Origin: a virus
Taxonomy: Duplodnaviria > Caudoviricetes
Reading direction: 5' to 3' (one strand)
DNA: 64,000 bases
Virus record (IMG/VR): IMGVR_UViG_3300020190_000004
The position numbers were made by a program, and so were the translations under genes. Of this stretch, positions 1 through 64,000 are shown piece by piece (the first letter of the stretch is position 1; every line of letters starts with the position of its first letter). The notes under the pieces are model-generated. The model did not search any database. It was not told the origin of the DNA and worked only from the letters and a program-made list of their open reading frames with translations.

Positions 1-416
1 TCAGACTTGGCTCTAATAAAAACATTAACTAAATCACCGTCTTTTGGCACAGATGTAAACTTAAAACCTGTTTTAGTCGAGTCTAATACAATTTCTAATC
101 TAAGAGCAGGCAAGAATCCTGTTGAATCTATCTCAAAATCGTAAATGTCACCTGTGTTAAAAACTACCGCGTTAATCATAATAAACGGATATGAAGTGCC
201 TATATCGTTCTGAATTTGATAACCAGATTCAACACCCTTTTGGTCATAAAGATTTTCAGAAGTTCCTTGGAATGCATCTTCAATTATCATATCATCAACC
301 TCTATCGTAGGTTTTAGCAAAGACCTAATTATGCACTCTTCTTGATTAGTGTTTCTAATTTGATTAGGATTCTCCGGCGGTTCAATAAAAAACGGGTTAA
401 CAAAGTTATCTGCCAT
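1..416 (-). CDS. Partial baseplate hub-like structural protein (runs off the window start)
   Basis: Hand-translated open frame from the ATG at 416, which overlaps the upstream stop: MADNFVNPFF...TSYPFIMIN...VPKDGDLVNVFIRAKS. Follows baseplate genes. Confidence 0.5.
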   Translation of the reverse strand, partial: MADNFVNPFFIEPPENPNQIRNTNQEECIIRSLLKPTIEVDDMIIEDAFQGTSENLYDQKGVESGYQIQNDIGTSYPFIMINAVVFNTGDIYDFEIDSTGFLPALRLEIVLDSTKTGFKFTSVPKDGDLVNVFIRAKS

Positions 417-1039
417 TACTTGTTATTATTTAGTCGGTTTTTAACTAGCCTTGCTAAGAATTCACTTTTAGAAATTGGTTCTTCACAAGCTTCTTTGCTC
501 TTTGTAACATTAGGGCCGAAGTAGAGTTTACCGTTTCTTAATTGTATTTCTTTATCCCCAAAGTCAGCGTAGTTAGGAGGTAAAGCATTTTCTTGCGCGG
601 ATTTTTCACCAGGTTTTTTATTTCTTTTTTCAAACTCTTTAAGTTTAGGGTCAAGCTGGGAACCTTTTTCAGGGGAAAGATATTGTTTACGAACATCTTT
701 AATTTTTTCTGCCTGGTTTTCTTCATTTCTAAAGTTTTTGTTTAGACTGATTGGGTCATATATAACAAGAAGATCACCAGTATTGATAGCAAGAGGGTTA
801 CTTATGTCATTAAACTTAAGAATTTTTTCAATCATATCCATGTTACCGTACATTGCTTTGGATATTAAGTCTATTCTCATTGCAGTTTCATCAGTAACTA
901 GGTAGTACTTTATACCCTTTGGCCCGTTTGAAGGGTCAACATTAAGGTCTCTATGAATAAAGTCAATATAAAACTCATTTGTTTTTTTGTCTTTAATTTC
1001 GGGTTTAGTATTCTGTGTTACGTTAAATTCAATCGGCAT
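416..1039 (-). CDS. Baseplate wedge protein, T4 gp53/LysM-like
   Basis: MRIDLISKAMYGNMDMIEKILKFNDISNPLAINTGDLLVI resembles the gp53/LysM pattern. Confidence 0.6.
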   Translation of the reverse strand: MPIEFNVTQNTKPEIKDKKTNEFYIDFIHRDLNVDPSNGPKGIKYYLVTDETAMRIDLISKAMYGNMDMIEKILKFNDISNPLAINTGDLLVIYDPISLNKNFRNEENQAEKIKDVRKQYLSPEKGSQLDPKLKEFEKRNKKPGEKSAQENALPPNYADFGDKEIQLRNGKLYFGPNVTKSKEACEEPISKSEFLARLVKNRLNNNK

Positions 1040-1050
1040 AGTCTACTTAA

Positions 1051-3333
1051 TTATTTTGACATCCATTTTACACCAGCTGCGACAGTTGCGTTATATGTAT
1101 TTTTTAACCTTGGTATTACTGATTGCTTATAGTATCCTATAATGTTGTCAATTTCGCGTGGATCTCCAAGGAGTGGGTTTTTTCCTGAATACCCGCTTCT
1201 TCCACCATTATAGTATCCTTTAGCTCCACCCCTGCCTTTCCCGTTACTGTTTTTCTTAATTCCACTGCTTTCTCCCCAAGGGTTAGGACCAGTTGTTGAA
1301 CCGCCTGTAGAAGAATCAACAGCACTCTGATTAAATGATGAAAAACTATTTTCATATCCTTTAGGAACTGAATAAATTCTACCCGATCCTTTGTTAAACA
1401 TAGATTCTATACCAGCTCTATCTCTGGGCATTCCGTGTTCAAGTGAAATTGTTGCTTTTAACTCAGTAGGAAAATCATCTGGGCCAAGCTCTTCGTTAAA
1501 ACTGATTTCTATACCCGTACAGATAAGATTACCAACCATCATCATCGGGTTAAGAGGATTACCTACAGTTAAGTGCCATTCTCCAACAGGATTACCCGTT
1601 AAGAGGGAGTGCATTCCCTGCATGAATCCTGATCCCGAAGTAGTATTCATTAACATGTGTCCACTCAGCGCTCCTGCTGCGATTGATTTTAGTCCACCAA
1701 TAGGATCATCAAAGAATTTTTGAAACATTTCACCCACATTTTCTATCGCTTTAGCAAATTGTTTACCAAGCGCATTAAAGAATCCGTCAACGTCACCTCT
1801 CATCCAGGCATCTCTACCTTCGCTTCCTCCTAAAAAAGGAGGAATACCACCTTGAGCAGCCGCTGGCATATAGCGGTTCATACCACCCCAGAAAGTTGCT
1901 TCATTATATGTAAGTAACATTAAATTTCCAAGTATGTCAAGTATAGCTGCTTTGGAGTTTATACCTCCAATACTTCTTGCGACATACTCAAACTGTAACT
2001 TAATCTCGTGTTTGAATGTAATACCTCGCTCACGAGCCTTTGTGCTATCAATCACGGTAACAGGACCAAGTATTTTGTTAGCATAAGGGCCGTTGTTGTA
2101 CGGATCAGGCGGTGGCCCACCACCTACAGAAGGTTTGGCTGCATTGGCACCACCCGCTAAGTAACCAAGAACGGTAGCTAAACCCGGAGCGGGACCATTT
2201 GCTGTTCCTGGGGACCCGCTAAAGCTAACTTCCCAAACATCTGCTTTAACTTCTTTCCATTTAAGACCAGCGCTGATAGGCCCAAGTATAGTTGATATTT
2301 TATTTCCAGGGTCCTCGCCTAAAAAAGTTATAGCTGTAGCAGCTGGCGTTATTTTGTCCTTTGGTATCTCTCCTTTTGCTTCAGATACCGATGAAACGTT
2401 GTCAATACAAGGAAATGTATAACGACGCAAAGTAATCATATAGTTAAGAGGGATCTTTTTCCAATACTTTAAGAAAACAAAGTCTTGGTATCGGTATGGA
2501 AATTTTGTATTACCTGGTCTTTCACACCATTCAACAAGTTGTGAAACTGTTAGGTCAGTTGTTAATCCTGAAACAGCACCACTACCTGTAGATCCTGAAT
2601 TAGGATTTTGCACATTTGCTGTTACGTCATAAAAACGCGGCTGATTTTCACGATCTATCAAATACTTATTTCCTAATTTACCAGCAGCAGCCTGCAAATT
2701 AATGTAAGCATTGTAGTTCATTAATGAAGGTACACCCCAATGTTCAGGTGCCAGATCTTTCATTTGCTTTGGAGTCACCTCAGGATTTGATGCACTAACA
2801 GGTCCGGTGTTTCCGGCCGTTGCACTTGGCACAGATACTACGAAACCTTCGGTTAAAGTCGATTGAATATCTTCGGATGTGCAAAAGCTGTAAACAACAG
2901 AACCGTCATCAGCTACATTAAAAATTAAGCGAGGGTCAAAAGGTAAAGTAGTATTTGGGCCTCCTGTTAAACCTGGAGCACTTCCGTCGTTTGTACTGGG
3001 TTCTGTGCCCTCTTCACCCGCCGCAGGCTGTGGCGGATAAACTGTTCCTGTCCCATATACAGCTTCAAGTTTGCTATAAGCGTCATCAAAAGTAAGTCCA
3101 TAATTCAAAACCCACCCTGCTTGCCCGGTTGCTCCATTTGGCTGGGTTTCAACCAGTGGACCGTCTGGACCCAACTTCATAGTGTATACGTCGGGACCGA
3201 CAGACTTAACAGCAACTTTATACGGTGGGTCTTTTGGCCCGCTATACGGTGGTGAGCCTCCGGAAAGTCCAGAGTCTCTCTGAGTCCCATTTGCTTTCCC
3301 CGTAGGCCCTTTCGATTTTTTTCCGTTACCCAT
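1051..3333 (-). CDS. Baseplate/tail-tube-initiator-like structural protein
   Basis: Gly/Pro-rich 760 aa; C-terminal WHLTVGNPLNPMMMVGNLICTGIEISF...PTELKATISL tube-like segment; next to gp53-like gene; late promoter at 3353-3360. Confidence 0.5.
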   Translation of the reverse strand: MGNGKKSKGPTGKANGTQRDSGLSGGSPPYSGPKDPPYKVAVKSVGPDVYTMKLGPDGPLVETQPNGATGQAGWVLNYGLTFDDAYSKLEAVYGTGTVYPPQPAAGEEGTEPSTNDGSAPGLTGGPNTTLPFDPRLIFNVADDGSVVYSFCTSEDIQSTLTEGFVVSVPSATAGNTGPVSASNPEVTPKQMKDLAPEHWGVPSLMNYNAYINLQAAAGKLGNKYLIDRENQPRFYDVTANVQNPNSGSTGSGAVSGLTTDLTVSQLVEWCERPGNTKFPYRYQDFVFLKYWKKIPLNYMITLRRYTFPCIDNVSSVSEAKGEIPKDKITPAATAITFLGEDPGNKISTILGPISAGLKWKEVKADVWEVSFSGSPGTANGPAPGLATVLGYLAGGANAAKPSVGGGPPPDPYNNGPYANKILGPVTVIDSTKARERGITFKHEIKLQFEYVARSIGGINSKAAILDILGNLMLLTYNEATFWGGMNRYMPAAAQGGIPPFLGGSEGRDAWMRGDVDGFFNALGKQFAKAIENVGEMFQKFFDDPIGGLKSIAAGALSGHMLMNTTSGSGFMQGMHSLLTGNPVGEWHLTVGNPLNPMMMVGNLICTGIEISFNEELGPDDFPTELKATISLEHGMPRDRAGIESMFNKGSGRIYSVPKGYENSFSSFNQSAVDSSTGGSTTGPNPWGESSGIKKNSNGKGRGGAKGYYNGGRSGYSGKNPLLGDPREIDNIIGYYKQSVIPRLKNTYNATVAAGVKWMSK

Positions 3334-3352
3334 TTATTACACTTATTTTAGG

Positions 3353-3360
3353 TATATATC
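3353..3360 (-). promoter_or_regulatory. Putative late promoter GATATATA (representative copy)
   Basis: Same octamer upstream of many structural and cargo genes (8654, 10804, 14460, 40813, 44799, 48104, 48731, 50180, 62229). Confidence 0.6.
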
Positions 3361-3414
3361 ACCTTCATATACAATTCTTAACCATGAATATATAGTCTAA
3401 AATACAGACAAACT

Positions 3415-3636
3415 ATGAATAGAAGAGTATTAAATTTTTCCGACTTTTTGGTAGAAGCTGATGAATTGGAAAAAGATCTTGTTAAGAAGAATCTTCGTGC
3501 TGAAGCTGGCGGTGAACAAGAAGAAGAAAAAGAAGAAGAAATCGACGCAGCAGAAGTTAGCGATGACGACGATGACGACGATGACGACGTCGCATCCGAT
3601 GATTCCGTTGCTTCAGACGGTGGAGCAGATATCTAA
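3415..3636 (+). CDS. Small acidic protein with capsid-targeting-like N-terminus
   Basis: MNRRVLNFSDFLVE; poly-E/D; AATATATA upstream. Confidence 0.6.
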   Translation: MNRRVLNFSDFLVEADELEKDLVKKNLRAEAGGEQEEEKEEEIDAAEVSDDDDDDDDDVASDDSVASDGGADI

Positions 3637-3651
3637 AAAAATTCTAACATA

Positions 3652-3993
3652 ATGAAGCACATACACACATTTGAAAACTTCTTAAATGAAGCCCTGGCTT
3701 TTGATACATCTAAACTAAAGAATATCAACTTTATCCTTCCTCCTTTTGATAAGCCGTACCAAGATGAATTCCAGATCTCCTTTGATAAAGGTGTAGATAA
3801 AGATGCAATTGAAAAAGCAATTAAAAGTGAAAAGGGCGCAGCCCGTGTAAAGTACGAGTGGACTACAGACCCGCACGGCTCGGAAGTTCTACTGCTTAAA
3901 CCTGGAAAAGATAACTCAGGTCTAACTTTCGTTTTCAGCGCAGTCGATGATTTCTATGGTTCACACGGTGCAAGCATGGGATGGGCACTATAA
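3652..3993 (+). CDS. Putative internal head protein
   Basis: N-terminus MKHIHTFENFLNE. Confidence 0.6.
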   Translation: MKHIHTFENFLNEALAFDTSKLKNINFILPPFDKPYQDEFQISFDKGVDKDAIEKAIKSEKGAARVKYEWTTDPHGSEVLLLKPGKDNSGLTFVFSAVDDFYGSHGASMGWAL

Positions 3994-4007
3994 AAAAACA
4001 TAATAAG

Positions 4008-4319
4008 ATGAAACACCTAAAAACCTTTGAAAACTTCCTCAATGAGGCAAACGGCCTTGCATACTGGTCTGACTACGCGGAAGACACTTCTGGACAAGCA
4101 GAAGCCTGGATGAGCGAGCCTTGCACAGATATGTCACACGTTATTAAGTGTGTTGACGATTCTATTGCTGCATGGAACAAAGCAGCAGAAGCAGACGGCG
4201 GGGACCGTGTGTCTAAACCATCAGAAAAACATATCGGTGATTTGGCAATCCGTTATTGGAAACAGTTTAAGACTATTAACGGAAACATCATCACTGCAAT
4301 GATTGCGCAAGAGTCTTGA
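4008..4319 (+). CDS. Putative internal head protein
   Basis: Start re-assigned to the ATG at 4008, MKHLKTFENFLNE. Confidence 0.6.
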   Translation: MKHLKTFENFLNEANGLAYWSDYAEDTSGQAEAWMSEPCTDMSHVIKCVDDSIAAWNKAAEADGGDRVSKPSEKHIGDLAIRYWKQFKTINGNIITAMIAQES

Positions 4320-4344
4320 AGTAGGTACTAAAAAAAGAATTAAT

Positions 4345-4644
4345 ATGAAAAACATTAAAACGTTTGAAGACTTTCTTGGTGATTCTACCAAAACCAATGA
4401 AGAAGCAGAAGGCAAAATGTATAAAGTATCTCTTGATACAATCATAAAGAGCGCTGAAGAAATCAAATCCCTTGTTACCGACGACCAAGATCTTGAGGCC
4501 TGGGTGCAAGACAAGATAACTATCGCTGAACACAACATGGAAGCTATTCTTGGTTATATGAAAGGCGAAGGCGGCAAGAAGAAAATTGAAGTACCAGTTC
4601 AAGGAGATATGAAAACTGGCGGAATGTTAAAGGACGAAAACTAA
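4345..4644 (+). CDS. Putative internal head protein
   Basis: Start re-assigned to 4345, MKNIKTFEDFLGD; AWVQDKITIAEH segment. Confidence 0.6.
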   Translation: MKNIKTFEDFLGDSTKTNEEAEGKMYKVSLDTIIKSAEEIKSLVTDDQDLEAWVQDKITIAEHNMEAILGYMKGEGGKKKIEVPVQGDMKTGGMLKDEN

Positions 4645-5708
4645 TGCACGTTTTACCGTTCGATAAGTTCAGCAAAGAAAAAGGCGTCTTTAAGATAGCT
4701 TTTCTTGGAGACATAATGTGTGAAGACTCCGCACTTATGTCAGTTGTCAATGATGAACCATTCCAATTCATAAAGCCGTTTCTGTATTCCACTGATTATG
4801 TTGTAGGAAATCTTGAAACAACTTTTAGTGGAGAAACGAGCAGTTATCCTAAATTTTCAACGAATGATCTGTTAGCGGATGACCTAAGTAGTTTTGTGAA
4901 TCTTGTGTTTACTGCGAACAACCACTGCTATGATTTTGGAACAAAAGGAGTTGAAAGGACTATTGAAATACTGGATGAATTTGGTATAAATTACGTAGGA
5001 ACTAATCCTTTACCAAAAATTCGCAGAACATTCGATGCTGACTTAAAAGGTCATAAATTATCTTTTCTAAACTATACACAATTTATTAATGAAACGAAGA
5101 AAGACCCAATTTACAAAGGAATTAATACCCCAGAAACACCAACAAACCTCATCAATTTTTACTCTAAAACCCAAGCTCAGGAAACGATTAATCTGGCGAA
5201 GGAGAGATCTGAACTTGTCTTTGTTGGAGTCCATCAATCATCTAGAAAAAGTAATGCAAGAGAACTCGAACGAACAAGCACCAGCGAGCAACGAGAGTTC
5301 TTGGCTTCCGTAAGTAATTTTGGCGCTGACGTAGTTATTGGTGGACATCCGCATTACTTTCAAGGTGCAGAAATTCTTGAAGAGGGAAAGATCATTGTCT
5401 ATTCACTTGGAAATTTCTTTTCTACCATGTGGAACCCTCCTCATTATACTACTAACTGCGGGTGCATTATGATAATGTCTTGTGATGGGTTTTCAAATAT
5501 AAGATATACCTTCTTACCGATAGCAACCGTTAAGAACGAAAGTAATAACCACTACTATGTTATTCCTATCGCTACGCTTGAAGGTGGTAACTATGATTGG
5601 GTTTCTGTTAAACAGCGAGATGAACTTCTTGAAGAACTGGAAAGAATTCGTAAAACTTTAAGAGATTGTTCTCTTATCGAGGAAGAGCTTCCGATCCACT
5701 TTTTCTAA
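4644..5708 (+). CDS. capA: CapA/PGA_cap-family metallophosphatase
   Basis: FLGDIM, GNLET, ANNHCYDFG, GGHPH, YSLGNF motifs. Confidence 0.85.
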   Translation: MHVLPFDKFSKEKGVFKIAFLGDIMCEDSALMSVVNDEPFQFIKPFLYSTDYVVGNLETTFSGETSSYPKFSTNDLLADDLSSFVNLVFTANNHCYDFGTKGVERTIEILDEFGINYVGTNPLPKIRRTFDADLKGHKLSFLNYTQFINETKKDPIYKGINTPETPTNLINFYSKTQAQETINLAKERSELVFVGVHQSSRKSNARELERTSTSEQREFLASVSNFGADVVIGGHPHYFQGAEILEEGKIIVYSLGNFFSTMWNPPHYTTNCGCIMIMSCDGFSNIRYTFLPIATVKNESNNHYYVIPIATLEGGNYDWVSVKQRDELLEELERIRKTLRDCSLIEEELPIHFF

Positions 5709-6131
5709 AGAATCCAACCAAACTACTGGCACAGGTTCGCAATTAATCATGTGAACCTTTTTTATTGTCGGGTAAAACAAAACTTCTTCGAAGAGTTCAT
5801 AGTACTCTTCTTTTAACCACTTATCGGTTAAAAATATAATACTTTCTATTCCACGAATGTCTTGGGAAAAATGTATTACCTCCCGTATGATTTCATCATT
5901 AAACTCGGGATTGCTGTAGACAACGCCCAATAACTTTTTACTGTTGGCACCTTCTACAATCATTTTGCGAATCTCTTCATTAACTATGAATCCTGAACAT
6001 ACATCTAAAGATTCTTTATCAAATCCCATCTGTTCTATTACCTCATCACTGTTAACTATAAGATACTTTCTAAGATTTAAGAAACACTTCTTAATCTTGT
6101 TTCTATCATCAAAGGTAAGATACAAATTCAC
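5658..6131 (-). CDS. Hypothetical protein
   Basis: 157-aa ORF in the minus-strand gene run. Confidence 0.55.
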   Translation of the reverse strand: MNLYLTFDDRNKIKKCFLNLRKYLIVNSDEVIEQMGFDKESLDVCSGFIVNEEIRKMIVEGANSKKLLGVVYSNPEFNDEIIREVIHFSQDIRGIESIIFLTDKWLKEEYYELFEEVLFYPTIKKVHMINCEPVPVVWLDSLEKVDRKLFLDKRTIS

Positions 6132-6133
6132 TT

Positions 6134-6481
6134 CTATTGTGTGTTATTTTTAAGGCGTGATCTTTCTTCTTGCCTTAGTCTTCTTTCAGCAAGCTTAAGA
6201 GCGCGTTTTTCAGCAAATTCACGGTTTTTCTTGACATGCAATTCAGCTTCTTCAAAAGATTTACCCTCTTTCATTAAACGCTGTATGATCTCTGCATCAC
6301 GATCAGCTTCTGCTTGGATTCTAGAATTTTCAACTTCTTGAAGATTTCTTAAGTGAATCTGGTTTCCGGCTTCACGCTTCTTTTTGCGAATCTCAGATTT
6401 TTCAGCTTCACTTTTGCTCTGATATTCTTTAAGGAGACCTAAGTTTTTCTCCATTTCACGACGTTGTTTATGATTATACAT
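6134..6481 (-). CDS. Hypothetical charged coiled-coil protein
   Basis: 115-aa K/E/R-rich ORF. Confidence 0.6.
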   Translation of the reverse strand: MYNHKQRREMEKNLGLLKEYQSKSEAEKSEIRKKKREAGNQIHLRNLQEVENSRIQAEADRDAEIIQRLMKEGKSFEEAELHVKKNREFAEKRALKLAERRLRQEERSRLKNNTQ

Positions 6482-7013
6482 AATTCATTGATTTTGCGTA
6501 CATATAATTGAACAATCTCAAGAATGCACTAAGGACCAATCCTTCATCTGAGATTAAGCCGTCACCGACTCTAACAAGATTAAATTCTGACAATCTCTCC
6601 TTTTTTGATCCGTCTTTCTGTGGTTTATTAATGTCTTTACCAGACACATCTACTGCAAAGATTGGTATTACCTTATCGCTATCTTTAGATGGGTAGATTG
6701 TGCCTAAAAAGATCCATTTTTCCGCATCATCAATCATATCAATACCGCTTTCTTCTAGGAGTTCTCTCTTGGCGGTAAATAGCAAACTATCATCTTCGTA
6801 CTCAACGGTGCCTGTAATAAGCGTATCACAATGATTCCCTTCACGAAATTGATTATACTCATGAAGCAAACCAATGTTTTCTATCATGCCGTTTGCTTCT
6901 ACGGTAAAAGGTAAAACTGCGACTGACATATGTTTAGATCTTATACCAACATGCCCGTCAATGTCTACTACGTCGAACCACTTGTCTTCGTGTAATACTT
7001 TAGGTTGTTTCAT
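6474..7013 (-). CDS. NUDIX hydrolase
   Basis: Nudix-like box GTVEYEDDSLLFTAKRELLEESG; start re-assigned to MKQPKVLHED. Confidence 0.75.
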   Translation of the reverse strand: MKQPKVLHEDKWFDVVDIDGHVGIRSKHMSVAVLPFTVEANGMIENIGLLHEYNQFREGNHCDTLITGTVEYEDDSLLFTAKRELLEESGIDMIDDAEKWIFLGTIYPSKDSDKVIPIFAVDVSGKDINKPQKDGSKKERLSEFNLVRVGDGLISDEGLVLSAFLRLFNYMYAKSMNYV

Positions 7014-7557
7014 TTTTATTAGATTTTTGTTTCTTTTTAATATCTGACCAAATTTGTTTTGCTGCTTCCATGCGCATAACACTTATAGTACTTGCTAAGA
7101 ACTCTAATACATGTTCTTCACCTTCTTCGTAAGAATCTGCTAAAACTTTCATCAACTCACTTGACGGAATGTCAAGTTCAAGATCTAGTTTAATTTTGGT
7201 ATTAACTTTTTTGCTGTCCAGCAAAAGACGTGATATTGGGTTTTCTGGCGCGCGATTATTTGGTTCAAAAGGTTTATCTGCTGAGGCGTTAACCCTTTGC
7301 AATGGCGGATTATGTTGCTGAGGTAAAGGTTGAAAAGTAGGCTGTGGTTTCATCATTTCAATGTCTACAAAACCGTCATGTTCACCCGCTACTTCAATAA
7401 AGTAATCACCTAGTAGCTCTTCATTAGCACGAGATCCGTCTTCAAAGATTAAAAAGTTTAGGTATCCGTCGTTATGGATTTCTCCATTCCATCTAACGAA
7501 TTCTCCGGCTTTTTCTCCTTTAAGCCATTGAAATGTTTTTTGTGTAGTCTCTGTCAT
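7000..7557 (-). CDS. Hypothetical protein
   Basis: Start MTETTQKTFQW chosen to avoid overlap with the upstream ORF. Confidence 0.55.
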   Translation of the reverse strand: MTETTQKTFQWLKGEKAGEFVRWNGEIHNDGYLNFLIFEDGSRANEELLGDYFIEVAGEHDGFVDIEMMKPQPTFQPLPQQHNPPLQRVNASADKPFEPNNRAPENPISRLLLDSKKVNTKIKLDLELDIPSSELMKVLADSYEEGEEHVLEFLASTISVMRMEAAKQIWSDIKKKQKSNKNETT

Positions 7558-7585
7558 TTTATTTGTTTTAGTATATATTTCATCA

Positions 7586-7915
7586 CTAAAATTCGATGAA
7601 ATGTTTGTATTCTTCATGGTATTCTTGCATCCAGAGCTCTGGAAGTCCTTGGTGGATCCATCCGATATATTCATTCCTAAAGCCTTGAAGAAATTTTTGA
7701 ATATGCCCTTCATAATCATTGTCCGCTAAGTGAAGTATGTCTATTGTTGATATCTTAAATGTATGATAAGTTCCTTGCACTCGCCAGTACATGTAAAGTA
7801 TACGGTTTATGTGTTCATACCCATACTCTATGACAAGCGGTGATGTCCATTTAGGAACTTCAATGTCAAAAGTCCCTGTACCAGCTAATGTACTGAAATC
7901 TTTATGAAACGGCAT
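7586..7915 (-). CDS. Hypothetical protein
   Basis: 109-aa ORF, tightly packed with neighbours. Confidence 0.5.
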   Translation of the reverse strand: MPFHKDFSTLAGTGTFDIEVPKWTSPLVIEYGYEHINRILYMYWRVQGTYHTFKISTIDILHLADNDYEGHIQKFLQGFRNEYIGWIHQGLPELWMQEYHEEYKHFIEF

Positions 7916-7916
7916 G

Positions 7917-8237
7917 TTAGTTGCTTCCTTCCTTGTTAGCGATTTCTGTTTCCATTGCAGCTACAAGCAATTCAAAAATATCTGCTCGTGATTGATTATG
8001 CAAGTTGCCGATTGCTTCAAGATCTTGACGCATCATACGAGTATTAAGAACAGCTTTGTCACCGTCCATTAATTGTATAATGATGTTATCCCAATCTTCA
8101 TACTTGATATTTTTTTGTGCTTCAAGCATAAGTTTAAGATTTTCCTTTGCTTGTTCTAATTCTTTTTCGTTGTTTTGTTCCATTGTGATATCCTTTGATA
8201 TATTTATATTCACATGTTTGTAAAGAGTTTTCTGCAT
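7917..8237 (-). CDS. Hypothetical protein
   Basis: 106-aa ORF; true start may be the internal MEQNNEK. Confidence 0.5.
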   Translation of the reverse strand: MQKTLYKHVNINISKDITMEQNNEKELEQAKENLKLMLEAQKNIKYEDWDNIIIQLMDGDKAVLNTRMMRQDLEAIGNLHNQSRADIFELLVAAMETEIANKEGSN

Positions 8238-8273
8238 AAAGAAACCCGGACGATAGCGAAATCTCCGGGTCTC
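8238..8273 (-). terminator. Rho-independent terminator-like hairpin
   Basis: GAGACCCGGA...TCCGGGTTTC followed by TTT. Confidence 0.55.
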
Positions 8274-8303
8274 AAGTTTGTCGTAACAAACTCCGGTCCT
8301 ACT

Positions 8304-8633
8304 TTATATACTAGATTCAAAAACGATAGAATGTTGATAACTAGGTTTATCTGATGCTACATTGATTGTAACATTCCCTTTATGTTTAAGGATTATTTTA
8401 AGATAATCTACGACTTGCTTAGGTTTTCTAGGAAATCCATTGGCTCCTCTTAATCCAGCACCATACAACCAACTTGGAAGATTGTCTGCCGATATGTTAG
8501 GATCCTTAATGAATTCTTGAATATCTTTATCGGTGTATGTATGTTGTTTATTACCGTAAGTGATAACGGTAATTTTCTTTCCTTCATTTAAATTCTCATT
8601 TAAGAATTCTTCGAAAAGTTTAATGTATGCCAT
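8304..8633 (-). CDS. Putative internal head protein
   Basis: MAYIKLFEEFLNE; GATATATA at 8654-8661. Confidence 0.6.
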   Translation of the reverse strand: MAYIKLFEEFLNENLNEGKKITVITYGNKQHTYTDKDIQEFIKDPNISADNLPSWLYGAGLRGANGFPRKPKQVVDYLKIILKHKGNVTINVASDKPSYQHSIVFESSI

Positions 8634-8661
8634 CTTTAAAGAGTTATTTTGACTATATATC

Positions 8662-9281
8662 TTATTTGAACTTGTGTATCAATCCCATTGTTCCCGAAAT
8701 ATAAGCAGCCGTGTCTAAGATCAACTCTTGTTGATCTTTTGTAAAAACTCTTGCTTCTTTTACAAATTCGACGCCCAGCGAGCCGTGAAGTTTGCCGCTA
8801 GGAGTTTTGAGAGATGCTATGAATACGGATCTACATCCTGTGCCTTCTGCCGTGTCTCTTAACCCAAATGTTGGGCGTATTTCGTCTGCCATGTTGTCAA
8901 TGCAAAGATAATCATTATCGTGAATCTCTTTGAGACTTCTGCTAAAGAAGCTTGTCGGTATGTTTTGAAACTTTTCCCTAATGGTAGAAACTCCTATTGA
9001 TACGGTTTCATAAAATATGCTAAACTTTTTGATAGAAACCCCAGAAGTGTAATAGTGTCCCCCGTTATGAAATTGCGCGATCCACACTCTATCACAATCA
9101 ATCTCTTTGATAAGATATTCTAACTGTTCGTTTATCAGTATGTCAATTCCATCTCACGATACATAGTATCTTCATTTTCGCTACGGCCTTTCATCTTTGC
9201 CTTAATATACTCAACCAATGCTGGACCTACGATCGCGGTTATCACAGCCACGATTATAGTAACTATCAATGTAATTTCCAT
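8662..9281 (-). pseudogene. Frameshifted membrane-anchored GAF-like (holin-like) protein
   Basis: TM ORF 9281-9135 and ORF ending at 8662 join into ...REMELDILINEQLEYL...WIAQFHNGG if one G is restored near 9144. Confidence 0.55.
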
Positions 9282-9379
9282 ATCTTTTTTACCGGCCTTG
9301 GCCTTTGTACTTTTTAACGTAATTCTTCGAATTCTTGTTGTTTGTAGTCTTTGACTTAGCGTGTCTTCCACAAAGTTTT

Positions 9380-9574
9380 TTAGTCTTCTAATTTAGCGAG
9401 TCCTTTTTCTACCGCCAATTCAGCATTAGCTTTTGAAAGAATAAGCGCCATCTTGTGACCGTCCTTAGTTACACCTTTTGCGATATAACCGCCTTTAGAA
9501 GTTCGAGAAATTACAGCTTCGTGCATTTCTTCCTTTTGTTTTGTCTTTAGACAATACGCGATGATTTGATCCAT
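9380..9574 (-). CDS. Small DUF5679-like protein
   Basis: AYCLKTKQKEEMHEA...KGGYIAKG...GHKMALI. Confidence 0.5.
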   Translation of the reverse strand: MDQIIAYCLKTKQKEEMHEAVISRTSKGGYIAKGVTKDGHKMALILSKANAELAVEKGLAKLED

Positions 9575-9589
9575 GTTATTGGTTTTTTG

Positions 9590-10483
9590 TTAGTAATTTA
9601 TTTTTTTGTAATCTGCAATGTCTTTTAGTTCGGCTGTAGGTAATACTTCAATTTTCTTTAGTATTACGTTTCTTACGTTTGCTAAATCATTAATTTCTTT
9701 TTCTGAAAGACCTGCAATAGTATAAGTTTCGCCAACAGAAAAACCAAGAGTAGAAAGCTTTTTTGCACTGTCGAGAGATTCCCAATACTTGCTATCTAAT
9801 GGCTGATTTGTATTAAATGTTGCAACACAATTATCCCAAAGAGTTTTTGCGTCTATTGGGGAAGTTTTTTCAATTACGCAGCTTTCGCCACTAGTATAAA
9901 CAGCAGCAATTGAATACTTTCCTGACATAGCGTCAGGTGGAGTGTTTTCTTTAAGTTTCTTAAATTGTTCAGGCTTGTCTTTATCCATGGTAGAAGATAA
10001 GCCATTTGAAAAAAGAATACTTAATATCTGATTAATTTTAATTGCAGACATACTTAATACACCAGAAAAACCAGCCTTTTTAGAAGCTTTTACTGATATC
10101 TTTTCATCTCCTTTACTTACGTCAGAAAAAATCGAATCAGCGCCTGCTGCTCCAACAGCCGTAGGATTAGTTTGTTGCCCGCCTAATACTTTTTCAACTA
10201 TATGTTCAGCTATTGTTGAAGTTCTAATTCCACCTACTGCTGTATCTTTAGCGTTTGTTCCAAGATTTGTAACAAACGTATGAAAAAAGTTTGCTTCATT
10301 CAAAAGAGGCCCGTCATCAGCAGCAAACTTCTTATCTTTCAAGATATCACTATAAGAAATTGTTGCCCCAGCCTTAGCACCGCTTGATCCTATATACTGT
10401 GTTAAGAACTGAAAAATGTTTTGTGCATTAACAGATTCATTAACAGATTCATTCAAGAAAGATTCGTAATCTAGAAGACCCAT
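9590..10483 (-). CDS. Putative internal head protein
   Basis: MGLLDYESFLNESVNE. Confidence 0.55.
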   Translation of the reverse strand: MGLLDYESFLNESVNESVNAQNIFQFLTQYIGSSGAKAGATISYSDILKDKKFAADDGPLLNEANFFHTFVTNLGTNAKDTAVGGIRTSTIAEHIVEKVLGGQQTNPTAVGAAGADSIFSDVSKGDEKISVKASKKAGFSGVLSMSAIKINQILSILFSNGLSSTMDKDKPEQFKKLKENTPPDAMSGKYSIAAVYTSGESCVIEKTSPIDAKTLWDNCVATFNTNQPLDSKYWESLDSAKKLSTLGFSVGETYTIAGLSEKEINDLANVRNVILKKIEVLPTAELKDIADYKKINY

Positions 10484-10545
10484 AGTATGTTTTTATATTT
10501 TCTTATTGGGTAACCAATATAATTTGTTTTAAAGTTTTTCTAATG

Positions 10546-10770
10546 TCATTCTGTTGCATTACCGTCGTTATCAATGTAACCCATTATGTTACTCTTGCTA
10601 ACGGCGCGAAGTTCGTAATCAATAGTCATTCCACGAAAGTACTCTCGAACTTTACGTTGAGATTCTTCCATAGTTTCTGCTCTTACTAAGAAAGTTTCAG
10701 ACTTACTGCGAATCTTTCCAGTTTCCATGTCCTCCTCAGAGGTTTTTACTCTTACAGCCCAATGTGCCAT
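10546..10770 (-). CDS. DUF4494-like small protein
   Basis: SETFLVRAETMEESQRKVREY...YELRAVSKSNI. Confidence 0.5.
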   Translation of the reverse strand: MAHWAVRVKTSEEDMETGKIRSKSETFLVRAETMEESQRKVREYFRGMTIDYELRAVSKSNIMGYIDNDGNATE

Positions 10771-10811
10771 GTATACTGTGTTTTATAGTTTATATTTTCA
10801 GAGTATATATC

Positions 10812-11273
10812 TCACTTGTAGTCTGGGGACTTGACTTTCTTGCCTTTATCTGGTCCACCTTCTCGGGGTATCATGCCTTGCGCGATCAATGAGACTCTTA
10901 TACCGAATGGTATGTCTTTACCGTCTTCGTATTCCTTTTGATACTTCTTAAGAGTATCTTCATCATAAGGAGATTCTTTTTCGTCAAGTAAGTCTTCTCG
11001 ACCAAGCTGCTTGTACACCTCTTTACGAACTTTTTCCATTTTCTCTGCGTATTCAGGATCATCATTGCGGTTAAAGACGACCTGCTGTGTAAGACTACCG
11101 CTAATCTTTTTAAGATCTTTTTTACGAGTCTTAATTAGCCAAGCAGCAAGATCCTCAATGCCTAAATCTCTAAAACGTCCTTCTGCATCAGGTGCATCGC
11201 TATCTTTCCATTCAGGGGCGCCTGCAGGTTTCTTTTCATACAGCCACTGTTCAAAAAGTTTTAAGTGTTTCAT
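10812..11273 (-). CDS. Putative internal head protein
   Basis: MKHLKLFEQWLYE. Confidence 0.6.
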   Translation of the reverse strand: MKHLKLFEQWLYEKKPAGAPEWKDSDAPDAEGRFRDLGIEDLAAWLIKTRKKDLKKISGSLTQQVVFNRNDDPEYAEKMEKVRKEVYKQLGREDLLDEKESPYDEDTLKKYQKEYEDGKDIPFGIRVSLIAQGMIPREGGPDKGKKVKSPDYK

Positions 11274-11291
11274 AGGAGTTGCGCTTTCATG

Positions 11292-12098
11292 TTACAATTC
11301 TTTGTTTACGTCGGTGCTGTATGGTTTTGTCAGATCAATCTCACCATTAGCTAACATTCGTTTTACTTTCTCAACTTCGTCCGGCCCAATTACAGGCATT
11401 TCTACTCGTGCTGGGGCCCCTGGCATGATTTGCTTAGGCAACGCGTCAGCGTTTTTCATCATAATCTCTTTACCCTTTTCGTAGTCCCCACCTGCTCCTG
11501 GCATATTACTCAAGCTTTCTTTAACTTGCTCAGGTGTAATAGGAAACTTTCCTTGAATTCCGTTCTCTAAAAAGTTATCCAAAAGATTTCCAATGTTTCT
11601 TCCGGTAAAATCTTTAATGTCTCCGTCTCCGTAGTTACCACCGCGATTAAACATACCAACGGTAATTGTGTTTAATGCAGATACTAAGGATACTCCAGGT
11701 AAGTCAATTTGTGTTGCTTCAACTTTTCCGCTTGGATCGCAAAGAAATGTAGCAGCCCAACGATGATGACCATCCATAATAAAATTGTCTTTAGAAACGA
11801 TTGAACCTAAATCACCACCAATTTTTGCAGGTTTTGTGTTTAGCATTGTTCCAATAGCCATTCCAATAGCCTTTTCCGCGATAATCTCTGTTTGGGCAGC
11901 TTGAAGATTTTTAACAGGAACGCTTACTTTCTTCCCAGCAACTGCATCATCTCTCTTATCACCGTCTTTACCACCTCTGCCAATTGAGGCATCAGCAGCT
12001 TTCTTGTTAACTTTACTTAAAGGAATAACATCACCTCTTCCATGAATCTCCATCGAATCTTCTAGGATGTAACTTTCAAATGTTTTAACGTATTTCAT
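11292..12098 (-). CDS. ParB/Srx-like domain protein with capsid-targeting-like N-terminus
   Basis: IVSKDNFIMDGHHRWAA; N-terminus MKYVKTFESYILE. Confidence 0.65.
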   Translation of the reverse strand: MKYVKTFESYILEDSMEIHGRGDVIPLSKVNKKAADASIGRGGKDGDKRDDAVAGKKVSVPVKNLQAAQTEIIAEKAIGMAIGTMLNTKPAKIGGDLGSIVSKDNFIMDGHHRWAATFLCDPSGKVEATQIDLPGVSLVSALNTITVGMFNRGGNYGDGDIKDFTGRNIGNLLDNFLENGIQGKFPITPEQVKESLSNMPGAGGDYEKGKEIMMKNADALPKQIMPGAPARVEMPVIGPDEVEKVKRMLANGEIDLTKPYSTDVNKEL

Positions 12099-12147
12099 AA
12101 TTTTTATTTATTCAGGTATTCCTACTAGGACTTTAGTTTTAAGTGTT

Positions 12148-12972
12148 TCATTTAAGTAAACTCCAGTACTCGTTAAAGTGTTTAATTCTATCGTCAAGGC
12201 CGTTGGTTCCACCATTCACACGCTTTGTAACAGCGGTGATATCTGCTACTGTTGCACCTCTATCACAAATAGACCAAAGTTTATTGTTGTTAAAGAAAAA
12301 GGCAGCAGAAGCAAGCGGGTATTTTGTTGCTACCAAATCAGGATTAGAAACACAATCTTCTCCGATGAATTTTGTAAAGGACTCGTAATTGCTTTTACCA
12401 GTCAGTTGTATATAACCTCTACCGCGAAACTTATACCCGTCTCGTGATTTTTCATCGCCATTTCCCATTCTGTTGGCATAAACTCGTGAAGCTATCTTCT
12501 CAGGTTGTTTTGCGTATAAGTCAGCAAGGTTTCCCGGGAAGTACTTGCCAAAAGTTGCTTGTAAACCTTTAGAAGAATAGTTTAAGTTTTCACTAGTTGC
12601 CTTAAAGTTTCCACTTTCATGAGCGCATTGTGACAAGAAGTGCGCAAGACGTAAATTAGTAGTAATTCCAAATTTAGCAGCAGTTTCAGGAATTTGCGCA
12701 AGAACCGCATCAGATATGTGACCTTTGAGTTCATTAATCTTTAGACCAGTTGATTCAGTAGATGTAAATGGCGGCAATTCCGGTGTACCAAACATTAACT
12801 TCCAACTGACATTGCCTGATGTAATTATTCCGTCTGGTGTTAAGCCATTTTTCTTTTGCCAAGCAATAACCGCTGTTTCAGTTTTTGGTCCAAACGAACC
12901 GTCTGCGGTTAAACCAAGTTTTTCTTGTAAGAGTTTAACATCGCCTCCTGTAGATCCTTTCTTAATTAACAT
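12148..12972 (-). CDS. Endolysin: peptidoglycan-binding domain plus GH19 catalytic domain
   Basis: GSTGGDVKLLQEKL...FGPKTETAVIAWQ...LTPDG; RLAHFLSQCAHES, ENLNYS, FRGRGYIQLTGKSNY. Confidence 0.9.
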   Translation of the reverse strand: MLIKKGSTGGDVKLLQEKLGLTADGSFGPKTETAVIAWQKKNGLTPDGIITSGNVSWKLMFGTPELPPFTSTESTGLKINELKGHISDAVLAQIPETAAKFGITTNLRLAHFLSQCAHESGNFKATSENLNYSSKGLQATFGKYFPGNLADLYAKQPEKIASRVYANRMGNGDEKSRDGYKFRGRGYIQLTGKSNYESFTKFIGEDCVSNPDLVATKYPLASAAFFFNNNKLWSICDRGATVADITAVTKRVNGGTNGLDDRIKHFNEYWSLLK

Positions 12973-12984
12973 AGATTAGTGAGT

Positions 12985-13341
12985 TTATTTTGGTTGGCAA
13001 CGATCACAGTTACCGCAAGTGCAATCTTCGGGGCAATCACAAATTTGGTTTTCATGAGCACCGTTTTCCAATTTTGCGATTTCGATGTCCCCTGATACGT
13101 CTTTTGATTTTCTGTACCCAAGAAGAGCAGCACCGATGCCAACAAATATGATGGCTTGCGTTATGATATCAATGTCTTTTCCGATAAACATTTTGTCAAT
13201 GCAACCTAAGAAAAAGCATAGAGTTCCAACAGTACAAATAATTACGCCCATAGTTCCAGAGCCAGAAGTTTTACCGTTGGCATTTGATGTCATCTGCGCG
13301 ATGGAAAACTTTTCCAAACTTGCGATCATTTTTAGTTTCAT
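12985..13341 (-). CDS. Holin-like two-TM membrane protein
   Basis: SNANGKTSGSGTMG followed by two hydrophobic segments; directly upstream of the endolysin. Confidence 0.5.
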   Translation of the reverse strand: MKLKMIASLEKFSIAQMTSNANGKTSGSGTMGVIICTVGTLCFFLGCIDKMFIGKDIDIITQAIIFVGIGAALLGYRKSKDVSGDIEIAKLENGAHENQICDCPEDCTCGNCDRCQPK

Positions 13342-13449
13342 TTCATACAGAAGTTATTTTAGATGTTACAGCAAAGAATTTATTTTGCTTATGTATTCTT
13401 CTACAAATTTCTAAAATTTTTCTCTTCACTATGTTCTTTTTTAATTTGT

Positions 13450-14064
13450 TTATTTATCATTCAAAAAAGATAGTAAAAGTGATTCTAAGAATTCTTTGAG
13501 ATCTTGAGTTTTTTCTAAGTGAGGGCTAAGTAAAAGAACTTTGCCATTACCGCATCGATTCTTTATAATAGCTGGAGTTGTAGGCATGTCATGTAAACCG
13601 TCTGTATCAGGTATGTCATCCATGTAACGAGCAATAATGTCCACATTTTTCCACTGTTCAAACACCGGACCGTTAAAATAATCAACGTCACGATACTCCG
13701 ATCCTACTAGTATCTTAACAGTATGATGACCTCTTTTCCACCTGCGATGTATACTTACAGGTGAAATTCCAAGAGACCAAGAATATGTAGTTGATGCAAG
13801 ATATGCACCCGCGCAAACGCCTATGTAACGGCCTCCATTTTTAACCCATTCAGTGATCTTACTTAATCTTCTTTTTCCCAGAGTCCGGGCAAAGATGCTA
13901 GCAGAACCCCCAGGGAAGAGTATTGCATCAGGGTTTCCTTGAAGAATGTCTTTTGCTGAAACATAATGAACTTGTGCGTGTGGCAAGTAACTTTCAAAAA
14001 AATCTTGCCATATCAACGGAGTAGATACTCTTACACCGTGATCACTGTAAACGTTTATCTGCAT
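13450..14064 (-). CDS. BPL-N/class I glutamine amidotransferase-like protein
   Basis: LFPGGSA, GGRYIGVCAGAY, LLSPHLE (Cys-His-Glu). Confidence 0.75.
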   Translation of the reverse strand: MQINVYSDHGVRVSTPLIWQDFFESYLPHAQVHYVSAKDILQGNPDAILFPGGSASIFARTLGKRRLSKITEWVKNGGRYIGVCAGAYLASTTYSWSLGISPVSIHRRWKRGHHTVKILVGSEYRDVDYFNGPVFEQWKNVDIIARYMDDIPDTDGLHDMPTTPAIIKNRCGNGKVLLLSPHLEKTQDLKEFLESLLLSFLNDK

Positions 14065-14075
14065 TAAAGTTTTTT

Positions 14076-14267
14076 TTAATACCTTTGGACAGTAGAACGA
14101 TTGATTTGATCACTGCCGTCTTTCTCTTGGTCGTATTCTTTGCCAGGTTCATTTGTGTCTATGGAAAAGACTTCTTTTCCATGTGCGTACTTTTTGCCTT
14201 TTTTCATAACATGCTTGTCATGCAAGTCACCTATGAATTCTTCAAATGTTTTTATAGGTTTTTTCAT
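14076..14267 (-). CDS. Small putative internal head protein
   Basis: MKKPIKTFEEFIGD. Confidence 0.55.
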   Translation of the reverse strand: MKKPIKTFEEFIGDLHDKHVMKKGKKYAHGKEVFSIDTNEPGKEYDQEKDGSDQINRSTVQRY

Positions 14268-14455
14268 ATTCCTCCAAACGGATAAGCAGCAGTAGCTGTC
14301 TCTTCATCGTCACCGTAGTAAGTAGGATTTTGCGTATCAGGGTCTAAGAACAGCTCGTCACCGTCTTTCTCTTCTTCGCGATCAGCGAGTTTTCTGAGTT
14401 TTCTTGTCTCCAAGTCGCCGATAAAATCTTCAAACGTAGGTACTCGTTTTTTCAT
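14264..14455 (-). CDS. Small putative internal head protein
   Basis: MKKRVPTFEDFIGD; GATATATA at 14460-14467. Confidence 0.55.
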   Translation of the reverse strand: MKKRVPTFEDFIGDLETRKLRKLADREEEKDGDELFLDPDTQNPTYYGDDEETATAAYPFGGI

Positions 14456-14470
14456 ATAGTATATATCGCT

Positions 14471-14497
14471 AAAAAACCTCTGCTACAGCAGAGGTTT
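14471..14497 (-). terminator. Rho-independent terminator
   Basis: AAACCTCTGCTGTAGCAGAGGTTTTTT. Confidence 0.75.
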
Positions 14498-14519
14498 CAG
14501 GGCAACACTTAATCAAGAT

Positions 14520-15653
14520 TTAGTTCATTGCAGCCAATCGTGGATAATCAATATGCACGCTAGTAGCAATGTCCTCCAAATCAAGTTCTTTCTTAAAGAG
14601 AATGTTAGAAGCTTGTAATTGTAGTTCACGACGGTGTTCGCGGTCCATTCTAACATCTTGTGGGTGGGAAGCGATGTAGGTTAGCATGTTAAAGAAATCA
14701 TAAGCGTTGATTCCGGTGTTAGCAGTAGTTTTCCATTTGCGTGATTTCTCAGCAATGTTTAGACCGTATGCTTTGTAGAAGTATTGATCATTAAAGAAAC
14801 GGTGAATAAGAGCATCGTATTTTTCGTTTTCATTACGAGCTTCAAAGAATTTGCGGAATTGCTCAAACTCAGCAATAGAAACGTTGTTATTCTTAAGGTG
14901 TTGAACCGCCTGAGAAAGTTGTTCAGGCAGACCTTCATTAGCAAACATCAAGTTTTTCTCGATGACGCTTTGAATTCTCTTGTTGTTGAATTTTGCATGT
15001 GCAATGTTAGCGCCAAACCCATACTGATAAGCAGTGTTTCCGTTTGAGCAAACTAAGCGCTCAAAGAATGGGGCGTAGTCAAAGCGCAAACCGCTGAATG
15101 TAAAACGATCACCCGTCTTCCAAACATCAAGGTCAGTACCAAATACATCTACGCGATCAGTTTCGTTAAGAAGTACTAAGTCAAACATGTCAGTTTGAGA
15201 ATTAAAGTTTAAAGACTTAAGCGAGTAATCTGTCTCCGAATTTGTGAGGGATTCTTTTATCCAATTAAAGTATTGTGGAATGCTTGCATCATCAGACACC
15301 TTTTTAGATTCGTTGTGTTTGTAGACATGAACAATCTCTTCGTTACCTTGGTCATCTTTAACCACTTTAGCAAAAAGTTTAGTTTCAGCTTCAGCAGATT
15401 TAAGTTTCTTAGAGACCATGTCCCAATCTTGAGGTGCCATTTTGTTAGCAAACTCGGTAAAGTTGTTACGAACTTTAAGAGTTGACATAACAGTTCCAAA
15501 TGCTTTGCCGCGAATAGGCATTTCATTTAAGTAGATCCCATTATCAATGTCAAGATCTTTAATTTGGAACGTAGTTACCTCGCGGTCTACCATTCGCTCA
15601 AGAATAGGGTTTACCTGCTCTTCGATTTTTTGGATTGTTTCCTGATTATTCAT
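14520..15653 (-). CDS. DUF932-like protein
   Basis: PFFERLVCSNG motif; AGAACT-type promoter upstream. Confidence 0.55.
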   Translation of the reverse strand: MNNQETIQKIEEQVNPILERMVDREVTTFQIKDLDIDNGIYLNEMPIRGKAFGTVMSTLKVRNNFTEFANKMAPQDWDMVSKKLKSAEAETKLFAKVVKDDQGNEEIVHVYKHNESKKVSDDASIPQYFNWIKESLTNSETDYSLKSLNFNSQTDMFDLVLLNETDRVDVFGTDLDVWKTGDRFTFSGLRFDYAPFFERLVCSNGNTAYQYGFGANIAHAKFNNKRIQSVIEKNLMFANEGLPEQLSQAVQHLKNNNVSIAEFEQFRKFFEARNENEKYDALIHRFFNDQYFYKAYGLNIAEKSRKWKTTANTGINAYDFFNMLTYIASHPQDVRMDREHRRELQLQASNILFKKELDLEDIATSVHIDYPRLAAMN

Positions 15654-15673
15654 GTGTTTTTGCTTTATATGGT

Positions 15674-15701
15674 TTTATATTCAATGGAGTTAAAAAGTTC
15701 T
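15674..15701 (-). promoter_or_regulatory. AGAACT-N15/16-TATAA promoter (ECF-like)
   Basis: AGAACTTTTTAACTCCATTGAATATAA; same spacing at six or more other sites. Confidence 0.6.
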
Positions 15702-15709
15702 TAGATGGG

Positions 15710-16249
15710 TTAGAATGAGGGTGAAAAGTTATAGACTTTAATCGCATAATCATTAACACAAGGGCGCCCGGTATTATAGCAACCAAATACAGTCTTCCAA
15801 TCACCGTATCTGTTATGAAGAGTACGAAGTAATTTCATACTTGTGCGAACATTAAACTCAATGTCACTTAGTAGCATTTCACGAGTAACAGTGCGATCTT
15901 TCCAACTTTCTTTTCCAGTAGTTGGCATGATTTGCATAGGACCGACTGCTCCAGCACAAGAAACTTGATGTGGGTTATATGACCATTGGTATGGCCCTTC
16001 ATAGCGAGTTTCTGCGTAAGCAACTCCAAAAGCATAGTTAATTGGAACTTCATATTCATTCGCATACTTTTGAATGTAGTACGCCATTTGAATAGACGGA
16101 GGACTATTCTTGTCAACAACAGTAAGCGGAGGAAGATTTAGCGAGGTTTCTTTTTTCACCTTGGTGCTATCATTGAAGTCGGCAAGCATTACGGCAGTAC
16201 ATAAAAAGATGACCGCCGCGGACGTTAAGATTTGAAACACAGGTTTCAT
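15710..16249 (-). CDS. Lytic transglycosylase (SLT) with N-terminal TM/signal
   Basis: AYAETRY, GAVGPMQIMP, YNTG motifs. Confidence 0.85.
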   Translation of the reverse strand: MKPVFQILTSAAVIFLCTAVMLADFNDSTKVKKETSLNLPPLTVVDKNSPPSIQMAYYIQKYANEYEVPINYAFGVAYAETRYEGPYQWSYNPHQVSCAGAVGPMQIMPTTGKESWKDRTVTREMLLSDIEFNVRTSMKLLRTLHNRYGDWKTVFGCYNTGRPCVNDYAIKVYNFSPSF

Positions 16250-16569
16250 TATTTCCCGGCGTTAGCAGTGTACAATCTCCCGGCGTACATATTGAAAATA
16301 GCAAGACCTACTGAGTCTTGGTATGTCATATATTCACCAGTCTTGCGGTCAATGATAAGTACTTCGTTTCTTTCATTGACTGCGATAGATACATCTTTCA
16401 GCTTGATCGACGGCTGAATTTGCATTGTGGGTTTTGTAGACTCAGGAGAATTCTTGAACTTGCCGTAGTAATAAGAACCTACGATTGCGATTGCTACTAA
16501 GGCTGAGATTGTTAAAACTCGCCCAGACTTTTGTAAGACTGTGCTTACTTTTTCGTTAAGTGTTTCCAT
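16249..16569 (-). CDS. Membrane-anchored hypothetical protein
   Basis: One TM segment; coupled to the SLT gene. Confidence 0.55.
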   Translation of the reverse strand: METLNEKVSTVLQKSGRVLTISALVAIAIVGSYYYGKFKNSPESTKPTMQIQPSIKLKDVSIAVNERNEVLIIDRKTGEYMTYQDSVGLAIFNMYAGRLYTANAGK

Positions 16570-16594
16570 GATGATTAAATTTACAGATTTATGA

Positions 16595-16975
16595 TTATTT
16601 ACTAACTGAGTTGCGACGGATGTATCTGCCTATTTCACCGTCATTAGGCATTGATTGAAATTCCTCAGCGGATACTATGATATCCTGAAAGTGGTTGTCT
16701 AAAATTGCTTTAAACTCAGGGTATCTCTCAAAAAGCTGTTCTTGGTTTAAGTGAGAATAAGATGTTTCTTCGTAAGAACCCCACTCGGTAAGTACATGAT
16801 ACATGGGTAAACCATGATCTTGCCAACCTGACTTTAAGATTTTTACTGAGAACGGTTCTTCATTAGTTGGACAGAGAGTCCAGGCAACTTGAGAAATTCC
16901 TTTCTCAAATTCGATTGTTAGTTCCCTTTCGGTAACCGTGCCATCTTGATGACTTACTTTCTCGTTTACTTTCAT
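16595..16975 (-). CDS. Hypothetical protein
   Basis: 126 aa; AGAACT-N15-TATATAA at 16993-17020. Confidence 0.55.
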   Translation of the reverse strand: MKVNEKVSHQDGTVTERELTIEFEKGISQVAWTLCPTNEEPFSVKILKSGWQDHGLPMYHVLTEWGSYEETSYSHLNQEQLFERYPEFKAILDNHFQDIIVSAEEFQSMPNDGEIGRYIRRNSVSK

Positions 16976-17000
16976 GATTGGTTAATTTATGATTATATAC

Positions 17001-17255
17001 TTACTTGTGAAAATAGTTCTTAGCATCAACGACAAGAACATCAATGGTGTCTCCAACTTCTACGCTGGTTCTGCTTGTGAGTTTGTAACCGCAGTCAGTG
17101 GAGATTGTGTAATACTTACCATCAGGTATAAAAGAGTACTTGTCTTTAGCAGTCACCTCAGTAACTACGCAACGATGAATAACGCCTTCGGGTTGTTTTA
17201 CTGAGCATGAAACTAAAGCAGCAACAGCAAAAATGGATAGAAATAGTTTTCTCAT
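17001..17255 (-). CDS. Putative lipoprotein
   Basis: MRKLFLSIFAVAALVSC lipobox. Confidence 0.6.
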   Translation of the reverse strand: MRKLFLSIFAVAALVSCSVKQPEGVIHRCVVTEVTAKDKYSFIPDGKYYTISTDCGYKLTSRTSVEVGDTIDVLVVDAKNYFHK

Positions 17256-17333
17256 ATTGATTATTTAATTATGGTATAAAATTAACCAATAGTTTTGACT
17301 AATGCAAACTTTTGTTTGCAAAGTTATTAACAA
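17256..17333 (-). promoter_or_regulatory. Conserved ~78-bp upstream element, copy 1 (putative early promoter)
   Basis: TTGTTAATAACT..AAAGTTT..GGTTAATTTTATACCATAATTAAATAATCAAT-ATG; recurs at 36821 and 52844. Confidence 0.65.
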
Positions 17334-17334
17334 T

Positions 17335-17934
17335 TTATCTTTTATGAAATAAAACATCATAATAAGGACTTCCATGGCGCCAGTTAGTACCTATTGCCTC
17401 GTGTTTATATCCTAAATATGTTAACTTTTGTATGCACTCAAATGTTTTAATTCTTAAAGCAGGATCTAAAAAGTCATGGAATTCTACTGTGTATTGGTCA
17501 GGTTTCTTTAGAGTTTCATTGTCGGCTAGTATAAACATATCCCATTCAGCGCCTTCAATATCAACTTTAACTAAGTCTATTTTATCAAACTTATCAAAAA
17601 TTTGTTTAAGAGTGTAGCCTTTAACTGTATGAGGTACTCCAGAAAAGTAATTTACTGTTGCTGAACCTCCTTGAGTTGAGTTTACATCTTCATAAAAAGT
17701 GACAGTATCAACTTCTTTACCGACAACAGCTCCTAGTACTTTTTCCGAGCGACCTTCAATTGGCACAATAACATTAAAGTTTCTGTCAAGCGGTTCTATC
17801 ATAAAAGAATAACCGTCTGGGTATTCTTTTAAAAAGTGCGCTGTGAATTCTCCCGTACAAGCACCTAAGTCAACAAGCACAGGTTTTTCTCCTAAGTCAG
17901 AATAATATGTATGTTCAAAATATCTTACCTTCAT
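17335..17934 (-). CDS. FkbM-family methyltransferase
   Basis: VDLGACTGEF, IEP, IDLVKVDIEGAE, VEFH; start re-assigned to the ATGA overlap at 17934. Confidence 0.85.
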   Translation of the reverse strand: MKVRYFEHTYYSDLGEKPVLVDLGACTGEFTAHFLKEYPDGYSFMIEPLDRNFNVIVPIEGRSEKVLGAVVGKEVDTVTFYEDVNSTQGGSATVNYFSGVPHTVKGYTLKQIFDKFDKIDLVKVDIEGAEWDMFILADNETLKKPDQYTVEFHDFLDPALRIKTFECIQKLTYLGYKHEAIGTNWRHGSPYYDVLFHKR

Positions 17935-19589
17935 GACCATAGATTTAGTGCATCTGCCCAAGTACCTTTGTAAACTTTGCAGATTTCTGGGTTTCTTAAA
18001 TATGCAACTGTTAAAAATGATTGATCTTGGTCCATTAAATTCTGGCTTAAAGATTCTTCAATCAGTTCAGTATAAGATTTTTCAAACTGTAAGATAGCAT
18101 CGCGGTGACCCATCCATGAAGTTCCAATTATTCTAACGTTATGTCCTTTGTAAAAGCTCTCAAGATTTAAGTCAGATTCTTTAGGTTCTTCAACACATAT
18201 AAAGTGCATTTTATCGTTTGTAAAGCGATTCTTTTTCTTTGGGAATTTAGTACCTATTAAATCATATCTCTGATTCATATGATATACTCCAGCATCAAGC
18301 CACATATAGTGCTCAGTGTCAAAGTAATTCTTTTCTATTGCACGTTTTACAAACTGAATCTTTTCATGCATCAAGATGTTATATTCTGGTACGCATATTT
18401 GCGGATGATTCGGAACTGTTTGATCTTTCAAAAATTCTTCTGACTTCATAACTTCTCGGATTCTTTTACCGTATGTACGCTCAATGTAAAAGTCCTCAAC
18501 TTTCATTGGTATAATTTGAGTTAGAGTTTCTTTACCAACTCTCATCATCTCAATAAACTCAACGTCTTCCGGGTCAACATATATGACCATTGGAGTAGCA
18601 TAAGACAGTATGTTTTTCATCCATTCTTTGTATTGTTCAAACGGTCTCTCGAACCCTTTCCAATTGCTTCTCTTTAGATCATACAATGCTGTAACAACTG
18701 TTACATCTTTTTCTCGCCCAACAAGCTTTTCTTTCCAGGGTTGGAATCTGTCGTACTGATGAACGATTGGATATACTTCTCCGTTAGCTGTACATACAAG
18801 ATTCGTTGAATCCATGTAAGGAAGATCAACAAGCATGTTTTCTACGTAAGAGCCTTTACGGATTCTTTCATATGAGTTGTAAGGAGTTCTAGGTTCTGTG
18901 GACCAATCAGGCACATTCATAGGAAGCGCTATCATAGTCCCGCAATTTAACACCCATGGAGAATCTGCAGGAACGATCTTAGTTACTTTATTGTAAATGA
19001 AACGAATAGCAACATTATAAAAGTGTTGGTCAACAAAACCTCCAGGTTCAGCAGAATACCAGGATAGCTCAAGAATAGTTTCGAAGAGGGATAGAAGACC
19101 TTTCTTTGTTCCAGCAATAATACCCGAACATAAAGTTTCAGTATCAGCAAGTTTATCGTAAACCTCTTTACCGTATTGTTTTTGCATGCCATCGCCGTTC
19201 CAATCTTCGTGTCTGTATGTAACGCCTTCTGCGGTTGCCATGATTTCATAATGTTCTATGTTTTCTCTTAACCACTTATCAGGGTTTTCTTGAAAGATAA
19301 CATCACGTATGTCGGTGTGAATAACAAGATCCACGTCATTGCATAGCTCACTTTTTAGTATATGATCGTAGTCTTCAAACCTTTGTGTTGCTACATTATA
19401 CAAACCTCTAAAATTTGTTTGTAAAACATAGAAATCATTTTCTTTAAAGTATTCCATTAATTCTATGTTGTTGTCATATACAACAACAAACACTTTTCCG
19501 TTAAAGCCAGATTTCTTTAGACTTTCTACCCAAGGTTTAACGTCTTCAGGGCAATATCCTCCAGCCGCTGCTAATATAGCTGTCTTCAT
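17931..19589 (-). CDS. Two-domain glycosyltransferase (GT-A plus HtrL/WlaTC-like)
   Basis: HTDIRDVIFQ and DQHFYN in the N-terminal domain; VVTALYD...WLDAG...DQDQSFL in the C-terminal domain. Confidence 0.7.
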   Translation of the reverse strand: MKTAILAAAGGYCPEDVKPWVESLKKSGFNGKVFVVVYDNNIELMEYFKENDFYVLQTNFRGLYNVATQRFEDYDHILKSELCNDVDLVIHTDIRDVIFQENPDKWLRENIEHYEIMATAEGVTYRHEDWNGDGMQKQYGKEVYDKLADTETLCSGIIAGTKKGLLSLFETILELSWYSAEPGGFVDQHFYNVAIRFIYNKVTKIVPADSPWVLNCGTMIALPMNVPDWSTEPRTPYNSYERIRKGSYVENMLVDLPYMDSTNLVCTANGEVYPIVHQYDRFQPWKEKLVGREKDVTVVTALYDLKRSNWKGFERPFEQYKEWMKNILSYATPMVIYVDPEDVEFIEMMRVGKETLTQIIPMKVEDFYIERTYGKRIREVMKSEEFLKDQTVPNHPQICVPEYNILMHEKIQFVKRAIEKNYFDTEHYMWLDAGVYHMNQRYDLIGTKFPKKKNRFTNDKMHFICVEEPKESDLNLESFYKGHNVRIIGTSWMGHRDAILQFEKSYTELIEESLSQNLMDQDQSFLTVAYLRNPEICKVYKGTWADALNLWS

Positions 19590-20773
19590 ATGTTAAGTGA
19601 TAATTGTTTGTTATGTAATGTTTCTTTTACTTCTGCTTTCTTTTGCTCTATGAACTTAAAAAGATTTTCAGTTGAGAAGTTTCCCAATTCTTTTTCCGCG
19701 AACCAGATGTTCTTTGCAATACGTGTTTTGTGTGCTTTACCGTATTCGCTTTCTAGTAGTTTTTCATTTGCTTTTATAGATTCTTCAAAGTGTCTAGTCC
19801 AAAAACAAGAAACTGCAAATTCATCTATAGAAGCGCCTTCGTACAGGGAAGAAGTAATAAATAGCAAGTCTTTATAAGGGTAGTCCATAGTTGCGCAAGA
19901 CTTAAAAATTTGATAAGCTTGTTCCCATTTTTTGGAATCTTTATAGATTACACCTAATTGGAAAATTGGTTCACATCTCCAAGGACGTAACATCCAAGCT
20001 CTTAGTAAAACTTCTTGTATTTCATCAAGTTTATATTTACCAGGAAACCTACACATGCACCATCCAACCATGTAAAGAGCAAACCAAGATTCTTCGTCCC
20101 AATTACTCTTCTCGTGACACTGCTGATACCAATGAATTGCCTTTTCCCAGTTTTCTGTATCTCTATAAGATTGCGCTAAATAGAACATATAGCGAGGATT
20201 GTTTGGTTCATCAATCAGCCCTTGCTCAAGGAGACGAATATCTCTCTCGAACTTATCACCCTTCGAACCGCCATCACTCACATCGTTAAATAAAATCGAA
20301 AGTAGTCTTGCTCGTGTTTTAAGACCGTCAGCAGGTGAATAGTATTCGTGCGTAACACCAATACATTTCCAATTTCTTTTGGCATTTAAGATTCTAAAGT
20401 TATCATAACGAACACCATGATTGTCTTGTATGACATCATATCCGTCTATGTTAATGTCTAGTTCATCTTTGCTAAAACCATTATCGATTAAGACCATGTC
20501 AGCATCAGTTAATAAGATCCAATCTCCCATAGAAGAAGCAAATTCTAATGCTTCATTACGGTTGTGACCAAAATTAACCCACGGTCTTTCGATAAGTTTA
20601 CCGGGTTTATCTTTTAGGAAGTTCTTAATGATTTCCTGCGTGCCATCCGTAGACCCAGTATCGACTATGCACCAAGAGTCGATTAAGTGATACACGCTTT
20701 TTAAACATCTCTCTATGATCTTGCTTTCATTCTTTACGATCATATTGAGAACGATGGAGTTCTTTTCTGCCAT
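19586..20773 (-). CDS. GT2 glycosyltransferase with TPR repeats
   Basis: LNMIVKNESKIIERCL, VDTGSTDGT, GVTHEY, PRYMFYLAQSY. Confidence 0.85.
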   Translation of the reverse strand: MAEKNSIVLNMIVKNESKIIERCLKSVYHLIDSWCIVDTGSTDGTQEIIKNFLKDKPGKLIERPWVNFGHNRNEALEFASSMGDWILLTDADMVLIDNGFSKDELDINIDGYDVIQDNHGVRYDNFRILNAKRNWKCIGVTHEYYSPADGLKTRARLLSILFNDVSDGGSKGDKFERDIRLLEQGLIDEPNNPRYMFYLAQSYRDTENWEKAIHWYQQCHEKSNWDEESWFALYMVGWCMCRFPGKYKLDEIQEVLLRAWMLRPWRCEPIFQLGVIYKDSKKWEQAYQIFKSCATMDYPYKDLLFITSSLYEGASIDEFAVSCFWTRHFEESIKANEKLLESEYGKAHKTRIAKNIWFAEKELGNFSTENLFKFIEQKKAEVKETLHNKQLSLNI

Positions 20774-20787
20774 GATTTGTGATTTGA

Positions 20788-21132
20788 TTATTTATCTGCC
20801 TTCGCGATAAGAGTAGATTTCTTGCGTGGAGCTCTTTTCTTCGGAGCTGGTTTTGAAGTGCTTTCAACTTGTTCATCAGATGCGATTGATTCTCTTCTCA
20901 CTGGCTTTTCTTCAGTAAGAGTAGATTTAAGTGTAGAAGCAAATCCGGTAAATGATGTAGTAGATTTCTTTACTTTAGGAGTATAAAGAGCATTACTTAC
21001 AGAAGAAGCAGTGTCTTTGTCCATTTCTAGTGTTAGGCTACCTGCGATGAATGCTTTCAAAAAGCTTAATCTTGAGTGTTTAACATTTACTTTGTAGCCA
21101 CTTGTGTTTTTTTCGATTGTGAATTGATTCAT
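20788..21132 (-). CDS. Hypothetical protein
   Basis: 114 aa with basic C-terminus. Confidence 0.5.
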   Translation of the reverse strand: MNQFTIEKNTSGYKVNVKHSRLSFLKAFIAGSLTLEMDKDTASSVSNALYTPKVKKSTTSFTGFASTLKSTLTEEKPVRRESIASDEQVESTSKPAPKKRAPRKKSTLIAKADK

Positions 21133-21134
21133 AA

Positions 21135-21383
21135 TTAAATTGTTGTTTTAAGGTTATTAAATTCTTGTTCTGTTAGCCATTCGTATGTGCCTGAGCTGTT
21201 AGGCATCGCTAACTTTAACATGTTGTCTTTAAACTTTCCGATGGCAGATAGACCACAGCCTTCACATAGGACAGGCGCATATGATCCTTCGGTTAGTTTA
21301 TTAAAGACCTCTTGTATGTTGATGTCGGGCAGAACTCCTTCGCCCCACATCCGCGGTGTGCATCTTGTACAAAAATCAGCCAT
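21135..21383 (-). CDS. Small Cys-containing protein (possible Zn-binding)
   Basis: CTRC and CEGC motifs. Confidence 0.5.
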   Translation of the reverse strand: MADFCTRCTPRMWGEGVLPDINIQEVFNKLTEGSYAPVLCEGCGLSAIGKFKDNMLKLAMPNSSGTYEWLTEQEFNNLKTTI

Positions 21384-21672
21384 TATTGATTGTGTTATTA
21401 GTGTATTCTTTTATCAGGTCGGTTTCATCTGTTTCTACTTTCCAACCTCTAGATATTGCGTGTCTTACCCACCCTGCGACATCTTTTCTAATCACTATGG
21501 AACAGTGGGTAAACTCATTTTTCTTCTTAGCTTTAGTCATTACATAAAAGAACCAGTTGTCTTCAGGATCTTCATAGTACTCAGTCAAGTGAGGAGACCT
21601 ATACTTGCTTAAGACTATAACAGGTTTACTGGCCTTTAAGTGACAATACTTTTCATCAACCGTAATACTCAT
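21376..21672 (-). CDS. Hypothetical protein
   Basis: ORF overlapping neighbours in an operon-like run. Confidence 0.45.
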   Translation of the reverse strand: MSITVDEKYCHLKASKPVIVLSKYRSPHLTEYYEDPEDNWFFYVMTKAKKKNEFTHCSIVIRKDVAGWVRHAISRGWKVETDETDLIKEYTNNTINNG

Positions 21673-22027
21673 AGTGAAAGTTTTTTATGTAATTATTCAT
21701 CTTTTCCCACCCTTTAACATTTTTCCTGTGTATATCAAAATTAGGGAAAGATTGTTTAAGATCAACGGCGTATGCAACTAACCATACCGCGGCATCATAG
21801 CTAGTTTTTTCTTTATCAATTTCATCTAAAAGATCATAACCGAATGACATAAAGTCAAGAACTCCTCCCTCAACGTGCCTCTTGGTGACTGTGTTAACGA
21901 AATCTTTATATGACCTTGCGACTATCCAGTCTTCTTCTTTGTACTTATTTGCGTACTTGGAATCAGACATTTGTTGAACCACATCTTCAGGGTTCAATAC
22001 ACTATCAAGAAAGATTTTATACTTCAT
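21656..22027 (-). CDS. Degenerate cyclic-phosphate-processing receiver-like domain
   Basis: IFLD...WIVARSYKDF...SFGYDL...KTSYDAAVWL...IHRKN; resembles the LDD-R-P/SFDHDL/HSAN pattern. Confidence 0.5.
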   Translation of the reverse strand: MKYKIFLDSVLNPEDVVQQMSDSKYANKYKEEDWIVARSYKDFVNTVTKRHVEGGVLDFMSFGYDLLDEIDKEKTSYDAAVWLVAYAVDLKQSFPNFDIHRKNVKGWEKMNNYIKNFHYEYYG

Positions 22028-22235
22028 GCTGCGAATAGATTATGTAGTGATTAAAGTTATCTATGATCTGATAAAAATTATCATGCGCAACAGAAATAGT
22101 TACCCAAGTTCCTTGGTGTTGATTTACAACTCTTACTCTATCAACAAGCCACGCTTCGGGTATTTCATTTGGGTTAGCCAGCCAATCTGACAACTTCTTT
22201 AAAGCGTCTGGGTGTACTTGTATAAAGTATTTCAT
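22017..22235 (-). CDS. Hypothetical protein
   Basis: 72-aa coupled ORF. Confidence 0.45.
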   Translation of the reverse strand: MKYFIQVHPDALKKLSDWLANPNEIPEAWLVDRVRVVNQHQGTWVTISVAHDNFYQIIDNFNHYIIYSQHEV

Positions 22236-22663
22236 ATCACGATTTCTTTTTCCTTTATATAAGATACTACACCAATCTCACCATGAAGTTTTTGCAGTGT
22301 AGTCATTACCAGTGTATTATATTCACTCGGGTAATTTAGTTCTTTGCTTTGTGAAGACTTACGATAAACCGGGGTAACCTCTGCTTCGTTTTTCATAGAA
22401 CTAATAGCAACTATTTTAAAGATTGAAATAGCAACGCCATGCTGATCTTCAAATGACTTACAGATAAAGTCACCTTCACTGATTGGAACAAGTGCTTGCT
22501 TTTCACGTGTTTCGTTTAAGAATACAGCAGGTTTAGGTTTTCCTTTAGCGTCAAGTATGACGGTAGATCTGCTAAGTTCAGAGAAATTCATTAAGCTTTC
22601 CCACAGGCAAGGTATTCCAGTTCGGGTTCTTGCGATTTTAATTGTCTTGTTTGTAATTTCCAT
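22232..22663 (-). CDS. Hypothetical protein
   Basis: 143-aa coupled ORF. Confidence 0.5.
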   Translation of the reverse strand: MEITNKTIKIARTRTGIPCLWESLMNFSELSRSTVILDAKGKPKPAVFLNETREKQALVPISEGDFICKSFEDQHGVAISIFKIVAISSMKNEAEVTPVYRKSSQSKELNYPSEYNTLVMTTLQKLHGEIGVVSYIKEKEIVI

Positions 22664-22664
22664 T

Positions 22665-23561
22665 TTATTGTATGTAAAAATACTGTGATAGTAATTCTCG
22701 TGATTCTTCTTGTGTTATGGTTTCTTGTTTGGTTAATTCAGTAAGGCTTTCCATGAATCTGATGCCTTCAACGGTAGGTAACATATTACCGTTTTTAAGG
22801 AAGAACAAAGGTGATCTAAGGTGAAACCAGAGCGGCGATTTTTCATCTTCTTGAACTATTTTATCAGCAAGTTCAAAATGTCTTTCATAATAATGAATGT
22901 TATCTGCACAATGATAATAAGTACCTAGTTCCAAATCTTTGTATGTATCTTTTAACCAGTACCACATACTTTGCTGCACGAATGAAAAGAACGGAGCATC
23001 ATAGGTAAGGCCAAAGAATATATCGTTACTGCGCATTTGAACTTTCATGTTAAGTTTGTTGTCGCGGATCCAAAAGTTTAAGTACATAGTGCAAACAAAA
23101 TCTTTGTTGCCCTCATACTGAAATTTAGGTTGATTTAAGAAGCATACAGCTTGACGGGTATTCTTGTCTTTTTTCAAAGAGTCAAGCGCCCACTGTAACT
23201 GATCACCAAACAAGAGGTTTCCGTAGTTGGAATTTATATGACCACCTTCATCAGCGATGTTTTTCCAAAAGGAGGAAAAGTTATTGATAAAATCAATGTT
23301 GCGATCCTTTAGAAGATACCAGCCAAGTTCACCCATAAAATACTTGTAGTTAAAAGGGCGATCCTCAAAGTCCATGAGGGAAAAATGAGGGTCTAATCTT
23401 AGCATTTCAAGTTCAAGCTCACGAACTTTTTGTCCGCGAGGCGCTGATTCTGTACCAAAAGAATTTATTCGGCAAATAAGTTCTTTTACAACGTTAGAGA
23501 TTGATAGTTCTGTTGACGAGGTTAAAGATGCTTTCCGCATCAATGTAGTTGTCTCCTTCAT
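22665..23561 (-). CDS. Thymidylate-synthase-fold dCMP hydroxymethylase/hydroxylase (T4 gp42-like)
   Basis: INSNYG, RQAV, DFVCT, MRSNDIFFGLTYD (Asp at the specificity position), HYYERHF. Confidence 0.75.
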   Translation of the reverse strand: MKETTTLMRKASLTSSTELSISNVVKELICRINSFGTESAPRGQKVRELELEMLRLDPHFSLMDFEDRPFNYKYFMGELGWYLLKDRNIDFINNFSSFWKNIADEGGHINSNYGNLLFGDQLQWALDSLKKDKNTRQAVCFLNQPKFQYEGNKDFVCTMYLNFWIRDNKLNMKVQMRSNDIFFGLTYDAPFFSFVQQSMWYWLKDTYKDLELGTYYHCADNIHYYERHFELADKIVQEDEKSPLWFHLRSPLFFLKNGNMLPTVEGIRFMESLTELTKQETITQEESRELLSQYFYIQ

Positions 23562-24048
23562 TAATTTTGATTTTGATTTTGTTAATTATGTTTGAGTTGT
23601 TAAATGCTTCCTGAAACTTAAAAATTTCTTTTTTCTTATCTTCTAAACGATTAGAGTAAGATTCTCCATCATCATTTTTGACAATAAATTCTGGGTCACC
23701 TTCAAGAAGAACTAGTGTGATGTTATCATCATCAGATAAAAATTTGTTTTCTAATTCTGGAATCCACCCGTCTGGATGAGAATCCCGATAAATTGTACCG
23801 TATACATATTCACCGATGTGTGAACGATTCCAAATAAGTAATTCTAAATCTTTGAGACTCTGTTTGAATTTGTAATCTTTCATGTAAAAGCCAAACGAAA
23901 TTTTCTGATACTCAGTTTTTTCTTCGTTGGTATCACCATAAGGATAGCCCCAATGAACTTTTTGAGAGTTAGGGTATTTTTCTTGTAAGGCTTTAACAAG
24001 GGTGTCTTTACCAGTTCTGTCAGTACCTTCTATAATAACTAATTTCAT
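23494..24048 (-). CDS. Deoxynucleoside monophosphate kinase (thymidylate-kinase-like)
   Basis: IIEGTDRTGKDT P-loop; WNRSHIGEYVYG. Confidence 0.8.
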   Translation of the reverse strand: MKLVIIEGTDRTGKDTLVKALQEKYPNSQKVHWGYPYGDTNEEKTEYQKISFGFYMKDYKFKQSLKDLELLIWNRSHIGEYVYGTIYRDSHPDGWIPELENKFLSDDDNITLVLLEGDPEFIVKNDDGESYSNRLEDKKKEIFKFQEAFNNSNIINKIKIKINEGDNYIDAESIFNLVNRTINL

Positions 24049-24081
24049 ATAAGTTTATATTCAGAATAAGTGAATAAGTTT

Positions 24082-24735
24082 TTACCAAAGGTCAAGTGTT
24101 GTTATCAAGATGTTATGATCTGAATAGCTTGATGGTTCTACAGTTTGACTTAAAATCTTTAAGGATTTCTTGGGAATAAATGTATAATCTAACACCTCTC
24201 CTGCATCCCACGTATCTTCTTCGTTTATGTACGTATACTTCTCTTTAAGATTTAGCAATATCTCGTCGTTTGCGTTAAGATTAAAGTCACCACACAATAT
24301 ACAGTCAGAAAAATCGTAGTTTTTGTGAAAGTTTTTCCAGTAAGTAACTTTATGAACTCTTGGTGCATGTAAGTTTACAAAATCAAACACCGAGTTTTTT
24401 ACCCGAAATCTTATCATTTGCGCTGAGTTGTTTTCTTTAACGTTAGCTATTTTTAAGTGAGTTACTCCTTCAGTTTTTAGTCTGGAAAAAGTTGCTAAAC
24501 CAAATAGTCCTCCGTCGGTTTCACAAAGTTGGGTAAATGTACTCGGCGTGCCTAAAACTTTTTCCAATGCCTTTACCTGGTTTACTTCACCTGATCTTTC
24601 TGTAAATATGTCAATTTCCTGGACTGCATATATGTCAGCGTTTAAAGATTTTAGTTTCTTGCCTATTCTATCTATATCCACAAGGCCATCATTCCCTAAT
24701 GCATGTCTTATATTCCAAGTAACAATTTTTATCAT
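24082..24735 (-). CDS. Endonuclease/exonuclease/phosphatase (EEP) family protein
   Basis: VTWNI, AVQEID, CGDFN, LDYTF, SDHN. Confidence 0.85.
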   Translation of the reverse strand: MIKIVTWNIRHALGNDGLVDIDRIGKKLKSLNADIYAVQEIDIFTERSGEVNQVKALEKVLGTPSTFTQLCETDGGLFGLATFSRLKTEGVTHLKIANVKENNSAQMIRFRVKNSVFDFVNLHAPRVHKVTYWKNFHKNYDFSDCILCGDFNLNANDEILLNLKEKYTYINEEDTWDAGEVLDYTFIPKKSLKILSQTVEPSSYSDHNILITTLDLW

Positions 24736-25967
24736 TAAAACAACACTTTTGATTTTTCTAATTTCTCTGCGAAGTCTATTCGCTTAGATATGTTATTTTG
24801 CTTTAAGAACTTACCACCAAATTCTGTCTTTTCACCTTTCACAAAACTTACAACTTCTCGAGTCCAATCACAAGCAGTTGTAACCGGTACGTTCTGGCAT
24901 ATATGATTCCAGTGTCCGCCTTCAACAAGTTGAAAATCATGTGGAAGACCCATTAGCCACATTGCTTCACGAAGTGTAATTCCTCTTTCTCCGTTTGGAT
25001 GAACAATTCCAGAGTTTTTGGCAATGATTGCGTTTGTAGCATCTTTAAAGACTAGCGGAGTTCCGTCCCACCAGCCTTTGTTTAAGCTGATTTTGTACTT
25101 GACGTGATTTAAGAATTTAGCAACATCTGGTGCTTCATTTTCTTCTGCCCATGCAATACCGTCATCTAACCAGCCTTTAGATAAAATGATTTGTAAAAGG
25201 GAGTGATGGTCTTCAGATGCCATAGCTTCTTTCATTGTCATACCCTTAGACTTAACAAAACGAACCCAAGCATTACTGGTTAAATCACCAAGGCCAAACC
25301 CGCGGTCCATTAAAGAAGTTCCTTTAGGAATGGCAGAAAGATAGTTTTCTAAGGACGGTGCTTCTTTTAATTTGTAATCAAATAGCGGAGCATCGCTGTC
25401 TTTCCAAAAGAAGTAAAAAGAACGAATACGATTTTGTGGAATACCATGTAAGAAGGTGTTTGTCTTAATTAGCGAAAAGGAATAACCAAAAGTTTCTCCA
25501 ATCTCACGTAATTTGTCTACAACACCAGCGCCCATAGCAGTGTATAAACCTGGCGCATTTTCGCCCCAGAATACTTTAGGTTGAATATGTTCCAAAACAA
25601 AGCCGGCTGTTTTGTACATCCAATCATTTTGAACCGCGTCGGATCCGCGTGCTTTACCGCTTGTTCCGTTGTTTGCATTTAGCATTGAGAGGCCAGCGCA
25701 TGGGCAAACCGTTGAAACAAAGTCAACGTTGCTGAACATATCACCCGGATCAACATCTTCAGGAAGCCGGTTGGTTTCAGCATCAATTATCATATACGGC
25801 GTATCTTTAAAGTAGTTTACGCAGTGAGAATCGTTTCCGCGAAATGCTTCATACGAAATAAGGAATGCAGGTTCTTCACCGGTAGCCTCGCGATTTGCGA
25901 TTGTCATTCCGCCAATAAGAGGGACTATTGAACCGTATTTAATTTTGTCTTGTTTTTTCTTTGTCAT
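24735..25967 (-). CDS. DNA cytosine-C5 methyltransferase-like protein
   Basis: PCAGLS catalytic motif IV, ENAPG motif VI, Q-R-R motif VIII; motif I degenerate (VPLIGG). Confidence 0.7.
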   Translation of the reverse strand: MTKKKQDKIKYGSIVPLIGGMTIANREATGEEPAFLISYEAFRGNDSHCVNYFKDTPYMIIDAETNRLPEDVDPGDMFSNVDFVSTVCPCAGLSMLNANNGTSGKARGSDAVQNDWMYKTAGFVLEHIQPKVFWGENAPGLYTAMGAGVVDKLREIGETFGYSFSLIKTNTFLHGIPQNRIRSFYFFWKDSDAPLFDYKLKEAPSLENYLSAIPKGTSLMDRGFGLGDLTSNAWVRFVKSKGMTMKEAMASEDHHSLLQIILSKGWLDDGIAWAEENEAPDVAKFLNHVKYKISLNKGWWDGTPLVFKDATNAIIAKNSGIVHPNGERGITLREAMWLMGLPHDFQLVEGGHWNHICQNVPVTTACDWTREVVSFVKGEKTEFGGKFLKQNNISKRIDFAEKLEKSKVLF

Positions 25968-27355
25968 TAGAATAATGATTTAGCTTGTATGTTTTCTTTT
26001 TTAACTTTGTTATCATCGTTGAGTTCAGGAACTCTTAACACTTCTTCACTGAATCCTTTAACCATCTTTACATTAACACCGGCTCTCTCTAAGAACGGGT
26101 TAATGACATCACATAAGAATTCACCTTTACGAACACCAATTAAGAATTGCATTTGTAATTGTTTAACTATCTGGATGCGAAGTTCAGGATCATTTTCCAT
26201 TTGTTCTATTTTCTCAAACATTTCTTTTGCATCTTTAACGCGCAAGTAATGATCTTTTGGTATAAGTGAGTATTGCGTATCGTAATCTGGGTGAAAGAAT
26301 GGTACTACGCCAACTCTTAACATTTCAGCATATTTACTTGTAACCCAATCAGGGCGAATAGGAATGATTAAAGTATAGCGTGTATCTTTAAAGATAGCGT
26401 CGATTTCTTCGGGTGTTTTGTAACCCTGAAACTGTGTATAGTTCTTTGTGAAGCGCTCATCCCATTTACCGTAAATCTTAAAGTCTTCGCTGTTTGGCTG
26501 ATTAAGAATCCATTTCTTAAGAGCTTCAAGTCGGTAATCAACTTCTGCTTTGCCATAAGAAGATTGCATTGCTACAATAGCAAACTTGGTATTTCTTTCA
26601 GTACCAGGGTGTATTACTTCTTCACCAATCAGATTAAGTTTTTCAATTCCTGAGTAAGTTAATGTAAGAGGCTCAGTAATTTCAGTTCCTGTTGAAGGAT
26701 TTGGGTAAGTATCAAAGTGAGTAAAGTTAATGAAACTGTTGTATTGAGCAATACACTCACGTGGGCCGTTTATCATGTCACGCCATTTTTGGTTCTTCTT
26801 GATGTAACGAGGATCAGTCATAACCATGAACCATGGAATCTTTGACATATTTAAGTAGTGTACAAGCGGTGCACCGTAGATAAGAGTCATATCAAGAGCA
26901 CCCGTCATTTTGCTTGGATCTTTAATACTTGGAATTATTCCTGGTATGTTTACCATTGTTAAACCTTGGGAAGCAAAACCAATCCCAAAGTCAGGTTGTT
27001 CTATTTCTTTAATTTTGCTCCACAGATCTTTGTAACTTTCTTGCTCTTCTTTTGTATGTGGAATAAGAACTCCGTCTGCTCCCTGTCGACGCCCAGGAGA
27101 TACCTTTACATTGTATTCCATGTAAATGTCTCTAAGTACTCCACGCGGATCGAATGCAATTTTTTCTTCACTAGATAGTTTCTTCCAGTCACTGCGTTGC
27201 AGAATCCACACTTCGGAAACATTAGGGTTTCTAACCAGCCCGTAAAACAATTTGTAGTACTCCGAGGTACCGTCCGCTCTTTTAATGTTTTCTTTGCGGA
27301 ATTTCATTGCTGAACCTATCGGAAAAACAGCGATCTTGAGATTATCAGTCTTCAT
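25967..27355 (-). CDS. GT-B DNA glycosyltransferase, T4 beta-glucosyltransferase/Aat-like
   Basis: KIAVFPIG...SE, MTDPR, TSKYAEMLRVGVVPFFHPDYD parallel BGT-type motifs; beside the gp42-like gene. Confidence 0.55.
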   Translation of the reverse strand: MKTDNLKIAVFPIGSAMKFRKENIKRADGTSEYYKLFYGLVRNPNVSEVWILQRSDWKKLSSEEKIAFDPRGVLRDIYMEYNVKVSPGRRQGADGVLIPHTKEEQESYKDLWSKIKEIEQPDFGIGFASQGLTMVNIPGIIPSIKDPSKMTGALDMTLIYGAPLVHYLNMSKIPWFMVMTDPRYIKKNQKWRDMINGPRECIAQYNSFINFTHFDTYPNPSTGTEITEPLTLTYSGIEKLNLIGEEVIHPGTERNTKFAIVAMQSSYGKAEVDYRLEALKKWILNQPNSEDFKIYGKWDERFTKNYTQFQGYKTPEEIDAIFKDTRYTLIIPIRPDWVTSKYAEMLRVGVVPFFHPDYDTQYSLIPKDHYLRVKDAKEMFEKIEQMENDPELRIQIVKQLQMQFLIGVRKGEFLCDVINPFLERAGVNVKMVKGFSEEVLRVPELNDDNKVKKENIQAKSLF

Positions 27356-27407
27356 GTTAATTGATTTCTATATTATTTATTTCTATACATTTCAAGGAAA
27401 AAAATTC

Positions 27408-28076
27408 TTAACGGACCACGTGATTAATATCAGAATAACTTTTACGTTGTAAAACTTGGTACGGCCACATAACTAAGTAACGATGTGCATTGTGTTTATC
27501 ATCTCGAGCAACTTTTCTAAGAGCGCGGTCTGCGTAATAACCTCTTTTCTCAACTTCTTTCATTGCAGCAAACCAATCAGGGGCATTCTTAATTATGTAT
27601 GCATGCGAGTTCCAAACGCTAATTGCTTTCTCAAAACCTGGTAAAAATGCTTCTCTCTTGTCACCTTTAGTATTCTTAAGACCGCCCAGGTAAATGATAT
27701 TCCAATCATTAGTGATTGTTAAAGATTCATTTACACAGTTCCAAAATTCATTGGGGTTCTCAATTTGAAAATCATCCTCTAACACGATAAATGCTTTATC
27801 ACCGGACTTTCCGTAATTCTTAACGATGTGTTCGTAAACCTTTAAGTGTGATAAACCACAAGCAACGTTTCCGTATTGAGCGCGTTTGTCTTTAGTTCTG
27901 TACTTATACTCACGATTAACCATATCATCAAGAAGATCCGTTGAAAAGAGCTTCCAATTGACTGCTTCTATAAACTCATAGTCATTAAAGCCTATTTTTT
28001 CAAATTCACGAATGCACTCTTGTCTGCGATCTTGCCGGTGAGGCAGATTGATCACGTACACTTTTTCTATTTTCAT
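27408..28076 (-). CDS. GT25-family glycosyltransferase
   Basis: YVINLPHRQDRR, ACGLSH, VLEDD, YLGG. Confidence 0.8.
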   Translation of the reverse strand: MKIEKVYVINLPHRQDRRQECIREFEKIGFNDYEFIEAVNWKLFSTDLLDDMVNREYKYRTKDKRAQYGNVACGLSHLKVYEHIVKNYGKSGDKAFIVLEDDFQIENPNEFWNCVNESLTITNDWNIIYLGGLKNTKGDKREAFLPGFEKAISVWNSHAYIIKNAPDWFAAMKEVEKRGYYADRALRKVARDDKHNAHRYLVMWPYQVLQRKSYSDINHVVR

Positions 28077-29469
28077 AAAGAAGTTCTTTAATTAAATTTG
28101 TTCCTTTTGCTTTCTTTTTCCAATCGCTTAACCAGCCGTCAATATCGTAATGTTTTTTCATTGCGTCAAGTATCTTTTTTCTTTCACTTTCGTTCTTGTC
28201 ATAATACTCAACTACTTGGCGTAATTCTTCTGCATTCTTAACAGTCAGTTTATCTTGGAATTCCTTAGGAATCCACAAGTAATCCTGGTCATACAAGTAG
28301 TCAAAGATAGGAAGTACATCAAAGTATAAGTATTGAATATGTCGGTAGGTTAAACCTCCGTTAGCTGATACGTTTCTTGCAATAAAAGCTGTTTTACATT
28401 TCTTAAGAACGTTCATATACTCAGAGTTTGGCATAAAGTCACCGCAGAAGTTAGGGTGCGCAGAAACCTCAGCGCCCATTTTTTCAAATGAATCTTTATC
28501 CATTCCGTAAATAAGACTAACCTTAAAGTAGAGCTGAGAACCAGCATAATCATAGTCTTTAAAGAAATCTTGCCAGATGTATTTTCTTAATCCTTTATCG
28601 TTAAGAAGCGAACCTGCGAAGAAAAAGGGAATCTTCTTGTCACTGCTAAAGAAATCATCAAGTAAGTTCTTTTTCTCCGGTTTAATGCCTTTCCAAACAG
28701 GTTCATAAACCAAATGCTGCAGTTCAGTAAACGGAGAAGCAAAGAAATCACGAGTATGTCGATGATCATCAGAGTAATACCAAAACTTGTGGTCAAGACC
28801 TTTGTGTTTAAAGAATGGAATAGCAGCAGAAGGATCAATCAACATGATATGAACTTTTGCTTCGTTCATCTTAGAGACTTGCTCAACCACTGAAAGCATT
28901 ACGTTTTTGTACATATAACGAAAAGCAAGCGGTGAAAAAGATTTAGCGGTTACATCAAAGAGCTTGTGATTAAGTTTTTCAATCTCAGACAGTACTTCCG
29001 GATCATCATCTTCAAAGGTGTCAAAGTAATCATTAAACAGATCACGCAGTTTAGGATGGTTTGACAGTGGGTTGAAAGGCAACATCAAGTTGTGATTGTC
29101 AATAATCATGATGTTATCAAACTCCGGTTCGTTGACAAAAAACTCACGTATAGATGAATCAATCTTGTCTTGATTGTAAACATCAGAAGTTTCTAATTCT
29201 TTTTTTCTCTTTAGGTTATCTTCCTTAAACTTGTGATAAACCGCTTTATTCATGCGATAAACATTAGTCATGCCTAAATTCTCAATAGCCTTAAGGCCAC
29301 CTTCATAAAAGAAGTATACATTATACTCTTCTTTAAGAAGTTCAACAAGTGGAAAAACATAACCGTAAGTATATTCACGAGTCTCTAATTGTGAAACTGT
29401 AATTAGGATGTTCTTTTTCTTTGGGTCGTTTTCAACAAACTTGTTCTTTTCAAATGTTAATTTACTCAT
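28006..29469 (-). CDS. Glycosyltransferase (GT-B C-terminal domain)
   Basis: FFAGS...EYMNVLKKCKTAF...LTVKNAEELRQVVEYY; start re-assigned to MSKLTF. Confidence 0.5.
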   Translation of the reverse strand: MSKLTFEKNKFVENDPKKKNILITVSQLETREYTYGYVFPLVELLKEEYNVYFFYEGGLKAIENLGMTNVYRMNKAVYHKFKEDNLKRKKELETSDVYNQDKIDSSIREFFVNEPEFDNIMIIDNHNLMLPFNPLSNHPKLRDLFNDYFDTFEDDDPEVLSEIEKLNHKLFDVTAKSFSPLAFRYMYKNVMLSVVEQVSKMNEAKVHIMLIDPSAAIPFFKHKGLDHKFWYYSDDHRHTRDFFASPFTELQHLVYEPVWKGIKPEKKNLLDDFFSSDKKIPFFFAGSLLNDKGLRKYIWQDFFKDYDYAGSQLYFKVSLIYGMDKDSFEKMGAEVSAHPNFCGDFMPNSEYMNVLKKCKTAFIARNVSANGGLTYRHIQYLYFDVLPIFDYLYDQDYLWIPKEFQDKLTVKNAEELRQVVEYYDKNESERKKILDAMKKHYDIDGWLSDWKKKAKGTNLIKELLYENRKSVRDQSASPARSQTRVHS

Positions 29470-29470
29470 G

Positions 29471-37795: not shown

Positions 37796-38554
37796 TTATT
37801 TAACCACCCAACCAGTGTAAGCTATTCTACTGCCCTTCACGCCTGGGTTAACGTGGGAAACATAATGCCAGCGGCCGCTTTGCTCTGGCAGATAAAAAAG
37901 AGTTAGTGCGTTAAACTTAGGAGCGCGCGTTTCTGAAACAGTCCTGGGTTGCTTATGTGCAATCTTTAAGACCATTTCATTTACGCCCATGTGCTTTTCA
38001 GATTCATCAAGAAAGTGCAAAAGTCCGCCCCACTGCGGCCACCAATTCTTGGTGAGTTGAAGCGTGAATCCCAAGTCACCCCTCCATTGGTCAGTATGCG
38101 GTGATAAAAAACATCCGTCTTTATATCTTGCGGCAAATAGAGATTTGTAGGAACTGTGTTTTTCTCCACTCACACGGTCAAAGAATCCTAGTACTTCTGA
38201 AGTATACATCCAGTCTCGCAACTTGCATTCTACGCAGTCACAATCAGAGTCATGAGTTTCTTGTGTTCTGTAAAAGTGAAAACTAAAGTCACCGCGAACA
38301 AAAGCATTTACCGCTCTTTGCTTTTCTTCAGCAATTTTATCATCGTTGCCTGGAACACTTTGAGTATTCGCTTCTTTTGCAAAACCTGTAGGATGTGAAC
38401 ATGCCCACCAGTTACCCTCTGGAATTTCTTGTGAATAATAGCGGTATAAAAGATTAGCCGCTTCTTCAGTTAAGAAGTTTTCAATAGTAACGGTCCCCGT
38501 TTCGATCAATTCTTGTGTAAAGGATTCAGGGTTGATTTCTGGGTTAATTTTCAC
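37796..38554 (-). CDS. 2OG-Fe(II) oxygenase (prolyl-hydroxylase-like)
   Basis: YKDGCFLSPHTD, WGGLLHF, WHYVSHV, RIAYTGW. Confidence 0.85.
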   Translation of the reverse strand: MKINPEINPESFTQELIETGTVTIENFLTEEAANLLYRYYSQEIPEGNWWACSHPTGFAKEANTQSVPGNDDKIAEEKQRAVNAFVRGDFSFHFYRTQETHDSDCDCVECKLRDWMYTSEVLGFFDRVSGEKHSSYKSLFAARYKDGCFLSPHTDQWRGDLGFTLQLTKNWWPQWGGLLHFLDESEKHMGVNEMVLKIAHKQPRTVSETRAPKFNALTLFYLPEQSGRWHYVSHVNPGVKGSRIAYTGWVVK

Positions 38555-38594
38555 AAAGTGGTTGCTATTTGGGTTTCACAATTCTGCCTTTTGA

Positions 38595-39041
38595 TTATTT
38601 TCGCAGATTTTCGATTTCAATTCTGCGTTTCTCTTCTTCTTCACGAACTCTTGCGCGTAATTGTGTAGAAGAATAATCATGCTCACGTTTGTTGTAAATG
38701 ATTTCAATTCCGCGATCTGCGCAAACATCTTTTGCTGTAAAGTCACGACCAACATAATCTTGACCTATGATACGAACATCAATATGAAATGCTTTAAAGA
38801 TTTCAATGAGTTCTGCTTCTGTTGAGTAAGGAATGATTTGGTCAACGTATTTAACAGCATCGAGCTGTATGTATCTCTCGACAATAGATTGAATAGGTTT
38901 GTTTTTTGTTGCCCTATCAATCGTGGGATCTGTTTGTAGAGCACAGATAAGATAATCGCAATGTTGTTTGCATTCCTCAAGCATAAGTACATGCCCAGCG
39001 TGCAATAAGTCAAAAGTACTGCAGGTAATTCCTATTTTCAT
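38595..39041 (-). CDS. Glycerol-3-phosphate cytidylyltransferase-like (TagD family)
   Basis: STFDLLHAGH, KPIQSIVER, YSST. Confidence 0.85.
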   Translation of the reverse strand: MKIGITCSTFDLLHAGHVLMLEECKQHCDYLICALQTDPTIDRATKNKPIQSIVERYIQLDAVKYVDQIIPYSTEAELIEIFKAFHIDVRIIGQDYVGRDFTAKDVCADRGIEIIYNKREHDYSSTQLRARVREEEEKRRIEIENLRK

Positions 39042-39832
39042 ATTTCAAGTGTTAGACCGTTGATTTCACCCCACTCCAGACAGTCAACAAAGTAATGTGT
39101 CGTGTGATCATTAATTTCATTAACCCAGATGTCTGCTTGTGGAGTATGGCCAACGATTTGGTTATAGTCCATCCCGTGTTCGTTAAGTACATGCGGTCTT
39201 ACCCAGATAGGTCCAGCCCATGAAGAGGATCCGCCGCTTATAGAATCTACTGCGTACAGAGTTTGAAGTCTCAATTTCCAAGCAAGATTAAGTTCATCGG
39301 CAATGTTTTCCAATAACTCGTCTTTTACAACTTCTGCGAGTCTATACTCAGGATCATAGAATTCTTTCTTAAACTCTTGATACCATCCTGATGTAACACC
39401 TGCGTGTGTCCAGATGTAATCACCTACTTGAAAAGAGAATTGAAATAGATCTTCATTGTCTTTAAACAGACGACCAAATTGATACTTCATTTCAGGACGG
39501 TAGCCAGAGCAGTATTGGTTTTCCAACATGTATTGAATGTCATGATTACCTAGCAGAAGAACTACCTTATCTGGTAGCTGTTTCTTAAACCAAATGATTT
39601 GCTCTAGATTGTATGTCATTACAGCATTTGAGACGGTAAAAGAATCTACGTAATCTCCAATGAAAATGATCTTGTCATAATCATGGTAAGGCATATCTTT
39701 ATGAAAATCAGCGTCAGCTGAAACGCCTTCTTCTACTAGAGTACGCCAGTGATTAAACTCATACGGTGAACCGTGAGTTAGAAACATCCAAGCGTCTCTT
39801 CCGTGTATATCTCCAATGCTAAGAGTTTTCAT
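39038..39832 (-). CDS. Calcineurin-like metallophosphoesterase
   Basis: GDIHG, GDYVD, GNHD, HAG, VGHT. Confidence 0.85.
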   Translation of the reverse strand: MKTLSIGDIHGRDAWMFLTHGSPYEFNHWRTLVEEGVSADADFHKDMPYHDYDKIIFIGDYVDSFTVSNAVMTYNLEQIIWFKKQLPDKVVLLLGNHDIQYMLENQYCSGYRPEMKYQFGRLFKDNEDLFQFSFQVGDYIWTHAGVTSGWYQEFKKEFYDPEYRLAEVVKDELLENIADELNLAWKLRLQTLYAVDSISGGSSSWAGPIWVRPHVLNEHGMDYNQIVGHTPQADIWVNEINDHTTHYFVDCLEWGEINGLTLEI

Positions 39833-39878
39833 ATATAGTTATATTCAGAAAGTGTTTATTAGTTCTCAGAATTGGGTG

Positions 39879-39909
39879 AAAAAAAAGAGGGAGCTTAAAG
39901 CTCCCTCTC
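39879..39909 (-). terminator. Rho-independent terminator
   Basis: AGAGGGAGCTTTAAGCTCCCTCTTTTTTT. Confidence 0.75.
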
Positions 39910-39929
39910 TGTGTTAAGAATATAATTTC

Positions 39930-40328
39930 TTATTTCTCTCCTAAGAAGAAGTAAAGAGTAGCTGTTCCGCCTGAAGTTTTTGCTATAACGTTAGCAGCAG
40001 TAGCACCAACACCTACAGGTACGAAAGCAACGTCTCCAGGTGAGAGGTAAACTAAAGTACCAGTATTACCGGCGATAGCATCTTGTCCAGCGTAACCAAT
40101 AGAGATAGCTGTTCCGTTAGTTGCAGGAGCTTGCGCGTACAAGTAAGCACTTGCACCCGTCCCGTCGATTGTAGCTAAGTTTAGCGTACTCGCGGAAGAT
40201 GTAAGAGTAACTGTGTTGAATCCGTTGAAGGTACCGCTTACAGTATTGTTATTCACAACTGTAAAGCTAACCGGCGTAGGAAACAAGTCAGTAGACTCAA
40301 CTTTTAATGTGGTTTTAAGAGTTCCCAT
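39930..40328 (-). CDS. Beta-rich putative virion protein, paralog B
   Basis: MGTLKTTLKVESTDLFPTPVSFT; similar to 40360-40752. Confidence 0.6.
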   Translation of the reverse strand: MGTLKTTLKVESTDLFPTPVSFTVVNNNTVSGTFNGFNTVTLTSSASTLNLATIDGTGASAYLYAQAPATNGTAISIGYAGQDAIAGNTGTLVYLSPGDVAFVPVGVGATAANVIAKTSGGTATLYFFLGEK

Positions 40329-40359
40329 TTTTATATGTCTGTTATTTTATTTTTTAAGA

Positions 40360-40752
40360 TTATGCTATTTCGCCAATGAAGAAGCTGATTGTACCAGTTT
40401 CCCCCGTATTGCAAATTGCTCCTAAATTGTAAGCACCGTTGCTATCACCTGCTGGGAAGAAAGCTATATCACCAGGGTGAAGTTTAAGCGTAGCTGATGC
40501 AACAGCTACAGCACCTGCGCCAACGTAAACTGGGTGAGAGTTTGTAGTTGCAGCTGAAATGTAAACATAAGCTCCTGTTGCATCAATAGTGCCAAGGAAG
40601 TTTAATGTTTGTAATGAGTTAGCAGGAACGTCAAGAGTGTTAAACCCACTGAACGTACCGTTTACTGTGTTATTGTTGATTTGAGTAAAATTCACCGGTG
40701 TTGGGAAAATGTCGGTGGACTCAATCTTCAATGTTGATTTAAGTGTTGCCAT
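40360..40752 (-). CDS. Beta-rich putative virion protein, paralog A
   Basis: MATLKSTLKIESTDIFPTPVNFT; GATATATA at 40813. Confidence 0.6.
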   Translation of the reverse strand: MATLKSTLKIESTDIFPTPVNFTQINNNTVNGTFSGFNTLDVPANSLQTLNFLGTIDATGAYVYISAATTNSHPVYVGAGAVAVASATLKLHPGDIAFFPAGDSNGAYNLGAICNTGETGTISFFIGEIA

Positions 40753-40818
40753 TTTTGTATGTTGTTTATTTTAATTTTGTTTCTTTACTTAAGGATTTTA
40801 TTCCTTGTAATCTATATA

Positions 40819-41250
40819 TCATTTATCTGGGTGATTTTCCACCCAAAATCCCCACTCGCGTTCAGCAATTATCATCGCCTCAAGAGGGGTTATTCCAGGT
40901 ATATGCATAGCCAGTTCAATGCTTGAAGAAACTAAATCAACCAGGCTATCGTGTCTGCTAGCGTTGCGTAGCATATCACCCATTAAGATTTTTTGGTTCT
41001 CTAAAGATTCAGGGTGATACAGTATATCTAAATTGCCCCAGGTTCTTTTGATTTCTTCTATGTTGCTTTCAGTATCTTGTATTAAGGCATACTCATTAGC
41101 TGGAAAAGAAAGATGTAGAGGGTCTTCTATGTCTTCTTTTGAGTGAGAATACTCAACAGGCGCAGGCAGAATGATCCCTTTTTGTAAACGATTCACCCAG
41201 ACGAAGAATTGGTCAAAATCCTTCTTGCTGATGTAAAGGCTAACTTTCAT
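40819..41250 (-). CDS. Hypothetical protein
   Basis: 143-aa ORF. Confidence 0.5.
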   Translation of the reverse strand: MKVSLYISKKDFDQFFVWVNRLQKGIILPAPVEYSHSKEDIEDPLHLSFPANEYALIQDTESNIEEIKRTWGNLDILYHPESLENQKILMGDMLRNASRHDSLVDLVSSSIELAMHIPGITPLEAMIIAEREWGFWVENHPDK

Positions 41251-41270
41251 AAAAGAGGCTTTACCAGTGA

Positions 41271-41555
41271 TTACTTCATATATTCGTTACACTGTGACTG
41301 TAACTTTTCCATCATCTCTTTTATCATTCCTCCACAATCTTTCATGTAGTTTTCAGCTGTCATTTCTGTCTCATCTTCATGGCAAGCTTTCATTTCAGAA
41401 CACATTGCTTCGCACACATCGTTGAGTTTTTCGCACATGCCTTCTGACATGCAAGATGTTTTTCCTTCACCTTCTAATACTTCCTTGAAAGATAGCATAG
41501 ATGTAGATTTAGCAGGTAAGTCGGTTTTCCCGATGAATTCTCCAAAAGTTTTCAT
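41271..41555 (-). CDS. Small Cys/Met-rich putative internal head protein
   Basis: MKTFGEFIGK. Confidence 0.55.
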   Translation of the reverse strand: MKTFGEFIGKTDLPAKSTSMLSFKEVLEGEGKTSCMSEGMCEKLNDVCEAMCSEMKACHEDETEMTAENYMKDCGGMIKEMMEKLQSQCNEYMK

Positions 41556-41558
41556 ATC

Positions 41559-42461
41559 TTATTGTTTTATTTTGTTTATCGTTTTTTGTACCGGGGAAGT
41601 CTCCATAGAAATATCACGAGACTTCCAGTAAGATTTTCCATAAGAGATAAAAATCTCTTCGCCTGGTTCAATATCCCGCAGAGCATAAAAACTGATTGTC
41701 TTTTTCTCTGTATTTATTTTCCAGTCAGCCATAGGTTGATTTCTATGATTATACAAAGAAGCATTCCCAAACGCAATAGCGTATAGAGAGTCGTCAAGTT
41801 TAAACACATAGTCCATAACAACAGTACCCGTTATCTGATCTTTTGGAATTACAAGAAGAGGAGCAACTTCAAAGCACTCACCATTCTTGATGTAATCTAC
41901 ACAGAAAACTCCAGCAGCATCTACACTAGATTTTCCAACGCCTATCTTGTCCCAGACTTTTACCGAAGCCGATCTTCGAAGTTTGCCTTGCGGTTCACTG
42001 ATGTAAACTACTGAATTAACAGGTTCTTTCTTAGTATCACCGCCAAGGGATTCAAACGTCTTTTGAATCCTTCGAGTAATGTTATTCTTTTTTAATACTT
42101 CTTTAACTTGTTCGTCAAATTGACTGAATATCTGTAGCAGATCAGCGTTAAGAGTGTCTTGTCTATCTTCTATGATTTTTTCAATGTTTTTCATAGCAGA
42201 TTGCTTAGATTCTTCAGTAGAATCCGCAAGATCATTTATGATGCTCATCTGCGTTACCAACTCTTCATCAGCGGTAAACTTGTATGTAGTACCGCCTTTC
42301 GAGTAGAGTTCCATTACAACAGAACCTGTTGAGTCAGGGTTTCTTAAGGCATCAAAACTGATTGTTGGCGGCTTAAGACCTCCTCCGGTGAAGTCGAATT
42401 TAATCTCGCCTTCACGCTCAATCAGAGCTTCTGTAAGATATTCATAATAAGTCTTAATCAT
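41559..42461 (-). CDS. SET-domain lysine methyltransferase with capsid-targeting-like N-terminus
   Basis: GVFC..IKNGECFE, ASLYNHRNQP, FYALRDIEPGEEIFISYG; N-terminus MIKTYYEYLTE. Confidence 0.85.
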   Translation of the reverse strand: MIKTYYEYLTEALIEREGEIKFDFTGGGLKPPTISFDALRNPDSTGSVVMELYSKGGTTYKFTADEELVTQMSIINDLADSTEESKQSAMKNIEKIIEDRQDTLNADLLQIFSQFDEQVKEVLKKNNITRRIQKTFESLGGDTKKEPVNSVVYISEPQGKLRRSASVKVWDKIGVGKSSVDAAGVFCVDYIKNGECFEVAPLLVIPKDQITGTVVMDYVFKLDDSLYAIAFGNASLYNHRNQPMADWKINTEKKTISFYALRDIEPGEEIFISYGKSYWKSRDISMETSPVQKTINKIKQ

Positions 42462-44776
42462 TATTTCTTATTAGCCATGAAGTCTTCAAACTTCATTATT
42501 TTCCTTGGTGAAGCAGGTGCATCTTCTTCAGTTTTCTTGATGATCACTTCTTCTTCTTCCTCTTCCTTATCTTCGGGTTTGTCTTCAACCTTGTCCTCAG
42601 GTTTGTCTTCAACCTTGTCCTCGGGTTTGTCTTCAACCTTGTCCTCAGGTTTGTCTTCAACCTTGTCTTCAGGTTTATCACTCGCCTCAGGTTTGTCTTC
42701 AACCTTGTCTTCGGGTTTGTCTTCAACCTTGTCCTCAGGTTTATCACTCGCCTCAGGTTTGTCTTCATCCTTGTCTTCAGGTTTGTCACTCGCCTCAGGT
42801 TTGTCTTCAACCTTGTCCTCAGGTTTGTCTTCAGGTTTATCACTCGCCTCAGGTTTGTCTTCAACCTTGTCTTCAGGTTTGTCACTCGCCTCAGGTTTGT
42901 CTTCAACCTTGTCCTCAGGTTTGTCTTCTTTTTTCTTTTCTTTATCGTCAGTAGTTTCATCTTCTAAATCATCAAGAATATCATCATCTTTAGATTCAGT
43001 TACTTTACTGACTTTCATATTCATAAAATCTGAAAATTTCATAATGGTTTTGTTTGTTGTATTATTTATATTATTGATTTCTTCCTCAATAGAAGCCCAG
43101 AAACTTTCTGATTCTTCTCCTTCGCCAAGATTCTTACCACTTTTGATTTTATCGATAAGTTCCTTATAGCGTTTAATTTTGTCTTCATCACCTTTTTCTT
43201 CAGCCTTTGCAAGACCAGCTTCTGCTTTAGCAATTTTTTCTTTTTGCTTATCGCCAAGTTCTTCGGAATCTTCACCCTCTGGTTTTTCTTCCTTTGTTGC
43301 TGCCTTTAGATCTCCTCTTGCAACTTCTACAGCAGAACTAGCATCTTTTATACCTTCATCATCACCTTCCGCTTCAGCCTTTTTTAATTGTTGCAATTTA
43401 ATTTTTAACTCTATGGCCAAAACATCTGGGTGTTTTGAAGAATTTAGCTCTTCGCTCTTAGACTTTTTTTCGTCCTTTAATTTTTCAATTTCAGCATTTA
43501 TAGCTTCAACCTCTTCGGCGTTAACTTCTTTCTTGTCAGATTCTTCTTCGCCGCCAGACTTTGCTGTAGCTATTTTTTGTTTAACTTCGTTAGCCTTTAA
43601 GATAGGGCTGTATTGTTCTAGGTTATAATCTTTTAATTCAGGCTTTAAAGTATTAGATGTATAATACGTTTTCTTACCTTCTTCATTGCTAGGCACTTCT
43701 TCAATAGCGTTAGGATCAGCACCGCCTAATTCTAATACTTGTTTTGTTGCTGTTTTTCCTTTTACTTTATCCCACAAGGCTTTCTTTGCTTCAAAGAAAG
43801 CTGTATAAGCATCAATGTATTTGTCTGTTGCCGCATCTAATGTATCAAGAAGCCCTTTTCTATCTTCTGCTTTATCATCAGAAATCGCCATGATGTGAGA
43901 ATAAACTTGACCTGGTGTTTTTGAATCACTGTCAGATTCAAGTATAGGATATTCCAACAAACCGTATTCAAGCATTAGCGTATTATAAGAAAAGTCAGAA
44001 TCATCTCCTTCGATAAGCTTGTCAGCTTGAACATAAATGGTAGCTAGTTCGCCTCTTACTTGTGCTAAAGGTCTACCTGTTTTTTGGATAGCTTCAATTT
44101 CGTTTTCACAAGAAAGCTTGTTAAGAATTTCAGCGTCTTCTTGATCGCTTTCTCCTTCTTGTTCAGCTTCTCCCAATGCTTCTTCTGCTTGTCTAGTGTC
44201 TTCCTCAGCTTGAGAAGCTTGTTCCGCCATTGCTTCAGCTCTTTCTTGTTTCCCTTCAGCATTAAGAACTTTTTCAAGTTTACTAAAACCTTCCTGTTTT
44301 GCCTTTTGGTCAGCCAATTTCATTTTCTTATTTATGATAGCATCTAAGTCAGGCACTGCTCTAAGTGCTTCTTTTTCTTCACCAATCTCATCTTTAAGAT
44401 TGATTAGTGCATCACCAAGTTGCTGTTTGATTGTGTTTTGGCTATTCTTGAGTTTATCAATTTCTGTTGCAATTTTTTCAAGCTTATCTTCCAAACCAGG
44501 TTTTCCGCTATCCCTTAAAGCCGCAATTTGTTTTTTCTTAGGTAAAATTTTTGCACGTATAGTAGCGTCAATGCTATTGCTGTCTGCCTTTATTGCAAGT
44601 TGCTCATAATTACCTAATTTTGCGTAAGCTTTTCCGAATGCAACATACCCTCTAAGTTTTGCAAGAACTTCTTTGAAATTAAACTCTTCATTTAATTTCC
44701 CCAGTTCGATAAAAGATTGACTTTCAGATACGACATATTTCTTATTTGCCACATAGTCTGCAAATTTCATATTCAC
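42461..44776 (-). CDS. Large acidic coiled-coil protein with KPEDKVED repeats (putative head core protein)
   Basis: 771 aa immediately downstream of the MCP; own GATATATA promoter at 44799. Confidence 0.65.
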   Translation of the reverse strand: MNMKFADYVANKKYVVSESQSFIELGKLNEEFNFKEVLAKLRGYVAFGKAYAKLGNYEQLAIKADSNSIDATIRAKILPKKKQIAALRDSGKPGLEDKLEKIATEIDKLKNSQNTIKQQLGDALINLKDEIGEEKEALRAVPDLDAIINKKMKLADQKAKQEGFSKLEKVLNAEGKQERAEAMAEQASQAEEDTRQAEEALGEAEQEGESDQEDAEILNKLSCENEIEAIQKTGRPLAQVRGELATIYVQADKLIEGDDSDFSYNTLMLEYGLLEYPILESDSDSKTPGQVYSHIMAISDDKAEDRKGLLDTLDAATDKYIDAYTAFFEAKKALWDKVKGKTATKQVLELGGADPNAIEEVPSNEEGKKTYYTSNTLKPELKDYNLEQYSPILKANEVKQKIATAKSGGEEESDKKEVNAEEVEAINAEIEKLKDEKKSKSEELNSSKHPDVLAIELKIKLQQLKKAEAEGDDEGIKDASSAVEVARGDLKAATKEEKPEGEDSEELGDKQKEKIAKAEAGLAKAEEKGDEDKIKRYKELIDKIKSGKNLGEGEESESFWASIEEEINNINNTTNKTIMKFSDFMNMKVSKVTESKDDDILDDLEDETTDDKEKKKEDKPEDKVEDKPEASDKPEDKVEDKPEASDKPEDKPEDKVEDKPEASDKPEDKDEDKPEASDKPEDKVEDKPEDKVEDKPEASDKPEDKVEDKPEDKVEDKPEDKVEDKPEDKVEDKPEDKEEEEEEVIIKKTEEDAPASPRKIMKFEDFMANKK
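42568..42928 (-). repeat. Coding tandem repeat (24-nt KPEDKVED and 18-nt KPEASD units)
   Basis: Repeated GGTTTGTCTTCAACCTTGTC units in frame within the CDS. Confidence 0.9.
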
Positions 44777-44830
44777 CTTGTATTTTTAAGATCCTTTGTA
44801 TATATCACCCAAGATGATTGAATGTAAAAC

Positions 44831-44858
44831 AAAAAAAGAGGATCCGAAGATCCTCTTT
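44831..44858 (-). terminator. Terminator after the major capsid gene
   Basis: AAAGAGGATCTTCGGATCCTCTTTTTTT (TTCG loop). Confidence 0.85.
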
Positions 44859-44880
44859 AGTTTTATTCTTATGCTTAAGA

Positions 44881-46806
44881 TTAAGCAATAGAGACAGAGT
44901 TTGGTGCAGACCACCATGCAGCGTTACCGTCCTTAAGGTTAACCAAAAGGGTGAAGTATTGAGTTTCAGGGTGGAAACCAGCTTCAACAAGAGCGTAGCG
45001 AGATTTAACCGCGATTTTAGGGCTCATTGTGCCTTCAGCGATAGTCTGAATAGATTCAGCCATCAAGTAAGGCATGAATTTCAATCCTGGCTCTTCGTCA
45101 GCACCTTTACGTCCTACAAGGATACGAGTATCATCATAGTTCATGTTAGGGTCAACGTAGATAGTCAAACCAGCAAGAGTTCCTAATGGATAAAGAGCTC
45201 CGTTGTTTTGGTTAACTGTGTTAGCCAATGGATAGAAAGTAAATTGAGCACTGTCTTGAAGAGCAGTAGCCATTTGCAAGTTAGTAACTACGAAGTTACC
45301 TGGACCACGACGACCGCGTTGTGCAATCACGTTAGCAGCAGCTAAGATTTTAGATTGTACACGACGTTGGATAGTTCCTTGGTTTTCAAATGCAGCTGAT
45401 GAACCACCGTAGAGTTGGAATGCTGGGACTGTAATTGTCACCAATGCACCAGTTTGTCCGATGAACTGCGCAGATGTAACCGGAGTAGCACCAGTAGATA
45501 ACTGCAAGTTTAAGTTAGTACCTTCAACGCTTGCAAAGTTAGAGTGGTTTTGCCATCCTAATGCGAATGCACGAGAAAGGATGTGCTTGTTGATAGATTG
45601 AGAAATCTCGTTTACAAGAGCGTTTTCCATCATCGATACCACATCGATTCCGTACTGACGGTTCAAGTCTTGAATTTGCTCAGTTGTTACTTGTGCAGCA
45701 ACTTGGAAAGTCTCAGCTTCTACGAACTTAGTGAAAGCTTGTAAGCCCATAGTTCTGTAGTAAGAAGTCTCACCAACACCGCGACGCATTGGCTCGTAAG
45801 CGTAACGACCGTCAGTAGCATTACCAGAGTACTCTTCATCGTCGTTTGGTCCTGAACCAGCGAATCCTTGGATGTGATCTTCAAGACCACGAACCAATTC
45901 AGCATAAAATTGTGTTGCAGCAGCAGCGTTGAAGTTGTTAGCAGCAGCGTTTGCTGGAACTGTAACAGTCCATGCAGTACCGCTACCACCAGCAATCGTT
46001 GCTATCGGGAATACATAAGTTATTGCAGGACTACCAATTACTTCATAGAAATTAACAGTTTGTGTGCTAGCACTTTGAGGAGAAAGGTCTGTTAGGGCGA
46101 CAGTACCTGCCGCTGCAGGGATCGTAACGTTAAGACCTTCACCTACTACGTTAAAGATTGGAAAACCGTCAATGCGAGACAGACCTACGAACTGTACAAG
46201 AATTGCTTCAGCGTTTGCGGCGGAGTTATCTCCCGTTGATAAGAGGTAGTAAGCACCTGTTGTTACAAGTCTCCACAAAGCTGACGTATTCAAGTTAGCG
46301 CCAAAACCTGTTGGGTTCAACTTAAACAATTTGAACTTGTCGGTGAAACGAGAAGAGTTTGCTACAGCAGTACCACCGATAGCAGGGTTTGAGTTACCAA
46401 GACCTGGAGCAAATGGATCACGTCCACCAGCGTATACGTAGTCTAAGTAAGTAAGAACTCCTGAAGGGCCGTTCATAGGAACAACAGATACGATGTCGAA
46501 TCCAATTGTACGAGCGGCAACCTGAATTGCAAGTGGCAACAAAGATGGGAATTTATCGCCTGATCCTTTTGAACCAGCTCCGTAGAAGTTAGCAGCACCA
46601 CCAGCTACAGTAGAAGCTGGAGTAACGTTACCCATTCCTGGAGTGTTGAAAAGAGATGCTTGAGGGTATGAAAAGCCCTCGTTTAATGAGTGGTAGTGAG
46701 CATATTTACTCATCCACTTTAATTTGTTTGATTCATTGATTCCGGTTTTTTCTTCGATAATCGGAGACCATGTTTCAAACACCTGTGCTTCGTTTAAAAG
46801 TTGCAT
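44881..46806 (-). CDS. gp23: Major capsid protein, T4 gp23-like
   Basis: DIVSVVPMNGPSG, VTTEQIQDLNRQYGID, EISQSINKHIL, FMPY...SPKIAVKSRYAL. Confidence 0.9.
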   Translation of the reverse strand: MQLLNEAQVFETWSPIIEEKTGINESNKLKWMSKYAHYHSLNEGFSYPQASLFNTPGMGNVTPASTVAGGAANFYGAGSKGSGDKFPSLLPLAIQVAARTIGFDIVSVVPMNGPSGVLTYLDYVYAGGRDPFAPGLGNSNPAIGGTAVANSSRFTDKFKLFKLNPTGFGANLNTSALWRLVTTGAYYLLSTGDNSAANAEAILVQFVGLSRIDGFPIFNVVGEGLNVTIPAAAGTVALTDLSPQSASTQTVNFYEVIGSPAITYVFPIATIAGGSGTAWTVTVPANAAANNFNAAAATQFYAELVRGLEDHIQGFAGSGPNDDEEYSGNATDGRYAYEPMRRGVGETSYYRTMGLQAFTKFVEAETFQVAAQVTTEQIQDLNRQYGIDVVSMMENALVNEISQSINKHILSRAFALGWQNHSNFASVEGTNLNLQLSTGATPVTSAQFIGQTGALVTITVPAFQLYGGSSAAFENQGTIQRRVQSKILAAANVIAQRGRRGPGNFVVTNLQMATALQDSAQFTFYPLANTVNQNNGALYPLGTLAGLTIYVDPNMNYDDTRILVGRKGADEEPGLKFMPYLMAESIQTIAEGTMSPKIAVKSRYALVEAGFHPETQYFTLLVNLKDGNAAWWSAPNSVSIA

Positions 46807-46838
46807 AGTTTTTTAATAGTTTTTTTGTGTTTGATTTT

Positions 46839-53030: not shown

Positions 53031-55220
53031 TTATCGGAGAACGACTGTATGTCCAACCAGGGTATTCTTTCCGTCATTTCCGTCATTTCCATACTCAATA
53101 ATGTAGCAGTAAATTCCACCTGGGACGATTGCACCTCTGTACGTGCCATCCCACTTGCTCGTGGGATCATAAGACTGCCAAACCAATTCTCCCCAACGAT
53201 TGTACATCTTAAGGTTAAAACGATAGGGGTCAAAGCCGCTAGTGAAGATGGGCTGCCAGGACTGGTTGTGTTCATCTCCATCGGGTGTGAAGGCGTTGGG
53301 TATGTAAATGATTACGCTGGGGCATTCTTCTATAGTGATGGAAGTGGTTACTGTCGGTGAGATACAGGAACCTACTTGATGATAAGCTTCAACGGTGAAA
53401 GTCCCAAATTGATTCCATGAAGTAGAGACAGTGCCTCCTTCTAATTGAATGTTGCCCAGGTCCCAGTATGTAGTACCGGGTAGATTGGAAGTCACGCTGT
53501 ACTGGACAGCAACGCTATCACCCTCACAAACTTCGTAAAATGTGTTAGTTGGAAGCAGAGATAGTATTAGCGGTTCCGGGTTAACTGTAACGTAAGCTGT
53601 GTCGTAGAAAGTACAACCGCTTTGTGAGTACTGGTAAGTCACCTCACTGCTTAACAGACCTTCGTCGGGGCAGAATAAACCGTTGCCAACCCCGTCTCCG
53701 GTAAAGGATCCGCCCGCTGGAACTGCTGTTAGTTGCACACAATCATCGTAAGAGCAAAAAGGTCCGATTGGTGATATCTGCGGAAATAACTGCAAGACTA
53801 CGACGGTTGTAGTTGAAGGAAGACTTGTGCAGTTACTCTGGTTGGTAGCAGTCACTGTGATGCTGTACACCCCAGCAGCGACGCCTGTCCAATCCACGTG
53901 TAGTGTGGGTGTTCCTTGCCCGCTAGTGATGCTTCCGCTTGTTGTCCAGCTGTAGGTATACCCAGAAATGTTATTGACGGTGTAAATTTCGTCAGTGGAA
54001 TTGTAGCAAACGGTATCTTGATAGGATACCAGAGGAGGCGCAACTACAGGAGGGTCAGTAAGTGTGACTGACCCGGCGGTTCCACACCCAGCAGCATCTG
54101 TAAGCGTGTAGCTGTAGGTCCCTGCGCAGAGGCCCGTGATCGATAGCTGGTTTGAAAAACCCCAATCAATCGCAAAGGGTGGGTTTCCACCCACAGGTGA
54201 AACTGTGATAGTTCCATCGCACCCGCTTGTGCAGAGTGGGTTTGTCTGTATCACGTTTGGTGGCGGTAGAACTGGAGGTCCCGGTTGTACAAAAACTGTG
54301 TCAGGCCCGTTAGCTCCTGGGGTAAGGTTGCAAGAATTCCAACCTGCGTTGCAAGAAGGATAGACTAACTGGCATGTGTAGTTTGCGCCAGCGGCTGGAG
54401 GCGTAACTGTGATGCTGTTACCAGTTCCGATTGGTGCAGGATTTCCCACTTGGTACCAGGTAGGAGTTGGAAGCACTGGTTGACCACTGGGGGTCCAACG
54501 TCTCCCGTCGTTGTTAGCAGTCCATTGTGATGAATTTCTCCCGGGAGTTGTGACTGCTTGCGTTGCGTTCGCGTTCTGTATTCCTTGAGTGGCCGTTCCG
54601 TTCGCCCAAGCACAAAACTGCTTGCTCTGAATGTGCACCTCTATGACGTTAGTAGACTCATACAGAACTATGTGAAAAGTCCCATTAACCGCAGTGCATG
54701 AGAAAAAAGGAACGCTGATCCAGCTAACCACCAGTTTGCGGCAAGGAGCAGTTCCTTGAACCTGATATCTTATCTGTCCACCAATTCCCGGGTGCCAATC
54801 TTGCCAAGCACCCATCACCGAGTTAGCTGGTGTTCCGGCTGAGGGTATCGGCGCTGAAGTGTAGGTAACAGGTTGGTTGGGTGAGAAGGATATCCAACCG
54901 TTGGAACCCACGTAGAACTGCGTGTAAGTATTTCCGTAGAAGCAGAAAGTAAAGCCGATGTTGAAGGGTCCTTGCTGCGAGTCATCCGACATCTGTAAAA
55001 GGTTGCCTGTGTTAGTTTGATTGACAAAGGGTATCTGTGTTACGCCGTAAGCGGTTGTTTGGTTAGGGTTACTTCCAGCTGCACACTGTGAAAAATCTGC
55101 CACCAGGGTAGCGGTATTCACTCCACATGGCAGGTATTGATCTGGCCCTAAAGCTGGACAGTATTGAGAATGCGCTGCCAGGGCAAGCAGCGTGTAAAGT
55201 AACAGGATTGCTTTTTTCAT
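53031..55220 (-). CDS. Secreted SprB-repeat/Ig-like protein with T9SS type-B (gliding-motility-associated) C-terminal domain
   Basis: Signal peptide; SprB-like repeat (GLCAGTYSYTLTDAAGC); IYIPNAFTPDGD...YNRWGELV...WDGTYRG...GIYCY. Confidence 0.85.
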   Translation of the reverse strand: MKKAILLLYTLLALAAHSQYCPALGPDQYLPCGVNTATLVADFSQCAAGSNPNQTTAYGVTQIPFVNQTNTGNLLQMSDDSQQGPFNIGFTFCFYGNTYTQFYVGSNGWISFSPNQPVTYTSAPIPSAGTPANSVMGAWQDWHPGIGGQIRYQVQGTAPCRKLVVSWISVPFFSCTAVNGTFHIVLYESTNVIEVHIQSKQFCAWANGTATQGIQNANATQAVTTPGRNSSQWTANNDGRRWTPSGQPVLPTPTWYQVGNPAPIGTGNSITVTPPAAGANYTCQLVYPSCNAGWNSCNLTPGANGPDTVFVQPGPPVLPPPNVIQTNPLCTSGCDGTITVSPVGGNPPFAIDWGFSNQLSITGLCAGTYSYTLTDAAGCGTAGSVTLTDPPVVAPPLVSYQDTVCYNSTDEIYTVNNISGYTYSWTTSGSITSGQGTPTLHVDWTGVAAGVYSITVTATNQSNCTSLPSTTTVVVLQLFPQISPIGPFCSYDDCVQLTAVPAGGSFTGDGVGNGLFCPDEGLLSSEVTYQYSQSGCTFYDTAYVTVNPEPLILSLLPTNTFYEVCEGDSVAVQYSVTSNLPGTTYWDLGNIQLEGGTVSTSWNQFGTFTVEAYHQVGSCISPTVTTSITIEECPSVIIYIPNAFTPDGDEHNQSWQPIFTSGFDPYRFNLKMYNRWGELVWQSYDPTSKWDGTYRGAIVPGGIYCYIIEYGNDGNDGKNTLVGHTVVLR

Positions 55221-55221
55221 G

Positions 55222-55719
55222 CTAGTTGGTGTTAATGCGTTCTAATAGTTTTTTTCTTTGTTTGCTGGCTGCCCAAAGGAGGCACAGCTTGTGAAAATGA
55301 AATGCTGATAGCGTAGAGATTGCTACGAATTCTGCAAAGAAGATGTCAGGCCAGTGAATCAGCGTCATAGACATAAAGTATGGTGCTATGTACAAGCTCA
55401 GCCTTTTGTCTGCCATGAGGGGGAAAATTGAGTACACAAAAAAGGTGATTGCAAAAATGTTGTGAAGAACAAAGTGGTCCTCCACAGAAAAGGCCGTAAG
55501 AAGCAGAAGAAGTATTGCAGCAGGTTTCCACCTCTCGGTGGAGAAAAAGTAGTACGAGGTTGCTGCGTTAACAAAGATGAATAGAGGCTGTAAGTGCGTT
55601 GACCAAAACTCAGACATAGAAGCCTGGTCTGTCCTGTGTAAAGTGTACACAAAAGGTGCAACAAAAGAGATGACAATGACAATCAGTCGCACAAGCATGT
55701 TTTTATCTTCCAGCCTCAT
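55222..55719 (-). CDS. Multi-pass membrane protein
   Basis: Four or more hydrophobic segments. Confidence 0.6.
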   Translation of the reverse strand: MRLEDKNMLVRLIVIVISFVAPFVYTLHRTDQASMSEFWSTHLQPLFIFVNAATSYYFFSTERWKPAAILLLLLTAFSVEDHFVLHNIFAITFFVYSIFPLMADKRLSLYIAPYFMSMTLIHWPDIFFAEFVAISTLSAFHFHKLCLLWAASKQRKKLLERINTN

Positions 55720-55818
55720 ACATCCATTTTATTTAGTTCTTTATATATTTGCGCACAAGCAGCATTTTTTCCTTGAATGTTAATCTGAAAGTACAATATA
55801 TTCATATGTATTTTATAT

Positions 55819-57549
55819 TTAGGAAATATGAACTATTCTTTGCCGCATTTCTTGAGGAAAGGATAGCTCTTCTTTAAGCAAGTCATAAAAGCAAGAATCC
55901 AATATGTAAGTCTTTGCCCAGTCACCATTTTCTCTTATGCTTCTACCGACACCCTGCAAAACAGATATGGAAGCCTTCCAGCGATACCACTCGGGTTGAG
56001 CGTCCATCTTCTTTTTTACAAACTTGTTGCCTAACGACGGGTACGGAACCTTTATGAAAATCTGAAATCTGGAAGTTTCACCTTTTAAGTCAAGCCCTTC
56101 AAGTAATGAAGGGCCTATGAGTACCATGTTTTTTTCTCTAGCAAAAGCGCTAAGTGCGGATATCTTACCAGCTGTTCCATCATATAACATTACACGTTTC
56201 CGCAACTCAGCTGGTAATTGTGAATGTAGAGTCTTTGCTAAGTGGTATGAACCACTATGAATAATACCTGAGTCATCTTTATGAATTCTTAAAATCTTTT
56301 GTACTTCACGTATCATCCAAGGAGTATTCTTTTCAATATCACGTTGGCCCATTCTTCTACCTTGATAAAGATAGATAGGTGAATTTGCATAATCAAAGGT
56401 GCTCTTAAGACGATTATAGCGACCGTTCTTTGCACCAATAGTTTTTAAGAAGTATTTAGGATTACCCATAGTAGCACTCATAAATATCTTAAACCCAAAC
56501 TTTGAGTGAAAGTGACGGTCCATCATATAAGATTCCTCAAGACAGTTAAATGTTGCTTCTTCATTAGTAGAAGTCTTTACCATTGCATTGACACCCGTCT
56601 GTTTTATGATTTCTAGAAAGTCGGTTACTTTACAAAGAGAGTCCGAACAAAACCCTGCATTATTCATAGCCGTTTGCCACTCACGCGGGATATCTTGCCA
56701 CTTATCAAACCTTAATTTAACAACATCTCGCATAGCTTTGTTTGCTTGTGCACTCTGTGTTAGAAGTGAATGCATTCTTTTAAGACCTGCTAAGAGAACG
56801 TCATTGTCATTTTCATCAATGAATAATTCTAAAATTTCCTCGAGTTCTCCTTCAGGGTACTGCGGGTACGATAGTCCTTTTTGCCTTTGAAAAGTTATTA
56901 GATTCTTTAACTTAGCAATTCCCAAGTAATTAAAACGTGGAGAAAAGTGCCCTTGTACAATATCTGTAACTCGATGTGCCTCATCGCAAAAAACAAAATC
57001 CCTTTTTGTAAAAGGTTCGCCTCGTCCCTGATCTTGCATATTGTCAGCAACATAATTTCGTTGTATAAGTCCGTAAGAATAGTTAAGTAAACTTACCCTT
57101 GATTGAATGGCTCGTTTGCGGTTGGTCAAGTAACCGCAATTTTCAAAACAAGGAAGTGCTTCAGCCTGTTCATATGATATGTCTCTTATACGGCAATCTC
57201 CTAAAAAGAAAGGCTGTCCATTAACTGTGCAAGTATAGTTATCCCCGCCATAAATCGTGCCCCAACCTAGTTTATAGTATAAAAGGTCTTTTTCATACTG
57301 CTTTTGCAGAGTAACTTCGCTGGTTAGAATGTATCCTTGTCTGCCTTCATCTTCAAGAACGGCAGAAGCAATCATCGCGATTAATGATTTACCGCTACCC
57401 GTGGGTGCTTCAAGAAAATACATATCAGTCTGGCCGCTAAAATACGTGGTAAGTATGTCTTGTATTGTCTCAAGCTGACCAGGGCGAAAAATGAAATCTT
57501 TTCCAAACTTCTTTTCAGCTACTTTTATGATCTTTTCTTTATTATACAT
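55819..57549 (-). CDS. DinG/YoaA-like SF2 DNA helicase
   Basis: EAPTGSGKS, DEAH, MSATM, GLDLKG, KVPYP, QGVGRSIR; several Cys for an Fe-S cluster. Confidence 0.85.
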   Translation of the reverse strand: MYNKEKIIKVAEKKFGKDFIFRPGQLETIQDILTTYFSGQTDMYFLEAPTGSGKSLIAMIASAVLEDEGRQGYILTSEVTLQKQYEKDLLYYKLGWGTIYGGDNYTCTVNGQPFFLGDCRIRDISYEQAEALPCFENCGYLTNRKRAIQSRVSLLNYSYGLIQRNYVADNMQDQGRGEPFTKRDFVFCDEAHRVTDIVQGHFSPRFNYLGIAKLKNLITFQRQKGLSYPQYPEGELEEILELFIDENDNDVLLAGLKRMHSLLTQSAQANKAMRDVVKLRFDKWQDIPREWQTAMNNAGFCSDSLCKVTDFLEIIKQTGVNAMVKTSTNEEATFNCLEESYMMDRHFHSKFGFKIFMSATMGNPKYFLKTIGAKNGRYNRLKSTFDYANSPIYLYQGRRMGQRDIEKNTPWMIREVQKILRIHKDDSGIIHSGSYHLAKTLHSQLPAELRKRVMLYDGTAGKISALSAFAREKNMVLIGPSLLEGLDLKGETSRFQIFIKVPYPSLGNKFVKKKMDAQPEWYRWKASISVLQGVGRSIRENGDWAKTYILDSCFYDLLKEELSFPQEMRQRIVHIS

Positions 57550-58084
57550 TAAACCATTCTGGTGTTTCTGAGTGCGCCCACTTAGCGAAGCGAACTTTAT
57601 GTTTCTTATAGTAATTGCGATAAGCTGTTACAGCGTCAGGATGTTTACAATCATCAGGCATTGCTTGAGGAAAAGGTGTCATTCCAATCGCCGGTAAGTT
57701 TGGATGATTAGTTGCGTACCAAAGATTAATTTCTTCACAAGCATGTTTACGACCATAACGACGTGTATATTCTTTACACATCTCAGCGGTAAGTTCTGTT
57801 AACCAATGATAGTTATCAAGAGATCTTGCTGCCCATTGTGTACATGGGTGATTGCGGTATCCTATGCCGTAAGGGTGTGGCCGGTCTTCTTGTTTTCTCG
57901 GAAAACCTACAAATGTTTTCTTAACAAAATTTGGAGTTATATCTTTTTTTCGAAAAACTCCACGAGCAGTATAAGCAATAGAACCTAGAATTTGACAATG
58001 TTCAACTATCATCTTACATGCGTGCTTGTCGCAGTGATAGCGTGCGCACTTTTCTGGGTCTGTATCTAATACAAAAATGTTCAT
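57542..58084 (-). CDS. Pyrimidine-dimer DNA glycosylase (DenV)-like protein
   Basis: MNIFVLD.DP..CA.YHCDKH..KMIVE..Q; NHPCTQW; FPQAMPD; AYRNYY. Confidence 0.75.
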   Translation of the reverse strand: MNIFVLDTDPEKCARYHCDKHACKMIVEHCQILGSIAYTARGVFRKKDITPNFVKKTFVGFPRKQEDRPHPYGIGYRNHPCTQWAARSLDNYHWLTELTAEMCKEYTRRYGRKHACEEINLWYATNHPNLPAIGMTPFPQAMPDDCKHPDAVTAYRNYYKKHKVRFAKWAHSETPEWFNV

Positions 58085-58089
58085 ATTTG

Positions 58090-58275
58090 TTAATTTTTAT
58101 CCTTCCATTCTAAATATAGTCCTATTACCAGTAACGAGTCTAATCCTACAATTAACAAAGTTTCCAGTAGCCAGTGCCATTCAGTTTGAGTCATACTTAT
58201 ATGACCACTTATAGCCATGAACCCACCCCAGCGCCTGGTTCCTTCTACTATTAGATGTTTTAAGAAATCTTTCAT
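58090..58275 (-). CDS. Small membrane protein
   Basis: Start re-assigned to the ATGA overlap, MKDFLKH. Confidence 0.45.
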   Translation of the reverse strand: MKDFLKHLIVEGTRRWGGFMAISGHISMTQTEWHWLLETLLIVGLDSLLVIGLYLEWKDKN

Positions 58276-58490
58276 TCTATCAGTATAAACACAAGTGTAA
58301 AAAGAGACCACCAGACGGTGAAGGATACGACTAACACAATTAAGTATGTTACCCAATTAGGTAAGTCATGAGCAAAATCCCAAAAGTTAAACTTTTTGTA
58401 CGTTTCTATGATAGATCGCACAAAAAAGACAGGTGTTAATAGGATGGCGTAAAGCAGGACAAGAAGAGCTACGATGATGTTTTCGACCAT
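58272..58490 (-). CDS. Small two-TM membrane protein
   Basis: Start re-assigned to MVENIIV. Confidence 0.5.
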   Translation of the reverse strand: MVENIIVALLVLLYAILLTPVFFVRSIIETYKKFNFWDFAHDLPNWVTYLIVLVVSFTVWWSLFTLVFILIE

Positions 58491-58492
58491 TT

Positions 58493-58837
58493 TTATTTCC
58501 AATATATTTGTATGAATAGCACAGTTGATGCTAACACTAAGCAAGTAATGGTTTTTGCTGATAAAGGTTCTCGCATGACAAAGTAAGAAAGAAGAGCAAA
58601 TACTATCGCGCCTATAGCAAAACCTATAAGTCTACCAGGCCAAGTCTCTCCTCCAAAAGCTGTAGCGCAATACTCCGTGTAAAAATTTAAAGCAATAGAA
58701 ATAGGAATTCCAGCAAGTGAAAGAATCAGCCAGTTTCTCTTTGCCCAATCGAATAAAAACTGTGATTGTAGTTGAAAGTATATTGCAGTTTGTGCTACTA
58801 TCGCGATTATGATTGCTATGATTAGGTTACTGTTCAT
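58493..58837 (-). CDS. Four-TM DMT/SMR-like membrane protein
   Basis: Four hydrophobic helices; W..RLIGF; MREPLS.KT..CL.LA. Confidence 0.55.
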   Translation of the reverse strand: MNSNLIIAIIIAIVAQTAIYFQLQSQFLFDWAKRNWLILSLAGIPISIALNFYTEYCATAFGGETWPGRLIGFAIGAIVFALLSYFVMREPLSAKTITCLVLASTVLFIQIYWK

Positions 58838-59072
58838 TAATTCTTAGGTTTATCTCATGAATAACTAGAGTGCTATCTTTAAACTGTTGTAAGTAATCCC
58901 AAAGAGTAAGAGTTTTTTTACCTTCATATGGATGAGGTTGAGTCATGGCCCACCTTTTGCCAATCTCAAAGTCTTTAGCAGACCAAGTTAAGGGGTGTTG
59001 AGGTTTCTTAATAAAGAATTTACCAAACTTCCTATAGAAGTGGTTTTTAGAATTTTGATATAGTTTTCTCAC
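58827..59072 (-). CDS. Hypothetical protein
   Basis: 81-aa ORF. Confidence 0.45.
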   Translation of the reverse strand: MRKLYQNSKNHFYRKFGKFFIKKPQHPLTWSAKDFEIGKRWAMTQPHPYEGKKTLTLWDYLQQFKDSTLVIHEINLRINEQ

Positions 59073-59104
59073 AATTTTTATATACCGTGGGTGAGAAATA
59101 GTTT

Positions 59105-59551
59105 TTAGATAGCAGGTGGTTTCTCTTTTCTTTCCTTTTTCATTTGAGCAGTCTGCTGTTTGGATTGATCTAACTTCTGTTTCATCATTACTAGTTTTTG
59201 TTCCATAGCGGCAATTTGTTGCTCCATCTGCTCTTCAGCTGCCCGATTTTGGTATATCTTCTTTGACATCGGGTCTTTTGCTTTAGCTGCTTTATCTTTA
59301 AAGTTTTTAGATTTTTCAACAGATTCTTTTGATTTATCGACCTTTGATTTAATTTTTTCTCCGTAATTAGCAAGCTTATCTTTAAATGATGCTATCTTTG
59401 CTGTTAATTTAGCAATAGCTGCTCCAACCTCGTTAATATCTTGATCGTTATACATATCTATAACGGATTCATCTGTAGGGTAAAACTTATCTACCTCTCC
59501 ACTAATGAATTCTTCGTATAGTAGTATTTTAGATTTTGTATTCATTAACAC
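59105..59551 (-). CDS. Coiled-coil putative internal head protein
   Basis: KILLYEEFISGE near the N-terminus. Confidence 0.55.
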   Translation of the reverse strand: MLMNTKSKILLYEEFISGEVDKFYPTDESVIDMYNDQDINEVGAAIAKLTAKIASFKDKLANYGEKIKSKVDKSKESVEKSKNFKDKAAKAKDPMSKKIYQNRAAEEQMEQQIAAMEQKLVMMKQKLDQSKQQTAQMKKERKEKPPAI

Positions 59552-60045
59552 CCGGGCTGAGCGGTATCAGACATTTCCAAATCTTGAGCATGACAACGAT
59601 ATTGCTTGCTTGTCTGGCCAACTCCGGTAGTAGAACCGGCAACTTCCCAACGAATAGTATTATCTTCAAATGCAATAATTTTTCCTATCATGCCGTAAGA
59701 TTCTTTCATAGGGTTGACGCATCTAACAAATTGTCCTATCTGAAAGCGAGCATTGCTTTGTCTCTGATTTTGAAAAATTTCAAAGTTAGGAACAAGCCAG
59801 TTACGATTGGAATAATCACCCGAAGGTCTCATCCAAGAATCGTCTTGTTGTCCGCGCTCGTGCATTTTTAATTGTTTTGTTTTACTGTCTCCATCACCAG
59901 AGTCATGCGCAATTGTTGAAAAAGACCCTATTGCGCCAGAGGTAACATTACCCATACCCGGAGTATTAAATGTATCAGCTGATACCAAGTCTGGTGTATA
60001 CATTTCATTTAAGAAATCGTCGTACTGTAAAATGTGATTTTTCAT
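59545..60045 (-). CDS. Putative internal head protein with C-terminal SH3/KOW-like segment
   Basis: Start re-assigned to MKNHILQYDDFLNE; FQIGQFVRC..P...YGMIGKIIAF. Confidence 0.55.
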   Translation of the reverse strand: MKNHILQYDDFLNEMYTPDLVSADTFNTPGMGNVTSGAIGSFSTIAHDSGDGDSKTKQLKMHERGQQDDSWMRPSGDYSNRNWLVPNFEIFQNQRQSNARFQIGQFVRCVNPMKESYGMIGKIIAFEDNTIRWEVAGSTTGVGQTSKQYRCHAQDLEMSDTAQPGC

Positions 60046-60082
60046 CTTATTTAGTTTCTTCTTTTGTTTCTTCTGAAAACTT

Positions 60083-60679
60083 TTAGTATTTTGCTGCAGA
60101 ATCTTCAACAGAATCCACATCTTTTAATTTTTTAGAATCAGCAACTGCATTAGTTTTAGTTTTCATTCTAGTGTATAAATTTAGAGTACCAATCGTAGCA
60201 GTTGGAAACTGTGATTTAAGAGAATCAAAATCACCCTGAGACATATTCTTAAATGCAGCATACATAGTATTAGAACCAAATATTGATTTCTCGCTCATCC
60301 AAGCAGATCCTTTTGGTAAACTTGTTACAAATGAAAATAGTTCAGAACCTTGGTTTAGCGGTACCGTGATAACAGTTACCATATCACCAGGCTTAACTCC
60401 TAAGAACTGGTCCATTTCTGGAATTTCACTCGCCGATGTAGTTACTTCTTCTAAAATACATACTTTGAAACCAGCAGTTTCCCATGTTTCTAATGCGTAA
60501 ACTCCATTGATGTCTAACCTGGTAAAGGCATACTTGGCAACCATGGCTTTGTACTTTTCTTTTAACTTATACATATTTAATTTTCCATAAAGTGCTTTAG
60601 CTACTTTATCATATGAGATCTTACCTTCAGTTAGATATTCCTCATTCACAAATTGTTCAAATAGTTTAATGTGTTTCAT
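60083..60679 (-). CDS. Putative internal head protein
   Basis: MKHIKLFEQFVNE. Confidence 0.6.
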   Translation of the reverse strand: MKHIKLFEQFVNEEYLTEGKISYDKVAKALYGKLNMYKLKEKYKAMVAKYAFTRLDINGVYALETWETAGFKVCILEEVTTSASEIPEMDQFLGVKPGDMVTVITVPLNQGSELFSFVTSLPKGSAWMSEKSIFGSNTMYAAFKNMSQGDFDSLKSQFPTATIGTLNLYTRMKTKTNAVADSKKLKDVDSVEDSAAKY

Positions 60680-60682
60680 ATC

Positions 60683-61009
60683 TTATTTAGTTTCTTCTTT
60701 TGATTCTTCTGGCTTTTCTTCTGGCTTTTCTTCTGGCTTTTCTTCATCAACAAGTAGTAATTCCCAAACTTGTTTTTTTCCTGGTAGAGTTAACATACCA
60801 ACCTCGGTTTCACCGATAGAAGCTTGTTTACTAGCGATTGCATTATATGTAGAGAGAACAGCGGTATACTTTTTGCCGTCAATTTCCATTTTCTTAAGAG
60901 TTCCTTCGCTGGTATCAGCAGCTTCTTCGGGTGGTTTAACTGTACCTTTTTCTTTGCCTTCAGGCTCGGCCTCGTTCATAGAACAGAATTGTGTAAATGA
61001 CTTAAACAT
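60683..61009 (-). CDS. Putative internal head protein
   Basis: Start re-assigned to MFKSFTQFCSMNE; EKPE repeats. Confidence 0.55.
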   Translation of the reverse strand: MFKSFTQFCSMNEAEPEGKEKGTVKPPEEAADTSEGTLKKMEIDGKKYTAVLSTYNAIASKQASIGETEVGMLTLPGKKQVWELLLVDEEKPEEKPEEKPEESKEETK

Positions 61010-61010
61010 A

Positions 61011-61427
61011 TTACATTCGTTTATCACTTGTAAAGGATTTGTCAAGTTTATCCAACATTTCCTTTAATCGTGTTATTTTATCAACCATTTCTTGGTCACC
61101 TCTTTCTAGGTAATCTTGTTGTGCATACATCAAATCATTTACACAATTGTGTATCTGCACTCGGTCTTGGTCTTCTATTGCTTTTAATATCTTTTCACCG
61201 TATTTTTCTTTAATCTCTGGCAACTTATTGAGAATATCTTCAGCTGTATCCTCTTTCTTATCCATCATCTTCTCGTGTTTCTTGGCAGCAGCTTTTTCTT
61301 TTGCTATAGCTTCCTTCTTCTTTTTCTCAAGAGGGTCTTCTTTGGGCGCTTCTCCACCGCCCGTAAGTGCTGCAAGAGGGTCTTCTTCATTAAGAAACTG
61401 CTCAAAAAGTTTAACGTGTCTTTTCAT
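61011..61427 (-). CDS. Putative internal head protein
   Basis: MKRHVKLFEQFLNE. Confidence 0.6.
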   Translation of the reverse strand: MKRHVKLFEQFLNEEDPLAALTGGGEAPKEDPLEKKKKEAIAKEKAAAKKHEKMMDKKEDTAEDILNKLPEIKEKYGEKILKAIEDQDRVQIHNCVNDLMYAQQDYLERGDQEMVDKITRLKEMLDKLDKSFTSDKRM

Positions 61428-61924
61428 TAGATTCCTGCTGTTTTTCTTGAGTCAGAAATTTGATCCAAGATTAATTTTGTCCAATCTTTAGTAGCTTTGG
61501 TAATGTCTGCCTTGGTTTTAATGCCAAACCTGGGATAACTACGATTACCGCTTCTCATTTGCAATTCAACTCCTTCGATGTAAGCGCCTTTGCCGTCCTC
61601 AAAGCTATCTTGAAAGTAAGAACTAGGCTGTAAGTAAATGTATCCATTAGAACTTATCCAATTACTGATAAACTCTTCTTGTGGTGTCATTTGACGTTTT
61701 TTCCAGAGATCACGATGATCAGCTGTTATTTCTAGTTCGTAACCCTGATTGTAAGGTGTTACGGTAGTCTTAAACGAAGCAATAAAACCAGCTTTCATCA
61801 AGTCGTTAAGAAACTTATCAATTTCTTTTTGCACTATAAAGATTGCTGCTTTGCAGTCTCCCTGTGCTTTAATTAGTTCATTAGACTCGTTAATGAAATT
61901 TTCAAATAGCTTTACATATTTCAT
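61427..61924 (-). CDS. Putative internal head protein
   Basis: MKYVKLFENFINE. Confidence 0.6.
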   Translation of the reverse strand: MKYVKLFENFINESNELIKAQGDCKAAIFIVQKEIDKFLNDLMKAGFIASFKTTVTPYNQGYELEITADHRDLWKKRQMTPQEEFISNWISSNGYIYLQPSSYFQDSFEDGKGAYIEGVELQMRSGNRSYPRFGIKTKADITKATKDWTKLILDQISDSRKTAGI

Positions 61925-61926
61925 AT

Positions 61927-62214
61927 CTAAACTTTAATTTGTAGGTCGCCAATAATTACTCGCTGAATGCCCTTGTATGCCTTTTTAATCGCAGGTTTCT
62001 CGCGATTAATACTTGCAATAACTGAACCTGCGTCCATAGCACTAATGTTTGTTGGCTGCTCAATGATTAAGTCTTTATTCTTATCATCATATGTGACATC
62101 GGTAAAGACACCGCTACCTTTAGGAAGTTTAAGAATTTTTTCAAGTCCTTCAACTTCTTTGCTCACAGGTGCGCCTTCCCAGATAAAAGCTTCGTATGTC
62201 TTAACCCAGTTCAT
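61927..62214 (-). CDS. Putative internal head protein
   Basis: Start re-assigned to MNWVKTYEAFIWE; GATATATA at 62229. Confidence 0.6.
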   Translation of the reverse strand: MNWVKTYEAFIWEGAPVSKEVEGLEKILKLPKGSGVFTDVTYDDKNKDLIIEQPTNISAMDAGSVIASINREKPAIKKAYKGIQRVIIGDLQIKV

Positions 62215-62238
62215 AATCTGATTTTTTCTATATATCAC

Positions 62239-62556
62239 TTAAAGCAGCTGCCACAATTTGCTACAGTCTCGTGTACGAGCTGCTTTTTCATATTCTTCAT
62301 TAGCAACAAAATACTTTTCACACTTATTCAGCGCACTGAGCACAGAATCTTTGTTGCTAATCTTAAAAATTGTTACTCCGGTAATTGTCACAAGTTTCAT
62401 AATATCAAAAGTATTCTTGCCAACAAATCTTTCACATGATTCCAATACATTTTCAAACACCTCATCGGTATTTTCTACCATCCACTCTTTAATTGACCCT
62501 TCAACAATATACTCTTTCATAAACCTGCTATATTTCTTGCGTTCATAATCCACCAA
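62239..62556 (-). CDS. Protein with UVR-like C-terminal helix pair
   Basis: LNKCEKYFVANEEYEKAARTRD. Confidence 0.55.
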   Translation of the reverse strand: MVDYERKKYSRFMKEYIVEGSIKEWMVENTDEVFENVLESCERFVGKNTFDIMKLVTITGVTIFKISNKDSVLSALNKCEKYFVANEEYEKAARTRDCSKLWQLL

Positions 62557-63083
62557 TCTCTTGCTACAGTATTTATCATCTCTTCGTGTTCAGGGTGCCA
62601 CTGCACAGCAAACTGATTTTTCCAACGAACAGCTTCAATGATGCCATCGTTCGTTTTATCTAGGCATTCCCAAGAATTTGGTAAAGATGAATAACCTTGA
62701 TGATGACGAGAATTTGTTATAAGTCCTAGTTGAGTAGTGTGCCAAGAAGACTGCCCACGCCAATCCCCTGTTATAGTTGTGTGCATATACTCTTTTGTTA
62801 TAGCTGGAATATGTTCAATAAGAAAGGCATCATGCATGTGTAACATTAGTTGCAAACCACGGCATATACCTAAAACGGGTTTTTTGCGAAAAGTCCAACT
62901 TTCATATAGCCTAAATTCTTCGCGATCTCTTTCAACACGCATTCCTAAATCAGAGCCGCCTGGTAAAAGAAGAACTTCAGCATCTTTTATATCAGATTCT
63001 ATAAAGCCCGCTTCTGTCATCAAGTCTTGGTAAGGTCTAATCTTTAAGGGCCAGTCACCAGTTGGTATGTAGTACTTTTTCAT
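62517..63083 (-). CDS. Peptidase C26/gamma-glutamyl hydrolase-like class I GATase
   Basis: [39 protein letters not shown]. Confidence 0.85.
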
Positions 63084-64000
63084 AGAGACTCTACAATCGT
63101 ATTTAGTGTGTATGTGAAACTAGTTGGAAGAGGGTCTTCTCTTTCAGGGGGTACAACATCATCGGCGAAACCCACAACCAAAAAAGTATCGCAGGCAGTA
63201 AAGGGGTCTGTAAGCTCAAAATCGAGTTCAAAACAAACTGTTCCATTCTTTTCAAAAGTCTTTCCACTGCCTGCTAAAAGAGTTAGAGGTAAAGGGTCAT
63301 CGGGTCCAGCGATTCTCAAATCCTCACAGGTGTAAGAAAACAAACCGAATGAAAAACGATAGTCTTCATAGGCATGAGGGTTATACGCATTTCCACACAA
63401 AGTTATTATAGATCCCAGCGGCAAATTTCTCGGAATGGGCACACCGCAGTGGTGAGACCCTATTGAAATCTCGGGAGTTGCGGGATCGAAGAACACGTCC
63501 CACTTATTCCCATTCCAGCCATAGGTTCCGTTGCCTATGTATACATTTCCAGGATCAAAGATGGAATAATGACCCGAGTTTGATGCAACTAAATTATATT
63601 CGGTTCCGCCGCCGCCTGTAGGCCCTGTAACTCCTGTAGGGCCTGTAACTCCTGTAACTCCTTGGGGGCCTGTAGGTCCAGTAACTCCTTGGGCACCCGT
63701 GGGTCCTGTAACTCCTTGAGAACCCGTGGGTCCAGTAGCACCCGTAGGGCCTGTAGCACCCGTAGGGCCAGTAACTCCTGTAACTCCTTGAGAACCCGTG
63801 GGTCCTGTAACTCCTTGGGCACCCGTGGGTCCTGTAACTCCTTGAGGGCCAGTTGGGCCTGTAACTCCTTGAGGGCCTGTAACTCCCTGAATTCCTTGAG
63901 GGCCAGTTGGGCCTGTAACTCCTTGAGGGCCTGTAACTCCCTGAATTCCTTGAGGGCCAGTTGGGCCTGTAACTCCTTGAGGGCCTGTAGGTCCCTTAAG
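63080..64000 (-). CDS. Collagen-like tail fibre/whisker protein, C-terminal part (starts beyond the window)
   Basis: Continuous frame from 64000: [15 protein letters not shown]...[10 protein letters not shown]...[11 protein letters not shown]...; the 63080-63496 ORF is its C-terminal domain. Confidence 0.8.
63610..63995 (-). repeat. Gly-X-Y coding repeats (GPT/GPQ/GVT)
   Basis: Repeated 9-nt units such as GGAGTTACA, GGCCCTCAA. Confidence 0.9.

Follow-up and report, generated by a model that had tools for sequence, protein, structure and literature searches.

A leader resembling the T4 capsid-targeting sequence heads about 20 unrelated genes of an uncultivated lake phage

Capsid-targeting signals in T4 and other systems

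The closest described system is the capsid-targeting sequence (CTS) of phage T4, MKTYQEFIAE, with which IPII and IPIII start in the T4 record, and which has also been documented together with the cutting of gp23, at FGSFLTE↓A in that record (PMC8442874). Genetic analyses of the T4 CTS traced targeting to Tyr 4 and Phe 7 and processing to Ile 8 and Glu 10, and an Asp at position 10 stops cutting, not loading (PMC9026906). The CTS-bearing internal-protein genes of T-even phages occupy variable loci, are poorly conserved, and have been read as host-range or anti-defense cargo (PMC9026906, section 3.1). The large heads of the giant phages phiKZ, 201phi2-1, and SPN3US contain about 50 protein species, many of which are internal and ejected (PMC5694885, PMC7411985, PMC10052503). 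Their likeness to the phage described here lies in a T4-related prohead protease, which in those giant phages cuts after Glu and also cuts its own C-terminus. However, their cut motif is [SAG]-x-E, their propeptides are mostly long, often more than 100 residues, only eight of the about 50 head proteins of SPN3US are processed, and a short universal tag common to dozens of unrelated proteins is absent from these phages. Encapsulins offer a parallel outside phages, as a short transferable terminal peptide sends unrelated cargo enzymes inside an HK97-fold shell, but these peptides sit at the C-terminus, attach straight to the shell protein, and stay uncleaved, and neither a scaffold nor a protease nor DNA takes part.

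The genome considered here belongs to a lake phage that is uncultivated and has head genes of the T4 type, and the window, which is the whole 64-kb stretch of DNA analyzed, contains ORFs that share an N-terminal tag of 10–14 residues. No published description of this phenomenon was found in the literature. The likeness to the T4 CTS in the original prediction was confirmed against the T4 record: the leaders combine a Met-Lys start, two aromatics three apart, and an aliphatic-x-Glu with unrelated bodies behind them, their four conserved positions are exactly the targeting and processing residues of T4, a variant class ends in Asp or Lys, and gp21-family protease and gp23-family capsid genes lie in the same genome, with a candidate capsid cut site that shares the skeleton. 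The systems differ in scale, as T4 has three internal proteins and a few other processed head proteins, whereas 18–23 tagged genes are found in the window. Furthermore, the leader here is usually three residues longer and favors Phe-Glu-x-Phe-Leu-Asn-Glu, most bodies are acidic or neutral, unlike the basic internal proteins of T4, and the putative cargo includes enzymes. Protease and scaffold form one polypeptide with repeats that carry the tag skeleton, whereas T4 gp22 contains [LI]-A-E sites without an aromatic repeat (T4 record).

The leader and the proteins behind it

When all 23 listed starts were translated, 18 began with M-K-x-[IV]-K-x-[FY]-E-x-[FWY]-[LIV]-x-E or a variant ending in F-[IL]-G-[DK]. 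Fourteen leaders are strong and canonical (3415, 3652, and 4008 on the plus strand; 8633, 10483, 11273, 12098, 42461, 50157, 60045, 60679, 61427, 61924, and 62214 on the minus strand), and four belong to the variant (4345 on the plus strand; 14267, 14455, and 41555 on the minus strand). Three are degenerate: the leader at 52300 (−) lacks the second aromatic, that of the 59551 ORF, for which the ATG at 59545 is the likelier true start, has one extra residue (FEEFISGE), and that at 61009 (−) has two. Two are merely loose, at 4644 (+; FDKFSKE) and 44776/44770 (−; MKFADYVAN). The predicted number of more than 20 tagged ORFs was therefore slightly generous, as 18 are solid and the five degenerate or loose cases, which would raise the total to as many as 23, are doubtful. 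That the downstream sequences are unrelated was borne out, as an all-against-all BLASTP of the tagged bodies after residue 20 gave no match better than E = 0.02. Most bodies are acidic or neutral and mostly small, and the translated leaders contain no hydrophobic stretch of the export-signal type. The left block comprises the following genes:

3415..3636 (+): tagged ORF, 73 aa, leader MNRRVLNFSDFLVE
3652..3993 (+): tagged ORF, 113 aa, leader MKHIHTFENFLNE
4008..4319 (+): tagged ORF, 103 aa counted from the leader Met, leader MKHLKTFENFLNE
4345..4644 (+): tagged ORF, 99 aa, variant leader MKNIKTFEDFLGD
4644..5708 (+): PGA_cap (CapA) enzyme, 354 aa, loose leader MHVLPFDKFSKE
8304..8633 (−): tagged ORF, 109 aa, leader MAYIKLFEEFLNE; GATATATA 28 nt upstream
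9590..10483 (−): tagged ORF, 297 aa, leader MGLLDYESFLNE
10812..11273 (−): tagged ORF, 153 aa, leader MKHLKLFEQWLYE
11292..12098 (−): tagged ORF, 268 aa, probable ParB/Srx-like body, leader MKYVKTFESYILE
14076..14267 (−): tagged ORF, 63 aa, variant leader MKKPIKTFEEFIGD
14264..14455 (−): tagged ORF, 63 aa, variant leader MKKRVPTFEDFIGD; GATATATA 12 nt upstream

The body of 3415..3636 is very acidic (net −22), and a AATATATA motif lies 28 nt upstream. Because Asp stands in place of the final Glu in 4345..4644, its product may be targeted yet uncut. The gene 14264..14455 heads an operon that also contains an endolysin gene and the tagged genes 12098 and 11273. The product of 9590..10483 matched no Pfam family; a language model gave a weak lead to restriction-endonuclease-like clusters. 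The tagged genes of the head region and right block are:

41271..41555 (−): tagged ORF, 94 aa, short variant leader MKTFGEFIGK
41559..42461 (−): tagged SET-domain protein, 300 aa, leader MIKTYYEYLTE
42461..44770 (44776) (−): very acidic protein (net −73), about 769–771 aa, N-terminus MKFADYVAN
49411..50157 (−): tagged LicD-family protein, 248 aa, leader MHNIKNYTQWLNE; GATATATA 30 nt upstream
52091..52300 (−): ORF, 69 aa, degenerate leader MKTPDFKTFENLNE; AATATATA 12 nt upstream
59105..59545 (−): ORF, 146 aa, degenerate leader ...LLYEEFISGE with a one-residue insertion
59545..60045 (−): tagged ORF, 166 aa, leader MKNHILQYDDFLNE
60083..60679 (−): tagged ORF, 198 aa, leader MKHIKLFEQFVNE
60683..61009 (−): ORF, 108 aa, weak leader MFKSFTQFCSMNE
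61011..61427 (−): tagged ORF, 138 aa, leader MKRHVKLFEQFLNE with the top matrix score, K/E-rich body
61427..61924 (−): tagged ORF, 165 aa, leader MKYVKLFENFINE
61927..62214 (−): tagged ORF, 95 aa, leader MNWVKTYEAFIWE

The row from 62214 to 59105 is led by a GATATATA at 62229-62236. The gene 42461..44770 lies directly downstream of the capsid gene and has its own GATATATA; the N-terminus of its product retains both aromatics and the aliphatic position without the Glu, and could possibly, if doubtfully, be an uncleaved tag.

Among the enzymes that had been named as tagged, SET and LicD hold well and the ParB-like protein moderately so, whereas CapA has a certain domain but only a loose leader, and its tag status is doubtful; the final Glu of the leader is also absent from a CapA orthologue in a relative. 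The SET domain, encoded two genes downstream of the capsid gene, has a Pfam match at 2e-12 and a good leader. The Pfam signal for LicD is weak in the window protein, but PF04991 was found in 13 of 16 homologues, the window protein excluded. The homologues P0002-P0016 all have the leader as judged by eye, with orthologues at 34–70% identity, and it is absent from the most distant homologue (26% identity). The ORF 11292-12098 carries the motif DGHHRWAA, which is invariant, and ParB/Srx proteins made up the whole of the top 25 hits in a fold search, with Z of only 3.5–4.9, so that a ParB/Srx-like assignment is moderately supported.

The leader motif is strongly confined to protein starts. The six-frame translation contains ten matches to [FY]E.[FWY][LIV].E, and every one sits 5–7 residues after an ORF-start Met. 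The looser skeleton [FYW]xx[FYW][LIV]xE has 24 matches in the 20,154 residues of called ORFs, with about 4.2 expected overall: 14 are at N-termini (0.085 expected), six of the ten others fall in a single protein, the protease-scaffold, and four lie elsewhere. Outside N-termini and the protease-scaffold, the background is that expected by chance.

Head genes, relatives, and promoters

The original prediction of a gp21-like protease could be verified, as a protein with the catalytic His and Ser motifs (GELDHP and ISSRAAG; GELNHP and GVSSRGLG in T4) is encoded beside the capsid gene:

44881..46806 (−): gp23-family major capsid protein, 641 aa
46839..48698 (−): prohead protease (S77/gp21 family, residues about 17–152) with a scaffold-like tail; GATATATA 40 nt upstream
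47484..47909 (−): repeat array of about ten 14-residue units, protease residues 264–405
47265..47285 (−): conserved leader-like site FTQFLGE, protease residues 472–478

The repeats follow the consensus xY[SA]E[YH][LIV]AEKxxxx[IV], with the skeleton of the leaders and of the T4 CTS, and the array was modeled as a single long helix of 135 residues. It is kept in all 18 matching protease homologues, down to 34% identity, with a copy number that varies among relatives. The likeness between leaders and repeats is at the skeleton level only, with Phe, Glu at −5, and Asn at −1 favored in the leaders and Tyr, Glu at −4, and Ala at −1 in the repeats; a matrix derived from the repeats placed only 5 of the 18 leaders above the 99.9th percentile in a partly circular test. 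The capsid protein has an N-terminal propeptide homologous to that of T4 gp23, in which HSLNE↓G at residue 43 (nt 46678-46689) is a conserved candidate cut site. Like LLMILE↓R (LLIE↓T in T4), KVNE↓S, and GINE↓S of the protease, which are further conserved sites of the [LIV]-N-E kind, it lies at a position where T4 head proteins are cut.

In a profile scan of related phages, as had been proposed, a scoring matrix trained on the leaders of this window alone and then run on two independent relatives, G1 and G2, found 24 tagged ORFs in each, with N-terminal versus internal odds ratios of 79–236 and P between 3e-23 and 1e-10, according to the genome and the score threshold. The G1 orthologue of 10812..11273 starts with MKSFQEWLSE, which is the 10-residue T4 form, that of 61011..61427 is likewise tagged, and the positional counterpart of 42461..44770 starts with MKFKDYLER. 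A FEEFISG-like variant, as in 59105..59545, recurs in G1. In the more distant Lak phages and LR756500, no such N-terminal leader was found within 20 kb of the capsid genes. A homologue in G1 or G2 exists for 7 of the 18 tagged ORFs, with an untagged comparison set that is not clean. This rate fits the likeness to T-even phages in having a variable gene set united only by a CTS-like leader, but there, in enterobacterial phages closely related to T4, such genes number a handful per genome, and here dozens per genome in a distant freshwater huge-phage clade.

The motif [AG]ATATATA occurs 17 times in the window (5.1 ± 2.3 in shuffles) and lies directly upstream of the protease gene of the protease-capsid operon and of 3415, 8633, 14455, 44776, 50157, 52300, and 62214, seven of the listed starts, in agreement with the claim that several tagged genes follow shared promoters. 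The genes that it precedes suggest that it is a late promoter. The nearest upstream promoter was late for 11 and early for none of the tagged genes, and late for 34 and early for 17 of the untagged genes, a modest difference (P = 0.026).

Proposed loading and alternative readings

We consider it likely that the tag represents a T4-type capsid-targeting propeptide system with a much larger and fast-changing cargo set. Since a tag that resembles both the T4 signal and the phage's own scaffold repeat is found on about 20 unrelated late genes, the heads of this phage probably contain an exceptionally large protein set, some of it enzymes, and we infer that the tagged proteins reside in the virion, are cleaved, and are injected. 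They would be produced late, at the same time as the head proteins. As a short helix, the leader would attach to the growing scaffold core through its aromatics, at −6 and −3 relative to the final Glu; the core itself would consist of the C-terminal tails of the protease-scaffold protein, with their about ten repeats of the tag skeleton. After shell closure, the gp21-family protease would cut behind the Glu of [LIV]-x-E in leaders, scaffold repeats, and the capsid propeptide alike, which would dismantle the scaffold and leave the freed cargo in the head; proteins with leaders ending in Gly-Asp or Gly-Lys would be loaded uncut. The cargo encoded in the window would comprise 18–23 mostly small, acidic-to-neutral proteins, including a SET methyltransferase, a LicD-family transferase, and a ParB/Srx-like protein, and would leave the head together with the DNA at infection.

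It is unlikely, though worth weighing, that the tag loads the prohead and most tagged proteins are core or filler material, degraded, expelled, or inert, rather than injected effectors. The T4 core proteins gp67 and gp68, which with the internal peptides are the model for such a role, are equally small and acidic, and many tagged bodies are indeed small (49–150 aa), acidic, and of low complexity, such as 3415-3636 and the K/E-rich 61011-61427, with no recognizable domain in most. However, the SET, LicD, and ParB/Srx-like proteins, and the DUF285 repeats, ATP-grasp, and UPF0227 hydrolase among the tagged proteins of the relatives, seem pointless as filler, and the homologue rate of 7/18, with the same caveat on the comparison set, better suits host-facing roles.

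The tag, being short and helical, could bind many things, but we regard it as improbable that the leader docks to a non-capsid partner, for example a phage chaperone, a compartment of the tail or baseplate, or some device in the membrane or for export. Such docking leaves unexplained the unvarying [LIV]-x-Glu end, for which gp21-type proteases are specific, the skeleton in the protease-scaffold and the T4 gp23 cut site, and the one-to-one match with the genetically mapped T4 CTS residues, and it is at odds with the lack of an export-type hydrophobic stretch.

It is very improbable that a role in nucleic acid or translation initiation, rather than a peptide signal, explains the conserved start, for instance as an A-rich, unstructured stretch that suits Bacteroidota ribosomes or as a recombination cassette: the leaders do open with ATG AAA and are A/T-rich, and Bacteroidota, the inferred hosts, start translation without Shine-Dalgarno pairing, but five different codons, drawn from both Leu codon families, encode the residue at −2 and the Phe and Glu codons are mixed, so that conservation acts at the level of amino acids, not DNA. 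The motif also persists down to 34% body identity with conservative residue changes, the same peptide skeleton recurs inside the scaffold, and the upstream DNA differs from gene to gene.

Equally hard to sustain is a descent of the tagged genes from one ancestor whose N-terminal segment was retained, as the tandem rows 62214-59105 and 3415-4644 and the true paralogues in some G1 rows (the DUF285 set; two ORFs with identical leaders) might suggest, but which the BLASTP result, the different Pfam families or folds of the bodies (SET, LicD, ParB/Srx), and the different leaders on one body family in different lineages contradict. This ParB/Srx-like family is widespread in phages, and an [LIVMF]-x-E lies at most five residues from the start of the conserved body in 92 of 100 anchored homologues. 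Its leaders are lineage-specific, which shows that tag and body are separable and is expected if the address co-evolves with the head machinery of each lineage.

The leader peptide and the T4 capsid targeting sequence

The capsid targeting sequence (CTS) of phage T4 has been familiar since the 1990s, when it was a curiosity known from three internal proteins and a means to load foreign proteins into T4. As far as sequence goes, our analysis supports a T4-type capsid-targeting propeptide system in the phage from which the window derives, with dozens of fast-changing cargo genes and a link to the repeat that a protease-scaffold fusion protein carries. By analogy with T4, we infer that the tagged proteins would be loaded, cleaved and injected. 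The original prediction had assigned a shared N-terminal leader to 23 ORF starts; all of them were translated, and the leaders do exist, falling into the following classes.

Leader classes in the window
Canonical leader: M-K-x-[IV]-K-x-[FY]-E-x-[FWY]-[LIV]-x-E, 14 ORFs
Variant leader: ending ...F-[IL]-G-[DK], 4 ORFs
Degenerate leaders: 3 ORFs, starting at 52300, 59545 and 61009
Loose leaders: 2 ORFs, the CapA enzyme at 4644 and a 769-residue acidic protein at 44770

The leaders are 10–14 residues long, and the first aromatic residue lies 5–7 residues past the start Met in all 15 strict matches. A six-frame scan for [FY]E.[FWY][LIV].E returned ten matches, every one of which sits 5–7 residues after the Met of an ORF start. 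The reduced skeleton [FYW]xx[FYW][LIV]xE occurs 24 times in the 103 called ORFs (20,154 residues; ~4.2 expected overall), 14 times at an N-terminus, where 0.085 would be expected, 6 times in the protease-scaffold protein and 4 times elsewhere, and these observed and expected counts in called ORFs place the skeleton at background with two exceptions, the N-termini and one head protein. The tag is borne by about one in five genes of the window. The best-conserved columns, counted back from the final Glu at position 0, are the aromatic residues at −6 and −3, the aliphatic residue at −2 and the Glu itself. Codons at the conserved residues are mixed (Leu at −2 is encoded by five codons from both families, Phe by TTT and TTC, and Glu by GAA and GAG), and the DNA 5′ of the tagged genes differs, some having their own promoter element and others abutting the preceding gene. 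The leader is therefore a peptide signal and not a DNA signal. The sequences downstream of the leader are unrelated, as had been claimed: in an all-against-all BLASTP comparison without the first 20 residues, the best E value was no lower than 0.02, and paralogy of the tagged bodies was rejected on the same grounds.

IPII and IPIII of the T4 record begin with MKTYQEFIAE, a CTS sequence also found in PMC8442874, and the four best-conserved columns of the window leaders (−6, −3, −2 and 0) match its residues 4, 7, 8 and 10 one-to-one. In T4, residues 4 and 7 (Tyr, Phe) control targeting, and residues 8 and 10 (Ile, Glu) control processing (review PMC9026906). The 14 canonical leaders terminate in [LIV]-x-E, which is the gp21-type cleavage motif; the four variants terminate in G-D or G-K and, judged by this motif, would not be cleavable. 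As an Asp at CTS position 10 blocks cleavage and not loading (PMC9026906), the Gly-Asp and Gly-Lys variants would load yet stay uncut. The T4 pattern and length recur in a relative's orthologue of ORF 10812-11273, which starts with MKSFQEWLSE. A difference concerns the bodies, as those without a family are mostly small and acidic to neutral, whereas the T4 internal proteins are basic.

Head genes and the repeats of the protease-scaffold protein

The window comes from a large phage genome and has its genes mostly on the minus strand; its DNA was found in at least 20 lake-water metagenome runs, and one of its proteins sits on a 238 kb contig. The head genes lie next to each other.

Head genes and candidate self-cleavage sites
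44881-46806, minus strand: major capsid protein, gp23 family (PF07068, 3e-42)
46839-48698, minus strand: protease-scaffold protein of 619 residues, directly upstream of the capsid gene; its N-terminal ~220 residues fall within the T4 gp21 prohead-protease family
48666-48683, minus strand: conserved candidate self-cleavage site LLMILE↓R inside the protease gene, equivalent to LLIE↓T of T4 gp21
48198-48212, minus strand: conserved candidate self-cleavage site KVNE↓S, just past the protease domain
46938-46952, minus strand: conserved candidate self-cleavage site GINE↓S, near the C-terminus of the protease protein

The best GenBank relatives of the capsid protein are those of an uncultured 462-kb phage (44% identity) and of Lak megaphages (39%). 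That a gp21-like protease is encoded here was borne out by matches to PF03420 (43.3 bits, cut-off 27) and phrog_207 (1.4e-40), and by a profile match to PDB 5JBL, the T4 gp21 structure (1.3e-6). Its GELDHP and ISSRAAG motifs align with GELNHP and GVSSRGLG of T4 and are invariant in 13 homologues, as are the catalytic-motif residues H72 and S127/S128. The N-terminus of the capsid protein aligns with the T4 gp23 propeptide and contains an invariant candidate cut site, HSLNE↓G, at residue 43; in the T4 record, the known cut site of gp23 is FGSFLTE↓A, and LLIE↓T is found at the N-terminus of gp21. Judged by their sequences, the candidate cut sites of capsid and protease fit the same specificity as the leaders, and the three conserved candidate self-cleavage sites suggest that the protease frees itself from the scaffold tail.

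Residues 264-405 of the protease-scaffold protein comprise about ten repeats at an exact 14-residue spacing, with the consensus xY[SA]E[YH][LIV]AEKxxxx[IV], and an extra conserved leader-like site, FTQFLGE, follows at residues 472-478. The repeats are present in all 18 matching homologues, down to 34% identity, with varying copy number. The AlphaFold2 model, which is only indicative at a mean pLDDT of 56, has a beta-rich N-domain, a continuous helix at residues 250-384, and a helical C-terminal domain. T4 differs in having a separate scaffold protein, gp22, with many [LI]-A-E sites and without the aromatic repeat.

Leaders and repeats are alike at the skeleton level only: the leaders favor Phe, Glu at −5 and Asn at −1, the repeats Tyr, Glu at −4 and Ala at −1. 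A repeat-derived matrix scored the window leaders highly significantly by rank (P ~1e-13), but this result is partly circular, since related patterns had served to select leaders and repeats, and the score is therefore a statement of skeleton-level likeness only. The T4 CTS scores above the 99.9th percentile of this matrix. A complex prediction with the full-length protease-scaffold protein (13-row alignment) and the first 45 residues of ORF 61011-61427 had a score of 0.00 and gave no evidence either way.

The repetition of the tag skeleton in the scaffold suggests what the tag binds, and it results in a testable binding model. The C-terminal tail of the protease protein would be the scaffold of the phage, chopped at every repeat, and the leaders could dock on this tail by resembling one repeat unit. 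During head assembly the leader would zip into the scaffold coiled coil, and the cut that dismantles the scaffold would also release the leader. By this route the huge phage would load 50 or more fast-changing proteins, about one fifth of its genes, including chromatin-type enzymes (a SET methyltransferase and a ParB/Srx-like protein) that would act on the host once the DNA enters. It is a tentative proposal, to which we give somewhat less than even chances, that the leader is such a scaffold mimic, copying one 14-residue unit as a plug-and-play address, and that 50 or more cargo proteins are loaded in this way, with the chromatin-type enzymes among them acting on the host at DNA entry.

Tagged enzymes and their promoters

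SET, LicD, ParB-like and CapA enzymes had been named as tagged cargo. The SET domain of ORF 41559-42461 was recovered by profile match (PF00856, 2.1e-12, 47.8 bits, cut-off 22.4, residues 184-275). For ORF 49411-50157, the LicD assignment holds with a Pfam score of 23.0 bits against a cut-off of 22.6, covering residues 50-87 only, and PF04991 is present in the precomputed annotation of 13 of 16 homologues besides the window's own protein. All LicD orthologues at 34-70% identity begin with a leader as judged by eye (for example MNLIKNYKSWLNE and MHDYYEFLNE), and the most distant homologue (26%) does not have one. An untagged class I SAM-dependent methyltransferase gene (48773-49414, minus strand) overlaps the tagged LicD gene at the stop of the latter. 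In G1, the 238 kb genome of a relative, both are conserved immediately ahead of the protease gene; the two may be a functional pair with one tagged partner.

The ParB-like assignment of ORF 11292-12098 is plausible, not established. In its favor, IMDGHHRWAA is invariant in 44 homologues, and the top 25 fold matches of the AlphaFold2 model (pLDDT 91) are all ParB/Srx proteins; against it, the Z scores of these matches are only 3.5-4.9 over ~70-105 aligned residues, and no Pfam family was found for the protein. PDB profile matches were 1VK1 and 5X0J, with E = 0.05 at best. The family comprises more than 170 phage proteins, and in 92 of the 100 homologues that could be anchored, [LIVMF]-x-E lies at most 5 residues upstream of the start of the conserved body. 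The leader classes within the family are lineage-specific (MKQTNKKRRLFE, MSKLNLRKTIQTVIAE and MEKILQLIDEKLQALRE, with MKYVKTFESYLLE in the clade of the window). One body with interchangeable leaders that all end in the protease motif is as expected of an address that co-evolves with the head machinery of its lineage. The different leaders on one body family are also an indirect hint that the leader might by itself suffice to load a foreign protein.

CapA could not be upheld as tagged cargo: the PGA_cap domain of ORF 4644-5708 is certain (2e-44), and it is the tag that is doubtful, as FDKFSKE has Ser at the aliphatic position and the G1 orthologue has YDSFIKR without the Glu. Searches of the remaining tagged bodies against Pfam and PHROG returned no families. 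For ORF 9590-10483, a language model gave a lead, and a lead only, to restriction-endonuclease-like clusters (0.89-0.90).

The putative late-type promoter element [AG]ATATATA occurs in 17 copies in the window, against 5.1 ± 2.3 in shuffled sequences; in 15 cases a start follows on the coding strand after 12-70 nt. It was correctly anticipated that several tagged genes follow promoters, as the element precedes six solid or degenerate tagged genes; it also lies ahead of the protease-capsid operon and of the 769-residue acidic protein. An early-looking promoter (TGTTAATAAC ... TTTATACYATAA) is found ahead of three untagged operons, upstream of 52843, 36820 and 17255 (minus strand). Its modules are arranged in the order TGTTAATAAC, TTTG(C/T)A-like boxes, TTTATAC[CT]ATAA and a conserved AATTAAATAAT leader, and none of these promoters drives a tagged gene. 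Within the window, to which this comparison is confined, the nearest upstream promoter is late for 11 and early for 0 of the tagged genes, versus 34 and 17 for untagged genes (P = 0.026). The promoter sharing is no more than suggestive of the tagged genes being expressed late, together with the head genes. The early-promoter motif was not found in G1 or in G2, a second relative. In three freshwater metatranscriptomes and one doubtful run, examined for 41000-50500, nothing covered the tagged genes, and the only contigs came from the capsid and protease genes of relatives (90-99% identity); such contigs cannot show timing. An untagged endolysin-like gene with PG_binding_1 and glycoside hydrolase 19 domains (12148-12972, minus strand) shares a late operon with the tagged genes 14455, 14267, 12098 and 11273.

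Relatives, turnover and other features of the window

Capsid proteins 49-80% identical to that of the window were found at 18 loci in IMG/VR, and at several of these loci other ORFs also begin with this type of leader. Genome-wide tag counts were made on two relatives, G1 (238 kb, capsid 67% identical) and G2 (218 kb, 55-56%). The prediction extended to these genomes, as a matrix trained on the window leaders alone identified 24 tagged ORFs in each, with N-terminal versus internal odds ratios of 79-236 and P values that range, with the genome and the score cut-off, between 3e-23 and 1e-10. In G1, the stretch at 130-198 kb is collinear with the window. A homologue in G1 or G2 exists for only 7 of the 18 tagged ORFs with canonical or variant leaders, an indication that tagged genes turn over fast, in islands set between conserved genes; the untagged set used for comparison is unclean, containing spurious small ORFs. 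Tagged proteins of the relatives include DUF285 repeat proteins, an ATP-grasp enzyme and a UPF0227-type hydrolase. A row of four G1 genes (L031:14546-17442, minus strand) with MKN[LF]K[ST]F[ED]xFLNE leaders, two of which gave DUF285/BspA-like repeats in Pfam, looks like a diversifying array of tagged repeat proteins. Within 20 kb on either side of the capsid gene, Lak-A2 (translated with code 15) and LR756500 had no N-terminal skeleton matches, although the LR756500 protease retains a few repeat-like sites. The tag in its present form is confined to the closer clade, with a capsid identity of at least ~55%.

Here, an uncultivated clade of huge freshwater phages would apply the logic of the T4 CTS on another scale, and a literature search returned no paper with these motifs and none that connects capsid targeting to huge phages. 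If confirmed, the injected proteome of uncultivated phages would be predictable from sequence alone, and this would single out dozens of candidate anti-defence or host-takeover proteins that act ahead of any phage gene expression. The leaders could also serve engineering, as new orthogonal tags to load proteins into phage capsids.

Several other features of the window were noted. A 729-residue protein (53031-55220, minus strand) has a signal-like N-terminus, repeats of the SprB and PKD types and, for type IX secretion, a CHU_C sorting domain, and it occupies the sole GC-rich stretch (0.44 versus ~0.38). By its sequence it seems to derive from a host, and it indicates that this host is one of the Bacteroidota and has type IX secretion. 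Tandem untagged paralogues of ~130 residues (39930-40328 and 40360-40752, minus strand), starting with MGTLKTTLKVESTD and MATLKSTLKIESTD, lie behind a GATATATA element, are conserved in G1 (182632-183009) and are probably small proteins of the virion. A stretch without a convincing ORF (36897-37307) has an AATATATA element at its head (37280-37287), and a TROVE/Ro60-like gene is located at 33956-35581 on the minus strand (phrog_850, 1.4e-49). A phage-encoded tmRNA (51442-51911, minus strand; Rfam RF00023, 77 bits; ARAGORN tag peptide AQTKESCWWSLTYP) lies in a 1.1-kb ORF-free gap between the LicD/head region and a polX-like gene. At 51025-51107 (minus strand), ARAGORN called an odd tRNA-like gene whose 'anticodon' has two bases (gg), perhaps a fragment of a tRNA or else an unusual one, and a tRNA-type T-arm sequence, GGTTCGATTCC, is found just upstream of ORF 50508-50987.
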